A stretch of DNA of 64,000 bases. It comes from a virus (taxonomy: Duplodnaviria; Caudoviricetes). Of this stretch, positions 1-64,000 are shown one piece after another. Under the pieces are notes generated by a model. The model saw only the letters and a program-made list of their open reading frames with translations. It had not been told where the DNA came from and did no database searches. The first letter of the stretch is position 1. Each line of letters opens with the position of its first letter. The translations under genes were made by a program, and so were the position numbers. Where the stretch lies: the IMG/VR virus record IMGVR_UViG_3300038345_000144; one strand, given 5' to 3'.

Positions 1-650
1 TTACCTGTTTCATTAAGGTTAGTGAACGGGTCATACTTGAAAGTACAAGCCCTTGCTGAAAATTCGTAGTAAGGCAACCCTGCTTGATTTGCATAGGACT
101 TCAAATCGTCAAGAATATCATCCTCACCTTTATAGTCTACGAATACAACAGGTCTTTTCTCGTCAATTCTCTGCTTAATAACGGCTTTCATTGTGGTTGA
201 CTTACCTGAACCAGTAGAACCAGTAATCAGGGTTGCACCACTCAAAATGACATCATCAAGGTCAAGACAACGCATATTGTACTTTAACTCGTTATGATTG
301 ACGGGTAAAATCCTACCCATACAGATATTTTTAGGCTTAATTAAGAACTTATTGACAGGAGCGAGAAGACTGAATATTCTATCGGAATAGTCCAAATCAG
401 CCCCCTCGCCTTGATGAATTTTTACCTTAATAAAGCATAGGAAAGCAAATAAAGCGACACAAGCCACTCCAATGATAATTTTGTACTTGGTTTCAGGGGC
501 AAATTTAGAAACTGCCCAAAAAGCACCTAAACTTATCACCACTTGGTCCAAGAAAACTACGGGCATAGTTTTCTTCTTAATCAAAATCAAGTTCTCAAAA
601 GCAACCAAGATAGGTAAGATTAGGCATATTAAGAAAATCTTACCTGCCAT
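1..650 (-). CDS. Type IV coupling protein (VirD4/TraG/TraD-like ATPase), N-terminal part; runs off the window
   Basis: Not in ORF track. Manual translation from ATG at 650: MAGKIFLICL..., N-terminal TM helices, Walker A LITGSTGSGKS (~198-230), then VFVDYKG and YDPF motifs typical of T4CPs. Confidence 0.8.
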   Translation of the reverse strand, partial: MAGKIFLICLILPILVAFENLILIKKKTMPVVFLDQVVISLGAFWAVSKFAPETKYKIIIGVACVALFAFLCFIKVKIHQGEGADLDYSDRIFSLLAPVNKFLIKPKNICMGRILPVNHNELKYNMRCLDLDDVILSGATLITGSTGSGKSTTMKAVIKQRIDEKRPVVFVDYKGEDDILDDLKSYANQAGLPYYEFSARACTFKYDPFTNLNETG

Positions 651-657
651 AGTCTAT

Positions 658-1071
658 TTAGTCCTTTCCTGCGTCATCCTCTGTCGCTGTGTCTGTGTTT
701 GTATCGGCAACTGTTGTAGAGGCAGTATCACCACCGCCATTATCGGAGGAGGTATCACCATCGGAGCCACCGCTACCAGGCTTGTAATAAATACCGTCAT
801 CATTAACAACAATATCATCAGGGTTGAACCAAGAGTCCACGGTATCACCAATTCGTCTGCCGAATTCCATAAACCATTCAACAGCCTTTCTCTGATTGAT
901 ACCACCCATAAGTACAAACAAGAGGACACCAACGGCTAAAAGAATTCCAATGGCTTTCCACAAGTCGTTATAGGTCTCCCTACCTTGAGCCATTTCATTT
1001 CTGTGCTTGACCGACTGCCACGCTTTAGGTAACTTTATCTCGGTCTTTTCCTTTTTCTTCTTCTCTGCCAT
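658..1071 (-). CDS. Single-pass membrane protein with acidic Gly/Thr-rich tail
   Basis: 137-aa ORF, RBS AGGAG, one TM segment. Confidence 0.7.
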   Translation of the reverse strand: MAEKKKKEKTEIKLPKAWQSVKHRNEMAQGRETYNDLWKAIGILLAVGVLLFVLMGGINQRKAVEWFMEFGRRIGDTVDSWFNPDDIVVNDDGIYYKPGSGGSDGDTSSDNGGGDTASTTVADTNTDTATEDDAGKD

Positions 1072-1086
1072 TACCTTTCTCCTTTC

Positions 1087-1527
1087 TTAACAAACTTCCG
1101 TTATTATCTGGTCTGTGGTAAATGTACCAAAGTATCTGGAGTCTTTAGAGTCCTGTCTGTTATCTCCCATAACGAAGTATTCATTCGGACCTAAAGTTAC
1201 TTCAAAATCTTCGGTAGTAGTGTTATAAGGGTCAATAACCTCTTCCCCATTGATATATAAGACATTATTCTCATACTTAATGGTCTCATTAGGCATACCA
1301 ATCACCCTTTTTACGATGATTTCACCCTTACTAATCGTTACCACATCAAATCGTTCAATCGTGTAATTTCGGGCGGTCAATAAGAACTGCCCGTCGTGAT
1401 ATGTCGGGTACATTGAGTCCCCAATCACGAACGCAATTGAGAAAAATAGGTTGAATATAAACATAGCCACAAATAATGCACCTACTATACAACCTATAAT
1501 CAATTTCTTTTTCTTTTGTTTATTCAT
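1087..1527 (-). CDS. lepB: Signal peptidase I (S26, short Gram-positive type)
   Basis: TM anchor, GDSMYPT (Ser), IVKRVIG (Lys), GDNR..SKDSR. Confidence 0.93.
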   Translation of the reverse strand: MNKQKKKKLIIGCIVGALFVAMFIFNLFFSIAFVIGDSMYPTYHDGQFLLTARNYTIERFDVVTISKGEIIVKRVIGMPNETIKYENNVLYINGEEVIDPYNTTTEDFEVTLGPNEYFVMGDNRQDSKDSRYFGTFTTDQIITEVC

Positions 1528-1538
1528 ATAAGTTCCCT

Positions 1539-2621
1539 TTATGTAGGCTTGGTCGCCTGTGTTGTTAATTTAATCATTGTTTTCTGTGTCTGTTCATCCT
1601 GAATATTGTAGTTACTCAACCTCTGGGCTGGGGCTACATAAGGCACGATAAACAAACGACAACTGCCTAATCCACCAATGTTCTTATAGGCAGATGTTAC
1701 CAAATCGGCAATACGGCTGTTACCACAAAGATAGAATAACTTACCAAAGACAATGTTATTCTTATAATTTCGCATTATCTGGTCGTACTTCTCTGGGTTT
1801 TTAGCCGTCAACTCCAATTCAATAGAGCAACTCTGGGCTTGTCCGTTAACCCTCGGAATAGGGATAACAACATCGGGTTTCTGCGTACTCATCTTGTTGT
1901 CCTCTGTATAGCCAACCAGCGTAAAGTACGGGAAGTTGCCCTTCTCGTCAGCCTGAAACTCTATTGTATATGGGTTATTAGGATTTTCCCTTACGGACCT
2001 GATTAACAAGTCCTGTTTTTCTTCCAGTTCCTTCTGCTTGAAGTGATTTACCTTAAAATGTTCCTCACGAATGACAATAGTACCCTTATCTTCGGGTACT
2101 TGCAATTTGAGAGGGTGATAGCAAGGCAACAGTTTGCTCTGACTGATGTTGTACCATAGTTCTGACTTGGGGTTTCCCATCATAACATCAAAGACAATCT
2201 GCTCTTCCGCACAAGTATGGTTTAACAGACCAAAAGGAATATCTACATAATCCTTGTTATCTACGGTCATAAGGTCAAGCAAAAACTTTGTAGGACGGAT
2301 AAACACGCCCATTGAGGACGCTTCAGCCCAACAAATACCTGTCTTTATCCAATTCTGAACCACATCATATCCATTTCGTCCAAAATCTTCATACCACTGT
2401 TGAATAAGCCAAATAGGAGCAAACTTGAAGTCGGAGATAATATAAAGCACTACCTCGTCAATCTTATATAAGTCTGCCTTATCGTCAATGGTTTTTATCT
2501 CTAAATGGTCGGTGAATTTGTTGATGTGAGGGGTTATTCTTGGATAACGATAGAAGGTGTTTTTGACTTCTTCACTGTTTTGAATAGCAAGAATATCTAA
2601 ATCACTCATTCCATTCACCAT
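1539..2621 (-). CDS. Replication-relaxation (Replic_Relax-like) PD-(D/E)xK nuclease, candidate relaxase
   Basis: LNHT...KPDVVI...IELELTAK...Y..I..NY...LFYLC pattern; near T4CP gene. Confidence 0.65.
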   Translation of the reverse strand: MVNGMSDLDILAIQNSEEVKNTFYRYPRITPHINKFTDHLEIKTIDDKADLYKIDEVVLYIISDFKFAPIWLIQQWYEDFGRNGYDVVQNWIKTGICWAEASSMGVFIRPTKFLLDLMTVDNKDYVDIPFGLLNHTCAEEQIVFDVMMGNPKSELWYNISQSKLLPCYHPLKLQVPEDKGTIVIREEHFKVNHFKQKELEEKQDLLIRSVRENPNNPYTIEFQADEKGNFPYFTLVGYTEDNKMSTQKPDVVIPIPRVNGQAQSCSIELELTAKNPEKYDQIMRNYKNNIVFGKLFYLCGNSRIADLVTSAYKNIGGLGSCRLFIVPYVAPAQRLSNYNIQDEQTQKTMIKLTTQATKPT

Positions 2622-2630
2622 TCCCTTCGA

Positions 2631-3263
2631 TTATCTTCTTTTCTTCTTATTAGCAGGACGCTTTTTGTTACCAGACCTTCTTATAGGCGTAACCTTTGTA
2701 TTAGTCTCTTGTGCCTTTGGAGTTACCTTAACCTTTTCCAACTTGTAGGTCTCTCCGTTGATTGTCCACAAGGTACTTAACGCAAATACCACATAAGGCA
2801 ATACTGGGCAAATCGTCCAACCAACAATCCACCACGGATTTTTCTTTTCATACTTAATAAGTTGCCACATCATTATATCCCAGAGAATAATAGCCATCAA
2901 AACTACTGCAAGGAACATATAGTTCATTATCATCATCTTGGTCGCCAAATCAGCAGGGACATAGACTACCTCCGACATTGTATAGGAGCCGTCGGCAAGC
3001 ATCTTGAATTGTGGGTCATACTGTTGTGCTATGCTCAACGATAAAGAATAGTAAAACAGCATAAAAATATAGGTAAATGGTAAGAAGAAAGCATTTAAGC
3101 CTCCGTACAACTTATGCCCTGTCATCTTACCGAGAATATACTTGTTATAAATCGGAACAAATGAATACCACCATTTAATTCCACTTCTATGAAACAGCAC
3201 CGCACGGGCTATTACACAAATACATAAGAACACCAGCAGTGTTCCACCGTTAAGAATATCCAT
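2631..3263 (-). CDS. Polytopic membrane protein (DUF5684-like)
   Basis: LF..SGIKWWYSFVPIYNKY motif, 4 TM segments, basic tail. Confidence 0.6.
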   Translation of the reverse strand: MDILNGGTLLVFLCICVIARAVLFHRSGIKWWYSFVPIYNKYILGKMTGHKLYGGLNAFFLPFTYIFMLFYYSLSLSIAQQYDPQFKMLADGSYTMSEVVYVPADLATKMMIMNYMFLAVVLMAIILWDIMMWQLIKYEKKNPWWIVGWTICPVLPYVVFALSTLWTINGETYKLEKVKVTPKAQETNTKVTPIRRSGNKKRPANKKKRR

Positions 3264-3290
3264 TTAATTAAATTCCTTTCTATATGTCGG

Positions 3291-3734
3291 TTACTCCTTG
3301 AGGATTTTGATAGCCTTCTTGTATCTATCATCAATGAGTTTTATCATCTTTTCCTGCTCTTCCTGTGGAAGCGTGAGTAATCTGGACTTGTCGCTATTAT
3401 GCTTCAAGTCTGCTAATTTAACAATCTTTGCCAAGTCATTTGCCTTGACACGCTTGATATAATCAAAATACTGCTCGTCCTTTTTACGAGTCATAGCAAC
3501 AACCGCCTCGACCTGCGTAGGAGTAAACCCTAACTTTCGGAGGTCCGATGCGTTAAAATCAGTATCTTCAATTACATCGTGAAGTAGAGCCACAACGGTT
3601 AAGTCCTCGTCGGGCATACCTTCTGCTATATGGAGAGGGTGCAGGATGTATGGAGCACCCGCCTTGTCTTTCCGACCAAAGTGGGCTGAAAACGCCACAT
3701 CCATCGCTTTAATTGTCATTTTAGTATAAATCAT
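3291..3734 (-). CDS. Stand-alone RelA/SpoT-type HD hydrolase (small alarmone hydrolase/Mesh1-like)
   Basis: AH.G..DKAG.PYILHP, ALLHDVIEDT, VKLADLKHN. Confidence 0.85.
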   Translation of the reverse strand: MIYTKMTIKAMDVAFSAHFGRKDKAGAPYILHPLHIAEGMPDEDLTVVALLHDVIEDTDFNASDLRKLGFTPTQVEAVVAMTRKKDEQYFDYIKRVKANDLAKIVKLADLKHNSDKSRLLTLPQEEQEKMIKLIDDRYKKAIKILKE

Positions 3735-3759
3735 TAAAGTAAATTCCTTTCCAAAGGTT

Positions 3760-3788
3760 ATTATATTAAAAATAATGGGATTTGTGAA
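3760..3788 (-). promoter_or_regulatory. sigmaA-type promoter for HD hydrolase
   Basis: TTCACA-N17-TATAAT. Confidence 0.55.
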
Positions 3789-3857
3789 GATGTTAGTTGA
3801 GAAAAACTTTCAATCAACCAAATCCCAGAAGGCTCATCATTTTCTTTATTTCTTCTC

Positions 3858-3876
3858 TATATAATTAAATAGTCTC
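3858..3876 (-). promoter_or_regulatory. Element-specific motif copy 1
   Basis: GAGACTATTTAATTATATA right after stop of GIY-YIG gene. Confidence 0.6.
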
Positions 3877-4527
3877 TCATTTTTGGGTTGGGCGAGCCGA
3901 AATATGGTTAAATTTAGGCTTATAAGAGTCAATCATCGCTTGTTCTGCATATGTCAATAACTCTTTATATTCCCTTTCGTTCTTTAACTTGGGGACAGCC
4001 ATAAGTTTCTTGAATTTTAAGTCCGATAGTTTATAGGCATTGGCAAGTTGATAATATTTATATTCAACCTTGTGCTTTATTTTGTCAAGGTTTACCCTCT
4101 TCTTACGAATTCTGATACCCTGAAGTTGCTTTTGAGCCTTAATAAAGTTGTCCTTGTGCTGTTGGACACGGGTTGAAATATCTACGCTCTGACCTACATA
4201 AAGGCAGGTATTACCGTAGAATATGCCATAAATCCCTGAACTATGGGAAATTCGCTGTATGTATTTTCTTTGATATGCACGGGTTTTATGAGTGAGCCTA
4301 TTAAGATAAGGATAGAGGTAATGCTCCTTGTCGATAACATTACCCCTTCTATCCTTCTTATCTTTAATAACATACAAAGGCTGTTTTAACTCGGCACATT
4401 TCTGGCACTGCCTACCAATAAACCAGGTATTGCCGTGTATTTTACATTTACCCTTGTATTTAGTGTTGCGGTGTTTGTAGCAAACTACGAATTTGCCACT
4501 ATCCTTACCGCAGACCCTACATCTCAT
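3877..4527 (-). CDS. GIY-YIG endonuclease with N-terminal Cys/His zinc-finger region
   Basis: SGIYGI...LYVGQS..I..R..QH...E...FN; CxxC and CxxH clusters. Confidence 0.85.
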   Translation of the reverse strand: MRCRVCGKDSGKFVVCYKHRNTKYKGKCKIHGNTWFIGRQCQKCAELKQPLYVIKDKKDRRGNVIDKEHYLYPYLNRLTHKTRAYQRKYIQRISHSSGIYGIFYGNTCLYVGQSVDISTRVQQHKDNFIKAQKQLQGIRIRKKRVNLDKIKHKVEYKYYQLANAYKLSDLKFKKLMAVPKLKNEREYKELLTYAEQAMIDSYKPKFNHISARPTQK

Positions 4528-4718
4528 TCTTTGTCCATCTTTACAGCACTATTATAGACTTGTGGCAAATACTCATACATCATACCGTACTTATTTGCCA
4601 CCTGAATTCCAGTAAGGGATTTAATCTTATCTGAAAAATCGAGTAACAAATCAATATCATTAGAAATACATTTGAAGTTCTCGTCAAAGAGAACCTTTCT
4701 TTGCTCCTGTAATGTCAT
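4524..4718 (-). CDS. Hypothetical protein
   Basis: 64 aa, GGAGG RBS, ATGA overlap with GIY-YIG gene. Confidence 0.6.
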   Translation of the reverse strand: MTLQEQRKVLFDENFKCISNDIDLLLDFSDKIKSLTGIQVANKYGMMYEYLPQVYNSAVKMDKE

Positions 4719-4733
4719 TAAGTTACCTCCTGT

Positions 4734-5915
4734 TTATTCATCTGTAACAGTGACCGTTGCGGTCTTCGTTACACCATCATCCGACTCAAAGTAAACCTTA
4801 TAACTGCCTGCGACAGTTGTGTTTACATTAGAGCAGTCTAACCAAATTTGACCTGAACCAGAAACACCTTTCATAAGTTGTTTCATAATAGTACCCTGTG
4901 ATGTACCAACTGGTACGGAGATATTATGAACACCATTGATATATGCCTTTGGCTTCGGTTTTGGTGTAGGCGTATTAGTAGGCTTTGGTGTAGGTGTGTT
5001 AGTGTCCTTCGGCTTTGGAGTAGGCGTGTTAGTAGAGCCACCACCATTATCCTTCGGAGCCGATGTAGGCTTCGGTGTGGATGTTGCCGTATTCTTTGGC
5101 TTTGGTTTAGGTGTGGCAGTTGCCTTTGGCTTGGAAGGTGCCGTAGTAGGTTTAGGTGCGGAAGTATTCTTTGGAGCCTCGGTTGGCTTGTTCTTCGCCG
5201 CTTCCTCTTCTTGTCTCTTTCTCTCTGCCTCTTCTGCCTGTCTTCTCTGTTCTTCAGAAGCCATAACACCAACATTGAGAACTTTAACAGAAGAATTACC
5301 TACCTCATCGGTAGCCTTATATTCTACTTGTAAAGTGTCTTCAGTCCAATTAAAATTTGTAGGATATTCAACTTTTATATTCTTTTCTTGAGAATAGTTG
5401 TCCTTTATAGCCTTGATAAAGTATTTAGGGTTAAATGAGTTTGTCTCTGAACCCCTAACCAACAAGACTAAATCTTTCTTCAACTCGATTTCTGGGGGTG
5501 TATTATCTACAACCTCAACCACAAGGGTCTTATTATGAGTTCTGGCTCTATTCTTTACAACATACTTGACCTCATAGCGAGATAGTACCTTTGTCATTTT
5601 GTCAATAACCTTTCCTTCGGTAGAAGTATCTACGAGGTCAGCACCTATGACTTCATAAGGCACATTCTCTGTATTGATGACATACTGTTTTGCATCAAAA
5701 GTAGAACCAATGTCTAATTGCACTGTATCATTCACCAAAATGATATTAGGGTCGGCAATATAGTCATATATATATCCCCTGTAATAAAAGGCAACTCCTC
5801 CAGTTACCGCTAATATACTCAAAAGAGTTATCAGTAACACTTTAGCCGTCTGACTTATGTGTTTTTCACCGATTGTAATATCGGCATCGTGGGCATAATG
5901 CCATTCCATTATCAT
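4734..5915 (-). CDS. Membrane-anchored surface protein with bacterial Ig-like (DUF5011-like) repeats and Pro/Thr/Lys linker
   Basis: TM, VVDNTPPEI..., Y.ATDEVGN, PTPKP repeats, C-terminal Ig-like domain. Confidence 0.75.
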   Translation of the reverse strand: MIMEWHYAHDADITIGEKHISQTAKVLLITLLSILAVTGGVAFYYRGYIYDYIADPNIILVNDTVQLDIGSTFDAKQYVINTENVPYEVIGADLVDTSTEGKVIDKMTKVLSRYEVKYVVKNRARTHNKTLVVEVVDNTPPEIELKKDLVLLVRGSETNSFNPKYFIKAIKDNYSQEKNIKVEYPTNFNWTEDTLQVEYKATDEVGNSSVKVLNVGVMASEEQRRQAEEAERKRQEEEAAKNKPTEAPKNTSAPKPTTAPSKPKATATPKPKPKNTATSTPKPTSAPKDNGGGSTNTPTPKPKDTNTPTPKPTNTPTPKPKPKAYINGVHNISVPVGTSQGTIMKQLMKGVSGSGQIWLDCSNVNTTVAGSYKVYFESDDGVTKTATVTVTDE

Positions 5916-5933
5916 ATTAAGTAAGTTCCCCCG

Positions 5934-7157
5934 TTAATCAGTGAAGTAAACGTGGCTTGTACCGACTTGCACTCCCGCCGAGTCAACCCAACAAATGGTC
6001 CAAGTACCACCTGGCACGGCTTGTTCATTTGGGAACTGCGGGCTACAATAACCAGTACCCGTATAGGAAACTACGGAATAGGCAACGGCTGTATATACTC
6101 CATCTAATCCATCTGACAATGACCAAGTAATATCACTTGCTTTGAAAGTTACTGTATCAGGAGAAGGATTTTCAGGTGTATAGTCATCATCACCGCCTGA
6201 CGAACCACCACCGCCACCACCAGAAGTAGGGGCTGGAGCCTCTGTTTCAGGGGGAGGTGCTTCCGTAGGTTCAGGTGTAGGAGTAGGTGTGGGGCTTGGT
6301 GTAGGAGTAGGTGTTGCTCTACCCTCTGCAACGGCTCTTTCTGCCTGCTCTTGCTCGAACTGGTCTCTTAATTCCTCATTCTCGAAAATATAAACTGTAA
6401 GTGTAGCAGTTGCTACATTTCCAGCCTCATCGGTTGCCGTATAAATTACTTCCAGAGTTCCAATTCCTGTTTGTGGGTTAAGTGGAGTATTCCAGTTACC
6501 CTCTGCAAAAGAACTCTCGATATTTTCTGTGAGCGTGTAATTATCCGTAATGCTCTCTACATAATCTAAAGCCTTGAAGTATTCACCTGTCTGAACACCC
6601 TGTACCAAAAAGGCACTTTCAGATGTGAGTGCAATAACAGGTGCAGTAGTATCAACAATGTTGACTACCAAGACCTTATCTGTTGTTTGAGCCTCATTTT
6701 GAGATAGATAATGTACCTCGTAAGATTTAATTATTTTTGTGTTTCTATCAATAGTTACTGGCGTGTACCAATCATACTTTGGAGCCACATAAGTCATCCA
6801 CCAATCCTCTGTACGAGCATAGGGGTTAACCGCACTACCACCTCTGATTTCGCATACAAATACCTTATTTTGAATATCTGCCATACTATCAGGGATAATG
6901 TAGTTCTTTGCGTCAAATTCTGTACCATATTCCAGATTTACATTGTCACTAACCAACATAACTGATGGGTTAGCAATAAGGTCAAAGAAATATGACCAGT
7001 TAAGTAAAATCAGTGTTAATGCCGAAACTAAAGTAACCACAACGCAAATTAAAGTTATCTTTGCGACATTACTTTGGTGTTGCTCATATAATACTAAATC
7101 CGCTTCACCAGAGTAATTCCACGATTGAATATTAGACACCTTTTTGTCTTTATTCAT
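5934..7157 (-). CDS. Paralogous membrane-anchored Ig-like surface protein
   Basis: TM, IVDTTAPVI, YTATDEAGN, PTPT linker; aligns with 4734-5915. Confidence 0.75.
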   Translation of the reverse strand: MNKDKKVSNIQSWNYSGEADLVLYEQHQSNVAKITLICVVVTLVSALTLILLNWSYFFDLIANPSVMLVSDNVNLEYGTEFDAKNYIIPDSMADIQNKVFVCEIRGGSAVNPYARTEDWWMTYVAPKYDWYTPVTIDRNTKIIKSYEVHYLSQNEAQTTDKVLVVNIVDTTAPVIALTSESAFLVQGVQTGEYFKALDYVESITDNYTLTENIESSFAEGNWNTPLNPQTGIGTLEVIYTATDEAGNVATATLTVYIFENEELRDQFEQEQAERAVAEGRATPTPTPSPTPTPTPEPTEAPPPETEAPAPTSGGGGGGSSGGDDDYTPENPSPDTVTFKASDITWSLSDGLDGVYTAVAYSVVSYTGTGYCSPQFPNEQAVPGGTWTICWVDSAGVQVGTSHVYFTD

Positions 7158-8011
7158 ACGAAGTTACCTCCTCCGACAAATATTAAAGCGATTAAAACTA
7201 TATCAACTACTAAAATTGCTACATCAAGTAGCGTATTTGTTAAAGAGCCTGTTTTGATTGTAACAGGCGATAATTGTACCCTAAACCACATCTGTCCTTT
7301 GATTGGGAAAGGAAACAACAACGGACAACCGCTATCTGCGAAACAATCCTCTATCAAATGGTAGATATAGCCAAGTCCCAAGAGAATACCCAAGATATGA
7401 AGATGGGTATAATCAAGGAAAAACATATAGACAGTGGCAATAACAGGTAAAATATAACTCAACAGTTTAGGCAGTTTGAAGAACTTAATGATTTTTGAGA
7501 AAACCATATCAGAGCCTACCAAGACTGCCATAAACAGCATAAACATAAAGAATAGCATTACGGAGTTATTTTCCAAGAAACCCATAAAGGTCTGCTCTTT
7601 AATTGCTCCTATAATCGTTGAGTCATTGTCGGGTATTCCAAAGAAAAACATACAGAATATGCCGACACCTGATATTAAAGTATGCCAAAAATATCTATGT
7701 GGAAAATATGGGGACTGGCTATCCCTTCTCATATGACATAGTTGATATACTATCGTTGCCGTTGATTGCATAAAGATGGTGCAAATGCTACCCATAAACC
7801 CTAAAGTAGAGCCTGCACAACTTTGAGCATTGTCCAAATCAGGTAACAATGCACCACCTATCAATACAACCAAGCCTACTATAAAGAATAAAATATCCTT
7901 TTTAAGTAGTCCAAACATTTGTTGAAGGAACTCAATGGGTATAAGTAGAACTATGCTTAAAAGCATAACACTTAATAATGCGTGGGTTTTGCCCATAAAT
8001 CCCTTAATCAT
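7154..8011 (-). CDS. YdjM-family membrane metal-dependent hydrolase
   Basis: GKTH, LPDLD, HRYFWH, HLIED, GCPLLFP motifs. Confidence 0.8.
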   Translation of the reverse strand: MIKGFMGKTHALLSVMLLSIVLLIPIEFLQQMFGLLKKDILFFIVGLVVLIGGALLPDLDNAQSCAGSTLGFMGSICTIFMQSTATIVYQLCHMRRDSQSPYFPHRYFWHTLISGVGIFCMFFFGIPDNDSTIIGAIKEQTFMGFLENNSVMLFFMFMLFMAVLVGSDMVFSKIIKFFKLPKLLSYILPVIATVYMFFLDYTHLHILGILLGLGYIYHLIEDCFADSGCPLLFPFPIKGQMWFRVQLSPVTIKTGSLTNTLLDVAILVVDIVLIALIFVGGGNFV

Positions 8012-8043
8012 TTACTTAAGTTCCTTTCATCACTTATTTTTTG

Positions 8044-11000
8044 TTACATTTGAGCGTCGTGTCTGTTAGCGGTTGCTTCCCATTCATCACGGTCATAACC
8101 TGATTTTCCACGCTCTGCTCTTTCAGAAGATGTCCTACCGCCTCTGCCCATAATGTTGAAGTCCATTCTGTCGAGTTGCTCGGTTTCTCTCTTCTGTTCC
8201 TTCGGATTGACTGGAGCACTTGCCTTACCCATAATGTTCTCCTGTAACTGGGACATCATTCTGGTAGACTGTAATGCCTCTCTGTCTCTTGCGTAATCAG
8301 TCTTGGTTCCACCGTAATCACCATACGCATCGTCCCTTTGAGCCTTTGCGTCCTTACGGTTCTGTTTAGCCTCGGCTTTAGCCTGTTCTACCTTTGCTTT
8401 CGCACTGGCAATTGACTCGGCTTTTCTACGCTTCTCATCAGCATTTTTAGCCTTCATAGACTTTGCTCTTGCCAATTCTTCTTGTGCCTTTGTTACACTC
8501 TGCGTCTTATTGACAGAAGGAGTATGAACATTAGCAGTTTCACCAAATTCAACGGCTTTTCTTACCGCATCTTCAGTCTTCTTCTTGGCTTCGGCTTCAG
8601 TAGACATCTTAACACCCCTGTCAAGTTCAGACAACTGTTGCATATAAACTGCGGCTTGTTCAACTCTTGTAGTGTCAACCGTGTTTCTACCACCAACCTT
8701 GTTGTTAGCCTTAATTACATTATCGCCAGCACCATCGGTCTTGACTGTGGCATCAATAGCAGTCTGTAATGCTGTCTGCATCTCTGCCTTGTGAGCATTT
8801 TGAGCCTTGAGTGTAATAGCATTACGAGCCTTTTCTTCTAATGAGTTACCATCAGCCTTATCGAGTTCGGTCTGTGAAACAACTCCAGTAGAAGCAACAA
8901 CGCTTGCCACTGCATTTTCTCTAATCTGTTTAGCAAGTGCAGATTTCTTGTTAGACGCATCAAGATTTGCTTTACTAATGTTCTTATCCAATTCAGCCAT
9001 AGCATCGGAAAGAGCCTTTGCATTATCTTTGATTTGCTTAAGTTGAGCGTCTGTCTGAATAGCCTGCTCATCAACTCCAGCATCCTTGAGTGCTTGAATA
9101 CGCTTTGCATATTCTTTCTGTTGTTCTGCTACCTGATGAGACATAGCCATCTTCTGTTCAGTTCCGACTCTTGCTTGAGTCTTGAGGTTCTCAATTTCAG
9201 CAACAGAAGCCTTTTCTGCATCAGAGAGTTTATCAATATTGAAAATACCCTCTTTCTCGTTATACTTTTCATTAACTTGTGCAGTAACAGCACTGGTAAG
9301 TTTAGAGGTCTCTTCAGCAGTATCAGCCTTAATCTTGTTGTCAACAGCAGTAACTTGTGCCTTTGCCGCCTTTCTCAAATCACCAGCAACTTTTCTATCG
9401 TCTTTAAGTCTATCTTCTCTCAATTGAGCACCAATTTTAAGTGAGGACTGGTGAGATTGAGGGTCTACCAAGAAAGTATTGTTTGCTTGGTGCATAAGTT
9501 GTGACAAAGCATTACCTCTGTTAGACTTCTCAATAGCCTTACCGTTTTCATCATATCCAACAATCTTGGTTTTCTTGTCATAGTTGGTCATAGCATTGTT
9601 CATACCAGTTCTTGCATATTGCTTAATTCTGTTCTTTGCAGTAGCGAAAGAAGGTGAGATATTACGAGTAGTATTGTCTAACAATTCCTTAATCTTTTGC
9701 TGAATATAAGGGTTAAACTTAAGCATTAACAACAAAACGCCAAGAACTACGAGAAGTTGTAATACATTGGTTGATAACAAGGAAGATACCAAGAACAGTA
9801 TAAAGTCGAACAATACGCCATAGAAGAAAATCTCTATGATGGCAACCGCAACCATTCCCATAATGGTCCTACCTGTCTTAACCAACTTTTCTTTACCTGA
9901 AAGTATCATTGGTCCTGCAAAGGCAAAGCCTATCAAACCAAAGAATAATTCAAGTTTACCTATCAATACACCGAGGGCATATTTCCAAGTAACCATCATC
10001 AACAATATAAGAATTGCTGTGTATAGCAACATTGTCAACATACCAGCCCAACCGTTAGGGTGAGCCAAAGATAAGATAACACCCTTGATATTATCCTTCT
10101 TTGCTTGGTCGGAGGTAGCATTATAGGAAATTTGGAGTAAGGTAATCATAGAATTCAACTTCTGTTCAGCCGCCGCCGTGTTGGTTTCTGGATATTCCTT
10201 ATTTCTATAAGGTTTATTACCAGAAGCACCAGAGTCAGCATACCAGAAATAATAACCGAGGTTATTATCAAATTCATAGTAAGTATTAGCCCCACCATAA
10301 TTTATGCCGTACAAGTGTGAACAAACATTATTATCAGTTGAAGCACCGTAAGGCGAAATACCCAAGTTGGTAAATCTCAAATCATTGATGTCATCAACAC
10401 CAAACTGGGTACAAATCTGAAGGTCAATATAACCCTTATTTACGAGAGCCATTTCCTTCATTTGAGCGATTTTATTCTCATTGGCACTATCTGAAATTTG
10501 GTTAGTAAAACTGTTCGAACCACTCATAGCGTCTGCAATAGTTGACATTATGTTTGTTACACCGTTTGAGAGGGAAGAACCCAAACTTGCGATGTTACCT
10601 GTCAAACACATACCGATAATTAACATACCAACGAGGGCAGTAACTACGATACTTAAAACGCTCTGTTCTTTCTGTCCACCTTTAACATACTTCCATACGA
10701 AAGAAACAATACCAAATATAAAGAGGATAATCGCCGCACCCATAAAGATAGATAACTTACTGGTTTCAGAGTCCCAAATCATTACTGATGTGACCTTTGT
10801 CATTAAGTCGTCCAAGTGGAGTGCTGTGAGGATAAATCCTGTATCAATGTTCTTTGCGGAAACAATCAATGACAAAATCCAGATAACGAACTTTGCCAAG
10901 TAGTTCATACCCATATAGAAGAAGTTGGAGAAACCAATGCTTCCTGAACCTGAATTAGAGAGTGCATAAAGTCTTAATGACTTTACATTATCCTTATTGA

Positions 11001-11592
11001 CATTTTCAAGGTCGGCTAAAGTAACCATACCTGTATCTGTTGATGAAATGTCAGAACTATTTGATGATTTTGTACCATTTGAGGAACTACTAACTCCTGT
11101 GAAGTTAATAGGATTTATTCCCCAGAAGTTCTTACAACTTTCCATAATACCGCCAGATACATTATTTCTATCACCTGCTAAAGTCCAACCACTTGTTTCA
11201 CTGTGGTGTAAACCAGTACCTCTTTGAGCATAAATACCCTCGAAGGCATCAGTAGCGTAACCACCAGAGTAACAAGAGTCATAAGGAACCTCTCCATAAT
11301 ATTGAACAAGACCTCTTGTAGTACCATAAGCAATATCCATACTTACAGCAGTTACATTGGCTGTTTCACTATTATATGGGTAGGTATCGGCTTTACGATT
11401 ATCCATACCAGCATTTACATTGTACCAAGCCGAAGTGTGACTTGAAAAACCTTGTGATGCTGATACTTGGACTACGGAATAAACGCTTCCCGTAAGCAAA
11501 ATCAACACAACAAAAGCAATAGAACAATAGGTATTAAACTTTTGAAATGCCGTTTTCTGCTTTTGTCTTTTAACTTTTCTTAAAAGTCGCAT
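8044..11592 (-). CDS. Large VirB6/TcpH-like polytopic membrane protein with C-terminal coiled coil
   Basis: N-terminal extracellular domain, 2-3 TM, loop with ICTQFG, 4-5 TM cluster, long Ala/Lys helical tail. Confidence 0.6.
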   Translation of the reverse strand: MRLLRKVKRQKQKTAFQKFNTYCSIAFVVLILLTGSVYSVVQVSASQGFSSHTSAWYNVNAGMDNRKADTYPYNSETANVTAVSMDIAYGTTRGLVQYYGEVPYDSCYSGGYATDAFEGIYAQRGTGLHHSETSGWTLAGDRNNVSGGIMESCKNFWGINPINFTGVSSSSNGTKSSNSSDISSTDTGMVTLADLENVNKDNVKSLRLYALSNSGSGSIGFSNFFYMGMNYLAKFVIWILSLIVSAKNIDTGFILTALHLDDLMTKVTSVMIWDSETSKLSIFMGAAIILFIFGIVSFVWKYVKGGQKEQSVLSIVVTALVGMLIIGMCLTGNIASLGSSLSNGVTNIMSTIADAMSGSNSFTNQISDSANENKIAQMKEMALVNKGYIDLQICTQFGVDDINDLRFTNLGISPYGASTDNNVCSHLYGINYGGANTYYEFDNNLGYYFWYADSGASGNKPYRNKEYPETNTAAAEQKLNSMITLLQISYNATSDQAKKDNIKGVILSLAHPNGWAGMLTMLLYTAILILLMMVTWKYALGVLIGKLELFFGLIGFAFAGPMILSGKEKLVKTGRTIMGMVAVAIIEIFFYGVLFDFILFLVSSLLSTNVLQLLVVLGVLLLMLKFNPYIQQKIKELLDNTTRNISPSFATAKNRIKQYARTGMNNAMTNYDKKTKIVGYDENGKAIEKSNRGNALSQLMHQANNTFLVDPQSHQSSLKIGAQLREDRLKDDRKVAGDLRKAAKAQVTAVDNKIKADTAEETSKLTSAVTAQVNEKYNEKEGIFNIDKLSDAEKASVAEIENLKTQARVGTEQKMAMSHQVAEQQKEYAKRIQALKDAGVDEQAIQTDAQLKQIKDNAKALSDAMAELDKNISKANLDASNKKSALAKQIRENAVASVVASTGVVSQTELDKADGNSLEEKARNAITLKAQNAHKAEMQTALQTAIDATVKTDGAGDNVIKANNKVGGRNTVDTTRVEQAAVYMQQLSELDRGVKMSTEAEAKKKTEDAVRKAVEFGETANVHTPSVNKTQSVTKAQEELARAKSMKAKNADEKRRKAESIASAKAKVEQAKAEAKQNRKDAKAQRDDAYGDYGGTKTDYARDREALQSTRMMSQLQENIMGKASAPVNPKEQKRETEQLDRMDFNIMGRGGRTSSERAERGKSGYDRDEWEATANRHDAQM

Positions 11593-11606
11593 AGCCTCTC
11601 CTTTCT

Positions 11607-12152
11607 TTAATTTGTACCTTCTGTGTAATCAGGTGTCCAAGCATTGGCTCCAGAGTCAATATAGTCAACATATTCTTTAGACGCACATCTCATATAGTTA
11701 TGGGTTGTATATGCGTCATAAGAAGCAACCATTTCTTCAGTATGTCCGTCCTCATAAGTAACAACTAAATAAGTACGGTCTTCATTTGAAGTAGGTAAGA
11801 TGCTTATGGTCTGTGCTGGAGAGTCAGTATAAATTTGACCTGCACATAGCGAGGAAATGTCGTACAAGTGGATTTTAACTTGGTCAGCCTTTTGTTCAGG
11901 GGTCAGATAGTTCAATCCAGACCAAGTAACTTCTTTATACTTGTAGGTTTCAATAATGACATTTCCAGACTCGTCCGTAGGCATCGCTGTTGACTCCGTA
12001 GGCGGGTGATAACCAACATAGTTATCTGCCGCATACTTGTCGGGAACAATAGGAGGAGCCTCCTTTGGTCTGTTACACATAACAAAAATAAAGACGGTTA
12101 TAAATATGGAAAATATAACCGCCAAAATAATAAGTATTCTTTTCTTTGACAT
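11607..12152 (-). CDS. Membrane-anchored exported protein
   Basis: Basic N-terminus plus TM helix, 181 aa. Confidence 0.7.
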   Translation of the reverse strand: MSKKRILIILAVIFSIFITVFIFVMCNRPKEAPPIVPDKYAADNYVGYHPPTESTAMPTDESGNVIIETYKYKEVTWSGLNYLTPEQKADQVKIHLYDISSLCAGQIYTDSPAQTISILPTSNEDRTYLVVTYEDGHTEEMVASYDAYTTHNYMRCASKEYVDYIDSGANAWTPDYTEGTN

Positions 12153-12169
12153 AATTTCCCTCCGAGTGA

Positions 12170-13777
12170 TTATGATGTCGGGGTATTAACATCTTCTTCG
12201 ATGTACCAATAACCGTTCCAATCCTGCATATTTATCATTGACTGATAATACTGTGAAGCAATACAGAAACTACTGTTATCAGCAGGTCCCTCAAATCCTC
12301 CCCAACGACCTAAACCACTATCAACGATATAGAAAGTACCGTCTTCGTATTTAGTCCATAACATACCGTGAGCCATATCACCATTACTTAATACAAAACC
12401 TACCCCAGAAGGGTGAGTTTGGAGTAAGGAGATTAACTCTTGTTGAGAGGATGGAGCACCACTCTTAACCACCAAAGTTGCAGTAACACCGTCAATCGTA
12501 ATTGACCTTGTGTAACTACCGCAATTTACATACCATCTTGCCCATTTTCCAGGTCCAAGACAACCGTAACCAAAGACATCATAAACCCATTCAGTATTAT
12601 AGAAACGGCTCGCACCGTAACCTGAAGTACCCATATCATAGACATCTTCAGAGTAGTAGTAACCCCAGTTAGGAATATTACCCCAAGTTGATGTCATTTT
12701 TGTTCTTGAGTAGTGCGAAGTCGCAAACTGATACCAAGAACCTGTTTCGCTCATATGTCGCCTGTTTCCCGTACTACCACCATCGGTATTATCGCCTGTT
12801 TCATAGTAACTTGTCGTTACGCAGGAGATATAGTGATACCAGTCCTGTGCAGATTGGCTGTTTTCAGGGAATGAACCTGAAGCCAATTCTCCATTATCGT
12901 CCCACAAATAATCAAAGAAATTGACACCATTTGCGGTGAAATAACGCATATACAGGTTTAATGTAGCACACGAAGTACAAGGACCAGAACCGTCCTGAAT
13001 GATATAGTGTCCATTAAGTTCCTCAAGGTTCAGACCGCCAGATTGACAGTATTGCTTATAAAGAGGGCTGTTTTTCATACCTCTTGTGGCTTCCAACTCA
13101 CAATAATAGTGAGGTGTCTGTCCAACAATCGAGAAAACTCCCTTAAAGAACAAAAATGCGTTCCATAGTAAAGTAACTACTGCCGTGATAATAAGCACCC
13201 ACTTGAGAATAGGCAAAAGTGCCTTGATTTTTTCCTTAATGGCTGTAACTCGGCTCTTAATACGCTGAACAACCTTCATATTGTTCAAGCCTTCTTTTGC
13301 CTTCTCTTTAGTGAGTGTCTTTTTGGCTTCCCTAATCTTTTTGAGTTGCTCTTTTTTCTCGGCATCGTTCAGTACATCAGTGTTATTGATGGCATCACGC
13401 CTGCGATTAAGGTCTTTTCTTCCGTTATTCCACTCTTTAATGGTTTTACCCTGTTTATAAGTAGTGGTGTCCTCAATCTCTGCCTTTTTGGTTTCGATTT
13501 TCTGTGAAATTTGACCTTTAAGACCACCTTGAGTAGGGTTGTTGTCTGTATTGAGTTTTTCCTGAATAGGAGCAGTATTGGCTTTAGACGCTATAATTTC
13601 TTGAGCCTTTAACTGCTCATTCTTATTAGCAGATTTCAAAGCCTCAACCTGTTTCTGGTATTCAGCCTCAATTTCCTTTGTCTTTTTAGCCCTTAACTGC
13701 TTTTCCTTTTCTCTTACGGCTTTAACATAATCGGAGTGGCTGTCAAATACTTGGTCATCCAAATAATATCTTGCCAT
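12170..13777 (-). CDS. Coiled-coil + TM + extracellular papain-like (C39-like) peptidase
   Basis: IQDGSGPCTSCA (Gln/Cys), AHGML (His), YIVDS (Asp). Confidence 0.6.
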   Translation of the reverse strand: MARYYLDDQVFDSHSDYVKAVREKEKQLRAKKTKEIEAEYQKQVEALKSANKNEQLKAQEIIASKANTAPIQEKLNTDNNPTQGGLKGQISQKIETKKAEIEDTTTYKQGKTIKEWNNGRKDLNRRRDAINNTDVLNDAEKKEQLKKIREAKKTLTKEKAKEGLNNMKVVQRIKSRVTAIKEKIKALLPILKWVLIITAVVTLLWNAFLFFKGVFSIVGQTPHYYCELEATRGMKNSPLYKQYCQSGGLNLEELNGHYIIQDGSGPCTSCATLNLYMRYFTANGVNFFDYLWDDNGELASGSFPENSQSAQDWYHYISCVTTSYYETGDNTDGGSTGNRRHMSETGSWYQFATSHYSRTKMTSTWGNIPNWGYYYSEDVYDMGTSGYGASRFYNTEWVYDVFGYGCLGPGKWARWYVNCGSYTRSITIDGVTATLVVKSGAPSSQQELISLLQTHPSGVGFVLSNGDMAHGMLWTKYEDGTFYIVDSGLGRWGGFEGPADNSSFCIASQYYQSMINMQDWNGYWYIEEDVNTPTS

Positions 13778-13795
13778 AGGTTATACCTCAATCAA

Positions 13796-14086
13796 TTATG
13801 CGTTTCTGCAAAACTCGTCGTAACTCTTCTTTTCTTTGGTACTCAATCCTTCAGAAAGAGAGTCCATAATCTTTCTAATCTTTGCAGAAGTCGCCTTTAC
13901 AGAGACATCAATATTTGTGTCTTTTTCATCATAGCCAGAAATATCAATGAACTTTGTGCTTCCTTCTTTTCTTATCTGAAAGGATGCCCCCTCCATAGTG
14001 TGGCAACACTTTCTCTTGCCCACATTTTCAGGCTTTGCCCTACATTCAGAGCATCCATTTCCATCTTTTCTTGGTCTAATCGGCAT
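13796..14086 (-). CDS. Small protein with N-terminal C-x-A-x-PENxG-[KR]3-CCH motif
   Basis: 96 aa, AAGGAG RBS; motif shared with 27628-28845. Confidence 0.75.
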   Translation of the reverse strand: MPIRPRKDGNGCSECRAKPENVGKRKCCHTMEGASFQIRKEGSTKFIDISGYDEKDTNIDVSVKATSAKIRKIMDSLSEGLSTKEKKSYDEFCRNA

Positions 14087-14102
14087 AAGATTTCTCCTTT
14101 CA

Positions 14103-15695
14103 TTAGAGTATTGATGTTATCTTATAGTTACCGCTACCCATATCTTCAAGTTTCATATACATATAGATTTCGTATGAGAAACCTTGAGGGGTAGTAATTG
14201 AGTAAACACAATAAGCGTTAAATCCTAATGCGTTTGCCTCTGTATAGTAATAGAACTCGTCTATACCATTAAATGTTGCACCCCAAGTCTCAAATTGTCT
14301 GTAATTTGCAAAGACATTGGTTGTTGCTGTTCCAGTATAAAGTTGTGTCAAGATATTAGAAACTTTCGCTCTAATGTCCAAAGCACCTTCTTGGTCGCCT
14401 AACAACTTATTCTTATCAAACTTAAGATTATCAGAAGGAATTGTCGTATTGAAGTCCTGTCTAATTCTACTAAAGTCTGTCATATCCATTTCCTGTAAGG
14501 AGTACATAGCCATCTGACCACAAGCCTCGTAAGCACTTACGGCAGTTGTATATTCACTTGCATAGTGTCCTTCAGGAATTTCTTTTGTAAGTTTACCGTC
14601 AATATCGTAATACTTAACATATTCAACAGGAAGAGTAAATGCGTATCTAACTCTGATGACCTGACCTCTCTGGTAGATATTACCATTAGCAGTCATATAA
14701 TACTCAACAGTTGTACCATCATTACCCTGTTGCTGTGCTTCTGTAACAGGAGCATTAGGTTCAGGTGTAGGGGTAGGTGCAGGAGTATTTACGGGTTCAA
14801 GTGTAGGCTGTTCAGCCATAACAATCATACCGCCTTCGCCATCGAGTTTAGGCATCCAGTTCTCATCGAATTCTGCAACTTGAGCGTGGTTAGCACTGTC
14901 TAATTTCAATGTGCCATCTTCGTTTACTGCATAGTAATACATATGCCCTTCGGCATCAGTAGCAGGGCTACCATCTGTATTCTGTGCATAAACGAGGAAG
15001 TGTCCTACGCTGTCGGTCTTATTTGTACCATCTTCATTGAGTTGATAGAACAAAAATCTTCCGTCAACTGTGACAATAGGAGCACCGTTAGCCATCTTGA
15101 TACAGTTAGCAGGAGCAGTATTTGTCTGACCCTGTTCAACTGGTGCGTCAGGCTCTTGTTGTGCATTAAGACCACTCTTCATTAACTGGTTGATTAACTC
15201 TTCATCAGTAATTCTGATGTCTTTTTCAACCATAACAACATCTGCACTGAAGAATACCTCGACCATAGTATTTGAATACTTCTTAATCTTGGAAACTTCT
15301 ACTGTATCAGGGTCAATATTTGCTGATACATAAGTATTTCTGTTGTATTGAACATACTGCTGGAATAATGAGTCAGCATTATCTCTTACATAGTTCGGAA
15401 TACCCTCACAAGGGAACTTGTTACCAACACTATTAGCAATCGCTCTGACCTCTTCCTGTGTCAAAGGGTGCTTAAAGAATGTGTTATAAGTACCAAATGT
15501 GAGTAAAGCAACACCAAATATCGTCAATAATGAAATAACGATAAATTTACTGGTCTTTTGCTTCTTGTGAAGGGCAAGTATCTTTCTCTGCCTCTCCATT
15601 TGGCTCTGCTGAATAGCCTCTTCGATTTCTCTCTGCTTTTGTGCCTCTTCAGCCTGTACCTGTTCTGGAGTTTTGGATAGGTTTAACTTTGCCAT
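14103..15695 (-). CDS. TcpC/VirB8-like conjugation protein with inserted DG-x4-D-x2-G repeats
   Basis: Coiled-coil N-terminus, one TM, two alpha/beta domains split by NEDG..KTD..G repeats and PT linker; transfer context. Confidence 0.55.
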   Translation of the reverse strand: MAKLNLSKTPEQVQAEEAQKQREIEEAIQQSQMERQRKILALHKKQKTSKFIVISLLTIFGVALLTFGTYNTFFKHPLTQEEVRAIANSVGNKFPCEGIPNYVRDNADSLFQQYVQYNRNTYVSANIDPDTVEVSKIKKYSNTMVEVFFSADVVMVEKDIRITDEELINQLMKSGLNAQQEPDAPVEQGQTNTAPANCIKMANGAPIVTVDGRFLFYQLNEDGTNKTDSVGHFLVYAQNTDGSPATDAEGHMYYYAVNEDGTLKLDSANHAQVAEFDENWMPKLDGEGGMIVMAEQPTLEPVNTPAPTPTPEPNAPVTEAQQQGNDGTTVEYYMTANGNIYQRGQVIRVRYAFTLPVEYVKYYDIDGKLTKEIPEGHYASEYTTAVSAYEACGQMAMYSLQEMDMTDFSRIRQDFNTTIPSDNLKFDKNKLLGDQEGALDIRAKVSNILTQLYTGTATTNVFANYRQFETWGATFNGIDEFYYYTEANALGFNAYCVYSITTPQGFSYEIYMYMKLEDMGSGNYKITSIL

Positions 15696-15722
15696 ATATA
15701 AAAATTACCTCCAATTCAAAAG

Positions 15723-16085
15723 TTAAATGGTTATTTTTCCAGCGACAATATCATCTAAATATTGTCCTGCTTCGTCCTCTGACATAGATAAACTATCAGC
15801 GTCAAAGGAACTTGTTTGCTCAAATAAGCACTCGGCTACTATCTGTTCCTCTTCGTTTGGAGCGACTAACTCTCTCATTTCGGCAAGGCTACTGTAATAA
15901 GTAGCAATAATGCTTTGAGCCTCTTTATTCCACTCTCCGTCACTATCTTTCCAATCTCGAATGTCAATAGTATCAGTTGAGGAAATCATAAGGTCATCGG
16001 CTTGATTAAACTCGATGAATTCATAGGTGAATTTGTCTAACTTACGACAAATCTGAAAATCGTCAGTTGCGAACCAATCTTCCAT
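15723..16085 (-). CDS. Acidic hypothetical protein
   Basis: 120-aa ORF in operon. Confidence 0.7.
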   Translation of the reverse strand: MEDWFATDDFQICRKLDKFTYEFIEFNQADDLMISSTDTIDIRDWKDSDGEWNKEAQSIIATYYSSLAEMRELVAPNEEEQIVAECLFEQTSSFDADSLSMSEDEAGQYLDDIVAGKITI

Positions 16086-16086
16086 A

Positions 16087-16476
16087 TTATTTTCCCTTTC
16101 TCTGTAAAAATATCAAATATCCTTTATCTATATCATCATCGTCTATCGGGATAATATCAGCAGGGTTTTCGGGATTAGGACGGAGCCACACTCGATATTC
16201 AGTATCGTCTAAAGCCTTTTCCTGCTCTACCAGATATTTCATCATATCCGTAGCCTGAATGAAGTGTCTGTTGTCAATAAGGTCGATGATTTCATTGATT
16301 ATATCCATCTGACTACCAGCCAAATGCTCATCCCTGTCATCATTGTACCCGTCTTCCAGTGATACCAGACATTCTTCTCTCAAATCGTCATCTATCTCGC
16401 TTACACCACGATTACGGAAATCTTCAAAAATATCGTACAAAAGTTCGATAATCAAATCAGCATTAACATTAGCCAT
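16087..16476 (-). CDS. Acidic hypothetical protein
   Basis: 129 aa, AAGGAG RBS, follows motif copy 2. Confidence 0.7.
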   Translation of the reverse strand: MANVNADLIIELLYDIFEDFRNRGVSEIDDDLREECLVSLEDGYNDDRDEHLAGSQMDIINEIIDLIDNRHFIQATDMMKYLVEQEKALDDTEYRVWLRPNPENPADIIPIDDDDIDKGYLIFLQRKGK

Positions 16477-16520
16477 ATCCGTATGTGTTCTCCTTTGCTG
16501 TTTATCTTCTCATAATTCTA

Positions 16521-16547
16521 TTATATATAAATAGTCGTTCATTTTAA
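16521..16547 (-). promoter_or_regulatory. Element-specific motif copy 2
   Basis: TTAAAATGAACGACTATTTATATATAA, 45 nt upstream of ATG 16476. Confidence 0.7.
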
Positions 16548-16613
16548 TCAAAATGACATATTGCCAGACCGCCCGTAGCGTATCTGTAACATTCGACTCA
16601 TTGTATTCAAAGT

Positions 16614-16656
16614 AAAAGGGGAACTACACTTTTTACGGTGTAATTCCCCTTCTTTT
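16614..16656 (-). terminator. Intrinsic terminator after giant adhesin
   Basis: AAGGGGAACTACAC/GTGTAATTCCCCTT hairpin with T-tracts on both strands. Confidence 0.75.
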
Positions 16657-16690
16657 AACCTAATTTATGCGATTTCTCGCTTAATTTTGG

Positions 16691-19600
16691 TCATTCTTCG
16701 GGATTTTCGTTAGAATTTCCCTCGATTGAGGCAGAATTAGCCTCGATAGCACTCTTTTTTTTGCCTTTTACGACAAATACCGTTGTAAGTCCAACAGCAC
16801 CTACTATGATGAGTGCTACAAGAGCCATAATAGGCATTGAGTCACCAGTCTTCGGTGTCGGAGGAATAATGATTGCTCTATCAAATACGCTGATAGGGAT
16901 AATCTCTTCCTTACCGTAGTCTGTTGTAGAAACAGGCTTAATCTGGTGCTTATCAGTGTTGAGGTTATAGCCAGCAGGGGCTTTGGTCTCCATAGCGTAA
17001 TATGTCTGACCCTCAACATATCTGATAACGAACTCAATCTTACCTTCGCTATTTGTTAAGCCTACGCAATCGTTACCGTTAACATCCTTTGCAACCTTAC
17101 CGTCGCCTGTGTAAACAGTGATTTCAGCGTTTGCAAGATAATACTTGACATTATCACGGTCCATCTTTGCAATAGAAACTCTCAAATAGTGAGGTCTATG
17201 GATTGTCTGATTTTCGTCATTCAAATCCTTGTGCATATCGAATACGAAGCCAGTCTTGGAAGTCAATGTCTCGAAAGCAACAATCTGGTTAGGCTTTACG
17301 AATTCCTGTTCACCAGTCTCTTCGTTAGTCCTGTAATAACCGAATGTGCCAGAGTCAACATCCTTGAACTCAACTACATAATCGCCGTCTGCGGTTTCAG
17401 GTACATAAGTGAGTGTCTGGGTGAGTGCTTCACCGCCCTCGCTTCTATACAACTGTGAACCTGTCTCTTGGTCAACGAGAGAAGCAGTTACATTGTAAGT
17501 CTCGCCAACTACGAGGTCGTGGTGATGAACTGTATCAGCATAAGTCTGTACTGTGTTATCAAGTACCAACTTGTTGTCGAAGTCGTCACCATCGTTCTCA
17601 CCCTTGACTACAAGGAGAGTTGTCTCAAGTTCAGGCTTGAAATCAATGTTCTGGTTCTGGTCGGTTACATCTTCGTGAGACGAAATCTGAATTTCCTTCT
17701 CAACCATAGGTGTAGTATCGTCGTTATCGTCGTCAACCATAGCCTTGCAGTACATATACTCGAAACATACAATCCTTACGGGCTGTCCGTCATTACAGAG
17801 TTTTGTACTGTCGATGTCAGAGAAGTAGACATATTCAGTGCCTTCTCTGGAAGTTGCTGTGAAAGTAGTATCGGAGTCACCGTCAAATAACTTCTCTCCA
17901 AGTGTACCGTCAGCCTTAACTTCCCAAATCTGACCTCTGAATGTGTACTCTGTTCCCTCGCTTGCGTTCTCGTAGTCCACCTTATCACGAATGACAACGG
18001 CTGTACCCAAAGAACCTCTGTGAGAGTTAGATGCTACATCAATGAGTGTTGTGTGAAGTGTAGGAGGTACGATAGTAACCGTCTGGTTCTCGTCCTTCAA
18101 ATCTTCGTGAACAGCAATCAAAGTGCCATCTGAAGCGTAAATTCTCTCGAAACATACAATCTTGATAGTTTCAAGTTTATTCTCGCTTGCGTTCCACTTA
18201 ACGAAGTCTACTGTATCTACCTCGAAAGGTACATTAGCAACACATTCGTTATGGTTCTCGGCAGTAGGTACGAACGATACTCTATTTGTGTAAGGCTTGT
18301 TAGTATCTCTGTCGATAAGTTTCTCACCAGTTTCGCCGTTAACAAGGACTGCTTCGGCGTAGTAAGTCTCACCAACATTGAGGTTAGTAGTCTTAACAGC
18401 ATCATTCATAGGAACATTCTCACCGATAGGTGTAAGGTGTGAACCAGAAACCGTATCAACGAATGTTGTAGTTACTGTCGGAGGTACGATTGTTACAGTT
18501 TCTAATGTGTCTGCAACATCGCAGTGGTCTGCTCTCTGTCCATCATAGATGTCAAAGTCGCTATCCCAGTCACAATATACATAAACTACAAGGTCTTTTG
18601 CAGTAAATGTTACTGTACCGTCTGCGTTCTCAACACCCTCAACGAGTTTAGCAGAGTTAACATTCTCGAAAGTTACCTTTGTTGTACCGTCTTTTGCTTC
18701 AGGTACGACGCTTACAGTTGCATTAGAGAGAACTGTATTGAGGTCATCCTTTGCATACAACTCTGCACGGAAAGTATATCTTCCAGTAGGAGCAAGGTTG
18801 TAATACTTGATAGTATCATCAAGACTTACTATATTACCTACTTCAAGAGTATGATTACCGTTATGAATTGATAATGCTTCGGTCTCAATCTTAATAGGAG
18901 CATTATACATAACAAAGTTCTGTACTTTTACTTCTACTACATTCTCAACAGGCTGTAACTGGTAGTCATCATCCATATAGAGTTCTGCCTTACCACTTGC
19001 GTCAACCTGCATATCAGGATATTCGATTGCGAAAATTGCTTGGTCGGGCTTAACCGTAGGCTCACCATTTGCATCTGCGAATGAGTAACCATAAGGAAGT
19101 TTAGACTCAACTACAACATAATTTCTATGCTCGAACTGTCCTGTTGTGCTATTCCAAACGTGATATGCTCTCAACGGGTCGGAAACATACTTACCCTGTG
19201 CATCGTCCCACCATACTCTTGCCTGACGATATGTGCCAAGTGGCTTACCGTCAACATAGACTTGGTTGCCGTTTGCATCGAGTTGGTTCTGCCAGTTACC
19301 ATCGACATCATAGTAGCCGAGGGCAATCTGCTCGAACATCTGCTTGCCGTTTGCATCGAGTTGAGGCTCGAATGTCATAGCGATTTCATCCTGCTCGTCC
19401 CACTCACCTTCTACTGAACCATTATCATAGTAGATAGTAAATTCAGCGTTCTTGATAGGCTCCTTTGTTTCAGAGTCTAACTTCTCGATTGTGATAGGTG
19501 CAGAATATGGTTCGTCATACAACTTAACTTCAAAGATGTCATCTGTAATAGAACCGTTATTGTTGAGGTCATAAATAGTAACAAATCTATAACCTGTGTC

Positions 19601-22600
19601 AAGATAGTAACCGTCAGCAGTGATGATTTCTCTTACTGCATACTGTCCAGACTTCAAGCCGTTGAAAGCAACGATACCAGAATGAGGACGGTCAACGATA
19701 GTTCTTACATTATCCTTCTCTGCTCCAGTGATTTTACCATCTTTGTTGGTATCACTATAAAGTTCGAAGCGGATAGCATAATTACCCTCGTAAGGTCTCT
19801 TTTCGCCTGTGAACGGGTCAATGACGATAGGCTCGCCTGTCCAAGTATCATACTTGTTAGCATATACAGGGACATCCATTACATTAACGACATAGAATAC
19901 CTCTTCTGTCTGGTCAACTAACTTAACAGTTGCTCTTGCTTGAGGGTCGGCTCCTCTATTAGAGTGGAAACGAACCTCCATATTATTAGTGTTCTCGCTG
20001 ATACGATACCAACCAGCAGGAATATCCTCAAGGTGAATGTTACCGTTTATATCAGTAAGTCTAATAATATAAGTATGTGGCATTTCGTTATAGGCAGGCA
20101 TACCGATTGCTTCCATTTCGGAAGAGTCCATATCCCAATAAGCCTTATCGAGATTTCCACCGTACTCGAACAAGAACTCATAACCTGCAAGGCTGTTTCT
20201 GTCATCGGTGTTATCCTCTGACCATACCTTGTTAAGGTCAATGTCTCCATACATTAAGTGGTTCTGTACTGCGTAAGTTACGCTGTCCTCACCAACAGCC
20301 ATCTTATGTGCTGTATCTTCAGGTGAGTCAAAGTGCATTTCCCACATAGTATTGAAGTAACTGCTCTGTGTCCAAGAACTGCTGTTGTAAATCTGTGCAG
20401 TTGTTGAAGTAGCAACATTCGGATAAGGAATACTGCTTGCAGTACGAGGTGTGTTTACACGGCTTGTTGTACCATTCTGTGCTGTGACAATCTCGTAAAT
20501 CTCGCCTGCGATGTCATAAACACCGTTAGATGCAGGAGGGTTAGAGTCATTATCATTGTCATAAGCATATTCAGGTACTTCGAAGATTTCATAGATATAG
20601 TATGTCTTATCATATACTAATCCATAAAGTCTATCCCAACCGTCAGGAAGAGCGTTTCCTGCACTGTCGTACCACTGGTCTTCACCAAACTCATAGTAAC
20701 CAACGAGGTTAGTTTGAGCCTTCATATAGTCTTTCAAGAGGTTCTGACCATTCTTCTTTGCTTCCTTCAACTGTGCCATTGTGAATGTCGGATAACCACC
20801 AGCAAGAGGACCACTTGTGATAAAGAAAGTCGTTGTATTGATGTCAAAGTGATAATCCGTAGAGTCATTCTGACCGTTGTTGTTAACATCGAGGAAAGGT
20901 GTATCAGTAGACTTGAAGACCTTGCCACTCATCGAGTCTTCATAATAGAAGTTATCAATGTTATTAGAAATAACAATGTTCTTGCCCTCATACTGTGCCT
21001 GTCCGTCGTCAGAGTAGTTGTGACTCTGATGAGCGTGGTAGTTAGTAATTTGAACACTATAAGGTGTTGCAATCTGACCACCAGACATTGTGTATGTGAG
21101 TGTACCGATGTGTGTTGTCTGTGAAACATTTGTCAAATCAATCTGGACTGTGTAAACACTTTCAGTATCTAACAATTCAGTCTGGTTCTGTTCAGGAATG
21201 TTCCATTCGTTACCGTTGTTGTCCCTCAAGATTGTAGGGGCTTTTGTTTCCTTTACATAAACCTTCTCATTGTAGTTGAATAAGAGGTCTCCACTCTCAC
21301 TTACAGTGTAACTTGTAGGAGAGAATGTGAGGTAATCACGCAAATTACCTGCCTGTGTAGAAACATAGTGACCATCATTATTGTCGGTTAATGTCATAAT
21401 AGGCTGTGTGCAAGCCTCATCATAATAGAGAGTGAACTCTGCACCAATATATGTCCAACCATTATAAGCCTTCTTATTGAGATAGAAGTCAAACTCGGCA
21501 TTTGATGGATAGTCGGTTGCTTGAACCTTTACGATTTCTACATCAGTTGGCTCTTCGCCAGAAGCGACATCCAATTCGTGACAAGCAGTTACAGTAAAGT
21601 TCAACTTTTCACCCTGTACGCCAGAAGTGAAGTTATAGTACATACCACCGTAGAACATAGACTGGTTAACTGTCTGTCCTACAAACTGTGTGATAAGTGT
21701 ACCAGAGTTTGTTGTACCGTCAGGGTAAGTACCAGCGTTAGCAATATCGTTAGTCTCCGTAGGTCTAATTTCCGTTGCATAGAAATCACCAGTAGGAAGT
21801 CTGAAATACTGTGAACCGCCTGTAAGTCTTACAATAGGTGCAACATTCTCATCAGGCTTGATGTCATCAGGATAAGTAACAGACTTCATTTTACCATATT
21901 CGTCAAGGACTACAACAGCATAAAGTTTGTTCTCTGCCTGTGAGTAAATACCATAAACAGTATTATCAATAGAAGTTCCTTGTTTATAACCGTTAAGAGG
22001 TGCATTTACACCAGTAGGAAGGATATTTTCCTTCTCAATTGCGGCATAACCATAAACTACCTTATCGTTGAATGTTACACAAAGACTATCTGCCTGTGCA
22101 GGGTACTGACGAACATAGAGAGTGTTTCCCATAGGACCATTATTAGTCTCGTTATTATAGAAATACAACTGCTCTAAAGGTTCATCAGGCTGTCCATTTA
22201 CTGCCTGTGAAACTACCATACCAAACAAAGGTGTGTTGTTGAGATAATAGAACTCATTTGTAGAAGTTTCTCTAACAATATAAGTACCAAATCTCATAGG
22301 AGGTTGACCTTGAGTAAGGGCAAATTTAGGGCAAGTAAGTCCGTTAATTGTGACCATACCATAGTCTTTTGTTCCCTGACCTGTGCAAGTAAGTGTAGTA
22401 GTGTCAGTAGGTGTATGTGTGTCAAAGTATTCCTTTAATGCAGTAGAGTCATTATAAACTCTAATATTCTCTGTTACAGAATTTGCATCATAGAAATAAT
22501 CATCATAATAGTAAACAGTAAACTGAATACCATCAGTAGTTGCGGCAGAAGGAGCGTTTACTTCGTCCCACTGCTCATCGTCTTCCTTCTTAACCTTCTG

Positions 22601-25600
22601 CTGGATAGGGTCTCCATCAGGGTCATCCTTTACTAATACGCAGATAACAGCACCATCGTCAGCAACTCCACCGCCCTGAACAGGGTAAGTAGGGTCGTAG
22701 AACGCAGTTGTATAGTCTACTGCGTGTGGGTTAAAGTCATAAAGATAACCACTGTTGTAGTTATAACCATTAAAGTTACGAACAGGAAGAGTTCCATCGT
22801 TCTCATAAACATTCCAGTTATTAGCAACAATATCATCTACTGTTAACTTAATAGCCTGTGTCTGACCACCAGTTTGACCCATAGGCTGTGTAAACTGATA
22901 TGTCTTGTTGTTACCTTCCATACGGAAAGTAAGACCTTCCATAGAGTAACAATTTGTGTAAGAACGGCTGTTTGCAGACTCTTTTGCTACATAAACATAG
23001 AGGTTAGTGATTACAGGAATGTCAAGACCGTTAACGTGGTATTGAGCATTGTATCTCTTAAACTGACCTTCAATCTGGTTCTGCTGGTTGCTATGAGAAT
23101 ATACCCAAACTTGATAATCATACCACTGTGAGTATGGAGTACCACTCGGATAAGTAAATGTGTTATCTACTGCCTGACCACCACCAAATGTGATAGTAGC
23201 ACCAGCACCAAGCACACCAAAGTTAATTGCACTTATGTTAGTTGCATCAATTGTGATGTTCCAATCACTATAAGTAACACGAAGTCCTGTATTAGCAGTA
23301 TTGATAGTATCAATATACTGAATAAGTGCCTTCTGTGCATCAGGAGCAACATCATCAGAATTAACAACCTTATTACCTGTGTGCTTATCAATAACACTTA
23401 CAGGAAGTGTATAAGTCTGACCAGGAATGATAAGAAGTTTACCATCAACAAGTGTCTGACCAGTATAGTCAATAGCAATATCATAGGTAACCTTTGTATC
23501 AAAAGTACCAGAATTGCTAAAACTACTTTCATTAGGAACACCTACTTCGGTTCCCCTAACAGAAATACCAGCACCATCACATAAGTATTCCCAAACCCAA
23601 GCCTGTTTTTCATCGTTATCATAAGAAGAATAACCTAAAACAAGTGAGATGTCGTGAACATTATCGTGATTATTAGCAGTATCATAAGGCAAATAAGAAA
23701 CCTTTGTACTCTTTGCATCAGGTTCAGCATATTCAGCAAAACCCATAACTCTATAAGGGTGTTCAGTGTGTCCATTTACTGTGGCAGTAGGATATGTTTC
23801 GTGCGGTTGAGCACAATATGTTCTATTTGTGTGATTTCCAGAACTATTGAAACCATTACCATATCCATCGTACCAACCACTACCATCTACACGAACAGCA
23901 TAACCATTTCTTTGCTTATTACCAATGATTGACTCATTAAGATTATCGGCAATAGTCTGATAATTAACTGTTTCAGTAGAAGATGATACACCTTCACCAA
24001 CGAACTTGTACGACTTTGTTCCTAAGTTATACAAGCCTCTTAAAGTCTGGTTGGCTCCCTGTGTAGTTAATCCGTGGTTAGTATCACTTACCGTTGCGTG
24101 GAACTGAATATTCCACTTATGCTCCATCTTATAATCCCAAGTCATAAAGACATTGTAAACATCTCCATATTCTTGAGCATAAATAGTACCGTGAGATATA
24201 TTGAAATCATATGTTGCTTTATGACTGTCTACAACAATACCTGTTATATCATCAATATCATTAGCAACATCATTAGTTCTACTCTGGTTAACAGATTGAG
24301 CACTATCACAAATATCCTTAAATACATCGCTAATATGGTTATAGTCTGCCATAATGGAATTACGCTCAATATCAATAGCGATGGCTCTATCGGAGTACGA
24401 TGCTGGAATATTATTCTGTCTTCGATACTCATTTATTTGGGCTTTAGTAACTTGGTGTGTATAAGGATTACCTGTGGATTGACCTGAACGACCAATAACA
24501 CCATCACCACTATTATCAAGTGAACCTGAAATAGTAACTTTAGTGCCATTATATGTTGTTTTATTTATTCCTAAAACATCTTCATCTTCTGGCTCGTAGG
24601 TATATTGAGTACCTGTGCTATAAAAAGTATTTCTATTTGCACAGCCAAGTCCCCAATAATCTGTATTATAGTCATCAGGAATTTCTGGCTCATCATCAAC
24701 AATAGGTGTGAGTGAGAAATTTTCCCAATAAGATACAGTATTTGAAATCTTACCTGCAATAAAAAGTGAAGCCGCATCTGAAGTAGAGTCAGCAACTACA
24801 TAATAATTAGCGTCAAAGTTAGACAATACATTCTTTGTACGGTCTGCATTAACAGCACCAATTGAATATGTAGCACAATTAGCAGGAATATACTCGCTTG
24901 CAGACTTATTGTTGTTACCTGCGGAAGCGACTACTGTAATGCCCTGTGTCTTACATTCCTCAATAAGAGACTTAAATGCGTCATATTCACCATTATCTCT
25001 TACAGAAATAGCAAGGAGAATATAATCTACATTCATTTCCTTTGCGAACTGAACAGCATTGTAAACATCAGAAATATTACCGTGACCGTCATCGCCAATG
25101 GCTTTGATTGAAATAATATAAGCGTCACTTGTATTGTTAAGAATGTTATTTACCATTCTTGTACCGTGACCGTTTCTATCATATCCATCATCACCATCAA
25201 GAATACAATAAGCCTCATTTGCAAGGTCGGAACCTGTATCAATAACGGCAACCTTAACAGTAGCGTCAGGGTTGATTTCAGCGTTACCATAACCAACAGA
25301 ACCAGTACCACAAACGGCTACATCACCGTCGATAGAATACTCATAACCCTTGTTTGCACAATAAGTAATGGCATTAAGATACTGTGACTGGTCAACAAAA
25401 CTAATTACATAAGTACCGTCAAAGTAAACACCAAAATCAGGATTAAGGTCCTTACTAATATCAGCCTTTGTGTTGATGATAAGTTTTGTACCAGACATTC
25501 CTGTGATATAGGTTACAAACTCTTCAAAAGATGTTGCAAGAACAATATTTGAAGGCTTGACCGCCTCTATCTTTGTAAACTCATATTCGTTAGATGTGAG

Positions 25601-26302
25601 ATAAGTAACAGCGTTGTTGAAAGCCTCTTCTGTGTTGAAGCAGAAGCAGTATTCACCATTAAAATATCTACCATCATCAAATGTGAGTTCTGTGAGGTCA
25701 TCTGTTGTAACAACATAAATCTTCCAAACATCGGAACCAATGGAAGCGATAAAAGCGTCATATTCGCTACCAGTCTCACAAACAGGAACACAAGTAATCT
25801 CTACTTCAGGTGTTTCCGTAGGAGTAGGTGTAGGAGTCTCGGAAGGCTCTGTTGTTTCAGAAGGCTCTGTGGTCTCTGATGTTTCGGAACTTTCAGTAGG
25901 CTCTGTTGCTTCAGTTGTTTCTGAAGGCTCTACTGTTGTAGGCTCCTCTGTATCAGAAGGCTCTGTTGCCTCTGTATTATCAGATGCCTCTGTTCCCTCT
26001 GTTGTAGGGGGAGCAGTCGAGTCGATACTATCTGAAGGTTCAGTAGTATCAATAACTGTTTCAGGTGTGGTCTCGTCAACAGGCTCCGAATACTCGGTTT
26101 CAGCCCCGTGTACTGGAGTGGTTTCAACAACAACCGTAGCCTGTGTACCGTCATCTGAATTTGCATTACTCTCAACAATCTGTGTCTCTGAAGGAGGAGT
26201 TATCTCATCGGCAATTACCTTTACTTCAGGGGCAATAGGAGCAAGTGCAATAACGGTAGCAAGAATACCTGATGTTATCTTCTTTCTAAAGTTTAATTGC
26301 AT
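16691..26302 (-). CDS. 3203-aa cell-wall-anchored adhesin: S8 subtilase-like, thioester (TED), SpaA/CnaB isopeptide and VaFE/T-Q ester domains, sortase signal
   Basis: Signal peptide; E/T/P linker; VAVIDTG, NGHGT, SAGN, STSDAA; YCAQP and QAWVW; repeated Y.v.EtkAP.GY; four HxDxxDxx(Q)T-like repeats; PKTGD+TM+KGKKK. Confidence 0.88.
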   Translation of the reverse strand: MQLNFRKKITSGILATVIALAPIAPEVKVIADEITPPSETQIVESNANSDDGTQATVVVETTPVHGAETEYSEPVDETTPETVIDTTEPSDSIDSTAPPTTEGTEASDNTEATEPSDTEEPTTVEPSETTEATEPTESSETSETTEPSETTEPSETPTPTPTETPEVEITCVPVCETGSEYDAFIASIGSDVWKIYVVTTDDLTELTFDDGRYFNGEYCFCFNTEEAFNNAVTYLTSNEYEFTKIEAVKPSNIVLATSFEEFVTYITGMSGTKLIINTKADISKDLNPDFGVYFDGTYVISFVDQSQYLNAITYCANKGYEYSIDGDVAVCGTGSVGYGNAEINPDATVKVAVIDTGSDLANEAYCILDGDDGYDRNGHGTRMVNNILNNTSDAYIISIKAIGDDGHGNISDVYNAVQFAKEMNVDYILLAISVRDNGEYDAFKSLIEECKTQGITVVASAGNNNKSASEYIPANCATYSIGAVNADRTKNVLSNFDANYYVVADSTSDAASLFIAGKISNTVSYWENFSLTPIVDDEPEIPDDYNTDYWGLGCANRNTFYSTGTQYTYEPEDEDVLGINKTTYNGTKVTISGSLDNSGDGVIGRSGQSTGNPYTHQVTKAQINEYRRQNNIPASYSDRAIAIDIERNSIMADYNHISDVFKDICDSAQSVNQSRTNDVANDIDDITGIVVDSHKATYDFNISHGTIYAQEYGDVYNVFMTWDYKMEHKWNIQFHATVSDTNHGLTTQGANQTLRGLYNLGTKSYKFVGEGVSSSTETVNYQTIADNLNESIIGNKQRNGYAVRVDGSGWYDGYGNGFNSSGNHTNRTYCAQPHETYPTATVNGHTEHPYRVMGFAEYAEPDAKSTKVSYLPYDTANNHDNVHDISLVLGYSSYDNDEKQAWVWEYLCDGAGISVRGTEVGVPNESSFSNSGTFDTKVTYDIAIDYTGQTLVDGKLLIIPGQTYTLPVSVIDKHTGNKVVNSDDVAPDAQKALIQYIDTINTANTGLRVTYSDWNITIDATNISAINFGVLGAGATITFGGGQAVDNTFTYPSGTPYSQWYDYQVWVYSHSNQQNQIEGQFKRYNAQYHVNGLDIPVITNLYVYVAKESANSRSYTNCYSMEGLTFRMEGNNKTYQFTQPMGQTGGQTQAIKLTVDDIVANNWNVYENDGTLPVRNFNGYNYNSGYLYDFNPHAVDYTTAFYDPTYPVQGGGVADDGAVICVLVKDDPDGDPIQQKVKKEDDEQWDEVNAPSAATTDGIQFTVYYYDDYFYDANSVTENIRVYNDSTALKEYFDTHTPTDTTTLTCTGQGTKDYGMVTINGLTCPKFALTQGQPPMRFGTYIVRETSTNEFYYLNNTPLFGMVVSQAVNGQPDEPLEQLYFYNNETNNGPMGNTLYVRQYPAQADSLCVTFNDKVVYGYAAIEKENILPTGVNAPLNGYKQGTSIDNTVYGIYSQAENKLYAVVVLDEYGKMKSVTYPDDIKPDENVAPIVRLTGGSQYFRLPTGDFYATEIRPTETNDIANAGTYPDGTTNSGTLITQFVGQTVNQSMFYGGMYYNFTSGVQGEKLNFTVTACHELDVASGEEPTDVEIVKVQATDYPSNAEFDFYLNKKAYNGWTYIGAEFTLYYDEACTQPIMTLTDNNDGHYVSTQAGNLRDYLTFSPTSYTVSESGDLLFNYNEKVYVKETKAPTILRDNNGNEWNIPEQNQTELLDTESVYTVQIDLTNVSQTTHIGTLTYTMSGGQIATPYSVQITNYHAHQSHNYSDDGQAQYEGKNIVISNNIDNFYYEDSMSGKVFKSTDTPFLDVNNNGQNDSTDYHFDINTTTFFITSGPLAGGYPTFTMAQLKEAKKNGQNLLKDYMKAQTNLVGYYEFGEDQWYDSAGNALPDGWDRLYGLVYDKTYYIYEIFEVPEYAYDNDNDSNPPASNGVYDIAGEIYEIVTAQNGTTSRVNTPRTASSIPYPNVATSTTAQIYNSSSWTQSSYFNTMWEMHFDSPEDTAHKMAVGEDSVTYAVQNHLMYGDIDLNKVWSEDNTDDRNSLAGYEFLFEYGGNLDKAYWDMDSSEMEAIGMPAYNEMPHTYIIRLTDINGNIHLEDIPAGWYRISENTNNMEVRFHSNRGADPQARATVKLVDQTEEVFYVVNVMDVPVYANKYDTWTGEPIVIDPFTGEKRPYEGNYAIRFELYSDTNKDGKITGAEKDNVRTIVDRPHSGIVAFNGLKSGQYAVREIITADGYYLDTGYRFVTIYDLNNNGSITDDIFEVKLYDEPYSAPITIEKLDSETKEPIKNAEFTIYYDNGSVEGEWDEQDEIAMTFEPQLDANGKQMFEQIALGYYDVDGNWQNQLDANGNQVYVDGKPLGTYRQARVWWDDAQGKYVSDPLRAYHVWNSTTGQFEHRNYVVVESKLPYGYSFADANGEPTVKPDQAIFAIEYPDMQVDASGKAELYMDDDYQLQPVENVVEVKVQNFVMYNAPIKIETEALSIHNGNHTLEVGNIVSLDDTIKYYNLAPTGRYTFRAELYAKDDLNTVLSNATVSVVPEAKDGTTKVTFENVNSAKLVEGVENADGTVTFTAKDLVVYVYCDWDSDFDIYDGQRADHCDVADTLETVTIVPPTVTTTFVDTVSGSHLTPIGENVPMNDAVKTTNLNVGETYYAEAVLVNGETGEKLIDRDTNKPYTNRVSFVPTAENHNECVANVPFEVDTVDFVKWNASENKLETIKIVCFERIYASDGTLIAVHEDLKDENQTVTIVPPTLHTTLIDVASNSHRGSLGTAVVIRDKVDYENASEGTEYTFRGQIWEVKADGTLGEKLFDGDSDTTFTATSREGTEYVYFSDIDSTKLCNDGQPVRIVCFEYMYCKAMVDDDNDDTTPMVEKEIQISSHEDVTDQNQNIDFKPELETTLLVVKGENDGDDFDNKLVLDNTVQTYADTVHHHDLVVGETYNVTASLVDQETGSQLYRSEGGEALTQTLTYVPETADGDYVVEFKDVDSGTFGYYRTNEETGEQEFVKPNQIVAFETLTSKTGFVFDMHKDLNDENQTIHRPHYLRVSIAKMDRDNVKYYLANAEITVYTGDGKVAKDVNGNDCVGLTNSEGKIEFVIRYVEGQTYYAMETKAPAGYNLNTDKHQIKPVSTTDYGKEEIIPISVFDRAIIIPPTPKTGDSMPIMALVALIIVGAVGLTTVFVVKGKKKSAIEANSASIEGNSNENPEE

Positions 26303-26513
26303 TTCGAAATTACCTCAATTCTTTCTTTAATCTTTGCAAAAATTAAAAAGTATTAGTAGTTCTTTCGTTAGTGTCTTATAAAATCCTCGCTCAAATGGTT
26401 TGTATTGGTCTTACCACTAACTATAAGTTACTTGCCATCGAACTCTCTACTGCATTATGCCTACATTAGTAAACATTCATTATCACTTCCTTTCAAATGC
26501 TCTTTACATTCAC

Positions 26514-26535
26514 ATATATAAATAGCCTTTCATTT
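26514..26535 (-). promoter_or_regulatory. Element-specific motif copy 3
   Basis: AAATGAAAGGCTATTTATATAT upstream of adhesin. Confidence 0.6.
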
Positions 26536-26622
26536 ATAACATAACTATATCTCTATTGTAAACCCATAGAGCGAACATTTTTAGAGATTTTTGTATGATA
26601 TATGTCAAAAGGCTATAAAAAG

Positions 26623-26794
26623 TTAAGATTTTGGGTTGGGATTTGTCCCCCAACACACAATTTGTTTGTCGGCTGTAATTTCAGGCAGGGTCAGAGAAAA
26701 TAGGCTTTCAATAAATCCTTTGTCAGAACAACCTCCGTAATACGGAGGAAAACGACCCACCGTGAAACTACATATTTCTCTACCAAAATCTTAA
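26623..26794 (-). ncRNA. Candidate structured RNA (~172 nt) of unknown family
   Basis: Perfect 12-bp terminal stem, internal helices, two potential pseudoknots; G-U pairs favour minus strand. Confidence 0.5.
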
Positions 26795-26798
26795 GCAA

Positions 26799-26830
26799 GA
26801 AAAAGCCCTTGAGGAAATCTCTCAAGGGCT
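26799..26830 (-). terminator. Intrinsic terminator/attenuator hairpin
   Basis: AGCCCTTGAG-N7-CTCAAGGGCT followed by TTTTCTT. Confidence 0.75.
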
Positions 26831-26888
26831 GTTGTTTCAGTCAAGTATTATTATGTGAGATTACCTAAACAATAAGTATATAAACTTA

Positions 26889-26910
26889 TTATATATAAAT
26901 AGTCGTTAAT
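26889..26910 (-). promoter_or_regulatory. Element-specific motif copy 4
   Basis: ATTAACGACTATTTATATATAA. Confidence 0.7.
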
Positions 26911-26915
26911 TCGTA

Positions 26916-27536
26916 TTAAGCACAACGAACAGCAATATGATACATTACTGTGCTTCCAGATGTTGCATTAGTTAAAGTAACTAAATAATAGTAACCTGTT
27001 TCAACCAATTCTGAAGGAATAGTCATTGTATATGTGCCATCACTATTTTCAAGAGTACACTTATCAGTAATGCCTTCTACACCTTCCAATTCAAGACGAT
27101 TAGCAACCTTAAGAGCAATCTCGTCATTCATTAAAGTAGAACCTGTGGCTTCTGTAAACTTTGCTACTGCATAAAGCGTATAAGTTTCAGAGGACTTGAA
27201 GGAGAATGTGATATTCTGACCTGCCTCATAAATAGGTCTGTCAGGATATTCAAAACCATTATCCTCGGCTACTGTCAAACGAGCAGAACCCCAATCAAAA
27301 TTAGAAGCACCTTCTACCTCTGCATAATTATCAGGAGTAAACGGATTTTCCTTTGTTGTTTCTACTGTGGTCTCTGAAGGAGTTGTCTCCGACTCTGAAG
27401 GAGTGGTTTCTGTTTCAGTAACCGTTGTAGTAGGCTCTGTTGTAACTGTTGTAGGTGTGGGCTGACCACAAGCCGTAACTCCAAATACCATAGCACCGAT
27501 AAGTGCTGTTGCTGTTAACATTCTAAACTTTCTCAT
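26916..27536 (-). CDS. Lipoprotein with Thr/Glu-rich linker
   Basis: Lipobox VTAC after hydrophobic stretch. Confidence 0.8.
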   Translation of the reverse strand: MRKFRMLTATALIGAMVFGVTACGQPTPTTVTTEPTTTVTETETTPSESETTPSETTVETTKENPFTPDNYAEVEGASNFDWGSARLTVAEDNGFEYPDRPIYEAGQNITFSFKSSETYTLYAVAKFTEATGSTLMNDEIALKVANRLELEGVEGITDKCTLENSDGTYTMTIPSELVETGYYYLVTLTNATSGSTVMYHIAVRCA

Positions 27537-27627
27537 TTTTATTTCCTTTCTCTATGCCCCAGTTGGGCTAACACCAATGGTGTTTTTAACTTTTGTTTGC
27601 AACCCCCGTAATACGGGGAACTTTCTT

Positions 27628-28845
27628 TTATGCTGGCTTCTTTGTGCCATCGCTATATATAGCATAAGTTGAGTAAGAACCAGGTTCATATCCGTGGTTA
27701 TCACAATATGTGTAATACTGGTCAATACAGTTTGAAGAGGAACTACCTGTTATTACAATTCCTGTAACCTTATTGCCGTCACCGTCATAAGCCGAACCTC
27801 TTAACTCATAACCTGTGATTGTAGGTGCAGGCTTCGGCGTAGGTGTCGGAGGTACAGGTGTAGGAGTAGGAGCCTGTGTCTCTGCTGTTGTAGGAGCAGG
27901 TTCAGTAGGTGCAGGCTCGGTAGGAGCAGGCTGTGTAGGTGCAGGTGCGGTTGTCTCCGTAGGTGCGGGCTGTGTAGGCTGTGTTGAACCACCATTTCCG
28001 CTACCAGATGAACCACTACCAGAACCACTGCTTCCAGAACCAGAAGAACCACTACCAGAACTGCTGGAACCTGAACCAGATGAGCCACTTCCTGAAGAAC
28101 CACTGCCAGATGAACCAGAGCCAGATGAACTTCCACTACCAGAAGAACCTGAACCAGAGGAACCGCTACCAGAAGAGGAACTTCCGCTACCAGAACTTGT
28201 AGAGCCTGATGTAGAAGAACCTGTACCAGAAGGTGTACCCTGTGGTGCTTCATAGGCTCTCTGACCAGATGCGTAATCTGCTCTTACCCAGTCAACCATA
28301 AACTGTGCGGCACTGTCATTGTTTTCATAACCAGTGTTAATAAGGGCTTCTTTGATTTCCGCATCGGACTTGCCTTGAGCAACCATATCCCAAGCCATAT
28401 TGTAGTCATATGCACATCGTTCATCTTCAGTCATTTCAGTACCACTGGAATAACCTGCCGACTGTGCCTCTGAAAGTGTCATAGCAGTAAGACCTGACTT
28501 ACCTTCGATAGCAGGGTCTCCTGCTGAATAATAACGACCACCATAGATGTAAACTACTTCTTCGGTGGTTTCATTTGTTGTTGCTGTTGTTGCTTCGGTA
28601 GACTCCGTAGGAACGGTATCTACTGTAAAAGTACCATCAGGAACAGATGACTCAACAGGTGAGGTTTCTGTCGGAACGGTATCTGCACCTGTGCTACAAG
28701 CAGTTAAGGCAATAGCAGTAAGAACAGCGATTGATGCCTTTGTAGCCATATCACCAATATGACAGCATCTTTTTCTGCCTATATTTTCGGGTGTTGCGGA
28801 GCAAAGGCTCTCACCACCGTCAATTCTTGCTCGTCTAATTTTCAT
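27628..28845 (-). CDS. Ser/Gly- and Pro/Thr-rich lipoprotein with N-terminal Cys/His motif
   Basis: AAGGAG RBS, CSATPENIGRKRCCH, then signal with LTAC lipobox, SGSGSS and PTEPA repeats. Confidence 0.75.
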   Translation of the reverse strand: MKIRRARIDGGESLCSATPENIGRKRCCHIGDMATKASIAVLTAIALTACSTGADTVPTETSPVESSVPDGTFTVDTVPTESTEATTATTNETTEEVVYIYGGRYYSAGDPAIEGKSGLTAMTLSEAQSAGYSSGTEMTEDERCAYDYNMAWDMVAQGKSDAEIKEALINTGYENNDSAAQFMVDWVRADYASGQRAYEAPQGTPSGTGSSTSGSTSSGSGSSSSGSGSSGSGSSGSGSSSGSGSSGSGSSGSGSSGSGSSSSGSGSSGSGSSGSGSGSSGSGNGGSTQPTQPAPTETTAPAPTQPAPTEPAPTEPAPTTAETQAPTPTPVPPTPTPKPAPTITGYELRGSAYDGDGNKVTGIVITGSSSSNCIDQYYTYCDNHGYEPGSYSTYAIYSDGTKKPA

Positions 28846-28920
28846 TTATATCTCCTTCCGCATCAAATGAAATGTAATTTTCTTTCATTTGAGTGTAAAT
28901 GATTTTCATTTGATAATTTC

Positions 28921-28949
28921 CTTATAGCATATTTTTACTTCTTTGTAAA
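28921..28949 (-). promoter_or_regulatory. sigmaA-type promoter
   Basis: TTTACA-N17-(TGc)TATAAG. Confidence 0.5.
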
Positions 28950-29021
28950 GGGTTACAATACCCTTTTTCATATAAAATATCAGATTTTTATTATAAATAT
29001 TAGATTTATTGTTAAAAATCA

Positions 29022-29360
29022 CTATTTCATATGAAAATGGAGCCTTGAATTCACTCCATACAACTTCTTATCGTAATCTACGCTTTCAAGTGTTTTCATT
29101 TGCTGTTGGAGTTTTCGTTTCTTTTTGTTTGTTATGGCTTTCATTCTGGAAAAATACTTCTGTTGTAACTTCAAAGCGACAATATCTTTGCCAGTTTGAA
29201 TGTCAAAAGTATCTAATTCAAGACAAGTAGCCATAGCAGTAAAGGTATGGAGCGTGTCATCTATATAAATGTCGAATTTACCCAGCGTCAATTTACTTTC
29301 AGGCATAAATACAAATGTCATTTTTCCACCCAAAATATCCATTGTTTGAACCGTTTTCAT
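29022..29360 (-). CDS. Hypothetical protein
   Basis: 112 aa, AAGGA RBS. Confidence 0.65.
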   Translation of the reverse strand: MKTVQTMDILGGKMTFVFMPESKLTLGKFDIYIDDTLHTFTAMATCLELDTFDIQTGKDIVALKLQQKYFSRMKAITNKKKRKLQQQMKTLESVDYDKKLYGVNSRLHFHMK

Positions 29361-29383
29361 ATATTAAAAGATATTCCTTTCTA

Positions 29384-29420
29384 AAAAAGTGTAGGGGCTA
29401 ACGCAAGCGTCAACCCCTAC
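29384..29420 (-). terminator. Intrinsic terminator
   Basis: GTAGGGG...CCCCTAC hairpin followed by T-tract. Confidence 0.75.
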
Positions 29421-29537
29421 TATTGGTAAATGTGGATTATACAAAAATTATGAAAATTATAAAATAGTCCAAATATGCTTATAAAGCCACCAGGCACACA
29501 CTTGGCTGATAGTATAATCCACAAAGCATTAAGCCAG

Positions 29538-30200
29538 TTAGAACCACTGTTCTTTAAGGACTTTATCGGGGTCTTTACCTACAATATTGTAGTCTGGGAG
29601 TACCAAAGGCTTATTATCATCAGTAACGATGAATTTGCCTTTTTTCATACGCTCGACCATCGGATGTACTTTGTTGCTCGCTTTCGCTCTCCTATACATT
29701 TCCAACCAGATAGCCTTTTTCCCGATTTCCGTACCACTATCAAGAAAGAGTTGGTCTTCTTCACTAATCTTTGGTGCGTCATCAGCATCGACCTGTGATT
29801 TAATAACAGGGATATTTTCGACGGGTGAAGTCGGCGTAGATACATCAACAGCAACGGACTCCGCAGTTTCCTGTGGTTGAACGACCTCTTCCTTAACGGG
29901 TTCAGTATCTTGAACCTGTGTAGGAGTTTCTTGAGGTGGTTGCGGAGGACTTTCTGCTTGAGTCGGAGTTGGAGGTATCGTATTCTCTTCTCCATTTGGT
30001 TTTGTGTTTACCGATACATTCACCTGTTTTATCTTTAACTTGATAACAGTAGGTTTCTTGACCTCATCTTCGGTCCTTTCAGGTGGTATAACTTTAGTAA
30101 CCGCTTTTTCAGGTGGAATAACTTGTATTGACGGTTCTGGCGGGGTGCTAAACACAATATCTTGTGTTTGTAACTCCTGCATAAAGTCAACTAAAGACAT
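29538..30200 (-). CDS. Pro/Glu-rich hypothetical protein
   Basis: 220 aa, AGGAGG RBS, disordered N-part and compact C-domain. Confidence 0.7.
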   Translation of the reverse strand: MSLVDFMQELQTQDIVFSTPPEPSIQVIPPEKAVTKVIPPERTEDEVKKPTVIKLKIKQVNVSVNTKPNGEENTIPPTPTQAESPPQPPQETPTQVQDTEPVKEEVVQPQETAESVAVDVSTPTSPVENIPVIKSQVDADDAPKISEEDQLFLDSGTEIGKKAIWLEMYRRAKASNKVHPMVERMKKGKFIVTDDNKPLVLPDYNIVGKDPDKVLKEQWF

Positions 30201-30245
30201 TTATTATTCCTCCTTTAATATATAAGTTCCCTAATCAATCTGTTT

Positions 30246-30608
30246 TTACTGTTGAGCCATAAGGTTCTCGACATTAGCGTGTACCGTATAAACCGTCTGA
30301 ATTCTTGAAATGATGGTCTTGAGTTGGTCTATCAGTTCAGGGGCTTCTAACTCCTGACCACGATACTTGACCAACCCTTGCTCATCAATAGAAAATACAA
30401 CAGATGGTTGACCGTCCTTGTCGAGACAGATGGCTTGATAGTCACAACATTCATCTTGGTAATTGTCGTTTGTAACAAGAACATCGTCTTCTGATATAGG
30501 TTCAATTATTTCAGACCAATCAGGGGAAGAGATGTTACGCATAGTAATTACCTGATTATCTAACTTTGAGAGCATCAAAGTTAATTCTTGGGCTAAATTA
30601 TTATACAT
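30246..30608 (-). CDS. Hypothetical protein
   Basis: 120 aa, GAGGAG RBS. Confidence 0.7.
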   Translation of the reverse strand: MYNNLAQELTLMLSKLDNQVITMRNISSPDWSEIIEPISEDDVLVTNDNYQDECCDYQAICLDKDGQPSVVFSIDEQGLVKYRGQELEAPELIDQLKTIISRIQTVYTVHANVENLMAQQ

Positions 30609-30627
30609 AACGAATTCTCCTCTCTAA

Positions 30628-30969
30628 TTACTGACCGTCGATAATTTCACCAACATTATCATTAACGGCATCGACACCCTTCTGTCCGAGGTCCTTTGCA
30701 GTATTACCAAGTGTCTGATAGTTCTGTGCCAAGAAGATAATACCAATCATAAGGATGAGGAAAAGAGCCTTACCGATAATACCGAGTACGGAACCTGAAC
30801 CTGAACCCTTTGCGAAGGCAATACCTTCCTTAACGATTGCATAGATGAGGAAAGCCGCAACCAGACCACCACCGATAGTAGCCGCCCACTTAACAAGGTT
30901 TTGGACAATCTCTGAACCTTCTGCAAAAACTACCATAAAAGGTAAAAGTTTTGATAAAATTGCTTCCAT
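30628..30969 (-). CDS. Small 2-TM protein, VirB2/TrbC/TcpD-like pilin candidate
   Basis: Short leader ending VFA, two hydrophobic helices with Gly-rich loop; transfer context. Confidence 0.5.
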   Translation of the reverse strand: MEAILSKLLPFMVVFAEGSEIVQNLVKWAATIGGGLVAAFLIYAIVKEGIAFAKGSGSGSVLGIIGKALFLILMIGIIFLAQNYQTLGNTAKDLGQKGVDAVNDNVGEIIDGQ

Positions 30970-30984
30970 TTTTCAATTCCTCCT

Positions 30985-31518
30985 TTAGAATTTGTCCTGC
31001 ATATAGTCGAATACTATCTGCATTTGATTTTTGTTGAAACCGTATAATGAATATCCTGACTTACGCAAATCATCAATGATGTCGTTTGCCAGTTTACTCA
31101 TAATCGGGTCATACTGTTTCGTAGAAGAGTTGTCCTGCTGTGGAGCCGACTCCTTCTGTACTGTCGTTTCTTTTCTCGGTCTACCCGCACGACTCTTCTT
31201 CTTATTATTATTAAATAGTCCTTCCTGTGACGGTTGTGTTACAGACGGTGCTTCTGGTACTTTGGTATCTACCGCAACCGCTTCTCCCTCCGTCGCAAGG
31301 GGGGCTACTTCTGACTCTGGAGTATCAAGAGTAATCTCCTGAATTCCTGTGCTTGAAAGCAGTGCATCTTTGGACTCTGCTGACATTTCAGAGAAAATAT
31401 CCTCATTTTCCTGTGCTGATGTCATCTGCTCCTCTAAAGTATAAGTTGACTTTGGGGTATCGTCCAAAGCCTCTTGAGCGATACCTTCAAGTCTTGAAAG
31501 TGCATCTTCTCTACCCAT
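30985..31518 (-). CDS. Acidic protein with AT-hook-like motif
   Basis: KKKSRAGRPRKE followed by helical C-terminal domain. Confidence 0.6.
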   Translation of the reverse strand: MGREDALSRLEGIAQEALDDTPKSTYTLEEQMTSAQENEDIFSEMSAESKDALLSSTGIQEITLDTPESEVAPLATEGEAVAVDTKVPEAPSVTQPSQEGLFNNNKKKSRAGRPRKETTVQKESAPQQDNSSTKQYDPIMSKLANDIIDDLRKSGYSLYGFNKNQMQIVFDYMQDKF

Positions 31519-31524
31519 AATAAT

Positions 31525-32103
31525 TTACTCTCCTTTGTTCTTATTGCGTGGTTTAATAAGATTGCTAAATGTTGTAGGTTCGTCCTTTTGTGGAGGATTA
31601 TCTCCACCTGCAACCTTTAACTTCAAAGGTGTAGAAATCTTATTCGGTTTAGGTACAGGGACATTAGAACCGCCTGACGGGTCTCTACCACTTAAGGTAG
31701 GAACTCTATCGAATATAGCCGAAGCCTGTTCCATAGAAGCATCTGGATATTCTGCAAGAGACATCTGCATCTTGAGTGCCTGATACTCTGTCTGAAGGGA
31801 CATTTCGTTGGCTTTCGCCTTGTTGTACTCTTCCTTCAACTTCATATTATCTTTGGTAAGATTACTGATTTCATCTTCCAAACCCAAGATAATCTTATCG
31901 ACATCTTCAGGGTAATATCCATAAGGGGCTGATACACGAATACCAAGCCTTTTTGCTACTTCAGATAATTCCTGCTCGAATTTTTCAGCCAATTTACGAG
32001 GATTTTTCACCTTCTTGTTAGAAGCCTTTGGCTCCTTAACTGGCTTTTCCTTTACGGGCTTTGTAGGCTTCTCTTTAGGCTCTTTTGGTTTTCCAAATGC
32101 CAT
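31525..32103 (-). CDS. DivIVA/GpsB-domain coiled-coil protein
   Basis: YGYYPEDVDKII matches DivIVA GY..eeVD.fl, followed by coiled coil. Confidence 0.65.
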   Translation of the reverse strand: MAFGKPKEPKEKPTKPVKEKPVKEPKASNKKVKNPRKLAEKFEQELSEVAKRLGIRVSAPYGYYPEDVDKIILGLEDEISNLTKDNMKLKEEYNKAKANEMSLQTEYQALKMQMSLAEYPDASMEQASAIFDRVPTLSGRDPSGGSNVPVPKPNKISTPLKLKVAGGDNPPQKDEPTTFSNLIKPRNKNKGE

Positions 32104-32448
32104 TTAGACCACCTCCACATATTCCTGCGACTCCCTATCAAACTTAATCTTCACTACCTTATCAGCACAAATTATCTTGTTATAGACAATCTTGCCGTCC
32201 TTTGTAGTGTACTGTTCGGAGTCCAACTTGCCGTAAATCCTTACCATACAACCAGTTTGAATGGTCTCTTCGTCATACTCATTGATGACATTAGGGTAAA
32301 CTACCCTGACGCAAGTGAAACGCTTTTTGTCAGGGGCGTTTGCCATACAATGATATATGCCAGTAATGGCACGGATGTTAAAATTAGCCACTTCGTCCAA
32401 GAGTTTAACATTGTCCTGAACACAGCCGTCAATAATGATTTTATTCAT
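32104..32448 (-). CDS. Short SSB-like OB-fold protein without acidic tail
   Basis: MNKIIIDG..., G.MVRIYGKL....Y..KDG. Confidence 0.7.
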
Positions 32449-34030
32449 CTTCGGTTTCCTCCATACTGACTATTCTCTCCAATTGCTCGATAATATCAGC
32501 ATTTTCATCAATAAGATGCCATCTCTGATACCACTGAACCTGTGAAATAATATTATCAATATTACCGAAAGCGGCAATAACAGGAGCATATTTAGTGAGG
32601 TTGCCTACAACGAGGTCGTTAATAGGGTTGTCCTGAACTGTACCGTCAGGCAATACCATCTTGTTATAAACTCTCGTAAGGACAATGCTACACTTGTCGA
32701 GTATCTTGTTCTTTTCGTTAAATACATTGTTTCTACGAGTACCACAGAGGGTAGTAAGTTGCTTAACAACGGACTTAACAGAGTTGATGGAAGGATTACA
32801 AGTAAGGATAATCCTATCCGCTAACTTATAAAGCATTGAAATAGGTGCTTTTCCGAGGTAGTCGATACCACTGTCAAAGAACACTACATCATAGTTAGAG
32901 AGTAACTGCTTGAATACATCAATCCAGAAAGTTGTGTTTTCTGTGATTTCAGGAATGTCCTGTGCAGGAGCAAGGTAGAAATCAATGTTTGATGCGAAGT
33001 GGTCACTTCTAACCCTTACATTGTTGAGGTAAGAGAAATCTCTGTTACCACCAATATAGTTCTTATAGTAGTCCTGAAGTGTCGGACCTAACTTGTTGAT
33101 AGTAATACCAATCTGACCGTCGATAATATCGAAGTCAGCCAATGCCACCTTCTGATTAGGGTGAGTCTTTGCATAGTAATATGCACTAATAAGAGCCGTA
33201 AATGTCTTACCAGTACCACCCTTTGAAGAACCAAAGAGAATAACCTTTGCGGAGCCATTCTTATTGGCATAACTCTTCGTACCATCATCCTGCAACATAG
33301 CGTCAAGTTTAACCTTGATTTTTGTTACATCGACAGGCTTATCAACCGCCATCAGGCTTTCAGTCTTCTGCAAAGCAGGTTGCTGATTGAACATTGATGT
33401 TGACTGCGGAGCAGGTGCGGGAGCAACTGGAGCCTGTGGAGCAGGTTGAGGTATAAACTGCTGTGGATAAGAAGGCTGGTAGTACGGATTGACCTGCGGT
33501 TGAGGTGCAGGTTGAGGCTGTGGCTGATAATTGCCAGGTCTCATTTCTGGCTGAACAACAGGCTGTTGAACAGGCTGTACTACTGGCTCTACCCTCGGCT
33601 GAACTACTGGCTCTGGAACAATCGGAGCCTGCTGAACAACAGGTTCAGGTTCGGGTTCAGGCTCTACCACTGGCTCTGGTTCAGGAGTAACTTCCTGAAT
33701 AACAGGTTCAGGGATAGGTTCTGGCTCTGGCATAGGCTCTGGTTCAGGCTGTGAAGCCTCGATAACCTTTACATTCTCGATAGGGAATGATGGTTCGGGT
33801 ACATCACTAAACCTGTAATAAACAACCAACACATTCGCCGCTTCATACTGCTTGAGTCCCTCATAGACATCAGGAGTAATTACGGAGACATCATACCAAA
33901 TGCCTTCATCGACCTCGATACCATCATCAGATGTAGCCCTTGCGATGAACTCATCTGCGGTCCACTGGTCTTTTTGAAAACCGTCCAATTCAGACGGAAC
34001 TCTTTTGTCGTTGGTTACTACAATAAACAT
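32441..34030 (-). CDS. MinD/ParA (CpaE-like) ATPase with N-terminal domain and long Pro/Gln/Glu linker
   Basis: Deviant Walker [26 protein letters not shown]. Confidence 0.85.
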
Positions 34031-34095
34031 TGTGTAATTTTCCTCCTATTGAATAATTTGCTTTCAAATTACTTAACTGTAACATTACATTACTA

Positions 34096-34122
34096 TTACA
34101 ATTAAATAGTCGTTCATTTTAA
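34096..34122 (-). promoter_or_regulatory. Element-specific motif copy 5
   Basis: TTAAAATGAACGACTATTTAATTGTAA; first 20 nt identical to copy 2. Confidence 0.7.
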
Positions 34123-34143
34123 CTTGTAAGTAAAATCTTATAC

Positions 34144-36942
34144 TTACGCCTTTGGCTTCCTAACCATAGCAATTTCTCTGGAAGCCCAGTTCTTTGCTCT
34201 ATTGATATTGTTCTTGACATTACGGAAGTCTTGTTTAGCCTCTTCATACTTGAACGCCTGAATAGTCAAGCAAGCCAAGATATAAACAAAGCCTAATACA
34301 AAGCCCTTATCGACAAGAGCCATATAGAGCATTACCATAATAACTAACTTAATATTAGCCAAAACATAGTCAATCAAGCACTTTCCAATCTTACCAGTAA
34401 ACGCTGATAAGCCCTTCTGCTCCTTGAACAATTCGAGAATGGTAAACCATATCATCTGAACCATTGTAAGTAACAAAAGGAAGAAGTTTTTGATTTTTGC
34501 CCATATTGTAGGCAACATAATGAATAACATTAAGGCATTACAGAGCATTATGTTACCCTCTTTGAAGTAGTGGGTATTAGGAATAGATGCGTCTGTATAG
34601 TTATTAGCAATTGTACCGTCTGGGTACTGTTGAGGGGATATATTGAATTGAGCGTCAATAACCCTGTAAGTATCTGCCATAAGGGTACTGTCATAAGCGG
34701 TTGTAGTAGCGTTAGGGAAGTAGATCGGCTGTGATAAGTCAAATTCACCTGCCTCCGATACATTCTTTACCGAGTTATCAATATGGTACTTACTACCACA
34801 AGACATAAGGTAAGCCGCCCAGTTTCTAACCTCTTTACCACCACCAATAGGTACATAGACATCACCTGTGTACTTGGCACTATCAAAGAAAGGATTTCCT
34901 GATGTGTCAGCAGGGTCGATTGTCTGGTGGCTTTGAGGCATTACGGATTGTCCATCCTGTAAAGTTGCATAGTGCGTATAGAGTTTCTCATAGTCTAATC
35001 CGCTAAACTGACCTCTACACCACGGCTGGAATATGGCTGTACGCCACAAACAAGCGTGAACTTGCATATTTTCGTCGCTACAATGGATAACTTCGTCATC
35101 TTCGCAAGTCTTGTTAAGTGCATAGTTAAATAACTGGTCAATTGCGGTCAAACCACGATAAATTGTATTATTCATAACGGAAGGGTTATTTACCGATAAG
35201 AATAACAAGCCTAATGCTATGACACCAATGATAAATCGTTCAATAACATCTTTAGGCGAACTTCCTGTACCTTTTGAATATTGAAAAACTTTCTTGACCA
35301 AAGAGAAGATAAAGGCTACCATAGCGAACGCTAAAATAAGATTTACAGCAATTTTAATGGTATTCCAAGCGTCTGTGGTCTCAAATTTAGTCAATAATAT
35401 TGTAAAGTGAGCAGGAATTTCAGTACCTATCAATAGGGATATAAGTGCTACGATATACTTGGCAAAGGTCATATTGATTTCGCCTGCCTCATATGTATAA
35501 CCCATAAAAGCACTTACACCTACAAGGTCTGTTCTTGGGTCCTGAAATCCGTCGTTGCGTTCTGAAGAAGAAAGCACTGTTGGACGACCCTCGTAAACCT
35601 CACAAGACAAATAGTTTGTACTGGAGTACATAATGGTCTCCAAAACGCCTAATTTATTCAATCTGCGTTCTGTCCAAGCAGACCAAATGTGGTCAGCAAG
35701 TTTTGGAGAGTAGGTCTTTTCTCCTAAATACCTATACCAGTGTAGATTTTCACCAAATAACTCAAATAGGCAATATTCTGGTGAATTATTACCATTTCCC
35801 ATTACTTGGTTAACATACCCCGTTAGTACATTAACATTTTTGGCGTTTTGTGAGGATTGTAATGAAGAGTCAGCAATAGTAAGATTACCATTTTCATCCT
35901 CTACATATACATTTGTGGACTCAAAGATAAATCCTGAATTTTGAGGGTAAATAAGGTTTTTACCAATATAGTAATAGAATATTGAACGGTCAATAATATC
36001 CTCACGAACAAACGGAGGCAATACCATATCAGTATCAGCCAAAACATCATAAGCATAGTTGAAATCATATAAAGAGCCTGCAAACTCATTATAGATTGCC
36101 TGTGCCGCTTCCTGTCTTGGAGCGTAATAATCCTCATTTGTGTTTCCCTCAAAGTTTAAGGAGAAATCTTTTGTAATTTCATTAAGGTCAGTGGAGTCCT
36201 TCCACTTTTCTTTGTATTCTTCCCAATAAGAAAATCCACTATCACCGTCTTCGGACATAGTAAACATAATCTGGCTTTCTAAAACCCACCACTCGCAATT
36301 ATGCTTATTACACCAGTCCAAAAGACCAACGGCTCTGTCAGCAGTCCATTGTGCCAAACCAATACCACAATATCCTTGACCTCCGACTGAAAAGTAGAAG
36401 GCTTCGGCTATACCATTGTCAGTAAAGTCAACACCTAAACGGGCTTGCTCAATACCCCACTGGTTCTGATTAGCGTCATCGCCCCAACAATGCCAACCAT
36501 CGCAAAGACAAGCAACTGTCATAGCATCGTGACATTCGATATATTTAGCGGAACAATTAGCAATATAATCATTAACAGCGTCAAAAGTATCATCATATTG
36601 ACTACCTACCGTAGCAGTAGGTACACCGTCAGTTACGGTAATTCTTGGATTTGCCTCGACGAGTTCTGGCTTGAATTCACATTCACATTTCCAGCATCCC
36701 ATTACACCTGCCGCTTCATATTCAGTCAAGCCATATGTTCTCAAAATACTCCAGATTTTGTACTTATTTTGCTCAACTGGACCAGTAAAGTTGCCTTGTA
36801 CGGTAGCCTTCTTGATTTCTGTTCCATCATAGTAGTCGTCGGCATAAACCGTTACGGCGGGAGAGGCGAAACTTGCCGTCATAGTGATTGAAATGACCGT
36901 TACAGCCAATAATGAAACAATTTTTCGAAATAACTTACTCAT
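34144..36942 (-). CDS. Phage-tail-type lysozyme fused to VirB6/TcpH-like polytopic membrane domain
   Basis: Signal peptide; IWSIL...AAGVMGCWKCE..P...GIGLAQWT..R...Q..F; later TM pair, FQPWCRGQF, C-terminal TM cluster. Confidence 0.7.
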   Translation of the reverse strand: MSKLFRKIVSLLAVTVISITMTASFASPAVTVYADDYYDGTEIKKATVQGNFTGPVEQNKYKIWSILRTYGLTEYEAAGVMGCWKCECEFKPELVEANPRITVTDGVPTATVGSQYDDTFDAVNDYIANCSAKYIECHDAMTVACLCDGWHCWGDDANQNQWGIEQARLGVDFTDNGIAEAFYFSVGGQGYCGIGLAQWTADRAVGLLDWCNKHNCEWWVLESQIMFTMSEDGDSGFSYWEEYKEKWKDSTDLNEITKDFSLNFEGNTNEDYYAPRQEAAQAIYNEFAGSLYDFNYAYDVLADTDMVLPPFVREDIIDRSIFYYYIGKNLIYPQNSGFIFESTNVYVEDENGNLTIADSSLQSSQNAKNVNVLTGYVNQVMGNGNNSPEYCLFELFGENLHWYRYLGEKTYSPKLADHIWSAWTERRLNKLGVLETIMYSSTNYLSCEVYEGRPTVLSSSERNDGFQDPRTDLVGVSAFMGYTYEAGEINMTFAKYIVALISLLIGTEIPAHFTILLTKFETTDAWNTIKIAVNLILAFAMVAFIFSLVKKVFQYSKGTGSSPKDVIERFIIGVIALGLLFLSVNNPSVMNNTIYRGLTAIDQLFNYALNKTCEDDEVIHCSDENMQVHACLWRTAIFQPWCRGQFSGLDYEKLYTHYATLQDGQSVMPQSHQTIDPADTSGNPFFDSAKYTGDVYVPIGGGKEVRNWAAYLMSCGSKYHIDNSVKNVSEAGEFDLSQPIYFPNATTTAYDSTLMADTYRVIDAQFNISPQQYPDGTIANNYTDASIPNTHYFKEGNIMLCNALMLFIMLPTIWAKIKNFFLLLLTMVQMIWFTILELFKEQKGLSAFTGKIGKCLIDYVLANIKLVIMVMLYMALVDKGFVLGFVYILACLTIQAFKYEEAKQDFRNVKNNINRAKNWASREIAMVRKPKA

Positions 36943-36966
36943 TTCGCCTACTCCTTTCGTAAGATT

Positions 36967-39900
36967 TTATTTTTTGATTTTTCCATTTCCTGCCTGTTGA
37001 TTGTTTTGTGCAGGCGGTTTTGGTTGTTTGTTCTCATCATCGTTTCCTTTGATTTTTGAACTATCTGGTCTGTTGAGTTGAGTCTTTGGAGTCTCATTTT
37101 CAGGTGTAGTATTAGCCTTAATCTTATCAGCGTCTTCCGAAGAAGAGTGATGAGTAGCCTGATAATCAACCTTCTGTGTAATGTCTGCAACACGGGCATC
37201 AAAAGCCTTTTCATCAGGGTTAAGAGCACCGTTACCAGTCTCACTGCCTAATGCTTTAATCTTATCCTGTGCCGCTTTCTGCAAAGCAGTCAACTGCATA
37301 CCATATTCTTTCTGTCTACGCAAACCTTGTTCATAGTAATCGAGGTAGACTTGCTCAAATCTCTTATCTACACCGCCCTTACCGTTGCTGAACTCGTTTG
37401 CAATAGTACCATCTTCCTTAAACAATCTACGAGTCTTCTTCTCATAGTCTTGTTTCTCCTCATCAGTGAACTGAACACCTGCTCTTTGGGCATTGAAGTC
37501 TGCGTCAGTATTTGCTCTCTGCTGATTTCTATTTCTCTGCATTTGCTTGAAGTTAGTAAGCCAATAAATAGGCTCAAGGGTAGATGGGAATATCTGTGCG
37601 GCTCCGACTCTTAAGTGCCTCCACCATCTTAAAACGGCAAATAAGAACCAGAACAGGAATATTACCATTACTAATCCAAAGAGTCCCTCTAATTCACAAG
37701 TTAATATGAAAATAATACCTGTGAGGACACCCATACAAATAATTGCAAAGAGAGGAGCAAATGTCTCAATGAGAATATCTGCCCACTTTTTCTTCTCAAC
37801 CTTATTGATAATGGCACGGAAGAAGAACAAATAAAGCATCCACCAGAACCATACGAAAGTTAAGAATTTAATGACGGAAATGAAACAATACAAGCAACAA
37901 AGCAATAATTTAGTGAGCAAGTCTAAAATACCGCCCTGAAATTCTCCGTTATAGTTTTCATTTGTAGCAGTTGTAAGTTTTACCTTTGTACTGTCTACTG
38001 TTGAAATAGTAACTCTTGGAGCCATAAAGTGGTCAACTACACGATAAGCGTTGTTATTGATAGTAGAACCATTGACATTTTCTCCTGAAGCAGTCAATAC
38101 GCTGTGTGATACAGAGTCCGAGTCACCATAGTAGGAGAACGAGTCGGCAAGCATAATTGAATATTGCTTGACATTGTTTGAACCAATTTTAGGATAGTTC
38201 ACTCCAACTAACTCTGGGAGATTAGATGAAGTGTTAATCTGCTGTTGGTCAGCCTTAATGCCGTAACCTGTGTTGTACTTTGACCAAGTATCAAGATATG
38301 GGATATAGTAAGTAACTGAATAATCTGCCTCATCTCCAAAGAGATATGCTAAATCAGGGTCACTTCCTACGGTTGCCATTTCACCAATATTGATTATTCT
38401 GGACTCCGCATATTTGAACTTTTGCCAAGCATTAGCAGGGTCACTGGCTACATAAGTCATAAGACCTAATTCGAATACAAGTAATAAGAACGCTCCAATT
38501 ACTCGTACACCGCCTTTTGAACCATTCTTCCAAATGATAATAACGGTTTTTATGATAAAATATGCGGCGAGTAGTCCCATAACTATCGTTATCCACACAT
38601 CTTCCCATAAGTTAGCAGGAGATAATCCCCAACTGTCCCAAACATCGAAATCACACAATTGCTGTAAGAATACAGAAACTTCCGTGATTTTACCTGCTAA
38701 TTTGATAATAGTAGGCTGAATATGGAAATAAATCATTATATCTCCACCGACATTCAGGTTGCCAACAAAGTTACCGAGCATATGGCTATACCACAAATCA
38801 ACTCTTGGGTCAGAAACCGCATAGTTTTGAGCATCATTCTGAAGAAGAGTTCTTGTGTCATAAGGCATTACTCTTGGGTCGTCTTTCTGGACAGTATTAA
38901 GCGGTGCTGTGTTACCTTCTGCTTTAGCGGTAGCACACATAATCTTAATCATATTAGCAACAACTTGATTGTAATATGGACCTGCATACGACTGTATTTT
39001 CTTAATAACCTTATAGGTATCTTCTATTGACAGAGATTGTCCTGCCTTTGAACCACCACTCAAGTATGGCTCTGTAATACGATATAGACCACTATACGCA
39101 TACAAACTTGCTACTGTAATGGTAGTTCGACCACCACCATAGGCTTCAGACCAACATTCATTGTCTTCACCCTGATTGGTAATCATACATTGACGATATA
39201 CAACAACACTCATTTCACCATCGGAGGCATCATCTGTACCTCTGTTGAACATAGTGATGAAGTTCTCATAATCAGTCATTGTCTGCTGTGAAGCCTCATA
39301 GTGCTTCAAAACCTCAACCTGTGAACCCGTAAGGAAGTCATTTGTGCCGTCTGAACCAGTATCTCTGGTATTAGGACCAGCCAAATTTCTAATGTGAAGG
39401 TTTACAGTAGGGTTGCTAACCAAACCTGTAATGAGTGTATTGTAGAGAAGTTTACAATCGGGATAACCCTCAATCCAAACCTCCAAATCATAAGGATTTG
39501 TCATTGTGGCTTTAGGGTCAACTGGTACAGGAAGATTGTCATTAGGAGTGTCCATAGTGTGTGCCGACTCCCAAGAACCTGAATACTGAATAGTCTTCGG
39601 ATAACCATTATGACTACACCAATCTGCCTCTGTCGGATAATCCGTTGTGTTTCTGTGGTTCATCTTATACCAGTCAGAATACTCATAATAAGGATTACCA
39701 TTACCTTTAATAGATAAACGATAGTTATTATAAGTAGTTAAGTTGGTATTATAAGTATCACAGGCACTATTGTATGCCGCCAAAGCATCGGAAAATTTCA
39801 TTTCTGATGTGTTTCCTGTCGGGTCTGTCCAACTACAATACAATAATGGATAGATTTTGTTGCTTTCCATATCGGAGGTTAAACCACCGTCATTAAGGGC

Positions 39901-41133
39901 AACTAAACTATCATAGAGTTTTTGCTGTTGTTCCTTACCAGCAACATTATCCATCTGTTGACCTAACGGGCTGGACGGGAGGGTAATACTCGCATAACCA
40001 GTATATCCTGCCGTATTTCCCCACGCCAAGTTAGCCATATAGAAGATTTTTCTATTATCTTCAGACTCTTGGAGCCAAGTAGATACATCGTCGATATAAA
40101 GTTGGTCATTTACCAAGAAAAGGTAAAAACCAGGCGTAGAAATCAAACCAAAGAAGAAATCTTGGTCTTCAAAGCCACTAAAATCATTGATATGAACTCC
40201 TGCCGAAGAGTGAGTAAATCCATAATAAACTGGGTCAAAAGTGGAAGTTGTATAGTTAGTTCCAAAAGTATTCATATTACGCTCGTAAAGCGAATACAAA
40301 TCATATTCTTTCTTATGCTGTTGACAATACTCACTCGCCGCATCGTTAGCGTCCTGCGTAACTGTCTTGGTGAGCAAGTCATTTACATCGGTAAAGTAAG
40401 TTTCACCATCTACGCTATCTTCGGCTATCTGTTTAACGAAGTAAGGTAGATAGTAACTGTGGAAGAAGTTAACAACATATTCAGAACTATCTGTGTAAGT
40501 GTGATTTAAGTAAGTAAGAGTATTAAAGTTATCGGCATCTGGGGCTTTTAAGAATGAAGCACCAAACAAAGCCTTAATACTTCTCCATAAGAATTTCCAG
40601 AAACCTTGTTCTGGGGAAGGGATAATACCAGCCAAAGACATAGTTTCTTTAGGATATTCTCCCATATAAGTATAACTTGGAATATTAAAGCCATACTTTG
40701 TAATAGCGTTTTCTTGAAGTGTTGCACCATTATCACCTGAACCAACATCTACAAGCCACTGTGTTTGGTTAATATCATAGGTTGAGTCGGTATAACCATC
40801 GGGAACAAACTCTACAACCTGATTTTTAACCAACTGCTGAAGGTTAGGGGTGTTGAAATAACACTTATAAGTACCATCACTACACTTTTTGATTACGGTA
40901 AAGGTATGGAATGACCAAATCCACTGATATAAGTCACCAACATCGGAAATACCGAAATCAAAGAGACTGTTGACATTTTCGCCCTCAATTATGTAGTAGG
41001 TAGCACCATTATCTTCATCGCTGTCGTTTTTCTTATAGTCATCAGCGTGAACTGTTAACATTGAAAAAGGAGATACGATGATTATAAGTGACATCAGCAC
41101 TACGACAACCTGTTTTAGCCAATTCTTAAACAT
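36967..41133 (-). CDS. Large VirB6/TcpH-like membrane protein with big extracellular N-domain
   Basis: Signal peptide, DPRVDL and YRVVD shared with 34144-36942, TM clusters, charged tail. Confidence 0.6.
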   Translation of the reverse strand: MFKNWLKQVVVVLMSLIIIVSPFSMLTVHADDYKKNDSDEDNGATYYIIEGENVNSLFDFGISDVGDLYQWIWSFHTFTVIKKCSDGTYKCYFNTPNLQQLVKNQVVEFVPDGYTDSTYDINQTQWLVDVGSGDNGATLQENAITKYGFNIPSYTYMGEYPKETMSLAGIIPSPEQGFWKFLWRSIKALFGASFLKAPDADNFNTLTYLNHTYTDSSEYVVNFFHSYYLPYFVKQIAEDSVDGETYFTDVNDLLTKTVTQDANDAASEYCQQHKKEYDLYSLYERNMNTFGTNYTTSTFDPVYYGFTHSSAGVHINDFSGFEDQDFFFGLISTPGFYLFLVNDQLYIDDVSTWLQESEDNRKIFYMANLAWGNTAGYTGYASITLPSSPLGQQMDNVAGKEQQQKLYDSLVALNDGGLTSDMESNKIYPLLYCSWTDPTGNTSEMKFSDALAAYNSACDTYNTNLTTYNNYRLSIKGNGNPYYEYSDWYKMNHRNTTDYPTEADWCSHNGYPKTIQYSGSWESAHTMDTPNDNLPVPVDPKATMTNPYDLEVWIEGYPDCKLLYNTLITGLVSNPTVNLHIRNLAGPNTRDTGSDGTNDFLTGSQVEVLKHYEASQQTMTDYENFITMFNRGTDDASDGEMSVVVYRQCMITNQGEDNECWSEAYGGGRTTITVASLYAYSGLYRITEPYLSGGSKAGQSLSIEDTYKVIKKIQSYAGPYYNQVVANMIKIMCATAKAEGNTAPLNTVQKDDPRVMPYDTRTLLQNDAQNYAVSDPRVDLWYSHMLGNFVGNLNVGGDIMIYFHIQPTIIKLAGKITEVSVFLQQLCDFDVWDSWGLSPANLWEDVWITIVMGLLAAYFIIKTVIIIWKNGSKGGVRVIGAFLLLVFELGLMTYVASDPANAWQKFKYAESRIINIGEMATVGSDPDLAYLFGDEADYSVTYYIPYLDTWSKYNTGYGIKADQQQINTSSNLPELVGVNYPKIGSNNVKQYSIMLADSFSYYGDSDSVSHSVLTASGENVNGSTINNNAYRVVDHFMAPRVTISTVDSTKVKLTTATNENYNGEFQGGILDLLTKLLLCCLYCFISVIKFLTFVWFWWMLYLFFFRAIINKVEKKKWADILIETFAPLFAIICMGVLTGIIFILTCELEGLFGLVMVIFLFWFLFAVLRWWRHLRVGAAQIFPSTLEPIYWLTNFKQMQRNRNQQRANTDADFNAQRAGVQFTDEEKQDYEKKTRRLFKEDGTIANEFSNGKGGVDKRFEQVYLDYYEQGLRRQKEYGMQLTALQKAAQDKIKALGSETGNGALNPDEKAFDARVADITQKVDYQATHHSSSEDADKIKANTTPENETPKTQLNRPDSSKIKGNDDENKQPKPPAQNNQQAGNGKIKK

Positions 41134-41160
41134 AGTGTCTCCTTTCTATTGAATTGTTAA

Positions 41161-41565
41161 TTAGGTGTGGGCTTCAATAACATCCTCCTCGGAATAGCCA
41201 TTAGTAGAAGTCCAGTCGTGTTTCCAACCGTGATAGTCAATGTCTTTCACCGTGAAACCTAACGATTTTAGCATTTTAACAACCGTTGCTTTTCTACGGT
41301 GTTCCTTGTAGTAAACATACTTAACAGCGTTACCAGTCCAGAAGTTGACGCACCAACTCATCAATTGGACCAACGACTCCTTATCCGTCATATAGATATA
41401 ATCTACTACGACGATAGTGTTGTTGTTTACCTCCATAAGTCTAAAGGCGATAAATGACTCGCCTCTATACGGGATATAACCCTTCAGATTGACATTTTTA
41501 TGGTAATTTATACCATTTTCGGCGTTGATGTGCTTCTGAAGGTCAACCTTTTTTAGTTCATCCAT
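41161..41565 (-). CDS. Hypothetical protein (possible GNAT-like fold)
   Basis: 134 aa; beta-strand pattern ending MLKSLGF. Confidence 0.55.
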   Translation of the reverse strand: MDELKKVDLQKHINAENGINYHKNVNLKGYIPYRGESFIAFRLMEVNNNTIVVVDYIYMTDKESLVQLMSWCVNFWTGNAVKYVYYKEHRRKATVVKMLKSLGFTVKDIDYHGWKHDWTSTNGYSEEDVIEAHT

Positions 41566-41577
41566 TTAATTTTCCTC

Positions 41578-42015
41578 CTAAATTTCAATCAAGTTATCCA
41601 TATCTAACCTATCCCAGTTTTCTTCAATGACATCTAAAAAGTCACCGTAGATGTGGTCAAAGTTAAGTAATGAAGTGTACTCGAATATATTTATTGTAGT
41701 TAAAACCTTAATGATTTCCTTATACTCCTCCACGGTAAAAATGTCTGTAAAAAATCTCTGCTGACAATTGTAGAATGTCTCGGCAGAGATATAAATGAAG
41801 GAGTCTAAATCATCGTCTGTGTCTGTATATAGTATAAAACAGTCTTGCCTTTTAATCTTGGTGCGAAGACCTAATTTATACCTCCTTTTATGGGTTATTG
41901 CCCCGTCGCTGTAAGTAATGGGGAATTCCTCACTAACCTTACATCTATCGAGGCAATAATAATCAAATTCCTGATGTTCTTTAGTCACTTTACAAATTCT
42001 CCTTTGCTTTTTCAA
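41578..42015 (-). CDS. Hypothetical protein
   Basis: 145 aa, TTG start overlapping end of Mre11 gene. Confidence 0.6.
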   Translation of the reverse strand: MKKQRRICKVTKEHQEFDYYCLDRCKVSEEFPITYSDGAITHKRRYKLGLRTKIKRQDCFILYTDTDDDLDSFIYISAETFYNCQQRFFTDIFTVEEYKEIIKVLTTINIFEYTSLLNFDHIYGDFLDVIEENWDRLDMDNLIEI

Positions 42016-43024
42016 AGTGTTCAGTGCTATCAGGATAGTTTTGTCGAACCCACGGAATTAAAGGTGGCATTAGGGTCTTCTTTTCTACGACCTTTTCGGC
42101 ATTATCTCCCGTATCTTCGTGCTGAACAGGCTCAATTACAAGATTTACTGCCTTGTTCTTTGCCTGAATAAACAAATCATTGTTTATTACTTCAGGATTA
42201 CCGTCAAATACGATGTGATAAATGTCTTCTGTAACATCAGTAAGAACCTTATTGATATTCTTCTCGTTACAGTTCTTTTTGACTATATGAGGGGATTTAA
42301 CCAAAACCCTCCTATAATCAAGGGTATCTGTATCTAAAAATACGGGACCAGTTCTATCTTCATAGGCTTGATAGTCAATGGTCGCACCTGGCGAGATTAC
42401 AAGGGTTTTGCCCTCCCAATACTCAAAAGGTGTATGGATATGTCCAATTACCACTACATCAAACAATTGTATAAAGTCGTCTGATAACCTAATCGGGTCA
42501 TCTACAAAGTGTTCTCTGAAGTACCTGTCCGTAACACCGTGCGTAATAAGTATCTTCTTTGGACAATTTGTGGTCTTAACCAACTCTCTACAATTAGCGA
42601 TGTATGTTTGGATATTATCCACCGTATCATAGATATACGGCATCAAGATAAAGGCAACATCATCTATTTCTACTAATTTTAACTCATAATCGGAAAAATA
42701 GGTATGGGGTGCAATACCAACAGCACTACATTTATTCCTTCTATTAGCAAAAGCAAAGTCGTGATTACCCGTAATATCAATGGTAATGAAGTCTTTAAGG
42801 CTCTGCTGTGCCTGAATATAGTGCGTTAACGGTATTGCGGTAGGATTGGCGGTTTCAAACTGGTCGCCAGCACAAATAATGACCTTCGGCTTTTCTTTCT
42901 TGAAAACCTTGACATATTCACGCATTACCCTATATCCGATTTGCTCATACTTATTGTAACCAGTTTCATCAGTACGATACATACGCTTTCCGTTATGCAA
43001 ATCACTCCATAGTCCAATTAACAT
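41990..43024 (-). CDS. sbcD: Mre11/SbcD-like metallophosphoesterase nuclease
   Basis: SDLH, AGDQFE, GNHD, THG, GHIH, PG motifs. Confidence 0.88.
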   Translation of the reverse strand: MLIGLWSDLHNGKRMYRTDETGYNKYEQIGYRVMREYVKVFKKEKPKVIICAGDQFETANPTAIPLTHYIQAQQSLKDFITIDITGNHDFAFANRRNKCSAVGIAPHTYFSDYELKLVEIDDVAFILMPYIYDTVDNIQTYIANCRELVKTTNCPKKILITHGVTDRYFREHFVDDPIRLSDDFIQLFDVVVIGHIHTPFEYWEGKTLVISPGATIDYQAYEDRTGPVFLDTDTLDYRRVLVKSPHIVKKNCNEKNINKVLTDVTEDIYHIVFDGNPEVINNDLFIQAKNKAVNLVIEPVQHEDTGDNAEKVVEKKTLMPPLIPWVRQNYPDSTEHFEKAKENL

Positions 43025-43051
43025 ATTTTTGTGAATATTTCCTTTCGATTA

Positions 43052-43068
43052 TTATATATAAATAGTCC
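43052..43068 (-). promoter_or_regulatory. Element-specific motif copy 6
   Basis: GGACTATTTATATATAA, 28 nt upstream of Mre11 ATG. Confidence 0.7.
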
Positions 43069-43104
43069 TTTATCTTATCGTTTATCTTATCATTTATCTT
43101 ATCA
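43069..43104. repeat. Three tandem 12-mers TTTATCTTATCR
   Basis: 43069-80, 43081-92, 43093-104, abutting motif copy 6. Confidence 0.9.
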
Positions 43105-43869
43105 GCGAGCCTCAAATACGAGTGCAACCTCACAAGAGGCGATAGTATAGTCTTTGAACAGGTCTTCAACCAACTCAACTGATATGATTTTAGGTGGTTC
43201 ATAAGGAGCCTCTTCAGTAAAGCCCCTACCACGACTCTCGGATAACATCATCTTTGGCATAGCGTCCAACTGGGGATTAACTCTACCTAAATATGTGTGA
43301 TTATAGTGTGTTTCATAAGGAATATTGCTTTCCTTTGAGGTATTGTAGGTATAACTACTGATTTCCCTCAATTCAAGTTCCTTATCCTTGAGAATTTCAA
43401 TCTGGCTAATCTTTCTCTTGGTCTGTTCAACACAAGTATTGACCGCCTCACTAAAGGTTTCATCATAAGCGTCCTTGATTTCACTTGATAAAGGATTGAT
43501 TTGATAACGAACATCCATATCCTTATCAGCAACCATATTAAGAATTGCTACAAGGTCATTTGCTACCACATCAGTCTTATCAAGATAAGCATTGAACTCA
43601 ACGCTTCCGTTATAGCCCAAAACCTTTTCCTTCATATTGTGCTTATAGTCAACTTCCTTATGAGTATAAAGTCTTTCCTGCTTAAATGAGTCAGGTCTGT
43701 ATGACTCTAATCCCGTAATGAAAGTCTTTGCATTGTCAAGTTTCTGGTTGATTTGCTTTACAACCTCTTCAACCGTTCTTGCTCTTTCTCTGATTGTAAA
43801 GCACAAAGATACCTCTTTCGGAGCAATTTTCTTTGTTACTTTACAGTTGAACTTCATCAGTGTACTCAT
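43102..43869 (-). CDS. SIMPL/DUF541-like protein, no signal peptide
   Basis: APKEVSLCFTI, GYNGS, EAV...K..I, final V.LVFE strand. Confidence 0.5.
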   Translation of the reverse strand: MSTLMKFNCKVTKKIAPKEVSLCFTIRERARTVEEVVKQINQKLDNAKTFITGLESYRPDSFKQERLYTHKEVDYKHNMKEKVLGYNGSVEFNAYLDKTDVVANDLVAILNMVADKDMDVRYQINPLSSEIKDAYDETFSEAVNTCVEQTKRKISQIEILKDKELELREISSYTYNTSKESNIPYETHYNHTYLGRVNPQLDAMPKMMLSESRGRGFTEEAPYEPPKIISVELVEDLFKDYTIASCEVALVFEAR

Positions 43870-43887
43870 ATAAAATATATTCCTTTC

Positions 43888-45522
43888 TTAAAGCAATCTC
43901 TCATCGTGTGATACAACTATCCACTGGTTCTTGTCCTTCTGCATAATCTCCTTAACAGCCATAAGGTTGTTAGAGTCAAGGTTAGCAAAGGACTCGTCCA
44001 TTACAAGCGGTAAATTAGGCATAAACATATCTCTGATAGTCAAAATCAATGAAAATGCTACAATTCCACGCTCGCCCTGTGATAGTGTGGCTACGGGCAA
44101 AGTCTTCTTGACCGTATAATCCTTATCGTATAACTCTGCCTTATAGATACCGTCATCAATAAACAACCTTACATAACGGTTATTGATTTCAGAAAGTAAC
44201 TTTGATGCACCAGCAACAATCTGCTCTGCATAGAAAGCCTTACACTGTGAGATATACTCATCGGCAATAGCAATACACTCTTTATCAATATCATATGCCT
44301 TACGAGCCTGCAATAACTCTGAAATCTTGGCGAAATCTTTATTGAGACCCTCAAGTTCTGACTTCTTTTTATCAAATTTAGCAAATAACTCGTTTGTATG
44401 GGCATTATAAGTGCTTAAAATACTCTCAAAATCGACATCTTTTGAATATTCTACTGGAGCCATCAACTTAATAATGTGCCAGTATTTTACAGATGACGCA
44501 AATTCAGAGAACGAATATGCTGATTTATCGGCTAAAATCTTCTCCAAATTCAATATTTTTGCATTATCAATGGTATCATAGTCGATTTTAGGCTCTACAA
44601 AGTCGGGTTTTCCGCATAAAGCACACTTACATTCAGCCTTACTTTCCTTAATAAGTGAAGCAATCGTTGACTTCGGATATTTAGAAAGCGGGCTTGCAGT
44701 AGTCTTTTTCTTCTCTTCTTCGAGTTCCTTCTCGACATTAGCAAAGTAGTTATTCCACTCTTCTTCAGTCTTACCATAGGTTCTTAACCTCAAGCAAGTT
44801 TCTCTGTCATAAGGGGGAGTAACACCTTCAACCTTTGCCTGTAAATCTTGATAAACAGCAAAGTCCTCTTTTGCCTTCTTTGCCTTAATGAAGTCATTAT
44901 CAGCAACGAAAGTCTTTGACCTAATCTGCTTATCAAGTTCTGCAACCTCGTCGGTTAAAGCGTCTACATCTGCCTGTGTAACCTCTTGGTTCTTAATCTG
45001 GCTCTCTAATGTAGACTTGTGCTTCTGATTATATGATTTATCAGAAACGAAATACTGTCTTACGGCATTGACCTCATCAAACTCTCTCTCAAGAATTTCA
45101 AAGAGATAGTTTGTGTTCAAGACAGTAGACTTATATAACGGCTCACAACCCCAAAGGCTCGTAAGCACGGACTCGGATATAATCCTATTCAAAATCTCCT
45201 TACTTTCATTTCTGGTTCTGGAGATAAGTTCTTCATCTTTATATAACTTATAACTTGATGTCTTACCTACTTCTCTTTCTATGATATAGGTAGAGGCATT
45301 GTGAGTAAACTTCAATACAATCTTGGTAGGCTTGGTAATATCTACTAAACTTTCAAAATTGAGATTTGCTGGTCTTTTATCAAATAAGCAAAGAATAATC
45401 GCTTCAATAAGACTTGTCTTTCCCTCACCATTTTTCCAGTTAATAATGTTCAACCTTTCGAAATCCACTTTCTTGTGGTCAAAACATTTCCAGTTAATCA
45501 TACTAATACTATTTAGTATCAT
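43888..45522 (-). CDS. sbcC: Rad50/SbcC-like ABC ATPase (short coiled coil)
   Basis: NWKNGEGKTS, Zn hook CALCG, LSQGE, MDESFANLD, VSHD. Confidence 0.88.
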   Translation of the reverse strand: MILNSISMINWKCFDHKKVDFERLNIINWKNGEGKTSLIEAIILCLFDKRPANLNFESLVDITKPTKIVLKFTHNASTYIIEREVGKTSSYKLYKDEELISRTRNESKEILNRIISESVLTSLWGCEPLYKSTVLNTNYLFEILEREFDEVNAVRQYFVSDKSYNQKHKSTLESQIKNQEVTQADVDALTDEVAELDKQIRSKTFVADNDFIKAKKAKEDFAVYQDLQAKVEGVTPPYDRETCLRLRTYGKTEEEWNNYFANVEKELEEEKKKTTASPLSKYPKSTIASLIKESKAECKCALCGKPDFVEPKIDYDTIDNAKILNLEKILADKSAYSFSEFASSVKYWHIIKLMAPVEYSKDVDFESILSTYNAHTNELFAKFDKKKSELEGLNKDFAKISELLQARKAYDIDKECIAIADEYISQCKAFYAEQIVAGASKLLSEINNRYVRLFIDDGIYKAELYDKDYTVKKTLPVATLSQGERGIVAFSLILTIRDMFMPNLPLVMDESFANLDSNNLMAVKEIMQKDKNQWIVVSHDERLL

Positions 45523-45553
45523 CGAGTTCCTCCGACAATTTTTCCATTAAACT

Positions 45554-45583
45554 ATTATAGCACAAAATACAATGTCTTGTAAA
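45554..45583 (-). promoter_or_regulatory. sigmaA-type promoter for Rad50
   Basis: TTTACA-N18-TATAAT with extended TGn. Confidence 0.65.
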
Positions 45584-45904
45584 TTACTTCTTCGGAAGTA
45601 CAATCTTGGTTTCTTTAGTAATATTAGCGTCCTTAAATGAAGTCAAAACAAGGGACGCATTAGTAAAGTCGGCACTATCGAGATTAGCATTGTCAAAATT
45701 ACAAGCGTCTAATGTAGTACCAATAAACTTGGCTCCTTCGAGATTAGCCCCCGTAAAAATTGCACCCATAAGATTGTAGTTAGAGAAGTCATAACCTCTC
45801 AAATCCTGATTAGTGAAATCTGCACGAAGTCTATCAAAAGGCTGGTCTAAATCATCAGTTAACCAATTCTGGTGTAAACGAATAATCTCGTCTAAATTCA
45901 TCAT
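45584..45904 (-). CDS. Pentapeptide-repeat protein
   Basis: H..WL then A(D/N)(F/L)xx repeats; start moved to ATG after AAAGGA RBS. Confidence 0.85.
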   Translation of the reverse strand: MMNLDEIIRLHQNWLTDDLDQPFDRLRADFTNQDLRGYDFSNYNLMGAIFTGANLEGAKFIGTTLDACNFDNANLDSADFTNASLVLTSFKDANITKETKIVLPKK

Positions 45905-45994
45905 AAGCAATAAATTCCTTTCAATAAACGAAAAAAGAGTAATTCTGTAAAACAAGCAGAAAAACTCTTACTACTCATTTACATAATTTACTTT

Positions 45995-46035
45995 ATTAAA
46001 TAACCCCCACCTATGAGCCGAACATAAGTGGGGGG
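45995..46035 (-). terminator. Intrinsic terminator after SSB
   Basis: CCCCCAC...GTGGGGG hairpin plus T-rich tail. Confidence 0.65.
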
Positions 46036-46060
46036 AAAATTAGTCAAACTTCTTTAGTTA

Positions 46061-46498
46061 TCAGAACAAGTCGCCAAACTCGTCATCAACTGAAGCCTCT
46101 GCGGGCTTTGTTGCAGGCTTTGACTTCTTTGCAGGTGCTTCATCAGTACCCTCTTCAGCAGTCTCACCAGCAGTAGCCTTACCACCAGGGAAGTAGGCTT
46201 CATCAATGACTACCTGATAACCGTAGACCATTGAGCCGTCTGCTTTCTTGTAGTTGTTCTGGACAACCTCACCGACAATAACGATTGTGTCGTCCTTTGC
46301 AAAATTGTTAGCGATGAACTTTGCAGTTCCTTCTCTGAAGCAAATCATATCAAAGAAGTCATTAACCTTCTTTGTCTCGCCAGTAGGGATGAAGTTCTTT
46401 CTAACCGCACCCTTAAACTTAACGGTCTTGCCCTCTTCGCCAACAGTCTTAATCTCATCTGTAATTCTTGCAGTACATACAAACTTTTGCATAAACAA
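46061..46498 (-). CDS. ssb: Single-stranded DNA-binding protein
   Basis: OB-fold pattern (DFFD..F...A.FI...F.K...I.I.G....Y...DG), acidic tail DDEFGDLF; ATG at 46492 is the likelier start. Confidence 0.85.
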   Translation of the reverse strand: MFMQKFVCTARITDEIKTVGEEGKTVKFKGAVRKNFIPTGETKKVNDFFDMICFREGTAKFIANNFAKDDTIVIVGEVVQNNYKKADGSMVYGYQVVIDEAYFPGGKATAGETAEEGTDEAPAKKSKPATKPAEASVDDEFGDLF

Positions 46499-46579
46499 TA
46501 CTCCTTTAGTTAGTAAAAAAATAAATAGTTATATAATATCAGTCTCGGCTCAACTGTTATTACCGAAATTAGAAGAGGC

Positions 46580-46873
46580 TTACTCTTCTGGCTTTTCCTC
46601 TTCCTTGATTTCTCCGAAAAGGTTAAGTCTGAAAAGCATAGCCATATCATCAGGGTCCTTACAGTACAACTTTGCGTGTGTCAACTGTCCACCTCTGATA
46701 AGTGCAAACATACCTGCCATCTGTGACAACTTTGACTTAAGATTAAATCTATTATCCTCATCATCGTACAGAATTACTGCACCCTTACAATTGTCGATTG
46801 CCTTAATCAACTTGTCGAAATCCACATCATAAATCTCGAAAAACTTGGGATTTCCGTTACCAAAATTCTCCAT
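46580..46873 (-). CDS. Small HPr-fold-like protein
   Basis: CKG.V.L......FNLKS.LS pattern of clostridial HPr-like proteins; no His15 equivalent. Confidence 0.55.
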   Translation of the reverse strand: MENFGNGNPKFFEIYDVDFDKLIKAIDNCKGAVILYDDEDNRFNLKSKLSQMAGMFALIRGGQLTHAKLYCKDPDDMAMLFRLNLFGEIKEEEKPEE

Positions 46874-46908
46874 TTTTATTACCTTCTTTCTCTTTTTATA
46901 CCTTTAAT

Positions 46909-46937
46909 AGTATATCACATTTTTGCAAAATAGTAAA
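46909..46937 (-). promoter_or_regulatory. sigmaA-type promoter
   Basis: TTTACT-N17-(TGa)TATACT. Confidence 0.55.
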
Positions 46938-46949
46938 GTTCGTACAATA

Positions 46950-46983
46950 ATATTCCCTCTCCACTATCGCTAATGGAGAGGGA
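46950..46983 (-). terminator. Terminator after histone-like gene
   Basis: TCCCTCTCCA...TGGAGAGGGA hairpin. Confidence 0.7.
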
Positions 46984-47008
46984 TAAGTTATGACAAACTA
47001 ATCAGCGA

Positions 47009-47302
47009 TTACTTTGCAACTTCGACCTTGACAGCCTTCTTTGCAACGGGCTTCTTTGCGGGAGCCTTCTTTGCGGTCTCAAGAGTCTTAACCTTTGCAA
47101 GAGCAACCTTCTCGTTAGCCTTTGCCTTCTTGACCTTCTCTGTTGCCTTAACAACCTCTGCCTTTGCCTTTGCAAGAGCCTTCTCTGCCGCCTTTACATC
47201 AGCAGTAGCCTTCTTTGCATTAGCCTTTGCCTTTACGATAGGGTCAACCTTCTTTGCAACGGGCTTAACCTCTGTCTTCTCTGTCTTAATTTCTTTAGCC
47301 AT
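47009..47302 (-). CDS. Histone H1/HC2-like Lys/Ala-rich protein
   Basis: KPVAKK and KAKA repeats; start placed at ATG 47302 after AAAGGA RBS. Confidence 0.75.
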   Translation of the reverse strand: MAKEIKTEKTEVKPVAKKVDPIVKAKANAKKATADVKAAEKALAKAKAEVVKATEKVKKAKANEKVALAKVKTLETAKKAPAKKPVAKKAVKVEVAK

Positions 47303-47443
47303 AATTTTAATTCCTTTCGTTTTTTTAGCCAAAATTTCCTTTATAATTAAACAAGGTTATCCTTGTGTAATTAACTTATTAGATTGTGTTGGGAAAAATC
47401 ATAAACAACACAATGCGACAATTTTTTGTGTTTGTTCTTCTAA

Positions 47444-47465
47444 CATAATTAAATAGTCGTTCATT
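47444..47465 (-). promoter_or_regulatory. Element-specific motif copy 7
   Basis: AATGAACGACTATTTAATTATG. Confidence 0.7.
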
Positions 47466-47488
47466 CCTACTATTTTCAACATATAAGC

Positions 47489-47517
47489 ATTATACACACT
47501 TCATTTCTGTTTGTAAA
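47489..47517 (-). promoter_or_regulatory. sigmaA-type promoter in tandem with motif copy 7
   Basis: TTTACA-N17-TATAAT. Confidence 0.65.
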
Positions 47518-47534
47518 GCATTTTTTGAAAATTT

Positions 47535-48308
47535 TTATAGTCGTTCAAATACTTTACCAAGACTATCGTGAAATACTAAATCGGCTTTGTTATCAAAGTC
47601 AGTTTTCTGATTATTGATGATTACCAAATGTTTTCCGTGAAATAGCGGAACAAGATTATTAGCAGGAGCGACCTTTAATGATGTGCCTCCGACAATCAAC
47701 AGGTCTGCTTTCTTTACTTCATCTACGGCTGACCTAAATGCTGGTGGCAAGAACTCTCCATATAAACTTATCTTTGGTCTGATAAATGCTTTATCGTGAG
47801 GACAATACTCATTCTCTTCATTATCGCAAGCGTGACATAGCGGTATCTCATCTGGACAAGTAAAGATGTATTCAGCAGGATATTCTCTACCACAACGCCT
47901 ACAATAACATACTTGTCCTGTACCGTGTATCTCTAATACTTTTGTACTGCCTGCCTTCTGGTGTAAACCGTCAAGGTTTTGAGTTACAACGGTAAGATTG
48001 TGAGTTTTCTCTAATTCTGCAAGTTTTTTATGCGTTATATTAGGTTCTATGCCCTTCAGATTAAATTTCTGGCGATAATATTCGTAAAAGACCTTTGTAT
48101 CATCATATAAGCAATAACTACTTAACAGGTATTCTGGTTCATACTTCTCAAACTGTACTTCGTGTTGATTATATAGACCATTTTTACTTCTGAAATCTGG
48201 AACACCACTCTCGGTTGATACTCCAGCACCGCCAAAGAATACTATTTTCTGGGCTTCATCAATATACTGTTGAAGTTGCTTGATTTTCGCATTAAAAGTC
48301 TGGAACAT
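47535..48308 (-). CDS. cobB: Sir2-family NAD-dependent deacylase
   Basis: GAGVSTESGVPDFRS, TQNLDGLH, HG, CxxC..CxxC, GTSL.V.PA. Confidence 0.93.
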   Translation of the reverse strand: MFQTFNAKIKQLQQYIDEAQKIVFFGGAGVSTESGVPDFRSKNGLYNQHEVQFEKYEPEYLLSSYCLYDDTKVFYEYYRQKFNLKGIEPNITHKKLAELEKTHNLTVVTQNLDGLHQKAGSTKVLEIHGTGQVCYCRRCGREYPAEYIFTCPDEIPLCHACDNEENEYCPHDKAFIRPKISLYGEFLPPAFRSAVDEVKKADLLIVGGTSLKVAPANNLVPLFHGKHLVIINNQKTDFDNKADLVFHDSLGKVFERL

Positions 48309-48414
48309 ATAGTATTTTTCCTTTCATATAAATAAAAACCCCCATTACGAGGAATAATGTGCATAACGATTGCAGTCTCCTACAACGAACGAGAAACCTC
48401 CATATCTGGAGAAG

Positions 48415-48783
48415 TTATTTTAAGTATTTTGGTATCTGGTCATAGGCTTTCCAGAATTCTTGGACACTTATCTTACCGAATTCTTCTTTATCCAATCTGG
48501 TAAATTCATAGCCTACATTACCGTGAGGTCCGAACATATCTATTCGCTTGATACGCTGACCTTTCTTATAAATATCAATAGTAAAGTGTAATGTACCAGA
48601 CCAAATGGTTGATACTAATAAGACTTCCGTATTATGATTTTCTGCCAAAGTAATACACTTACTTCTAACAGGATTATACGGATTATCTTTAATGGTAACT
48701 TCCTCAAGATGAAGAGCCTCACGAACAGCGTCAAACACTATTCGGCTTACCTTAACCTTGTGAAGAAAACATACTCTTTCCAC
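48415..48783 (-). CDS. Hypothetical protein
   Basis: 122 aa, GTG start with RBS. Confidence 0.65.
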   Translation of the reverse strand: MERVCFLHKVKVSRIVFDAVREALHLEEVTIKDNPYNPVRSKCITLAENHNTEVLLVSTIWSGTLHFTIDIYKKGQRIKRIDMFGPHGNVGYEFTRLDKEEFGKISVQEFWKAYDQIPKYLK

Positions 48784-48814
48784 AAAAATTCCTTCCTTTG
48801 CGAATAAAAGTCAA

Positions 48815-49114
48815 TTAAGACGGCTTAACATACAAAGTGATTTTGATGTCCTCATCAGTAGAGTCATAACCACATACATCGACCTCAAGTTCATATTGCT
48901 TAAACATTTCCTTTATCTTGTAGTCTAACTCTGCGGTTATATCAAAATCTGAAATAACTATTCCTAATGACGAAATAGGGTATATTTCAAATACGGCTCG
49001 GTTAGCATCACTAATGCCCTTGTACTTCATTCGTACACCTGTTTTATCTCGCCACATTTCCTTGTTAAATTCACCCTCTATCTCTTTGAGGGGGTATGTC
49101 TGTAAATCTTTCAT
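48815..49114 (-). CDS. Hypothetical protein
   Basis: 99 aa, AAGGAG RBS. Confidence 0.7.
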   Translation of the reverse strand: MKDLQTYPLKEIEGEFNKEMWRDKTGVRMKYKGISDANRAVFEIYPISSLGIVISDFDITAELDYKIKEMFKQYELEVDVCGYDSTDEDIKITLYVKPS

Positions 49115-49147
49115 AGTGAACTCCTTAAATCAATATAAACCCACAAA

Positions 49148-49600
49148 TTACTTCTGGTCACGGAGAACAGTTACTCCGTCCAGTTTAGTTATAGTAACTT
49201 CGGTGCGTGGGTTTTGCTTGTCATACGCCACATAACTGCCGTCTGTGGAATATATAAAATTGCAGTTATCATCTTTAACACAACCATACTTTTTTAAGAT
49301 GTCGTGTAAAGCCTGATGTAAGTTGGTAATATCAACCGCCCTGCGTGTTTCCATATAGAAAACTGCCTTAACATTAACAGGATAATCAATATTTTCAGCA
49401 GGAATATACTTCTTACAAGCCCTCTCATATTTCTGATACTGTGGGCTTGGCACGATATATAGTGTTACAGGAATTGAGGCTCCGTTCTTGCCTTTGACAT
49501 AAATGACTTGTCCTCTACCAGTATGTCTTCCCGTCTTTGCTATAATCTGTGAGTGGTTCTTTTTGGTTACAGGGCAAACAGGAATGGTAAATTCAATCAT
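49148..49600 (-). CDS. rusA: RusA-family Holliday junction resolvase
   Basis: P.TKKN, D.TNL..AL.D.L....DDN, PRTEV.I. Confidence 0.8.
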   Translation of the reverse strand: MIEFTIPVCPVTKKNHSQIIAKTGRHTGRGQVIYVKGKNGASIPVTLYIVPSPQYQKYERACKKYIPAENIDYPVNVKAVFYMETRRAVDITNLHQALHDILKKYGCVKDDNCNFIYSTDGSYVAYDKQNPRTEVTITKLDGVTVLRDQK

Positions 49601-49917
49601 TACTCGTCTCCTTTTGCGTTAGCCTCTTTCTTGGCATTTGCCTTTGCCAAATTACGCCTTGACTGTTCCTTCTGTTCCTCGGTCAAATGAACAGGCGTTC
49701 TATACGAAATGAGTTTCTTGGAAAATCTATATGTAGCCGACCATTCATCACGCTTAATGCACTTATAGTCATCAGGGAACTTGGCACACTTTTCGTCCAA
49801 CTTTCTCATTTCAACAGGGTCAGCAGTATAGACCTCTGCCATCTTCTCGGCGTTATTATAGTTTGCTATTGTTTCCATTTCCAATTTAGAGAATGGATTT
49901 CTTTCTGTCTTTTCCAT
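49600..49917 (-). CDS. Clostridial-type hypothetical protein
   Basis: ETI.NYN.AE..A.VYT...Y.F.K..I..R.P..LTEEQ; TAATG coupling to rusA. Confidence 0.7.
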   Translation of the reverse strand: MEKTERNPFSKLEMETIANYNNAEKMAEVYTADPVEMRKLDEKCAKFPDDYKCIKRDEWSATYRFSKKLISYRTPVHLTEEQKEQSRRNLAKANAKKEANAKGDE

Positions 49918-49948
49918 AATTGTTCCTTTCCGTACTCCTCGTACCCGT

Positions 49949-49977
49949 AGTATAACAACTACCTTATTACTTGTAAA
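49949..49977 (-). promoter_or_regulatory. sigmaA-type promoter
   Basis: TTTACA-N17-(TGt)TATACT. Confidence 0.6.
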
Positions 49978-49985
49978 GTTATATA

Positions 49986-50023
49986 AAAGAAGACCAAGCC
50001 CAACGCAGGGTTGAACTTGGTTT
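49986..50023 (-). terminator. Terminator ending the small-gene array
   Basis: ACCAAG...CTTGGT hairpin followed by T-rich tract. Confidence 0.6.
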
Positions 50024-50045
50024 GATTATTCTAAATAAATTCCAT

Positions 50046-50339
50046 TCAACAACCCTTCTTGGGGTCAAACTTTATCTTAACAATTCGATATAATGTTATA
50101 CCCTGTTTCTCAAGATAAATGTTACCAGCACAATAACCTACAACTTGATGAAGGCTATCATACTGTGCGTCGTCAATCTCAAAATACTTTGGACGACCTT
50201 TGCTTCGGTAAACAACCACATATTTATGTTGCTGTCTATCTGGTGCAATCTCATCAGTTTCTACGAACTCAATTTTCACAAAGTCCATATCTACATCATA
50301 GAAGCCATACTCGTTACCGTAGTAGTAATAATCTTCCAT
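50046..50339 (-). CDS. Hypothetical protein
   Basis: 97 aa, AAGGAG RBS. Confidence 0.7.
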   Translation of the reverse strand: MEDYYYYGNEYGFYDVDMDFVKIEFVETDEIAPDRQQHKYVVVYRSKGRPKYFEIDDAQYDSLHQVVGYCAGNIYLEKQGITLYRIVKIKFDPKKGC

Positions 50340-50351
50340 AGTGTTTCTCCT

Positions 50352-50825
50352 TTACCACTGGTTCATAAACTCATCGGGAGTCTGAATACTCATTGAGTAA
50401 CTGTCTTCTTTACCTGTCTTGGTCTGATACCTCTTAATAATATCAAGCAAAGTCTCCAACTCTTCTAACTTGAGAGGAATTGTTCTGAATTGATACTCAA
50501 AGAGTAAGTAGTATCTATTTGACTCGTTCTTGACTTGCTGACAACTCTTTTCCTCTGCCTTAACAAAATCACTTAACTCGGACATAAGACTTGTCTTGAG
50601 CCTGATAACTTCATCAAACATTTCTCTGTTACGAGCCGACCATACAGAGCCTCCCTCTTGGCAGTCGGTCCAGCAGTTCCTTATCTTATCCCATTGAAAG
50701 TTGTGTAAGACATCAAGGGAAATTGTAAAATTGATAACATACTCAATCTCGCTATTCTCGGAAATGTAGTTCTTGAATAACGATGGAGAACAGTTTGTTA
50801 TCGTTCCTGAATATGTTTGAAACAT
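50352..50825 (-). CDS. Hypothetical protein, paralog of 50841-51341
   Basis: WDK..N.WTDC..G...W..RN..F shared. Confidence 0.75.
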   Translation of the reverse strand: MFQTYSGTITNCSPSLFKNYISENSEIEYVINFTISLDVLHNFQWDKIRNCWTDCQEGGSVWSARNREMFDEVIRLKTSLMSELSDFVKAEEKSCQQVKNESNRYYLLFEYQFRTIPLKLEELETLLDIIKRYQTKTGKEDSYSMSIQTPDEFMNQW

Positions 50826-50840
50826 AGTGCTTTTTCTCCT

Positions 50841-51341
50841 TTATCTTAAATATATTTCGGGAGTACCAATATACAAATGATGTTGGTAATCGTGTTTCTC
50901 ATCTGCTAAATCTCTTGGGGTGAGTGTATCTCGGCTATCATATAACTTCAAAGTCCTGCATAACTCGTTCAATAACTCATCTACGGTAATTGGACGGGTT
51001 CTGAAGCAATAGTTTATACTAACCCAATATACATTAGAGTCGGTATGAACTTCTTGTTGGTCTTTTATCTCTGTTTTTACCCAACCCTCGATGTCATTCC
51101 AAAATTGTTGCTTTTGCTTCATAGCCTCTCGGAAAAACTTACTGTTTCGGTTTCTCCAAGTATCGCTACCCAACTCGCAATCAGTCCAACTGTTCTTTTT
51201 CTTGTCCCACTTATAATCATTAGGTACAGGAAGATTTAGAAATATGTGTATTTCATATTCTCTTTCTTCTTCTCTTGGAATGTAGTTATTAAAGTAACAA
51301 ATATCTACACTTTTAATACTACCTTGATAAGTACAATACAT
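50841..51341 (-). CDS. Hypothetical protein, paralog of 50352-50825
   Basis: Start moved to ATG 51341 after GGAGGAG RBS. Confidence 0.75.
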   Translation of the reverse strand: MYCTYQGSIKSVDICYFNNYIPREEEREYEIHIFLNLPVPNDYKWDKKKNSWTDCELGSDTWRNRNSKFFREAMKQKQQFWNDIEGWVKTEIKDQQEVHTDSNVYWVSINYCFRTRPITVDELLNELCRTLKLYDSRDTLTPRDLADEKHDYQHHLYIGTPEIYLR

Positions 51342-51355
51342 ACAGGGTCTCCTCC

Positions 51356-51940
51356 TTAACAATGGAAATCAAGCACATAGAAGAAACGAGTACGGTTAGA
51401 TTTATCCAACTCTGCCCTACGCTGTTGTTCAACTTCTTTTTGTAGAGCGTCTATCTTTGCCCTAATCTTTTTCATTTGCTTGTCATAGTATTCTTTTACT
51501 GAAGTAGAAACCATCCAGTTACGACATACAGGACAATATAACTTGTATTGCAAAGCGATTTCCTTCTTATAACGGGACTCACACTTATCACAACTACAAG
51601 TAGCAGATGTTCTCTCTTTGAACTTCTCAATACACTTTGCTCTATAATCTTGTTCCCACTCACGCTCTTCTTGTTCACGGTCTTGCAGTTTCTTTATATT
51701 TTTCTGAAGACTTTTTGAAGGCTCTGTGGTTTTAACCTTACAGATACCACCCTCACCATATCCTCTGCTTAAGAACTCATATGCTTCGTCTTCAGTGGTA
51801 AATGTCTTATCATAATAGGTAAAATCGCCGCCGTAATCGTAATAATCGCTGTTTAATTTACGGTCAACTATGTCCTCCACTTCTGAAATTGCTTGTTCTT
51901 TAGTTTTAGCATCTAAAAATCCACTTGATATTTCGTGCAT
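51356..51940 (-). CDS. Coiled-coil protein with Zn-ribbon insert
   Basis: CDKC...CPVC between helices. Confidence 0.7.
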   Translation of the reverse strand: MHEISSGFLDAKTKEQAISEVEDIVDRKLNSDYYDYGGDFTYYDKTFTTEDEAYEFLSRGYGEGGICKVKTTEPSKSLQKNIKKLQDREQEEREWEQDYRAKCIEKFKERTSATCSCDKCESRYKKEIALQYKLYCPVCRNWMVSTSVKEYYDKQMKKIRAKIDALQKEVEQQRRAELDKSNRTRFFYVLDFHC

Positions 51941-51952
51941 AATAGTTCTCCT

Positions 51953-52135
51953 TTAATCTTCTTCTCTCTCAAGCCTATAAATTGCCATATCTATGAATTC
52001 CTTATGCCCCTCTACGCAGTCATATACCCATTCATTACTGACGGTATCACAACAGCCTAAAGTACCATAAGTCTTGGCACATCGCTCGCAATCCTTATAG
52101 AGTTCCTTCGGAATTTTCTCTGGTTTATAAGACAT
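51953..52135 (-). CDS. Small Cys-rich protein
   Basis: 60 aa, CxxC..CC..C..H, RBS. Confidence 0.65.
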   Translation of the reverse strand: MSYKPEKIPKELYKDCERCAKTYGTLGCCDTVSNEWVYDCVEGHKEFIDMAIYRLEREED

Positions 52136-52146
52136 AGCCTTCTCCT

Positions 52147-52491
52147 TTAGATGTATTGATAATCAATGTGTAATTGTAACATTAGATGAACTGTCATCAT
52201 TTTACCGATATTAGGGTCTGCCCAATGAATTGTGGCTTTTCCATCATCAAAAGACCAATCACAATCCTTTGTCAAAAGATTGATATAAAATGTCGGCTCA
52301 TCTCGAACAGCATCCGCTACTTCCTTTACAAGACTAAAGAAATCCTCTTCGGAATAGCAATCTTTTGTTTGAAAATACTGACAATTTGCATTTTGGATAG
52401 ACACTCTGGCAAAATAATACAATTTTGAGTTGGTATTTTGTATTCCTTTATTACCTGCTTTAAGCATTTCAAAACAATCGCCTATGTGCAT
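52147..52491 (-). CDS. Hypothetical protein, paralog of 52956-53288
   Basis: DW.F..G...IHW..P shared. Confidence 0.7.
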   Translation of the reverse strand: MHIGDCFEMLKAGNKGIQNTNSKLYYFARVSIQNANCQYFQTKDCYSEEDFFSLVKEVADAVRDEPTFYINLLTKDCDWSFDDGKATIHWADPNIGKMMTVHLMLQLHIDYQYI

Positions 52492-52503
52492 AATGGTTCT
52501 CCT

Positions 52504-52713
52504 TTACCAATATATTGTAAAATCTTCATTTACGCCAACAACTTTAGCGTCTGGGTCAATAGAATGAATTATCTCCTCTAAATTATGCCAACCAATGTCA
52601 TTGTTCTCTTTCTTGGCATCAATAACCTTTTGAAAGTCTTTGGTTTCTTTATCTGAAATAACGATGGCAAGTACATTACCCCATTCATCACAATCTCTCA
52701 ATAAATGATACAT
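52504..52713 (-). CDS. Hypothetical protein
   Basis: 69 aa, RBS. Confidence 0.65.
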   Translation of the reverse strand: MYHLLRDCDEWGNVLAIVISDKETKDFQKVIDAKKENNDIGWHNLEEIIHSIDPDAKVVGVNEDFTIYW

Positions 52714-52722
52714 AGGTACTCC

Positions 52723-52941
52723 TTATCCGAGAATAATGTGCTTTTCAGGGGCTAACTCTTCACCGTGGTCGCCTTCAAAATCTTCAGCGTTCTGTGATGT
52801 GAGTTCGGTAAATCCATAATATAAACCGTGATACCCATTACCCTCATCATCTCTGGAAATGTAAATCTGTCTATTTCCATAACCCTTGCTTATTTCTTCA
52901 CTACATAATTCCATAAGTTCTTTTACAGTAATAACAGCCAT
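52723..52941 (-). CDS. Phage-type small protein
   Basis: 72 aa, S.D.EGN.Y motif, RBS. Confidence 0.7.
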   Translation of the reverse strand: MAVITVKELMELCSEEISKGYGNRQIYISRDDEGNGYHGLYYGFTELTSQNAEDFEGDHGEELAPEKHIILG

Positions 52942-52955
52942 AATATTCTCCTCTC

Positions 52956-53288
52956 TTATTTATACGAAGTTACTAAAAAGCGTACATATACCAAAGGGAG
53001 CATTTCGTCTGCTGGGTTAGTCCAATGAATAACTCCAATACCGCCTGTAAACTCCCAATCATCTTCTTCACAATGCCTAATAATATCATCGGCTCTTGTG
53101 TCGTACATATCCTTAATGTAAGAGTAAAAACCCTCTTTGGTTGTGCAGAGTGCTTTATCGCTAACTTGTCTTGCATCATCCTCTGAAAAGAAAGATAATG
53201 CTACTTCAAAAATACACTGGCTAATATCCAGTTTGGCTCCTGCTTCATTATAAGCAGTTAAAGCGTTAAAAACCTCATCAATTTTCAT
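52956..53288 (-). CDS. Hypothetical protein, paralog of 52147-52491
   Basis: 110 aa, RBS. Confidence 0.7.
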   Translation of the reverse strand: MKIDEVFNALTAYNEAGAKLDISQCIFEVALSFFSEDDARQVSDKALCTTKEGFYSYIKDMYDTRADDIIRHCEEDDWEFTGGIGVIHWTNPADEMLPLVYVRFLVTSYK

Positions 53289-53312
53289 AACCTATTCTCC
53301 TCTCAATAGGCT

Positions 53313-53861
53313 TTAGATAATCAATAAGCCTGCGTAAGTACCATCTTCCTTACCAGTAGAGGTAACGATGTAAGTACCGCTTGAAAGATTTTCTATTCTT
53401 TCGTTCTTATCAACATACTTATACTTTGGAAGTCTTGCAGGAATAACCGCCTTCTTCTCTCCCTTTGCCAAGAGGTGTACGAAGGTGTCCTTATCGAGCA
53501 AATAAATACCTGTCTTTGTAGCAATAGGCACAATAGGATATTTGTCGATAGAAGCCAGCATATTCTTCAACTGCTCGGTCTCCTTGACAGGTGTTACTTT
53601 CTTCATCTCGTCCTTAACACAATGAGCCTTCTTTCTGATTTCAAGCGTAATGCCGTTTAAGAACTTAATCTGTGCATCGCTCGGCGTAAGGAAGTTAGTG
53701 TCATTATGGGACATATAGTTTCTCATAATTCTACATACCTTCAACTGCTCCTGTGTTGTACCGTTCAGACTATTCTCATAGTCCAGTACCGACTGATTTG
53801 AATACTTCAATTCTGCCTCTAATTCCTTGTAGGCATCCAAAAACTTATCTGTTAAATTCAT
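53313..53861 (-). CDS. HEPN + CBS-like domain protein
   Basis: FL..Y..LE..L...RNYMSH (Rx4H), then V.D.M..V...YPIVPI. Confidence 0.6.
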   Translation of the reverse strand: MNLTDKFLDAYKELEAELKYSNQSVLDYENSLNGTTQEQLKVCRIMRNYMSHNDTNFLTPSDAQIKFLNGITLEIRKKAHCVKDEMKKVTPVKETEQLKNMLASIDKYPIVPIATKTGIYLLDKDTFVHLLAKGEKKAVIPARLPKYKYVDKNERIENLSSGTYIVTSTGKEDGTYAGLLII

Positions 53862-53886
53862 AGTTTATAGTTCCCTTCTATAATTA

Positions 53887-54186
53887 TTAAATAAATTCAC
53901 TATCGAATTCTTCTTCAAGTTGTCTGACAAAATCATTCAACTTTTTAGGTGTTTGTATATCAGGGAGAATTTCTCCCCAGTAACCATTGTTAAAACAACC
54001 CAACCAAAATTCATTTATCAGGTGCTTAATATAATGCTCGGCTTTCTCCAATGTCTTTACATCAGAGTCTAAAAGATAACCGCTATAAATACACTTTTGT
54101 CTACGCTGTGCCATATAATAATCACCCATAGAAATATCGTGTATCAGTTCTACATCAAAGCCCTTGTAAGTAAATCTTGTTTTCAT
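53887..54186 (-). CDS. Hypothetical protein
   Basis: 99 aa, RBS. Confidence 0.65.
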   Translation of the reverse strand: MKTRFTYKGFDVELIHDISMGDYYMAQRRQKCIYSGYLLDSDVKTLEKAEHYIKHLINEFWLGCFNNGYWGEILPDIQTPKKLNDFVRQLEEEFDSEFI

Positions 54187-54200
54187 AGATTGTCCCCCTT

Positions 54201-54479
54201 TTAATAAATTACTCTTAAAGTGTCATATTGACTTTTATGAACTGCGTTTTGTAATGTAGGGAAATATACCCCTTCGTACTGTAACTGATAGGTTACATAA
54301 GGTATGCGGTCTTTCATAAAATACGAAGTATCAAGTATTCGATAAACTTCTCCCTTATGTCCTGACCACCTCTGGTCCAGTTTAACGAGTTCCCCAACTT
54401 CAAAAGGTTTATTATCTGGGGTGTGTTTTTCTCCCTTTTTTAAGGGGTGTAATTTAAGTGTTATATAAAACAATATCAA
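54201..54479 (-). CDS. Hypothetical protein (SH3-like barrel possible)
   Basis: 92 aa, FEVGELV...G.V..I pattern. Confidence 0.6.
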   Translation of the reverse strand: MILFYITLKLHPLKKGEKHTPDNKPFEVGELVKLDQRWSGHKGEVYRILDTSYFMKDRIPYVTYQLQYEGVYFPTLQNAVHKSQYDTLRVIY

Positions 54480-54943
54480 TTACCTCCTTGTGGTACATCA
54501 ATTTTTATAATGAAGTGATATTGACCCATTATTCGACAATCTTCCTTGTCTCTAATACGGTCATAGGTTTCAATGCCATATCTGAAATTTCGTTCAACTG
54601 GCGTTAATCCCATAGAGGTAATCTTTTCTTCTAAAGCCTCTGCAAATTTGTCCATCATTGAAATCTGCTCTTCTTTTTTCTTTCCCACCAATGAAACCGC
54701 AGGTGTATCAAAGAAGCCATAGTCTATGCAGACATACCACTGTGCAGTTGCATTATCAATGTAGTAGTTGACCTTTATATAAAAGGTGTCCCTACCACCT
54801 GATAGTGCTTTTTCTGCTCGCTCCATACAAATAGACTCAAACTTGGGTGAGTTTAATCTACTTCTAAATGTAGCAACAGCATTATGTAGAGCGTCAATCT
54901 GCTGTTGTTTTATTGCTTGTAATTTACCTAAATCAAAGCCCAT
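54476..54943 (-). CDS. Hypothetical protein
   Basis: 155 aa. Confidence 0.7.
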   Translation of the reverse strand: MGFDLGKLQAIKQQQIDALHNAVATFRSRLNSPKFESICMERAEKALSGGRDTFYIKVNYYIDNATAQWYVCIDYGFFDTPAVSLVGKKKEEQISMMDKFAEALEEKITSMGLTPVERNFRYGIETYDRIRDKEDCRIMGQYHFIIKIDVPQGGN

Positions 54944-54952
54944 AATTTAACC

Positions 54953-55504
54953 TCAATCACCAAAGAATTTCTTAAGTTCTTCCGTGGTCGGGAGTTCAGA
55001 GTCTTCGTTCTCATCAATAGGTTCACCATTTTCGTCATATTCAGGAATGTCCCAACTACTACCGATAGTTGTGGCTCCGTTAAAACTCATTGACTCACCA
55101 AAACCCTGTTCTTCTTCCCAGTAAAAGATAAACGGCTTACCTAAACTGGCTAACTTGTCAATCCACGGCATCGGAGGCGACCAAGCGGTATCAAAAGTAA
55201 GAATGATGTAACCATCTTCTTCTCTTTGGGCGGTATCAAAACCTCCCCACTTTGTTCCCCAAAAATCACAATGCCATTTATACCAATTAAACCACGGTTT
55301 GCCCTCACTATGGTCTAAAGCGTTTACACTACGACCATTCTCATCAACAGAGTCGAGATACTCTTCACCATAGTCGGCACGGCACTTTTCTTCGGTTTCT
55401 GGTTCAGGAATAAGAATGTTGAAATCTATGTTTCCTTCGCCATCAAGCATTTTAGCAAGCAAGTCCTTGCGACAAATAATAGTATTTGTTACATAATTCG
55501 GCAT
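54953..55504 (-). CDS. YubB/DUF1281 (Api92-like) ferredoxin-like plasmid protein
   Basis: MPN...N, IDFN.LIP.P, WY.W....WGTKW, FDTAWSPP. Confidence 0.8.
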   Translation of the reverse strand: MPNYVTNTIICRKDLLAKMLDGEGNIDFNILIPEPETEEKCRADYGEEYLDSVDENGRSVNALDHSEGKPWFNWYKWHCDFWGTKWGGFDTAQREEDGYIILTFDTAWSPPMPWIDKLASLGKPFIFYWEEEQGFGESMSFNGATTIGSSWDIPEYDENGEPIDENEDSELPTTEELKKFFGD

Positions 55505-55516
55505 ACTATATCTCCT

Positions 55517-56011
55517 TTACTTTTGAAATTCGTTATGAATGTTCTCGATGGTCTTACTTGCGTCATACATCAAGTAGAACTTTGAGACTTCAGCAGTGTC
55601 CTTTGCAGAAAACTTAACGAAGATTTCTCCGTTAATAAACGCTACACCGTCATCAACTTCAGGTACAGCAAACTGTGAAAAATCAATTAAGTCCTCAAAC
55701 TGATGAGCAAACTTATTGATGTTTTCAATAGCCAAGTTCATTTCAGAAGCAGGTACTTGGTTCAAATCCAGCGTAATATCCAGTACACCTCTGGCAGGGG
55801 ACGGATATACAGCCACAAGGGGATAAGGAGGCTTACAACTACCATTCAATATCTCATTTGTTTGCTCAAGTATGTAATCATAGATGGTCTGAAGAAAAGC
55901 ATCCCAATCCTGACCAACACCTCTTTTAGCAAAGTAATACTCTGCCTCTTTTAGCCACTTAATCTCAAAAATAACGGATGTTCCTAACGGATTAAATCTT
56001 TCAACTGCCAT
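55517..56011 (-). CDS. Hypothetical protein
   Basis: Start moved to ATG 56011 (MAVERF) after AAGGAG RBS. Confidence 0.7.
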   Translation of the reverse strand: MAVERFNPLGTSVIFEIKWLKEAEYYFAKRGVGQDWDAFLQTIYDYILEQTNEILNGSCKPPYPLVAVYPSPARGVLDITLDLNQVPASEMNLAIENINKFAHQFEDLIDFSQFAVPEVDDGVAFINGEIFVKFSAKDTAEVSKFYLMYDASKTIENIHNEFQK

Positions 56012-56024
56012 ACTATATTCTCCT

Positions 56025-56405
56025 TTATACTTTTCTAAACCAAAGTAACCAAATTCGATAACCGTTGTAGACATTACAACCCTCTTCAATGCCTGTCATT
56101 CTGACCTTATAGCCAAACAACTCACTTAAAAAGTTTGAAAGCACTTCAGGGTCATAATAGGAATAATCATCACCCTTGTCTAAATACTTCGGCTTTACTT
56201 CATCATAATTAGCATAATTTCGTAATCTATCGGAATAAGCCCAACCATCGCTCTCTGACCAATCTCCACTATCCCAAACAGCATATAGGTCATAAGAATA
56301 CGGATATTTTTCAATAGGGTATTTTTGTGGGTCTCCATTAAGTCTAAAACGGTGAATAACACCATCCTCATCCTCTGTCATATATTCTCTTCTCAAGTTA
56401 ATCAC
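56025..56405 (-). CDS. Hypothetical protein, tandem paralog of 56402-56800
   Basis: YPYSY...YSDRLR...FLSELFGYK...GIE.GCNV.NG. Confidence 0.8.
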   Translation of the reverse strand: MINLRREYMTEDEDGVIHRFRLNGDPQKYPIEKYPYSYDLYAVWDSGDWSESDGWAYSDRLRNYANYDEVKPKYLDKGDDYSYYDPEVLSNFLSELFGYKVRMTGIEEGCNVYNGYRIWLLWFRKV

Positions 56406-56800
56406 ACCTTTCTATAATAGAATATCCAGTAGGGAAAACCATTACTTACATTACAGCCTTGCTCAATACCAGTTAATTTGATTTTATAACCAAATAACTC
56501 GCTTAAGAAGTTTTGAACATCCTCTGGGTCCTGCACATACCACTGACCAGGTTTCAAATGTTTTTCTGCCGCTTTGTTGTAGGTATCATCATCGTACCAA
56601 CTTCTTAATCGGTCTGAATACACTGCATAGTCACTTTCTGACCATTCTCCGCTATTATATATAGCATAATCACTATAAGAGTAAGGATATTCTCTCTGGG
56701 AGCGTTCTTGTAATTTTCCTGCAAGATTACGCTTTTTATCAAACTCATACGCTTCAGGGTCTTCGCCCCAATAAATATCATCATATAAACCTAATGACAT
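56402..56800 (-). CDS. Hypothetical protein, tandem paralog of 56025-56405
   Basis: Same motifs; RBS. Confidence 0.8.
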   Translation of the reverse strand: MSLGLYDDIYWGEDPEAYEFDKKRNLAGKLQERSQREYPYSYSDYAIYNSGEWSESDYAVYSDRLRSWYDDDTYNKAAEKHLKPGQWYVQDPEDVQNFLSELFGYKIKLTGIEQGCNVSNGFPYWIFYYRKV

Positions 56801-56812
56801 ACAATATTCTCC

Positions 56813-57451
56813 TTATTTCTCGCCTCTTACCCAAGCAACCCATTCTGTTTCAAACGGATTGCGTGAAGTAATACTAAAGATAATCTCGTTGTAGTGTTCC
56901 TTTAACTTGTTATAAGCCTCTTCAGGACTATCTGCACGGTCATACCAACCATTTGCATATTCTTTATCAAGTTTAGTAAAACCAAAGCCTGCGATTACAC
57001 TATCTGGTAAGAATGAGTTTGCCCTTTCAATAGGGTTCTCAAGAAGATAGTCAATATATGTCTCTGGGTTTTCTCTGGCACAATCACCACACATAATATC
57101 TTCTTCATCAATAATTACGATGTTGTGAGAATAGTTAATAGTGCGAGGAACAATCTTGTAGCAGAAATCACATACTACATACTCGTCGGAAAAACCAAAA
57201 TTAAGTCCTACCATATCTACGAACTTTTCACGACAATGAACATTTTGCTCGGCATCAAGTTCCTCTTGAGTAATCTCTCCTAATGCGAGTAACTCTTTAC
57301 CAATCATTTCATCAATCTCGCCCAAGTCATCCCAATCATAGACAACGAGCATTTTTTCATCATCTTCTCCATAAGAACGATATTCAATATCGCCTCTTTT
57401 TTCCTGATACTCTTGAAGTACCTTTTCAATAAGGTCAGTATAATTTTTCAT
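56813..57451 (-). CDS. Acidic protein with CxxC..CxxC
   Basis: 212 aa, CDFC and CGDC. Confidence 0.7.
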   Translation of the reverse strand: MKNYTDLIEKVLQEYQEKRGDIEYRSYGEDDEKMLVVYDWDDLGEIDEMIGKELLALGEITQEELDAEQNVHCREKFVDMVGLNFGFSDEYVVCDFCYKIVPRTINYSHNIVIIDEEDIMCGDCARENPETYIDYLLENPIERANSFLPDSVIAGFGFTKLDKEYANGWYDRADSPEEAYNKLKEHYNEIIFSITSRNPFETEWVAWVRGEK

Positions 57452-57475
57452 ACAGTATTCTCCCTCTGTAATAAA

Positions 57476-57766
57476 TTAAGGCTTAATATAGAAACCAGCC
57501 TTGTGTTCAATATAACCATTTTCTTCAACGAGTGCTTTGTTAGCCTCTAACTTGAGTTTGTAAGCGAGGACATTACCACCCATATCCGTTAAAGCGTGTA
57601 GCAGATTAGCATAACCAATCTCGCCTGTCTCTTCTGCAATTTCAGAGAGCGTCTCAATGAAATCTTCAACAGCCTGATTATATCCGTCATACACACCTTC
57701 AGCGTAAGCAATCTGGTTGTTTGTCTGTACTGTTTCCATAAGTCTGACATACTCTTCTTTATTCAT
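57476..57766 (-). CDS. Hypothetical protein
   Basis: 96 aa, RBS. Confidence 0.7.
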   Translation of the reverse strand: MNKEEYVRLMETVQTNNQIAYAEGVYDGYNQAVEDFIETLSEIAEETGEIGYANLLHALTDMGGNVLAYKLKLEANKALVEENGYIEHKAGFYIKP

Positions 57767-57781
57767 TTCTAAAATTCCTTT

Positions 57782-58213
57782 CTAATTATCTTCTTTTTCT
57801 TTAATCATCTGTAAAATAAATCGCTCAAAAGCACTATGATTGCCTGATAGGTCATATCCAGGTTCCAACTGTCCGTCATACCATAACTTGGCAGTTTCCT
57901 GTAATTTGGTATCAGGTATTTCTGTGCCATTAGCAAAATAATCTTCTAACCAGTGTAAAATCTGCTTTCCGTATTCGTTAGCGTATATACCTTTTCTCAT
58001 ACAATGAGCCAAGAAGTCGCCTCCGATTACACTTAACTTGGGAAACTCGTTCATTATTACTTTCTCGTCTTCGGTGAAGTAAGGGGTCTTTACCCAGTTA
58101 CCATTTTTATCTTTGGTTTCCCAAATAGCATTAAGGGCGGGATTTACTTCCCACCCTAACTGTTTTGCAACCATTTCAAATTCGTGTGGAGTCCAATCTC
58201 TACTCATACCCAA
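57782..58213 (-). CDS. Hypothetical protein
   Basis: 143 aa, RBS. Confidence 0.7.
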   Translation of the reverse strand: MGMSRDWTPHEFEMVAKQLGWEVNPALNAIWETKDKNGNWVKTPYFTEDEKVIMNEFPKLSVIGGDFLAHCMRKGIYANEYGKQILHWLEDYFANGTEIPDTKLQETAKLWYDGQLEPGYDLSGNHSAFERFILQMIKEKEDN

Positions 58214-58221
58214 AGTCTCCT

Positions 58222-58512
58222 TTATTCTTCATAAACAAAAAGTATGCGTCTTTCTTCTTCATTTATGTTACGAACATAAAGATTAGGCTTTAAGTCATCA
58301 AACCACTCTGCATTATAAATCAACCTAAATTCTCCTGTAAGAAGCACACTTCCATCACTTTGCAGAGTGACGGCTATGCCCTCATCAATAGTATTGTTTT
58401 CGGCTAAAATACCAGCATACCTTATATGCGGTAGTTTAAGCAAAGCGGTTTTGTAAAAATAGGGAAACCCCATTGATATAACATAAAACTTTGCAAACTC
58501 TATTTGTGTCAT
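58222..58512 (-). CDS. Hypothetical protein
   Basis: 96 aa, RBS. Confidence 0.65.
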   Translation of the reverse strand: MTQIEFAKFYVISMGFPYFYKTALLKLPHIRYAGILAENNTIDEGIAVTLQSDGSVLLTGEFRLIYNAEWFDDLKPNLYVRNINEEERRILFVYEE

Positions 58513-58539
58513 ACTATTATTCTCCTCTTTCCTAATAGT

Positions 58540-58749
58540 TTATTCTTCTTCTGTTAATTGACTTAAATCTTCGGGGATTTCTTCATCGTCCTGCTTGGTT
58601 CTTTTAAGGAACACAAGGAAGAGTCGATTTTGCGTCCAAATAGCCTCACTAATATCTTTGAGCCTATACGCAATCAAAAAGAGTGCTGAAGCAAATAATA
58701 CAACGATTACTGCTACAAATATACAAATTCCAAGTACGGTCATATTCAT
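58540..58749 (-). CDS. Small single-TM protein
   Basis: 69 aa, hydrophobic N-terminus, acidic tail. Confidence 0.65.
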   Translation of the reverse strand: MNMTVLGICIFVAVIVVLFASALFLIAYRLKDISEAIWTQNRLFLVFLKRTKQDDEEIPEDLSQLTEEE

Positions 58750-58767
58750 TTTTTCATACTTCCCTTC

Positions 58768-58784
58768 TTACAATTAAATAGTCT
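58768..58784 (-). promoter_or_regulatory. Element-specific motif copy 8
   Basis: AGACTATTTAATTGTAA right after stop of HAD gene. Confidence 0.65.
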
Positions 58785-59267
58785 TTAGGTCATAATGGAC
58801 GACATATGGAAGAAATGGCACTTTTCAGGGTTCTTGAAGTGTCTTTCCATTACCAGCAAGTCCTCTAAATTGTCATCAATATAGATAAACTCTCCGTAAG
58901 TGTCAAGGATAGACTCTAACTGCCTAATCTTGTCCTCCAGAGATTTAGCCCAATATAACTTTGAGATTTTAGGATAATACTGATGAATTTCATCGGTCTT
59001 ATTCTCAAACTCGATGTCATTATGTATCTTACTCATAACAAAGAGGTTCTTGGTGTTGGTCTTATGACTGACAAAGTTCCTCATATAAGGGATAGGTTCG
59101 GCGTACAAACATTCGTCTTCCTTCATAGCCTCAAGTAAGGCTTCATCAGAGTTATCCATAATGCTGATTTGCTTAACAAACCAACGAGCCTCAAATAAAG
59201 TTCCGTCGTAGTCAAATACAATAGGCGTATCTGGGTTCTTCATCAATTCTTGTAAATACTTATTCAT
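58785..59267 (-). CDS. HAD-superfamily hydrolase (capless)
   Basis: VFDYDGTL, FVMS, K, YIDDN. Confidence 0.8.
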   Translation of the reverse strand: MNKYLQELMKNPDTPIVFDYDGTLFEARWFVKQISIMDNSDEALLEAMKEDECLYAEPIPYMRNFVSHKTNTKNLFVMSKIHNDIEFENKTDEIHQYYPKISKLYWAKSLEDKIRQLESILDTYGEFIYIDDNLEDLLVMERHFKNPEKCHFFHMSSIMT

Positions 59268-59297
59268 TCCTTAACTTACCTTCTTTATCGTTTTTAA

Positions 59298-59768
59298 TTA
59301 GTCCTCATTACCGTGTTCGTCATATATACCGATTGCACAGTGATAATCGTTAAGTATCGTGCCACTCGCATTTTCGGCATAAAACTCAAGGTTAGGAATT
59401 ATCTTTTCCCATTCAGGCATCATCTTGATTATTTTGTTGATTAACAACTTAACGCCTTTTTTATCGTTAATCTCTATATCTACATAAATAGTTGAGGGGC
59501 AATCTACATCAACAGCCTGATAGTGACCGCAAATATACGCATCACCTACACCTTCATTACCTACATTGTAAGTAAAGTTGTTGTCTATGTTAGAAATACC
59601 GCACTCATCCTTAACACTCTCTATCCAAGTACCAAACTTTGCACCGAATTGTTTGAGCATTTCGAGATTTTCTTCGGAGGTCATATCAACATAGTCTCCG
59701 TCTTTGTCTTTCTCGTTCTTTTGCATTTGATACCAAATAGCCATAATAATCGTTCTTTTCATAATCAA
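59298..59768 (-). CDS. Hypothetical protein
   Basis: 156 aa, GAGGAG RBS. Confidence 0.7.
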   Translation of the reverse strand: MIMKRTIIMAIWYQMQKNEKDKDGDYVDMTSEENLEMLKQFGAKFGTWIESVKDECGISNIDNNFTYNVGNEGVGDAYICGHYQAVDVDCPSTIYVDIEINDKKGVKLLINKIIKMMPEWEKIIPNLEFYAENASGTILNDYHCAIGIYDEHGNED

Positions 59769-59778
59769 TTCTCCTCTC

Positions 59779-60765
59779 TTACTTAAAACAAGTCTTACAC
59801 GGCGTATAGCCTTGTGCTATCAGATTATTATATGTGTCCTGTACTGTCTGGCTATTCTCACCAGTAGGAAGTCCCGAACAACCGTCAGGCTTATGGAACT
59901 TCTTTGATTTAGTGTTGATTATGTAAGTAGCCGTCTCGTCCATCCAAGCGTCAAAGTATTCATCTGCTCCAGCATCAGCATCATTTGTTGCCATACCAGT
60001 AGCATAATCAATAGTCCAACCTTCCTGAACATTAGGACACCAGAAACAGAAGCAAATCGCACTTCCGTTATCATCTACGGAGAGAGCCTCCATAACAACT
60101 CCACGGGCAACTAATTCATCGCCAACATAGATAGGAGTTACACGATACATAATGTGAATACCAGGGTACTTTTCCAGAGCCTCGTCAACAGCGTTCTCTT
60201 GAGGTAGCATACCCTCGATATTTAACTGTCTTGTACCAGTAATGAGGTTCTTTGGATTAGCGTTCTCGCCAGCCAACTGCCAACCAATAAGATGACATCT
60301 GTTATAAAGCCAACTTCCGTCAACATCGGGAGCCTCTATTGATTGCCAACCACTCGGCTTAACACTTGATATGGACTCTCTACGCTCGCCGTCAGCAGGC
60401 TGGAGTTCAGAAGAAAGGCAAGCAAACGCTACACCACATCTACCAAACTGGTCTAATTCGGCATAACTCTCAAAAGGCTGGTCGGTAATTTCTTCAGAAG
60501 TGAAATAAGGTTGACCGCCATTCAAAGTAACAGCATATTCCTTACTGTCAATTACCGAAGCCACATCCGACATCATAGTACCAGTCGTAGGTCCAGTCGT
60601 AAGTGAGTCGGTAGCAGAAGTCGTAGGGTTGACACTTGTTGCAGTTGTCGTAGGAGGTGTCAACTTGTCGGTATCAGCGTTCTTTATGCCGTAGTAAATA
60701 CTGGCTCCGATTACCAATACCCAAAAAGCAATTATGATATATAACTTGAGTTGCTTCTTATTCAT
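59779..60765 (-). CDS. Membrane-anchored DNA/RNA non-specific endonuclease with C-terminal Ada-like metal-binding domain
   Basis: LD..GRCG.A, YNRCHLIG, NLITGTR.LN, YRVTP; YIIN..SKKFH...C...GY.PC..C. Confidence 0.9.
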   Translation of the reverse strand: MNKKQLKLYIIIAFWVLVIGASIYYGIKNADTDKLTPPTTTATSVNPTTSATDSLTTGPTTGTMMSDVASVIDSKEYAVTLNGGQPYFTSEEITDQPFESYAELDQFGRCGVAFACLSSELQPADGERRESISSVKPSGWQSIEAPDVDGSWLYNRCHLIGWQLAGENANPKNLITGTRQLNIEGMLPQENAVDEALEKYPGIHIMYRVTPIYVGDELVARGVVMEALSVDDNGSAICFCFWCPNVQEGWTIDYATGMATNDADAGADEYFDAWMDETATYIINTKSKKFHKPDGCSGLPTGENSQTVQDTYNNLIAQGYTPCKTCFK

Positions 60766-60802
60766 AACTTACTTCCTTTCAGATGTATCTTATTGTGCGA
60801 GT

Positions 60803-60832
60803 ATTATAGCACATTCGATACTTGCTTGTCGA
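60803..60832 (-). promoter_or_regulatory. sigmaA-type promoter for nuclease
   Basis: TCGACA-N18-TATAAT with extended TGn. Confidence 0.6.
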
Positions 60833-61127
60833 GAGTCTGAAATATACCGTACATATGTTCGTTCTGTTCGCCAAATTTTTTCAGACTCTTATATATCACT
60901 ATTCTTTTCTTCTTTCTTGAATAAAAGTGAAACTGGTTTCAATATATCACCTAATTTGAAATTTTCACAGTTAACTAATTATTATAGAAGACCCTAATCT
61001 ACCCATATCCATATCCATAAATTATGTAACTTTTTTAACTTTTAGCCATTTTCTCAAATTTGCTTGATAGTTTTCAAGTCACAAAATTTTCGGTAAAATC
61101 GGGGATAGTTACCACATATTTTTCGGT

Positions 61128-61712
61128 TTACTTGGACTTACCTTTTGGTGTAGGTTTCTGGGTAGGTGTCTGGGTTGCGGTTTTCTCTGACTCTAACACA
61201 TTGTCACCTGTCTCACTTGGAGATGGTGTCGGAGATGTGGTAGGGGTAATCAGGAAGTCATCAGCAATTTCGGTGTTGATAGACAAGAACGGCGTTTCTG
61301 TCTGATAGAAGAACAGTTCAATATCGACATTCTCTTCTTTCTTGTTAATGCCTATCTCAATCCTGCCGTCGCTCTCTTCTCCAGCGTTCAAATGACAGCC
61401 GTAGAAGTTAGAGTATTTTTTATTGCCATTTACAAAGGTCTTAACATCGTTCATACCAATATCCTTATAATCATCAGACACATTGACATAATGGAAGTTA
61501 AGTACCAAGTTGTGCAACTTATCATCGTAGGATATGCCCGTAAAGCCTACCTCTATGCCGTTGACCGTAGTAGAGTCACCAACATACTCAATCAAGTCTC
61601 TGTGGACCGTAGGCACGGGTTCCGTTGTTTCCGTTATGTTCAGATTAAGGGCAGAACAACCTGTAATGGCTATCATAAAGGTTGCCATAGCCAATGCTAA
61701 TAGTTTTCTCAT
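61128..61712 (-). CDS. Lipoprotein (DUF4352/DUF5067-like Ig fold)
   Basis: ITGC lipobox, beta-rich domain, PT tail. Confidence 0.75.
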   Translation of the reverse strand: MRKLLALAMATFMIAITGCSALNLNITETTEPVPTVHRDLIEYVGDSTTVNGIEVGFTGISYDDKLHNLVLNFHYVNVSDDYKDIGMNDVKTFVNGNKKYSNFYGCHLNAGEESDGRIEIGINKKEENVDIELFFYQTETPFLSINTEIADDFLITPTTSPTPSPSETGDNVLESEKTATQTPTQKPTPKGKSK

Positions 61713-61740
61713 AAGTTACCTCCAAACTCCTGTGGGAGCA

Positions 61741-62136
61741 TTACATACCTAATTTAGCCTTAACGCTGTCGGAGAGTTTGAATGTATATTCACAACTCTT
61801 GCTCTTGAGTTGGTTACAAATGAGTTCAGCCTTACCTCTTGGGATAAGCCTCAAATCCTCTTTTGTCATATCTCCGTCCATAAGGATAGTGAAATATACT
61901 CTCGCACCGTTAATCAGTTCAATCTTCTCTAACTGCTCGGTTGTAGCGTCTTCCATAGACTCAAATTTAGCACTCATCATACGACCAATCTGGTTCATAC
62001 ACTTTAAGAACAACATTGAGTAGTTGGTCTTCTCACTCTCCTTTAACTCCTGATTGCAGTCAAAGGCGATAGCAAGTGGATATGTGTCGCTGATGTCTGT
62101 AATGGTGAATTCGTATTGTTTAATTTCCTTTGCCAT
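61741..62136 (-). CDS. Hypothetical protein
   Basis: 131 aa, AGGAGG RBS. Confidence 0.75.
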   Translation of the reverse strand: MAKEIKQYEFTITDISDTYPLAIAFDCNQELKESEKTNYSMLFLKCMNQIGRMMSAKFESMEDATTEQLEKIELINGARVYFTILMDGDMTKEDLRLIPRGKAELICNQLKSKSCEYTFKLSDSVKAKLGM

Positions 62137-62147
62137 AAAAGCCTCCT

Positions 62148-62186
62148 AAAAAATAAAGGAATTAGACGAAAGTATCTAATTCCTTT
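62148..62186 (-). terminator. Terminator/attenuator hairpin
   Basis: AAAGGAATTAGA/TCTAATTCCTTT followed by ATTTTTT. Confidence 0.7.
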
Positions 62187-62199
62187 TTTAATTATTTTA

Positions 62200-62220
62200 T
62201 TATAATTAAATAGCCGTTAA
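62200..62220 (-). promoter_or_regulatory. Element-specific motif copy 9
   Basis: TTAACGGCTATTTAATTATAA overlapping upstream stop codon. Confidence 0.65.
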
Positions 62221-63539
62221 TTCTTCTTCCTCTTGGGGAGTTGGTAAATGACCTCTTTGTTGTCCTTTCCTCTCCAGTGTCCAGTAACCTGTACGGTCTT
62301 GCCTGACTTATTGATGTAGCGTTCATAACCTCTTACCCAATGTCTTCTCGGTGAAGCGTGGTGGGTCTTGAACACTGTTCCATTAGTCTGCTCATAACGG
62401 ACAATATCCGTGAGAGTTCTGATATAAGGCTCTTCCTTGTCGCTATCAACATTATCTCCGTCAATAACTACAATATCGTTTGTGAGGGTGCTATTACGCT
62501 CACTGGTAGGTGCGTCCTTATAAACAGTCTTTCTGTTTATAAATGCACTAATCGCCTGAAATGCCGAGGACATCAGATACTTGTCGTCCTGACTCAATAC
62601 CCAAGCGGCGGGCAGTCTTAAAGCGGGGGAATTCTTTTCCTCACCAGTGACTTCCTTCATCTTGAACCAACGGACATTCTTATCATTGAAAATCTGCTCT
62701 TCGGAAATATCTCTGTTAATCATTCTGCACATCAACAGTATATCTTCGGGGTACTGTGACGGAATACTCAACTCAACCTTTGACATCTTGGTATAGTTGC
62801 TCTTATAGTCATCATATCCCTGCTTGAGGAACAACTGCTTATAGTGGTGGCAGAATGTGTTTTGAAGGTCGATAAAATTCAACAGCCAAAGATGAGTGCC
62901 GTTCTTTTCGCCCTCTTCTTCTTCAGGAGCCTTATCCAAGTGAATGTACTTACCATTAAAGATAGTCTGCTTGGGAGTGCCTGTAAACGCTCTACAAGGC
63001 TTATGGGTGTTACAAAGTTCGATATAGCACGGAGCATACTCACCATTCATATTGTTCTGAACATTAACCAGTACACACTCAATCTTCAATGCCTCCAACT
63101 GCTTCAGAAGTGGAGTAATGTCCTTCAAATCGACAGGCTGATTTTCAAAGTGCTCAAACGGTACAAGGAATGTAATCGAGTTTGCCCTCTGATAATAAGT
63201 GTCTATATAGTTAATCATATCGGTTGTGTGTTCTGCAAGTTCATACAGCCTCAAATAACGAGGGTCCTGACCACCATACTTGGAAAGAGCCGACTGCATA
63301 TCTTCCCAAATGGTAATCATATTGTCCCTAATCTTGTAGGTGGTGTTAATGTACTCAAAGAAGTCATTACGCTCACTATACAGGATAGGTGTGAGGTCTG
63401 CTTCGTAGAATTCCTTGAGCAAGTCCATATCAAAGTAATGTCTTGCCCAACTATTCTTCTTTAAGAAGTCCATCAGTATCTTGGTGGCTTCGAGATAGTA
63501 TGAAGAATAATCATCTCTTCTGCTGGGAAATGTAATCAT
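62217..63539 (-). CDS. Hypothetical phage/plasmid protein with His/Arg-rich C-terminal motif
   Basis: HASPRRHWVRG...SGK.V.V.GHWRG. Confidence 0.75.
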   Translation of the reverse strand: MITFPSRRDDYSSYYLEATKILMDFLKKNSWARHYFDMDLLKEFYEADLTPILYSERNDFFEYINTTYKIRDNMITIWEDMQSALSKYGGQDPRYLRLYELAEHTTDMINYIDTYYQRANSITFLVPFEHFENQPVDLKDITPLLKQLEALKIECVLVNVQNNMNGEYAPCYIELCNTHKPCRAFTGTPKQTIFNGKYIHLDKAPEEEEGEKNGTHLWLLNFIDLQNTFCHHYKQLFLKQGYDDYKSNYTKMSKVELSIPSQYPEDILLMCRMINRDISEEQIFNDKNVRWFKMKEVTGEEKNSPALRLPAAWVLSQDDKYLMSSAFQAISAFINRKTVYKDAPTSERNSTLTNDIVVIDGDNVDSDKEEPYIRTLTDIVRYEQTNGTVFKTHHASPRRHWVRGYERYINKSGKTVQVTGHWRGKDNKEVIYQLPKRKKN

Positions 63540-63571
63540 TACACATATCTCCTTTTATTTAATGATAAGTC

Positions 63572-63601
63572 ATTATAGCACAAAAAGATAATAAATGTCA
63601 A
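63572..63601 (-). promoter_or_regulatory. sigmaA-type promoter
   Basis: TTGACA-N18-TATAAT with extended TGn. Confidence 0.7.
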
Positions 63602-63786
63602 TGATAGTATGTAACCTACAAATCCTCATTTTTAGCAAAATGTAGGTTACATTTTGTCCCGAAAATTATACAATAATCGTGACAATAAGAAAAGCACCTC
63701 ATTTCTGGGGTGCTTTCTTTCTGTGTCTCTTGTTGCAGACCTTGTAAACAAAGGTCTATATAAAAAGGAGTTGGCTAATCTCCAAT

Positions 63787-63996
63787 TTAGTCTTCTTTTG
63801 ATGATACGATGTCCAAATGAGTAGCCTTTCTCTTCATTGTTGCAATATGCAGACCGAGAATGACCATCCAAAGAACCGCTAATACTGTATTACGGATTGC
63901 TCCTCCAATATCGGCTCCTGAAATATAGCCGAGGATTGCCGCCAGTGAATACAGCGTTACAATAATGCAATCTAAAATAAAAGATACCTTATCCAA
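63787..63996 (-). CDS. Small 2-TM membrane protein (start may lie beyond window)
   Basis: 69 aa, two hydrophobic helices. Confidence 0.55.
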   Translation of the reverse strand: MDKVSFILDCIIVTLYSLAAILGYISGADIGGAIRNTVLAVLWMVILGLHIATMKRKATHLDIVSSKED

Positions 63997-64000
63997 CTTT

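Follow-up and report, generated by a model that had tools for sequence, protein, structure and literature searches.

A probable second, element-specific promoter class in a family of giant gut and rumen elements

Introduction

In phage T4, gp55-dependent promoters carry the word TATAAATA, and the promoters of T7-type single-subunit polymerases are conserved over about 20 bp up to +1. In jumbo phages that encode polymerases of their own, promoter motifs are extended, AT-rich and highly conserved, and they can be detected by over-representation; the early promoter of AR9 reads AAATATATATTAT-6N-G+1 (PMC5312081; PMC7598289). A preliminary description of the 64-kb stretch of DNA studied here (the window) had noted an intergenic plus-strand motif, TAAATAGYC, co-oriented with the genes, and had proposed two transcription programmes, with the motif marking the genes of a mating apparatus. 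We followed this motif in the window and in complete relatives, and compared it with the systems above.

Results

Exact matches to TAAATAGYC were found in the window at 3866, 16528, 26519, 26896, 31212, 34103, 43059, 47450, 58775 and 62207, ten on the plus strand and none on the minus strand. Dinucleotide-preserving shuffles gave 1.47 matches on average and five at most, and none of 100 shuffles reached ten. Nine of the ten copies are intergenic, while intergenic DNA makes up 7.9% of the window. Since every long ORF is on the minus strand, the motif, GRCTATTTA on that strand, is co-oriented with the genes in all ten cases, which confirms the proposed placement. The minus-strand consensus, (AAATGAAC)GRCTATTTAWWTRT(AA), was recovered as it had been written. 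A weight matrix was built from the nine intergenic copies and scored across the window. The intergenic copies scored 27.9-36.4 and the copy at 31212, rightly described before as a weaker coding one, is an exact match that scored 20.1, below all of them; as the next-best place reached only 10.9, the window has no tail of weak copies. We call the promoter-like class with the CTATTTA core class A. Its copies, with matrix scores, are:

3857..3882, minus strand, class A, 27.9; transcription predicted to begin near 3857; between this site and the HD-domain gene 3291-3734 stands class C 3788-3760 (see below)
16519..16544, minus strand, class A, 36.4; heads a run of 11 genes that extends from 16476 to 3877 and encodes membrane and unknown proteins, one of 1182 aa
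26510..26535, minus strand, class A, 30.8; ahead of the gene for a 3203-aa TQ/SpaA adhesin (16691-26302)
26887..26912, minus strand, class A, 35.6; followed by a short untranslated stretch ending in a hairpin and U-run (26830-26804)
31203..31228, minus strand, weak copy, 20.1; inside gene 30985-31518, with no sign of a start, RNA-library contigs continuing across the copy
34094..34119, minus strand, class A, 35.9; ahead of a ParA-like ATPase operon (32441-34030 onward)
43050..43075, minus strand, class A, 29.3; ahead of an Mre11-like phosphoesterase (41990-43024), with a 1388-aa protein and a 932-aa lysozyme-domain protein also downstream
47441..47466, minus strand, class A, 35.4; in tandem with class C 47517-47489, ahead of 47009-47332
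58766..58791, minus strand, class A, 28.4; a purine-rich ribosome-binding site starts 8-9 nt past the core, followed by a small ORF and an extended series of small genes
62198..62223, minus strand, class A, 35.1; followed by a leader hairpin (62186-62155) and U-run, AGGAGG and gene 61741-62136

A separate set of TTKACA-17/18-TATAAT promoters had also been reported, and it is indeed present on the minus strand at seven window positions (63601, 60832, 49977, 47517, 46937, 45583 and 3788), mostly with a TRTG-type extended -10. These promoters are termed class C, and six of them are:

63572..63601, minus strand, TTGACA-18-TATAAT with TG, ahead of a 440-aa gene
60803..60832, minus strand, TCGACA-18-TATAAT with TG, ahead of a 328-aa gene
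49949..49977, minus strand, TTTACA-17-TATACT with TG
47489..47517, minus strand, TTTACA-17-TATAAT, directly upstream of class A 47441-47466
45554..45583, minus strand, TTTACA-18-TATAAT with TG, ahead of a Rad50/SbcC-like gene (43888-45522)
3760..3788, minus strand, TTCACA-17-TATAAT, ahead of the HD-domain gene

Through the 1388-aa protein we reached five complete IMG/VR elements of 250-467 kb (G001-G005), and all of them carry the full class A signal, T-N-AARRR-CTATTTA-ATWATAWW-A/G on the coding strand. Counts of GRCTATTTA on the gene strand and the other strand were 57/2 in G004, 25/5 in G001 and 24/3 in G005, against 3-15 for reversed-pattern controls. The 13-mer CTATTTAWTWATA occurred 38/0, 27/0, 38/1, 40/4 and 10/0 times on the coding and the other strand of the five relatives, 78-92% of its copies being intergenic. 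The position-frequency matrices of the genomes, whose GC contents are 27-39%, agree with one another, and class A sites occur about once per 7-12 kb over whole genomes of 0.25-0.47 Mb. In none of the genomes does conservation extend further than about 12 nt upstream of CTATTTA, in line with the earlier remark that a consistent -35 is absent. Class C was likewise found in every genome, with the consensus TT(T/G)ACA-17-(TG)nTATAAT and a spacer of strictly 17 nt.

The two classes were compared between reciprocal-best orthologs, taking each first gene behind a site. The pairs comprised 61 A-A, 61 C-C and 9 A-C, or 42, 32 and 9 when the close pair G001/G005 was left out. Of 40 multi-lineage ortholog groups, 34 were of a single class; permutations gave a mean of 17.5 and a maximum of 28, and 0 of 10,000 reached 34. 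Promoter class is thus kept ortholog by ortholog over distant relatives. Class A stands 37-79 nt upstream of the ParA-like gene in all six genomes (window and five relatives), with flanks that cannot be aligned, and the Mre11-like ortholog in G004 has class A as well. The two programmes therefore held up as two promoter-like classes conserved per ortholog; their link to a mating apparatus was not supported family-wide. The motif is not a transfer or surface regulon, since it occurs genome-wide and also heads SSB, ParA-like, Mre11-like and many unknown genes, and family-wide it showed no enrichment ahead of membrane-protein genes (18% against 15%, p 0.09).

A start position is suggested by the leaders. 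At 14 of 146 sites the start codon lies only 20-29 nt past CTATTTA, with the ribosome-binding site from 9-10 nt; sites with a ribosome-binding site beginning there number ten or more, which would place the start about 9 nt downstream of the core. At that distance the base is A in eight and G in one of the nine window sites, and A in 60-80% of sites in the relatives. The argument would be void were these genes translated solely from transcripts that read through from upstream.

The 3' end of the motif had been called -10-like. The description fits the window, where a perfect TATAAT follows two nt after the core at four of nine sites and the other sites match at 3-5 of 6 positions, so that host sigmaA might act on these window copies; with a start about 9 nt past CTATTTA, however, this tail is probably not a sigmaA -10 box. 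Across the relatives, class A lacks the combination of conserved A-11 and T-7 of a sigma70-type -10, as the would-be T-7 of the tail hexamer is T in only 34-48% of sites, and TATTTA, taken as the hexamer instead, always has A at -7. These observations bear on the proposal that host polymerase reads the motif with sigmaA or an alternative sigma, the tail serving as -10, CTATTTA as an upstream or spacer enhancer, and no element factor being needed. The window tails at fixed spacing, the AT-richness of the region and the maintenance of the motif in G003, which has no sigma of its own, agree with such a scheme. However, apart from its poorly conserved T-7, class A has neither a -35 nor a TG, and a start 7 nt past the tail hexamer, about 15 nt past the core, would remove the ribosome-binding site at no fewer than ten sites. 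A rumen metatranscriptome contig covering the 5' part of the adhesin gene ends at 26507, 12 nt past the core, and the start expected under this scheme lies 3 nt further downstream, although the RNA data are assembled contigs from which starts and strand cannot be read. The genuine sigmaA-type promoters of the same genomes are equally conserved and look unlike class A.

The distribution of the motif in a 2.3-Mb Bacilli bin (G006) that contains a related element points the same way. The bin holds 17 exact copies of CTATTTAATTATA, all on contig C14, which encodes a homolog of the 1388-aa protein, and on smaller contigs, 10 of 12 of which, among those tested, carry element homologs. The large contigs of the bin have none, bin membership not being proof of host. 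We regard reading by a host sigma as quite improbable.

Only 15-20% of class A sites have a terminator-like hairpin upstream, so most could in principle be other, operon-internal signals, such as a one-sided regulator site (an operator or a loading site for anti-terminators) or an RNA-level processing or protein-binding signal. Two RNA-library contigs cross the 34103 site without a break, and the leader terminators after two window sites recall antitermination systems. On the other hand, the motif is asymmetric, without conserved pairing and strictly co-oriented with genes; its spacing to the conserved purine is constant, and it lies 20-150 nt before start codons, as class C promoters do. Two hairpin terminators shield the adhesin gene from transcription entering from upstream, and the gap contains only weak sigmaA-type matches (9/12). 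Tandem A/C pairs, of which the relatives have 23, moreover resemble the dual promoters of AR9. A role other than that of a promoter is therefore very improbable.

The search for sigma and RNA polymerase genes that the preliminary description had called for was made in the five relatives and found both. Each relative has one RNAP beta-like gene, with an RNA_pol_Rpb2_6 match in an open frame of 740-777 aa (in G003 two matches, both within one frame); a second polymerase set was not found among these genomes. Sigma70-family genes number 2-4 each in four of the five relatives, and in G003 no sigma was detected by Pfam, phmmer or tblastn. The nearest upstream site was class C for the beta gene in three of five genomes and for eight of nine forward-strand sigma genes; in G004 and G002, class A was the detected site closest to beta, and in G002 also to one sigma gene. 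Polymerase and sigma genes thus stand mostly behind the sigmaA-type class, which fits a cascade. The model for T7-like polymerases (PF00940) had no matches in the five relatives, nor in the control genomes.

An element-encoded sigma70-family factor, on host or element core, might read CTATTTA as a -10 that needs no -35, in a middle/late switch. The sigma paralogs in four relatives would supply such a factor, and their position behind class C is that expected of a switch factor made early; the geometry GRC-TATTTA parallels TGn-TATAAT, and -35-less phage-sigma promoters are established, as for T4 gp55 (PMC5312081). However, orthologous genes of G003 still have class A sites in front of them although no sigma was detected there, which makes the polymerase a better candidate for the reader than a sigma. 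In addition, the seven sigmas scanned all have regions 2 and 4 (most also 1.2 and/or 3) and none is a truncated form without region 4 like T4 gp55; their architecture suits promoters of the -35/-10 kind, class C among them. The class C -35 is TTTACA with lineage-specific extensions where a genome has its own sigmas and plain TTGACA in the sigma-less G003, which links the sigmas to class C. TATTTA also lacks the T at -7 that a sigma70-type region 2 requires. Reading of class A by an element sigma is therefore unlikely.

IMG/VR classes the relatives as viruses, and four have terminal repeats. Three models for large terminases and HK97-type major capsid proteins (PF03237, PF17289 and PF05065) had no matches in the five complete relatives, although divergent virion genes could escape them. 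An AAA_10 ATPase occurs in all relatives, and the window encodes an FtsK/HerA-like ATPase, a signal peptidase, a cell-wall hydrolase and a cell-wall-anchored adhesin; together, these observations suggest that the elements are possibly conjugative rather than viral.

Discussion

The motif is probably the central part of a further promoter class that is specific to these elements and read by element-encoded machinery, a reading to which, judging from sequence, we give a probability of roughly 60%. Class A would be one continuous stretch of about 24 bp that lacks a -35, shared by gut and rumen elements of 0.25-0.47 Mb and used genome-wide beside the sigmaA-type class C. Transcription would most likely start at the conserved purine 9 nt past CTATTTA, that is, at the plus-strand start of the motif minus 9. 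Host sigmaA holoenzyme is probably not the reader in the ordinary way; the likeliest candidate is a compact multisubunit RNA polymerase encoded by the element itself, acting with a putative specificity factor. With polymerase and sigma genes behind class C (TT(T/G)ACA-17-TGnTATAAT), class C would act first and class A second, and genes with both in tandem would be expressed throughout. More tentatively, a sigma-independent class A of about 24 bp and a three-gene RNAP with its putative specificity subunit might form a compact orthogonal pair on possibly conjugative replicons, a proposal that we consider possible yet rather doubtful.

The analysis provides a transcription map for an uncultivated family of giant elements, with two promoter codes kept per gene over deep divergence, and the earlier view of the motif as the mark of a transfer regulon is thereby corrected. 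A well-defined promoter of about 24 bp is here matched with a cell-type RNA polymerase of unusually small size, a combination that could show how promoters lacking the canonical -35/-10 pair are found by a minimal multisubunit polymerase. Annotation of these genomes should also improve with respect to transcription units, start points and leader terminators.

Among known promoters, the extended -10 type of Firmicute sigmaA (TRTGnTATAAT) is exactly the kind seen in class C, and the window copies of class A end TATAAT-like; class A differs from it in having no -35, no TG, an unconserved T-7 and a start apparently too near the core. Like T4 gp55-type promoters, class A has a private word with a -10-type element only and no -35, and as proposed here it would share with them an element-encoded factor and a cascade from host-type promoters. 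However, the sigmas of this family are full-length with region 4, G003 has the motif without a sigma, and CTATTTA differs from TATAAATA, whose complement it nevertheless resembles when read on the coding strand. With T7-type promoters class A shares a contiguous conserved block, here of about 24 bp, that runs right up to a purine, the predicted start.

The phiKZ/AR9 early promoters differ from class A in sequence, and the present family is unrelated to phiKZ-like phages. The relatives carry one beta-like gene per genome, with no sign of the two sets (virion and non-virion) of those phages; as the polymerase genes stand behind sigmaA-type promoters, synthesis of the enzyme after entry seems likelier than its injection. 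The relatives also carry full-length sigma factors. As in class A, however, the early promoters of phiKZ and AR9 are an extended AT-rich motif, over-represented before operons in tens of copies per genome, and those phages, like the relatives, encode their own multisubunit polymerase and have some genes with both promoter classes in tandem.

The motif in the window

A pattern search on both strands returned TAAATAGYC at exactly the ten positions that the preliminary description had named, with all ten matches on the plus strand and none on the minus strand; the chance level in dinucleotide-preserving shuffles was 1.47, and 0 of 100 shuffles reached ten. All long ORFs of the window are on the minus strand, so that the motif, read there as GRCTATTTA, runs with the genes, in line with the co-orientation first described. 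Sites built on the core CTATTTA are referred to here as class A and treated as putative promoters. A weight matrix trained on the nine intergenic copies and run over the two strands, 128 kb together, scored these copies at 27.9–36.4, the coding copy at 31212, already taken to be weaker, at 20.1, and the runner-up elsewhere at 10.9. Intergenic DNA makes up 7.9% of the window, and the extended consensus of the motif there is AATGAAC-GRCTATTTA-WW-TRTAAT-A. The motif observation is therewith confirmed, and it is much stronger than a sequence-only reading could tell. A polar chromosome motif of the KOPS or Chi kind was set aside, as the copies keep to intergenic DNA where genes begin. An Rfam search of the window gave no match.

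The separate set of textbook TTKACA-17/18-TATAAT promoters was likewise present, on the minus strand and mostly with a TRTG-type extended -10; these sigmaA-type putative promoters are referred to as class C. Features of the window were:

63601, 60832, 49977, 47517, 46937, 45583 and 3788, minus strand: starts of the TTKACA-17/18-TATAAT promoters
47517 then 47466, minus strand: tandem of class C, then class A
3882 then 3788, minus strand: tandem of class A, then class C
62186–62155, minus strand: hairpin and U-run after the 62207 class A site (-15.3 kcal/mol, z -3.0)
26830–26804, minus strand: hairpin and U-run after the 26896 class A site
36967–41133, minus strand: 1388-aa protein
Pfam match: TQ-ester/SpaA adhesin, 3203 aa
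Pfam match: lysozyme-domain protein, 932 aa
Pfam match: SbcC/Rad50-like and Mre11-like proteins
Pfam match: two SSB-like proteins
Pfam match: ParA-like ATPase
Pfam match: S26 signal peptidase
Pfam match: HerA/VirB4/FtsK-type ATPase, N-terminus only

Both leader hairpins, at 62155–62186 and 26804–26830, precede any gene and may be promoter-proximal terminators or attenuators.

The window sequence was found in gut runs of sheep and cattle, metatranscriptome libraries of several studies included. RNA-library contigs cross the 34103 site and the coding copy at 31212; being assembled contigs, they carry no start, strand or expression-level information, and the parts that they leave uncovered are uninformative. 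Their best-covered part of the window (29391–31253, four studies) spans genes between 29538 and 31518, and one contig stops at 29412, within a strong hairpin terminator (29420–29391).

Relatives of the element

Against phage and plasmid collections, 24 kb of the window gave no megablast match; neither did one family protein by tblastn against the phage collection, nor an exact 38-mer in IMG/VR. The 16-mer AATGAACGACTATTTA had 41 single matches in IMG/VR; the four inspected are due to chance, and three of these four read ATGAACGACTATTTA, possibly the start of a gene (Met-Asn-Asp-Tyr-Leu). Scans with single proteins against IMG/VR and the JGI metagenomes did not bring up a relative, and the alignment-based scan alone succeeded. 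The 1388-aa protein has 77 relatives with 33–98% identity, several on contigs of 250–530 kb. An alignment of 17 of these 77 led to five IMG/VR records rated 100% complete by CheckV (G001–G005; our loci L042–L045 and L052), and also to two MAG contigs. One strand holds about 98% of the coding DNA in each of the five, an extreme one-directional layout at a replicon size of 250–467 kb. Median protein identity is 40–50% to the window and between lineages, with G001 and G005 close to each other (79%). Family members are binned into a 'Bacilli' MAG (JAZAUS010000014.1, 28% GC) and into a 'Fibrobacter succinogenes' MAG, there on a contig of 45% GC (CACYRP010000039.1) that has 0 CTATTTA[AT] copies in 15 kb; at least one of these two placements is probably a binning artefact.

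IMG/VR classes the relatives as viruses, and terminal repeats were found in four of the five. The models Terminase_6N (PF03237), Terminase_6C (PF17289) and Phage_capsid (PF05065) had no match in any of these five complete records, and an AAA_10 ATPase is present in every one (E 1e-31 to 1e-37). The window itself has FtsK/HerA-like, S26 signal peptidase, cell-wall hydrolase and anchored-adhesin genes. On this gene content, the 'huge phage' label is possibly mistaken, and the elements of the family may instead be conjugative.

Class A sites across the family

When intergenic DNA was searched de novo for enriched 8-mers, CTATTTA-containing words came up in every genome, and the aligned intergenic copies give a single logo in all of them, T-N-AARRR-CTATTTA-ATWATAWW-A/G, which varies between lineages only in two or three bases 5' of CTATTTA. 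GRCTATTTA occurs 57 times on the gene strand and twice on the other in G004, 25 and 5 times in G001 and 24 and 3 times in G005 (reversed-pattern controls 3–15). The strand bias of the 13-mer CTATTTAWTWATA extends to all five relatives.

Copies of CTATTTAWTWATA in the five relatives (all IMG/VR, CheckV 100%): genome, size, gene strand/other strand
G001, 394 kb, 38/0
G002, 290 kb, 40/4
G003, 251 kb, 10/0
G004, 467 kb, 38/1
G005, 332 kb, 27/0

Of these copies, 78–92% lie in intergenic DNA, which accounts for 9–12% of each genome, and class A sites are spread over the whole of G001–G005 without clustering. In a further IMG/VR sequence (L046, sample 3300045988) two sites read GGAAGTTGTG-CTATTTAT; the stretch before CTATTTA therefore shifts between lineages, with CTATTTA constant. 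Three more sequences (L047, L048 and L051) apparently belong to the lineage of L046.

A contrast between element and chromosome was available within one 2.3-Mb Bacilli bin (G006), whose 50-kb contig C14 carries a homolog of the 1388-aa protein; a shared bin is no proof of host. All 17 exact CTATTTAATTATA copies of the bin fall on C14 and eleven smaller contigs. When these eleven and C25, the bearer of a CTATTTATTTATA variant, were tested for family proteins, homologs were found on 10 of the 12 contigs, with C18 and C65 giving no match. The large contigs (67–199 kb) have variant words only, which lack the flanking consensus and are about as frequent as the reversed-pattern control.

Two classes conserved gene by gene

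Class C, TT(T/G)ACA-17-(TG)nTATAAT, has 26–60 intergenic copies per genome with a nearly invariant 17-nt spacer. Its -35 extension is AAACTA-TTTACA in G001 and G005, TTG-TTTACA-AAT in G002 and plain TTGACA in G003. In G001 and G005 (61–66 intergenic sites each) the class reads AAACTATTTACA-17-TGtTATAAT, and this extended -35 contains CTATTTA, a word common with class A; the class C promoters of the window are without this prefix.

We compared reciprocal-best orthologs, restricted to pairs whose two genes each come first behind a site. Of these pairs, 61 were A-A, 61 C-C and 9 A-C; leaving out the close pair G001/G005, the numbers were 42, 32 and 9. After collapsing lineages, 34 of 40 multi-lineage groups were pure for one class (19 class A, 15 class C), while label shuffles within lineages averaged 17.5 pure groups and peaked at 28, with 0 of 10,000 reaching 34. 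The ParA-like gene has the motif 37–79 nt upstream in six of six genomes, with flanks diverged past alignment. This comparative evidence supports the earlier idea of two transcription programmes.

Most first genes behind class C can be recognised as nucleic-acid enzymes; in this set are an NAD-dependent DNA ligase in two parts, a kinase-phosphatase-RNA-ligase fusion, a CCA-adding enzyme, an RlaP-type nucleotidyltransferase, a DUF2828 protein and DUF932. Those behind class A are mostly without Pfam domains, except for SSB, a surface Ig-like domain and DUF7487. The preliminary description had assigned the motif to a mating apparatus, that is, to transfer and surface operons. Membrane proteins are indeed enriched behind class A in the window (8/25 vs 0/8), but not family-wide (18% vs 15%, p 0.09, not significant); the "transfer/surface" flavour is therefore local to the window, and the assignment is not supported. 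Terminator-like hairpins upstream of 15–20% of class A and 18–40% of class C sites did not discriminate between the classes, the finder being permissive in AT-rich DNA, and divergent-gene contexts were too few and based on doubtful ORF calls.

Predicted start point and candidate readers

Three indirect lines predict a class A start about 9 nt after CTATTTA. At 14 of 146 sites the start codon lies 20–29 nt past the core, and a good ribosome-binding site begins 9–10 nt past it, as in CTATTTA-attataata-AGGAG; the same arrangement occurs on contigs of the Bacilli bin. At the ninth base past the core, eight of the nine window sites have A and the remaining one G; the relatives have A there at 60–80% of sites, with G often next. 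As no more than a weak hint, a rumen RNA-library contig that takes in the 5' portion of the adhesin gene stops at 26507, 12 nt past the core. Upstream of the ParA-like gene of three genomes, mutually unrelated stem-loops without a U-run start 12–14 nt past CTATTTA (oriented coordinates: G001, ~26.4 kb; G003, ~135.1 kb; G005, ~282.7 kb); these are possible 5'-terminal stabiliser hairpins, a reading compatible with a start immediately upstream of each. An archaeal-type TATA box, with a start ~25 nt downstream, was dropped because start codons with their own ribosome-binding sites lie as near as 20–25 nt past the core. The motif might possibly act other than as a promoter, as an operator or an RNA signal.

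Recognition by the host sigmaA is possible, and the 3' end of the motif had been described as -10-like. Used as a sigmaA -10, this tail would place the start ~15 nt past the core and cut off the ribosome-binding sites, and its would-be T-7 is not conserved in the relatives; for these reasons the class A motif appears to form one block that spans about -21 to +2.

One beta-like polymerase gene was found in each of the five relatives, and the search for a T7-like polymerase (PF00940) gave no match in them, nor in the control genomes. A phage sigma factor is another possible reader: four of the five relatives have 2–4 sigma70-family genes each, and all seven scanned have regions 2 and 4, most also region 1.2 and/or 3. 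One sigma gene of G005 (G005:C1:30270-30476) has an in-frame TAG inside its region 2 match; the gene may be broken, or stop codons may be recoded over part of the genome. The nearest site upstream is class C for the beta gene in G001, G003 and G005 and for eight of nine forward-strand sigma genes, which fits a cascade with class C first. In G003, no sigma was detected by Pfam, phmmer or tblastn, and class A is retained ahead of orthologous genes; G003 is also the sole genome with plain TTGACA class C, which ties the element sigmas to class C. Since G003 keeps class A without a sigma and every genome has the polymerase, we infer that the polymerase would be a better candidate than the element sigmas for reading class A.

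Comparison with known systems

The literature on CTATTTAAT as a phage promoter word gave, to judge by titles and abstracts, incidental sequence matches only. Early promoters of phage AR9 read AAATATATATTAT-6N-G+1, and the phiKZ-related phages all have extended, AT-rich, conserved promoter motifs (PMC5312081, PMC7598289). The putative block architecture of class A is that described for promoters of jumbo phages with their own polymerases, and the A/C tandems of the window and the relatives (n = 23 in the latter) resemble the dual promoters of AR9 genes with continuous expression.

Follow-up and report, generated by a model that had tools for sequence, protein, structure and literature searches.

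The window, that is the whole stretch of 64,000 nucleotides analysed here (39% GC), encodes on its minus strand two proteins with a common N-terminus. One is a small protein of 96 aa (13796-14086), composed of the N-terminal tag, a beta-hairpin and two C-terminal helices and belonging to a conserved family; the other is a lipoprotein precursor of 405 aa (27628-28845), in which the tag is followed by a signal peptide, a Thr/Glu-rich linker, a globular part, Ser-Gly and Pro-Thr repeats and a small C-terminal domain. Both reading frames proved to be real, as the original prediction had held, and equally the ribosome-binding sites claimed for them were recovered on the same strand, AAAGGAG (14094-14100) with the ATG of the small protein 7 nt further on, and GGAAGGAG (28852-28859) with the ATG of the tag 6 nt further on, the latter site being conserved in four orthologous loci. 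A promoter-like site, TTTACA-17-TACATT (28871-28899, minus strand), lies a short way before the start of the tagged lipoprotein and is recognized by consensus match only. That the two proteins have a common tag and an unrelated remainder was borne out by BLASTP, which aligns residues 4-29 only (15 of 26 identical, E 6e-8) and thus confines the similarity to approximately the first 29 residues. The description of this stretch as a shared Cys/His tag holds for C15, C27, C28 and H29, which are present in copy 1 (codons 1-32, 13991-14086, minus strand) as well as in copy 2 (codons 1-32, 28750-28845, minus strand), but not for the entire cysteine pattern, with C12 in the small protein opposed to E12 in the lipoprotein. 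A third copy is absent from the window according to a six-frame motif scan. At the DNA level, the tags and flanks of both copies have diverged, with synonymous exchanges even among the codons for Cys and His, which speaks for old conservation at the protein level and not for a recent duplication.

The small protein is encoded within the block of transfer and cell-envelope genes in circular, plasmid-like elements of 330-500 kb, where its gene occupies the same position across related elements, always between two membrane-protein genes. In the window, its conserved neighbours, again on the minus strand, are a 530-aa single-pass membrane protein upstream (14103-15695) and, downstream, a 535-aa protein with a coiled coil, a transmembrane segment and a Cys-rich C-terminal domain (12170-13777), for which only weak hydrolase-like matches and a faint Peptidase_C39_2 match on an orthologue were obtained. 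A TraD-like coupling-protein ATPase, whose N-terminal part falls in the window (3-650, minus strand; NCBIfam SXT_TraD, E 1.4e-9), lies 13 kb downstream of the small protein; orthologues of this ATPase, 53-62% identical, occur in three complete elements, and the distance between the two same-strand genes amounts to 13-17 kb in the window and in elements G002 and G003 and to about 91 kb in G001. Between the two tagged genes, a giant surface adhesin of 3203 aa is encoded (16691-26302, minus strand; Pfam SpaA and TQ on orthologues). A second, unrelated tagged lipoprotein, P0035 in locus L020, is likewise found beside such a giant adhesin. Next door to the tagged lipoprotein, a 206-aa lipoprotein (26916-27536, minus strand), whose signal peptide is of the ordinary kind and has no tag, provides an internal control. 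The sample labels of the related elements are read as rumen and gut metagenomes. Similar in kind are the inocles of oral Streptococcus, giant circular plasmid-like elements of ~245-370 kb with mostly unknown-function genes and with VirB4 and VirD4, which come, however, from saliva and possess a GC content of 24-32% (PMC12340149); the tag is not mentioned in the passages of that account consulted.

The tag is a real, translated, strongly conserved and previously undescribed N-terminal Cys/His module of ~30 residues. It has no match in Pfam, NCBIfam, PHROG or PDB; no curated family (Pfam-A, NCBIfam, PHROGs) covers it above the cut-off in the window proteins or in 13 other carriers, and neither by sequence nor by fold does it match solved structures. 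A profile of the tag retrieves 62 clusters at E<=1e-3, among them 15 at E<=1e-10, from 1.84 billion representative proteins, and 370 clusters at E<=1 from a set of 5.8 billion. Its fixed core reads R..K.G.G.S.C-x11-C.H, often with a preceding CxxC cysteine. In an alignment of 57 sequences G9, C15, C27 and H29 are invariant, while R4, G11, S13, V22, G23 and K24 are at least 90% conserved, and the conserved basic residues are accompanied by an acidic pair in the loop. The C-x11-C-x-H spacing is retained in 177 of the 179 collected members, and in as many the fixed Cys is found within residues 11-23; the two exceptions are over-long gene calls. Position 12, on the other hand, is Cys in 126 of the 179 (70%), with Y, F, V or M in most of the others and Glu in the 405-aa protein, so that only three possible metal ligands (C, C, H) are fixed across the family. 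A four-ligand zinc knuckle or ribbon would have two conserved ligand pairs (CxxC together with CxxC, CxxH or CxH) and hold a single zinc ion. Zinc binding by the tag is plausible. AlphaFold2 models of the small protein reach a mean pLDDT of 80.8, with 88-93 over the tag, and the tag alone, at a pLDDT of 80.4, is predicted to fold on its own, with a beta-hairpin (3-6/12-14) and a short helix (19-21). Comparison with the N-terminal zinc segment of RNA polymerase beta', for which an approximate query was used, gave, as a lead only, an hhalign probability of 0.1% over 6 aligned columns, with no profile similarity beyond RP.(K/R)DG words. A split-intein C fragment was rejected, since its terminal His-Asn with a subsequent Cys, Ser or Thr is not seen in the tag, which closes with C-x-H plus variable residues, and since the carriers of the tag are complete proteins.

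In the 405-aa protein, the translation confirms that the tag stands ahead of a complete signal peptide with an LTAC lipobox. The tag is followed by MATKASIAVLTAIALTAC, that is a hydrophobic core and a lipobox (residues 33-50, 28696-28749, minus strand), with hydrophobic residues 38-46 and L47-T48-A49-C50 in keeping with signal peptidase II-type processing, and core and lipobox are kept in the orthologues, the latter as LTAC, LAAC or LVAC. An ordinary bacterial lipoprotein signal peptide has a short positively charged n-region and usually about 15-35 residues overall; here, the peptide extends over 49 residues and the n-region over ~37, which hold a conserved module predicted to fold. The tag is preserved in each of the orthologues P0029, P0176, P0178, L050, L051 and L052, and no other part of the gene is as strongly constrained, with a dN/dS of 0.03-0.11 for the tag versus 0.11-0.23 for the mature part; for one orthologue pair, 13 synonymous and 3 non-synonymous changes were counted in the tag region. 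Translation from the internal Met, which would have removed the tag, is not borne out: L051 and L052 have GTT as codon 33 but keep the ribosome-binding site and ATG of the tag, so that translation must start at the tag, and no ribosome-binding site precedes Met33 in the 405-aa frame itself. It is unusual for a module ahead of a lipoprotein signal peptide to be under such strong constraint, exceeding that on the mature protein.

The tag has its home in a cytoplasmic protein of ~95 aa, and as most family members are this single protein, fusions are in the minority. The other carriers are CCA-adding enzymes of two lineages, HExxH proteins, a HEAT-repeat protein, an RNA-polymerase beta'-like piece adjoining a beta-like gene, two unrelated lipoproteins and one bitopic membrane protein, the tag being on the cytoplasmic side of the membrane-spanning segment in three independent fusions. 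Fused tags are nearest to a small-protein tag (92%, 83%, 79%), never to another fused tag, and CCA orthologues without tag are encountered in two sibling elements. Judged from these sequences, copies of the first ~32 codons of the small-protein gene have been added to the 5' ends of other element genes in several independent events; one protein (P0033) contains a second, internal tag copy. By profile search, the tag is indeed the portable N-terminal module of ~30 aa that had been proposed, placed on unrelated carriers and confined to a single giant-element family with its relatives. Many tagged proteins per replicon had equally been expected, but the three complete related elements contain one, one and two tags.

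We favour, with less than even confidence, the reading of the tag as a cytoplasm-facing docking knuckle, whereby metal binding as well as function are inferred. A metal ion, probably zinc, would organize the tag as a small basic knuckle which stays in the cytoplasm and acts as a docking label, taking its carrier to one common partner on the inside of the membrane; this partner would most plausibly belong to the transfer and envelope machinery of the element. The setting of the home gene among membrane-protein and transfer genes and the cytoplasmic position of the tag in three independent fusions speak for docking. Where the carrier is the lipoprotein or another membrane protein, the tag would keep the precursor at the docking site, and the cut by signal peptidase II before Cys50 would leave a stub of tag plus signal peptide in the membrane, facing the cytoplasm. 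Several observations count against docking. Only three ligands are fixed and the copy in the 405-aa protein is without the first Cys; one or two tags per complete element are few for a general address system; and the N-terminal placement, instead of answering a functional need, could partly be a by-product of the fusion route, in which the 5' end of a gene is captured. A TraD-like ATPase is encoded in the same block as the home gene of the tag, but the signals of type IV secretion substrates are basic tails at the C-terminus or relaxase domains in the interior of the protein, and to our knowledge none is N-terminal, whereas the tag, a knuckle predicted to fold, stands at the N-terminus in 177 of 179 members. 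It is doubtful, though conceivable, that the transfer machinery recognizes the tag as an N-terminal address label private to these elements, which would take soluble enzymes (the CCA-adding enzyme, the polymerase piece, the peptidase) to the channel for delivery to the recipient and would pin surface lipoproteins there from the inside.

The leading competitor, although less probable than docking, is a nucleic-acid-binding knuckle that grips the DNA or RNA of the element, whereby the small protein would be an accessory binding factor of the transfer block, the fused enzymes would gain grip on their substrate and the membrane copies would tether nucleic acid. The tag is strongly basic, and its conserved residues R4, K24 and R/K26 suit nucleic-acid binding just as well as docking; among the carriers, both the CCA-adding enzyme and the RNA-polymerase beta'-like piece have DNA or RNA as their substrate, and small Cys/His knuckles often bind nucleic acids. 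Zinc knuckles and small zinc ribbons such as the CCCH site of bL36 resemble the tag in size (~30-40 residues), in a beta-hairpin with CxxC followed by a second Cys/His pair, in basic character and in the ability to fold alone. Nucleic-acid-binding modules are not usually limited to the extreme N-terminus, though, whereas the tag is strictly N-terminal, fixes only C-x11-C-x-H and misses the first CxxC cysteine in 30% of members; it shows no likeness to known DNA/RNA-binding knuckles by sequence or fold, and lipoproteins, a HEAT-repeat protein and HExxH proteins would be odd carriers. With respect to the placement of an N-terminal cytoplasmic Cys/His module before a membrane segment and an extracytoplasmic part, the membrane carriers are like ZAS anti-sigma factors. 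The ZAS domain was nevertheless rejected, being helical, about 80 aa long and marked by HxxxCxxC, which is absent from the tag with its predicted beta-hairpin and single His after the last Cys; no sigma factor gene is nearby, and the tag is also found on soluble enzymes.

The remaining explanations are weaker. An N-terminal switch or degron that responds to metal or redox state, or a signalling peptide freed into the cytoplasm after cleavage of the lipoprotein signal peptide, would fit the Cys/His chemistry, the tag left on the cleaved stub and its conservation above that of the mature protein, and recalls the enterococcal sex pheromones, in which a lipoprotein signal peptide likewise has a second function besides export. 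The activity of these pheromones resides, however, in the hydrophobic C-terminus of the signal peptide and is exerted outside the cell, while the tag is N-terminal, basic and cytoplasmic; as the soluble carriers and the abundant free-standing small protein are left unexplained and no protease or regulator is tied to the tag, we regard regulation as unlikely. Slightly less probable still is a loading signal that would direct proteins into a particle or, through the transfer channel, on into another cell. Phage T4 capsid-targeting sequences and microcompartment encapsulation peptides are, like the tag, short N-terminal labels on unrelated cargo, private to one system; a tRNA-repair enzyme, a polymerase piece and a peptidase would be useful on arrival in a new cell; the CCA gene is untagged a few kb from the coupling-protein gene in G002 and G003 but tagged and far from it in G001; and IMG/VR classes the relatives as viral. 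Yet those peptides have no Cys/His core and the T4 ones are cleaved by the prohead protease; no conserved cleavage motif follows the tag; capsid or shell genes were not found in three complete relatives with the two capsid/packaging families tried, HK97 capsid (PF05065) and Terminase_6N (PF03237); and the lipoprotein and membrane carriers use Sec export, so that they could not be loaded as cargo. Largely refuted, finally, and thus very improbable, is a tag without function of its own, being in the lipoprotein a passive remnant of a captured 5' end or an untranslated upstream frame with a start at Met33. The rarity of fusions relative to the small protein agrees with such a remnant, and capture of a 5' end including its ribosome-binding site would alone account for the N-terminal position; against it stand the low dN/dS of the tag, its retention in at least six orthologues, the GTT codons and the missing ribosome-binding site at Met33.

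In the giant plasmid-like elements of gut and rumen, where nearly all genes are of unknown function, the tag links otherwise unrelated proteins, and the module is ready for entry in domain databases now. If the tag were an address label, it would constitute an N-terminal, metal-folded class of signal for a Gram-positive type IV system. Equally, a constrained module before a lipoprotein signal peptide suggests that the discarded end of a signal peptide can have a function of its own. As the binder of the tag should expose a hub of element biology, the tag offers a practical entry point into the physiology of these elements.

Two open reading frames on the minus strand, a 96-aa frame at 13796-14086 and a 405-aa frame at 27628-28845, each begin with a copy of the Cys/His tag, followed in the longer protein by a lipoprotein signal peptide. 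In agreement with the original prediction, the tag is shared by otherwise unrelated proteins, with the BLASTP alignment confined to residues 4-29 (15 of 26 identical, E 6e-8), and both starts are preceded at a distance of 6-7 nt by strong ribosome-binding sites on the same strand, AAAGGAG at 14094-14100 and GGAAGGAG at 28852-28859. A third copy of the tag was not found by a six-frame motif scan across the 64 kb. Tag and flanks have diverged in DNA and, as the Cys and His codons differ synonymously between the two copies, their likeness is old and has been kept at the protein level.

The position of the tag ahead of a complete LTAC signal peptide was confirmed by translation, with the tag of the 405-aa protein followed by a normal lipoprotein signal peptide with the lipobox L-T-A-C and Cys50. 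This placement is unusual. The next gene (26916-27536) encodes a lipoprotein whose signal peptide is short and ordinary, so that the tag is no general export requirement in this element. Translation from the internal Met33, set beforehand as the outcome that would refute the tag, is contradicted by the orthologous loci L051 and L052, where codon 33 is GTT and no start codon; in the window itself, Met33 is not preceded by a usable ribosome-binding site, and the GAAGGAG site ahead of the tag ATG is conserved. The orthologues P0029, P0176, P0178, L050, L051 and L052 of the 405-aa protein likewise all have the tag in frame. By Nei-Gojobori counts, the tag has a dN/dS of 0.11 in the comparison with L030 and of 0.03 in that with L051, where 13 differences are synonymous and 3 non-synonymous; over all pairs the values range from 0.11 to 0.23 for the mature part and from 0.15 to 0.33 for the signal peptide. 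The lipoprotein copy of the tag is thus translated and under clear purifying selection. A site at 28871-28899 resembles a promoter by consensus alone. Orthologues of the lipoprotein (386-405 aa) differ in the length of the Ser-Gly and Pro-Thr repeats (27800-28260), which suggests a rapidly changing spacer. A GC-rich hairpin of 10-11 bp with T-runs at 26804-26830, which reads as terminator-like on both strands, separates the untagged lipoprotein gene from that of the giant adhesin.

The tag region has no match in Pfam, PHROGs or NCBIfam. A 34-position profile of eight copies, two in the window and six from related loci, recovered 62 clusters at E<=1e-3 among 1.84 billion representative proteins, 15 of them at E<=1e-10, with nearly all matches beginning no later than residue nine of the protein; a second search of 5.8 billion proteins gave 370 clusters at E<=1, while a third large search, for longer proteins with the alignment of the small-protein family, returned one protein among chance word matches crowding the list. 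The tag is a real, statistically solid module that none of the searched libraries and collections describes, and belongs to a known kind, the small Cys/His knuckles shuffled among mobile-element proteins. The spacing C-x11-C-x-H is present in 177 of 179 collected sequences. In equally many the fixed Cys is one of residues 11-23, the other two being gene calls that are too long and have a Met immediately ahead of the tag. G9, C15, C27 and H29 are invariant and R4, G11, S13, V22, G23 and K24 at least 90% conserved; at the first position of the apparent CxxC, 126 of the 179 members have a Cys and the others mostly Y, F, V or M, the lipoprotein copy having Glu, Val or Phe, and the position that separates the His from the last Cys is freely variable. 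This pattern fixes three possible metal ligands, and an acidic pair in the tag loop might be a fourth. AlphaFold2 models the tag with confidence (pLDDT 88-93 inside the small protein, 80.4 alone) as a beta-hairpin of residues 3-6 and 12-14 with a short helix at 19-21. At L053:2374-3234, on a high-GC contig, a Pro/Ala-rich 287-aa protein begins with the second half of the tag only (C-R-A-K-P-E-N-V-G-K-G-R-C-H-H), so that the core motif may reach beyond this family of giant elements.

Searches by structure and by other sequence routes added no relatives. Foldseek and VIA-align gave no usable fold match in the PDB for the 96-aa model or the tag alone, nor did the Atlas for the 96-aa model; the sole match of the tag profile among PDB sequences was a chance KKKCCHIGD word in a nucleotidase, and a language-model look-alike search gave no lead. 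With tblastn, neither the tag nor the collected protein P0033 gave more than chance-level matches, if any, in the phage and plasmid collections, and megablast of 24 kb of the window gave none. One narrow peptide pattern found nothing real in 185,579 species genomes, the single Morganella match being spurious with a frame full of stops, and the GKGRCNH variant had no match in a viral-contig scan. One complex prediction of the small protein with the lipoprotein tag and two Zn ions scored 0.03 where the mark is 0.32, too low for a verdict in either direction. Homology to the N-terminus of bacterial beta' (the stretch RP.RDG...C-x11-C.C) failed in a provisional profile comparison, and a split-intein reading of the tag was ruled out on motifs.

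Most members of the family are proteins of approximately 95 aa in which a beta-hairpin and two helices follow the tag, and their gene has a constant place in every related locus, in the order giant adhesin, one or two small genes, a membrane protein of ~530 aa, the tag protein, proteins of ~390-530, ~180 and ~1100 aa, and YdjM. The contigs involved extend to 350-504 kb. Among the IMG/VR records, three (332, 394 and 467 kb) carry terminal repeats and are therefore circular and complete; all three hold a VirB4-like AAA_10 gene, and HK97 capsid, Terminase_6N and T4SS-DNA_transf had no match in them. The first open reading frame of the window (3-650) encodes the N-terminal part of a TraD-like coupling ATPase (E 1.4e-9). 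The ATPase has orthologues in all three complete records, encoded on the same strand as the small protein at a distance of ~17-19 kb in G002 and G003 and ~91 kb in G001. Although filed as viral, the circular records of 332-467 kb behind L012, L013 and L014 look plasmid-like rather than phage-like, given that VirB4-like and TraD-like genes are present and that the capsid and terminase families tried had no match. Identity with the Inocles, giant plasmid-like elements of oral Streptococcus (PMC12340149), was ruled out by GC content, in which the host elements differ from these elements similar in kind. The sample labels STEW and SHIW look like rumen studies, one related locus derives from a human-gut assembly, and NCBI lists one member, from a Bacilli MAG, as a hypothetical protein. 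Beside the coupling-ATPase gene at the block end, a signal peptidase I gene (1087-1527, E 1.4e-31) and a weak MobC/Replic_Relax-like gene (1539-2621) are found. In the conserved 535-aa neighbour of the small protein (12170-13777), a coiled coil rich in Lys and Glu is accompanied by a single membrane segment and a C-terminal domain rich in Cys, Trp and Tyr; this protein has faint matches only, to papain/C39-like and CD1108-family proteins, and is possibly the cell-wall hydrolase of the transfer system.

Besides the 405-aa lipoprotein family, the tag heads CCA-adding enzymes of two lineages (P0013, P0031, L019), a second, unrelated lipoprotein of 714 aa with an LAGC lipobox whose gene also adjoins a giant adhesin gene, one bitopic membrane protein, three HExxH proteins with a weak lead to Peptidase_M78 only, one HEAT-repeat protein and one protein with two tags in tandem. 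A further carrier of 307 aa best matches, outside the tag, the bridge-helix region of RNA-polymerase largest subunits, weakly (E 0.16-1.1) and with four top matches in agreement; a beta-like gene lies 1 kb away. At this locus (L032:10001-11781), the protein resembles a bridge-helix/trigger-loop piece of a split beta', the overlapping open reading frame that follows has a weak match to the split intein gp41-1 (E 0.33), and beta-like and SbcCD-like genes lie nearby, as in the window (41990-45522). Each fused tag has its closest relative (92%, 83% and 79%) among the small-protein tags, each time in a different sublineage, rather than among the other fused tags, and in two sibling elements the CCA enzymes have no tag at their start, which together argue for repeated, independent capture. 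The expectation of N-terminal matches on diverse cargo thus held for the unrelated carriers and the strict position, but not for many copies per replicon, as a complete element has one or two tags only. In two complete relatives the block that encodes the small protein also contains an untagged CCA gene, at 3-4 kb from that of the TraD-like ATPase (G002:C1:319293-320588 and 323658-324257; G003:C1:333037-334062 and 329248-329847); in the third the CCA gene is tagged and far from the ATPase gene (G001:C1:427766-429187 and 99132-99737), a comparison of three elements only.

Any function has to explain the strict N-terminal position, the basic Cys/His core with its predicted fold, a home gene flanked by genes for membrane proteins in the transfer block, and carriers that include soluble RNA enzymes as well as three separate cases in which the next segment crosses the membrane, so that the tag must stay cytoplasmic in these three. 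Tentatively favoured is a docking knuckle that faces the cytoplasm and would bring its carriers to one common partner at the membrane. Lipoproteins in general are cleaved before the lipobox Cys; by analogy, cleavage before Cys50 would leave the tag of the 405-aa protein on a signal-peptide stub. The main rival, a nucleic-acid-binding knuckle, is fitted equally well by the conserved basic residues and by two of the carriers, and is itself rather unlikely. A regulatory or stability element has a small probability, and a loading or transfer signal a slightly smaller one. That the tag is a functionless remnant or a wrong start is very improbable, being largely excluded by the evidence for translation and selection on the lipoprotein copy, that is, the dN/dS of the tag, GTT at codon 33, the conserved ribosome-binding site and the retention of the tag in orthologues. 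For the docking knuckle as for its rivals, the function of the tag is directly testable, and what is new is the strictly N-terminal use of such a knuckle on carriers this varied.

Follow-up and report, generated by a model that had tools for sequence, protein, structure and literature searches.

A conserved seven-gene operon with a MinD/ParA-type ATPase and a DivIVA-like protein, a probable organiser of the secretion-type machine or the DNA of giant extrachromosomal elements

The ParA/MinD-type ATPase VirC1 of the Agrobacterium Ti plasmid works in DNA transfer by type IV secretion rather than, or besides, in partition, and to our knowledge neither VirC1 nor StbB of R388 has a DivIVA-like, SSB-like or 2-TM partner. 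TadZ proteins, which are sited inside tad loci, have a variant Walker A motif and a short linker. The positioning of the Tad machine and its T2SSE ATPase depends on TadZ/CpaE, which in turn needs a landmark protein, PodJ or RomR (bioRxiv 10.64898/2026.07.08.737194); the solved structure 3fkq is the TadZ of E. rectale (PMC10499894). StbB is reported to serve type IV secretion-dependent transfer rather than, or besides, partition, and to be a Walker-type ATPase needed for conjugation whose operon balances stability against transfer (PMC3098194). The most likely role of the operon analyzed here is to organise, in the host cell, either a secretion-type membrane machine that the element itself encodes or the DNA of the element, and the two-domain design of TadZ/CpaE appears to be a closer precedent for it than MinD-DivIVA of Bacillus.

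The window, i.e. the whole stretch of 64,000 nucleotides that was analyzed, carries the operon on its minus strand (34030..29538). All seven genes that had been proposed to form one unit were found at these coordinates, closely packed with spacings of -8, 0, 6, 15, 19 and 45 nt from the ATPase gene to the 220-aa gene. The operon and its upstream neighbours comprise the following features:

36967..41133, minus strand: g1388, envelope protein of 1388 aa with signal peptide, large external domain, TM helices and charged cytoplasmic tail
34144..36942, minus strand: g932, envelope protein of 932 aa with signal peptide, numerous TM helices and a lysozyme domain of the phi29 gp13 type
35134-35370, minus strand: hairpin of g932 (residues 525-603), homologous to the 2-TM protein
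34100..34109, minus strand: promoter-like motif CTATTTAATT, placed 70 nt before the start codon of the ATPase gene
32441..34030, minus strand: ParA/MinD-fold ATPase, 529 aa (Pfam, PHROG, fold and alignment)
32104..32448, minus strand: SSB-like OB-fold protein, 114 aa (family profile against solved SSBs)
31525..32103, minus strand: DivIVA/GpsB-like protein, 192 aa (PF05103 at family level)
30985..31518, minus strand: acidic adaptor-like protein X, 177 aa (alignments)
31171-31185, minus strand: AT-hook GRPRK of protein X (motif)
30628..30969, minus strand: protein with signal peptide and TM hairpin (pilin-like), 113 aa (topology, HMM matches)
30246..30608, minus strand: g120, acidic protein of 120 aa without assigned function, in 12/18 loci
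29538..30200, minus strand: g220, protein of 220 aa without assigned function, in 18/18 loci
29391..29420, minus strand: strong intrinsic terminator closing the operon (13-pair stem, 7 of the pairs GC, then a T run)

The motif said to head the operon is over-represented, with five exact copies in the window against 0.49 expected, all of them intergenic and on the minus (coding) strand, and it is kept at the same place in nine of ten relatives. The two proteins announced as lacking a recognised function are g120 and g220; in the latter a Pro/Gln-rich linker separates a conserved motif at the N-terminus from a C-terminal domain of 75 aa that is conserved too. A synteny survey, which the original prediction had called for, covered 18 loci on contigs of 116-586 kb with identity down to ~40%. 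The order g1388-g932-ATPase-OB-DivIVA-like-X-2TM-(g120)-g220 was identical in 18/18 loci, hence the objection that the genes might not be syntenic in relatives fails. The two giant envelope proteins precede the operon in every one of these loci. The operon is a conserved core module in a large family of giant extrachromosomal elements (~0.1-0.6 Mb) that belong to Bacillota of the gut and the rumen.

The ATPase consists of a receiver-like alpha/beta domain (residues 1-95), a Pro/Gln-rich linker (~96-245) and the ATPase domain (~255-529). The assignment as a deviant-Walker ATPase of the MinD/ParA type was borne out. The Walker A motif reads S-S-K270-G-G-T-G-K275-T, i.e. the KGGxxK[ST] form with the signature lysine, and across 73 relatives K270, G271, G272, G274 and K275 do not vary. 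The structural model, with pLDDT >85 in the ATPase domain, is best matched there by 3ea0 (VIA Z 23.5, rmsd 2.6 over 237 residues); MinD, FlhG, FleN and McdA match at Z 21.3-21.4, the ParA/MinD matches as a whole span Z 23.5-20, and Foldseek pairs the model with 1hyq at E 8e-10. The protein also matches phrog_164 'ParA-like' (3e-15), the closest solved sequences are the MinD proteins of E. coli and P. aeruginosa, and CbiA scores 20.7 bits, below its cut-off of 25.4. The proposed check by curated family models gave a mixed outcome, with AAA_31 borderline for the ATPase (27.0 bits at a cut-off of 27) and PF05103 below the cut-off of 28 for the DivIVA-like protein of the window (20.2 bits). The MinD/ParA-type catalytic core is intact, and because of this the ATPase should dimerise on ATP. 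An identity as MinD proper was rejected, since the MinD equivalog models give 17-22 bits against cut-offs of 213-508 and no C-terminal amphipathic membrane-targeting helix was found, the C-terminus being acidic with no hydrophobic segment.

The long Pro-rich tether is real, 140 residues containing 40 P and 22 Q, and has a length of 56-232 aa (median 127) across 71 relatives, but it joins the N-terminal domain to the ATPase domain. Among solved structures, TadZ 3fkq alone can be aligned to the two domains together (rank 3 in Foldseek; residues 1-523 at VIA Z 20.4). The isolated N-domain, which is reduced to two helices, reaches Z 5.9-7.6 against receiver domains, i.e. below Z 8, including 6.5 for the CpaE receiver-like 4dn6. 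Foldseek found no match below 1e-3 for it, and no conserved Asp occupies the phospho-acceptor position.

The gene of the OB protein overlaps the ATPase gene by 8 nt, and the ATPase gene is arranged for co-translation with this protein and the DivIVA/GpsB-like protein. The description of the former as a tailless SSB holds at the level of the family profile, which matches solved SSBs over their full length (7d8j, 5.1e-6; 5yyu, 1.1e-5); the window protein itself scores 18.8 bits with Pfam SSB (PF00436), below the cut-off of 26, and the OB proteins of relatives carry precomputed SSB matches. It ends 10-15 residues past the OB fold in a conserved tip (E/D)(Y/F)VEV, with neither a disordered linker nor an acidic C-terminal tip of the DDDIPF type. 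About two of the four SSB aromatic contact positions are kept in an alignment read by eye.

In the DivIVA-like protein a Lys-rich N-terminus and the motif IRVSxPYGYYPEDVDK come before a coiled coil, and SLxExPD and F.NL.KP are also conserved. The proposed DivIVA domain finds support in the N-terminal motif at family level, where PF05103 is matched at E<=0.01 in 35 of 45 members (best 1.7e-6) compared with at most 10 members for any one generic coiled-coil family, but the window protein falls short of the curated threshold. GpsB entries 4ug3, 4ug1 and 6gp7 align on GYYPEDVDK with a 7-residue gap (E 0.05-0.3), and the NCBIfam DivIVA-related model gives 0.024. Alignment by eye places P60-Y61 at the tip with the invariant R56 nearby, and we take this P-Y pair to stand where DivIVA of B. 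subtilis has F17/R18 at its loop tip.

Protein X starts with the invariant peptide ALxRL (R9), which is followed by an acidic linker, the AT-hook and a conserved C-terminal helical domain of ~45 aa, and profile searches returned no family match. The GRPRK motif ascribed to it is present as AGRPRK in the window protein, and RGRP(R/P/A/S)K is kept in 10 of 16 relatives, a basic patch in degenerate form takes its place in others, and two lack it altogether; Pfam AT_hook reaches 0.012 in one member. The invariant N-terminal Arg peptide is likened to ATPase stimulators of the ParB/MinE type.

The small 2-TM protein was called pilin-like. Its signal peptide and two hydrophobic helices with a short charged loop form a TM hairpin whose topology fits VirB2/TrbC-type pilins, but the T4SS-pilin family matches are weak and all below cut-offs (TrbC 5.2e-4, T4SS_pilin 0.037, two members each), and no PDB match was found. 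Reciprocal HMM matches (1e-4 to 8e-10) connect it with hairpins in g932 and g1388, and the motif SLVK....Y.KG.G.S is common to all of them; the 2-TM protein is, by these comparisons, a paralogue of the TM hairpins inside both giant envelope proteins. A TrbL/VirB6 lead for g1388 was not confirmed. The window also encodes lipoproteins, a signal peptidase and a TQ/SpaA adhesin of 3203 aa that bears the sorting signal TPKTG, a surface-protein set typical of transfer elements.

Distant relatives of the ATPase point to the same type of machinery. In three of four of them the ATPase gene immediately follows genes for TcpE and a VirB4-like AAA_10 ATPase, once also with T2SSE and T2SSF. In 5/5 complete relatives of the element a T2SSE ATPase, DotB/PilT-like and closest to DotB (5.7e-35), is encoded 19-23 kb upstream on the same strand, preceded by genes with weak TcpE-like (2e-4) and VirB4-N-like (0.0019) matches, and an AAA_10 ATPase is likewise found in 5/5. 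No match to a T2SSF platform gene was obtained in these five. A link of the operon to a transfer-type membrane machine is supported by the adjacency to the envelope proteins, the 2-TM paralogy and the position of distant ATPase relatives in TcpE-AAA_10 clusters. The idea that the element brings its own landmark for placing a mating pore is retained in part, through the DivIVA-type motif at family level and the tie to such a machine; the suggested route to the forespore is speculative.

Our tentative preference, held with slightly less than even confidence, is that the operon acts from the cytoplasm, as TadZ/CpaE does and with a landmark protein of its own, to organise a type IV secretion-like machine that the element builds in the envelope. 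The DivIVA-like protein would mark a membrane site, and the ATPase would be held at this site and recruit or license a membrane complex. This complex might be built from g1388, g932 and the small paralogous 2-TM protein and be powered by the DotB/PilT-like and AAA_10 ATPases coded elsewhere on the element, while the OB protein and the AT-hook protein would deliver DNA to it; the Arg peptide of protein X may stimulate the ATPase in the manner of MinE or ParB. Several observations speak against the organiser function. The receiver match of the N-domain stays under the Z threshold and has no significant Foldseek counterpart, the canonical Walker A, the very long linker and the missing T2SSF differ from what is known of TadZ, and the neighbouring type IV secretion matches are weak (TcpE, VirB4-N and, at 5e-4, TrbC; TrbL unconfirmed). 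Moreover, no VirD4-type coupling protein was found, and the DotB-like and AAA_10 genes lie 20 kb to >100 kb from the operon.

The elements may instead need the ATPase for partition, because it is the only ParA/MinD-type gene in the five complete relatives (250-467 kb), AAA_10 genes aside, and searching them for ParB_N, tubulin and ParM gave no match, the ParM search being without a positive control. The original prediction that no ParB is recognisable was correct for the operon proteins as well, as judged by family searches. In such a partition system of a giant replicon, with a type I (ParA-like) ATPase, the place of ParB as DNA-binding adaptor would be taken by the AT-hook protein, the OB protein or both, and the DivIVA-like protein would serve as membrane or pole anchor, as in ParA-DivIVA and RacA-DivIVA. 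The invariant full deviant Walker A, the two DNA-binding-type modules, the stimulator-like Arg peptide of protein X and an operon promoter motif separate from the envelope genes are in line with it. However, no centromere-like repeat array adjoins the operon, where the sole candidate is an AT-rich imperfect palindrome plus a 2-copy repeat at 28962-29040. Some relatives have no AT-hook, the operon includes the secreted 2-TM protein with its paralogy to the envelope proteins, and distant ATPase relatives are embedded in TcpE-AAA_10 clusters. On balance partition is the main alternative to the organiser function, but we regard it as rather unlikely.

It is less probable that the genes form a self-contained spatial system, in which the receiver-tethered MinD-type ATPase, the DivIVA-like landmark and the SSB-like/AT-hook adaptors would dock a 0.1-0.6 Mb replicon at a three-paralogue TM-hairpin channel. 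If true, such a docking system would be an undescribed class that fuses partition with type IV secretion positioning in Gram-positive hosts. A dual purpose, with vegetative replicon positioning coupled to delivery at a transfer channel as for StbB and VirC1 of the Agrobacterium T-DNA, would unite the evidence for organiser and partition functions and give the SSB-like protein a suitable role in handling transferred single-stranded DNA, but it is wholly conjectural, neither a relaxase nor a coupling protein was identified and only about half of the SSB aromatic contacts are kept, and we consider it improbable. Most improbable is a giant-phage module with a virus-specific role, such as placing at the host membrane a site of replication or assembly or a structure for entry or exit. 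The IMG/VR listing of the relatives as viral, their terminal repeats, the lysozyme domain of g932 and, in one relative, genes next to the block for DnaB, primase and a split multisubunit RNA polymerase are set against transfer-element-type surface proteins and the lack of matches to Terminase_6N, Terminase_6C, HK97 capsid, portal and sheath in the five complete relatives, although Pfam may miss divergent virion genes.

Compared with described systems, the operon shares features with several types. Like ParABS systems of type Ia/Ib, it has a deviant Walker A ATPase gene followed by small adaptor genes, one with an N-terminal Arg peptide; unlike them, it has no ParB_N or RHH partner and no adjoining centromere repeats, the ATPase has an extra N-domain and a tether, and a membrane protein is included. 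With VirC1 and StbB it shares a ParA/MinD-type ATPase on a mobile element, whereas those proteins are Gram-negative, small and single-domain, with RHH or other DNA-binding partners. The MinD-type ATPase gene beside a DivIVA/GpsB-motif coiled coil recalls MinD-MinJ-DivIVA of B. subtilis and ParA-DivIVA/Wag31 of Actinobacteria. However, the ATPase lacks a C-terminal amphipathic membrane helix and has an acidic end, no MinC, MinE or MinJ is recognisable in the operon, and the system is encoded by the element and not by the host, with a DivIVA match below the curated threshold. Differences to TadZ/CpaE are the lack of a tad locus with the element's ATPase (no T2SSF, and the T2SSE gene 19-23 kb off and closest to DotB/PilT), the Pro/Gln-rich linker of 56-232 aa, the full KGGxxK[ST] Walker A and the two-helix N-domain. 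Nevertheless, the operon ATPase appears to have the same succession of a receiver-like N-domain, a linker and a ParA/MinD-type ATPase as TadZ/CpaE, both are associated with a T2SSE-family ATPase, and TadZ needs separate landmark proteins.

The operon had been predicted to be headed by a motif of its own, and this was borne out. The sequence CTATTTAATT is situated 70 nt 5' of the ATPase start codon, a position that is kept in the relatives, and a terminator with a 13-pair stem was found 3' of the last operon gene. The own motif, the tight packing of the genes and the terminator indicate that the operon is a real transcription unit, which is distinct from the upstream genes for the two giant envelope proteins g932 and g1388. 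Five copies of CTATTTAATT exist in the window compared with 0.49 expected, and every copy is located on the coding strand; it probably represents an element-specific promoter or regulatory motif.

34030..29538, minus strand: seven-gene operon with intergenic spacings of -8, 0, 6, 15, 19 and 45 nt
3863-3872, 34100-34109, 47447-47456, 58772-58781 and 62204-62213, all minus strand: copies of CTATTTAATT, intergenic and upstream of genes

The original prediction combined MinD/ParA, SSB, DivIVA, AT-hook and pilin genes into a candidate positioning system, whose genes should be syntenic in relatives. Using one HMM per gene, the identical order g1388, g932, ATPase, OB-fold protein, DivIVA-like protein, X (the product of gene 4), 2-TM protein, g120 and g220 was found in 18 of 18 loci, with g120 being present in 12 of them; the lack of synteny that would have refuted the prediction is thereby ruled out. 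These loci include one 'Bacilli' MAG contig and IMG/VR records at about 40% identity, which were found by a profile scan, a single-protein scan there returning nothing. A 30%-identity match from a Clostridia MAG (L021) was rejected, being an ordinary ParA of 240 aa whose gene context is unrelated, and a more distant ATPase homologue (L027) has no informative neighbours. In one search, the ATPase family formed 252 clusters at 90% identity; a second search counted at least 65 clusters at 50% identity below 1e-30. The family was found on contigs of up to 586 kb. Neither the operon nor the ATPase was matched by any DNA or protein sequence in the plasmid and phage reference collections searched. 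As judged from the number of 50%-identity clusters, giant elements with the operon are common in gut and rumen metagenomes, and their family is essentially undescribed. The operon block is among the few invariant multi-gene modules of these elements and, therefore, probably serves a function that they cannot lose.

The first gene encodes a protein of 529 aa, which scores exactly at the cut-off of Pfam AAA_31 and matches the 'ParA-like' family phrog_164 at 3e-15. In its AlphaFold model, based on 73 relatives, a disordered Pro/Gln tract connects a confident alpha/beta N-domain (residues 1-95) to a C-domain that is likewise confident. The latter has the ParA/MinD fold, with VIA Z scores of 23.5 to 3ea0 and of 21.3-21.4 to MinD, FlhG, FleN and McdA. 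MinD is the closest solved relative by sequence and the sole match of the C-domain profile among the PDB sequences (at 0.005), among which the full-length profile found no match. The strict conservation of K270, K275 and the aspartates of Walker A' and Walker B across 73 sequences indicates that the protein is a functional ATPase rather than a degenerate scaffold. A MinD-type membrane helix was not found at its C-terminus, which is acidic. The only solved structure aligning to both domains is 3fkq, the TadZ protein of Eubacterium rectale (PMC10499894). When folded alone, the N-domain matches almost nothing but receiver domains, among them the CpaE domain 4dn6, at Z scores of only 5.9-7.6; Foldseek with the N-domain alone gave nothing significant, and no phospho-acceptor Asp is conserved in it. 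Given the alignment of 3fkq to both domains and the receiver matches, the modelled architecture appears to be TadZ/CpaE-like, save for the linker and the Walker A motif.

Several family assignments score under curated thresholds. The DivIVA domain that was predicted for the third product is supported as an N-terminal motif at the family level, but the protein of the window itself scores under the DivIVA cut-off. PF05103 was matched at E<=0.01 by 35 of 45 family members, compared with 10 or fewer for any generic coiled-coil family, and three GpsB structures as well as an NCBIfam DivIVA-related model align on the invariant core IRVSxPYGYYPEDVDK, which is followed by a coiled coil. Hence, gene 3 likely carries a DivIVA/GpsB-type N-terminal module, as far as can be judged from such alignments. 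The second product has an SSB-type OB fold, its family profile matching solved SSBs over the full length at 5e-6. It is devoid of a disordered linker or acidic tip and ends with a conserved (E/D)(Y/F)VEV, which sits directly after the OB fold in the product of 32104-32448 and its relatives; this peptide may be a candidate partner-binding tip in place of the usual acidic SSB tail. In the protein X, an ALxRL peptide at the N-terminus is invariant and a helical domain at the C-terminus is conserved; X also has an acidic linker, and an RGRP-type AT-hook occurs in 10 of 16 relatives. The fifth product, the 2-TM protein, combines a signal peptide with a TM hairpin and shows weak matches to TrbC and T4SS_pilin, while its profile found no match in the PDB. 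Genes 6 and 7 (g120 and g220) have no relatives outside the family, and the ESM Atlas returned nothing usable for g220.

The envelope proteins g932 and g1388 each possess a signal peptide, numerous TM helices and extensive external portions, and g932 also has a phi29 gp13-type lysozyme domain. The 2-TM protein gave reciprocal matches, at 1e-4 to 8e-10, with a hairpin of g932 (residues 525-603) and with hairpins of a subset of g1388 proteins, and all of them have the motif SLVK....Y.KG.G.S in common. Therefore, the operon and the envelope genes share a building block, and the sequence relationships suggest a hetero-oligomeric membrane assembly made from three paralogous hairpin modules.

30628-30969: the 2-TM protein, with SLVK....Y.KG.G.S
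35134-35370: paralogous hairpin of g932 (residues 525-603), with the same motif
Loci L002 and L011 of relatives: paralogous hairpins in g1388 proteins, with the same motif

The g1388 profile found no match in the PDB. An ESM Atlas search with g1388 led to a cluster with TrbL in 14% of its members, a lead that scanning 14 family members with Pfam did not confirm. Links to an envelope machine also came from the next-tier relatives of the ATPase (E 1e-18 to 1e-9), where the uninterrupted gene order TcpE, AAA_10 ATPase, ATPase occurs in three of four contexts, one of which also includes T2SSE and T2SSF.

L026 5458-9392, L028 8367-11389 and L029 282-3523: contiguous triads of TcpE, AAA_10 ATPase and a MinD-like ATPase of about 460 aa, in another clade of large elements

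At L028, SecA and SecY directly follow the triad, and gyrase A, thymidylate synthase and RtcB are encoded as well. Neither the 865-aa neighbour nor the N-terminal portion of P0218, a more distant homologue, shows detectable kinship to g932, g1388 or the ATPase N-domain. Each of the five complete relatives (250-467 kb) encodes an AAA_10 ATPase as well as a DotB/PilT-like T2SSE ATPase, whose closest match is DotB. The gene for this T2SSE ATPase is situated 19-23 kb upstream in the same orientation, and genes resembling TcpE and VirB4-N precede it. Just upstream of this cluster in one of these relatives (G001; L025 12376-15123), an NAD-dependent DNA ligase is split over two adjoining genes, one for adenylation and OB domains and the other for zinc finger, HhH and BRCT.

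The five complete relatives are listed in IMG/VR as complete viral genomes, and no match to five common virion or packaging families (Terminase_6N, Terminase_6C, HK97 capsid, portal, sheath) was found in them. They likewise gave no match to VirD4, T2SSF, ParB_N and tubulin, with positive controls working for all these searches, and none to ParM in a search without positive control. Divergent virion genes could slip past the Pfam models used, so that the element may be either a phage or a plasmid. The viral label of the family needs checking. The surface-protein set of the window, with its giant adhesin, its lipoproteins and a signal peptidase, suggests that the element is a cell-bound transfer element from a Gram-positive host. 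The end of the adhesin is an (S/P)PxTG-type sortase signal, which points to a Gram-positive, possibly clostridial-type host.

16691-26302, minus strand: TQ/SpaA adhesin of 3203 aa, ending with TPKTG, a TM segment and a basic tail

The polar placement of the Tad machine and of its T2SSE ATPase is brought about by TadZ/CpaE, which depends on landmark proteins for it (bioRxiv 10.64898/2026.07.08.737194). By analogy with this system, we infer all steps of a mechanism in which the DivIVA-like protein would mark a membrane site, and the ATPase would be kept there via its tethered N-domain or its dimer surface. The ATPase would recruit or license the envelope complex, to which X and the OB-fold protein would bring the DNA. 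The main rival is that the operon might instead be the partition system of the element, since no ParA-type gene other than that of the ATPase was found on the complete relatives. Two arguments speak against this rival: a membrane protein is encoded within the operon, and no centromere-like iteron array was found near it. The following AT-rich region may act as a regulatory site, or else it is a weak candidate for a centromere.

28860-29040: AT-rich intergenic region some 500 nt beyond the 3' end of the operon; it holds a 20-nt tandem repeat (2.2 copies), a two-copy direct repeat and a 37-nt imperfect palindrome

A coupled role, like that of StbB or VirC1, is possible by analogy.

If the operon indeed positions an envelope complex, it would be the first case found of a mobile element with its own DivIVA-type landmark and a TadZ-like ATPase. 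It would then provide a handle on the placing, inheritance or transfer of very large replicons in Gram-positive cells. Moreover, the operon bears on the phage-versus-plasmid question for the giant elements. The likeness to TadZ/CpaE consists in the predicted N-terminal receiver-like domain combined with a ParA/MinD ATPase domain, whereas the gene 1 product differs from these proteins by its linker of 56-232 aa and its canonical Walker A.
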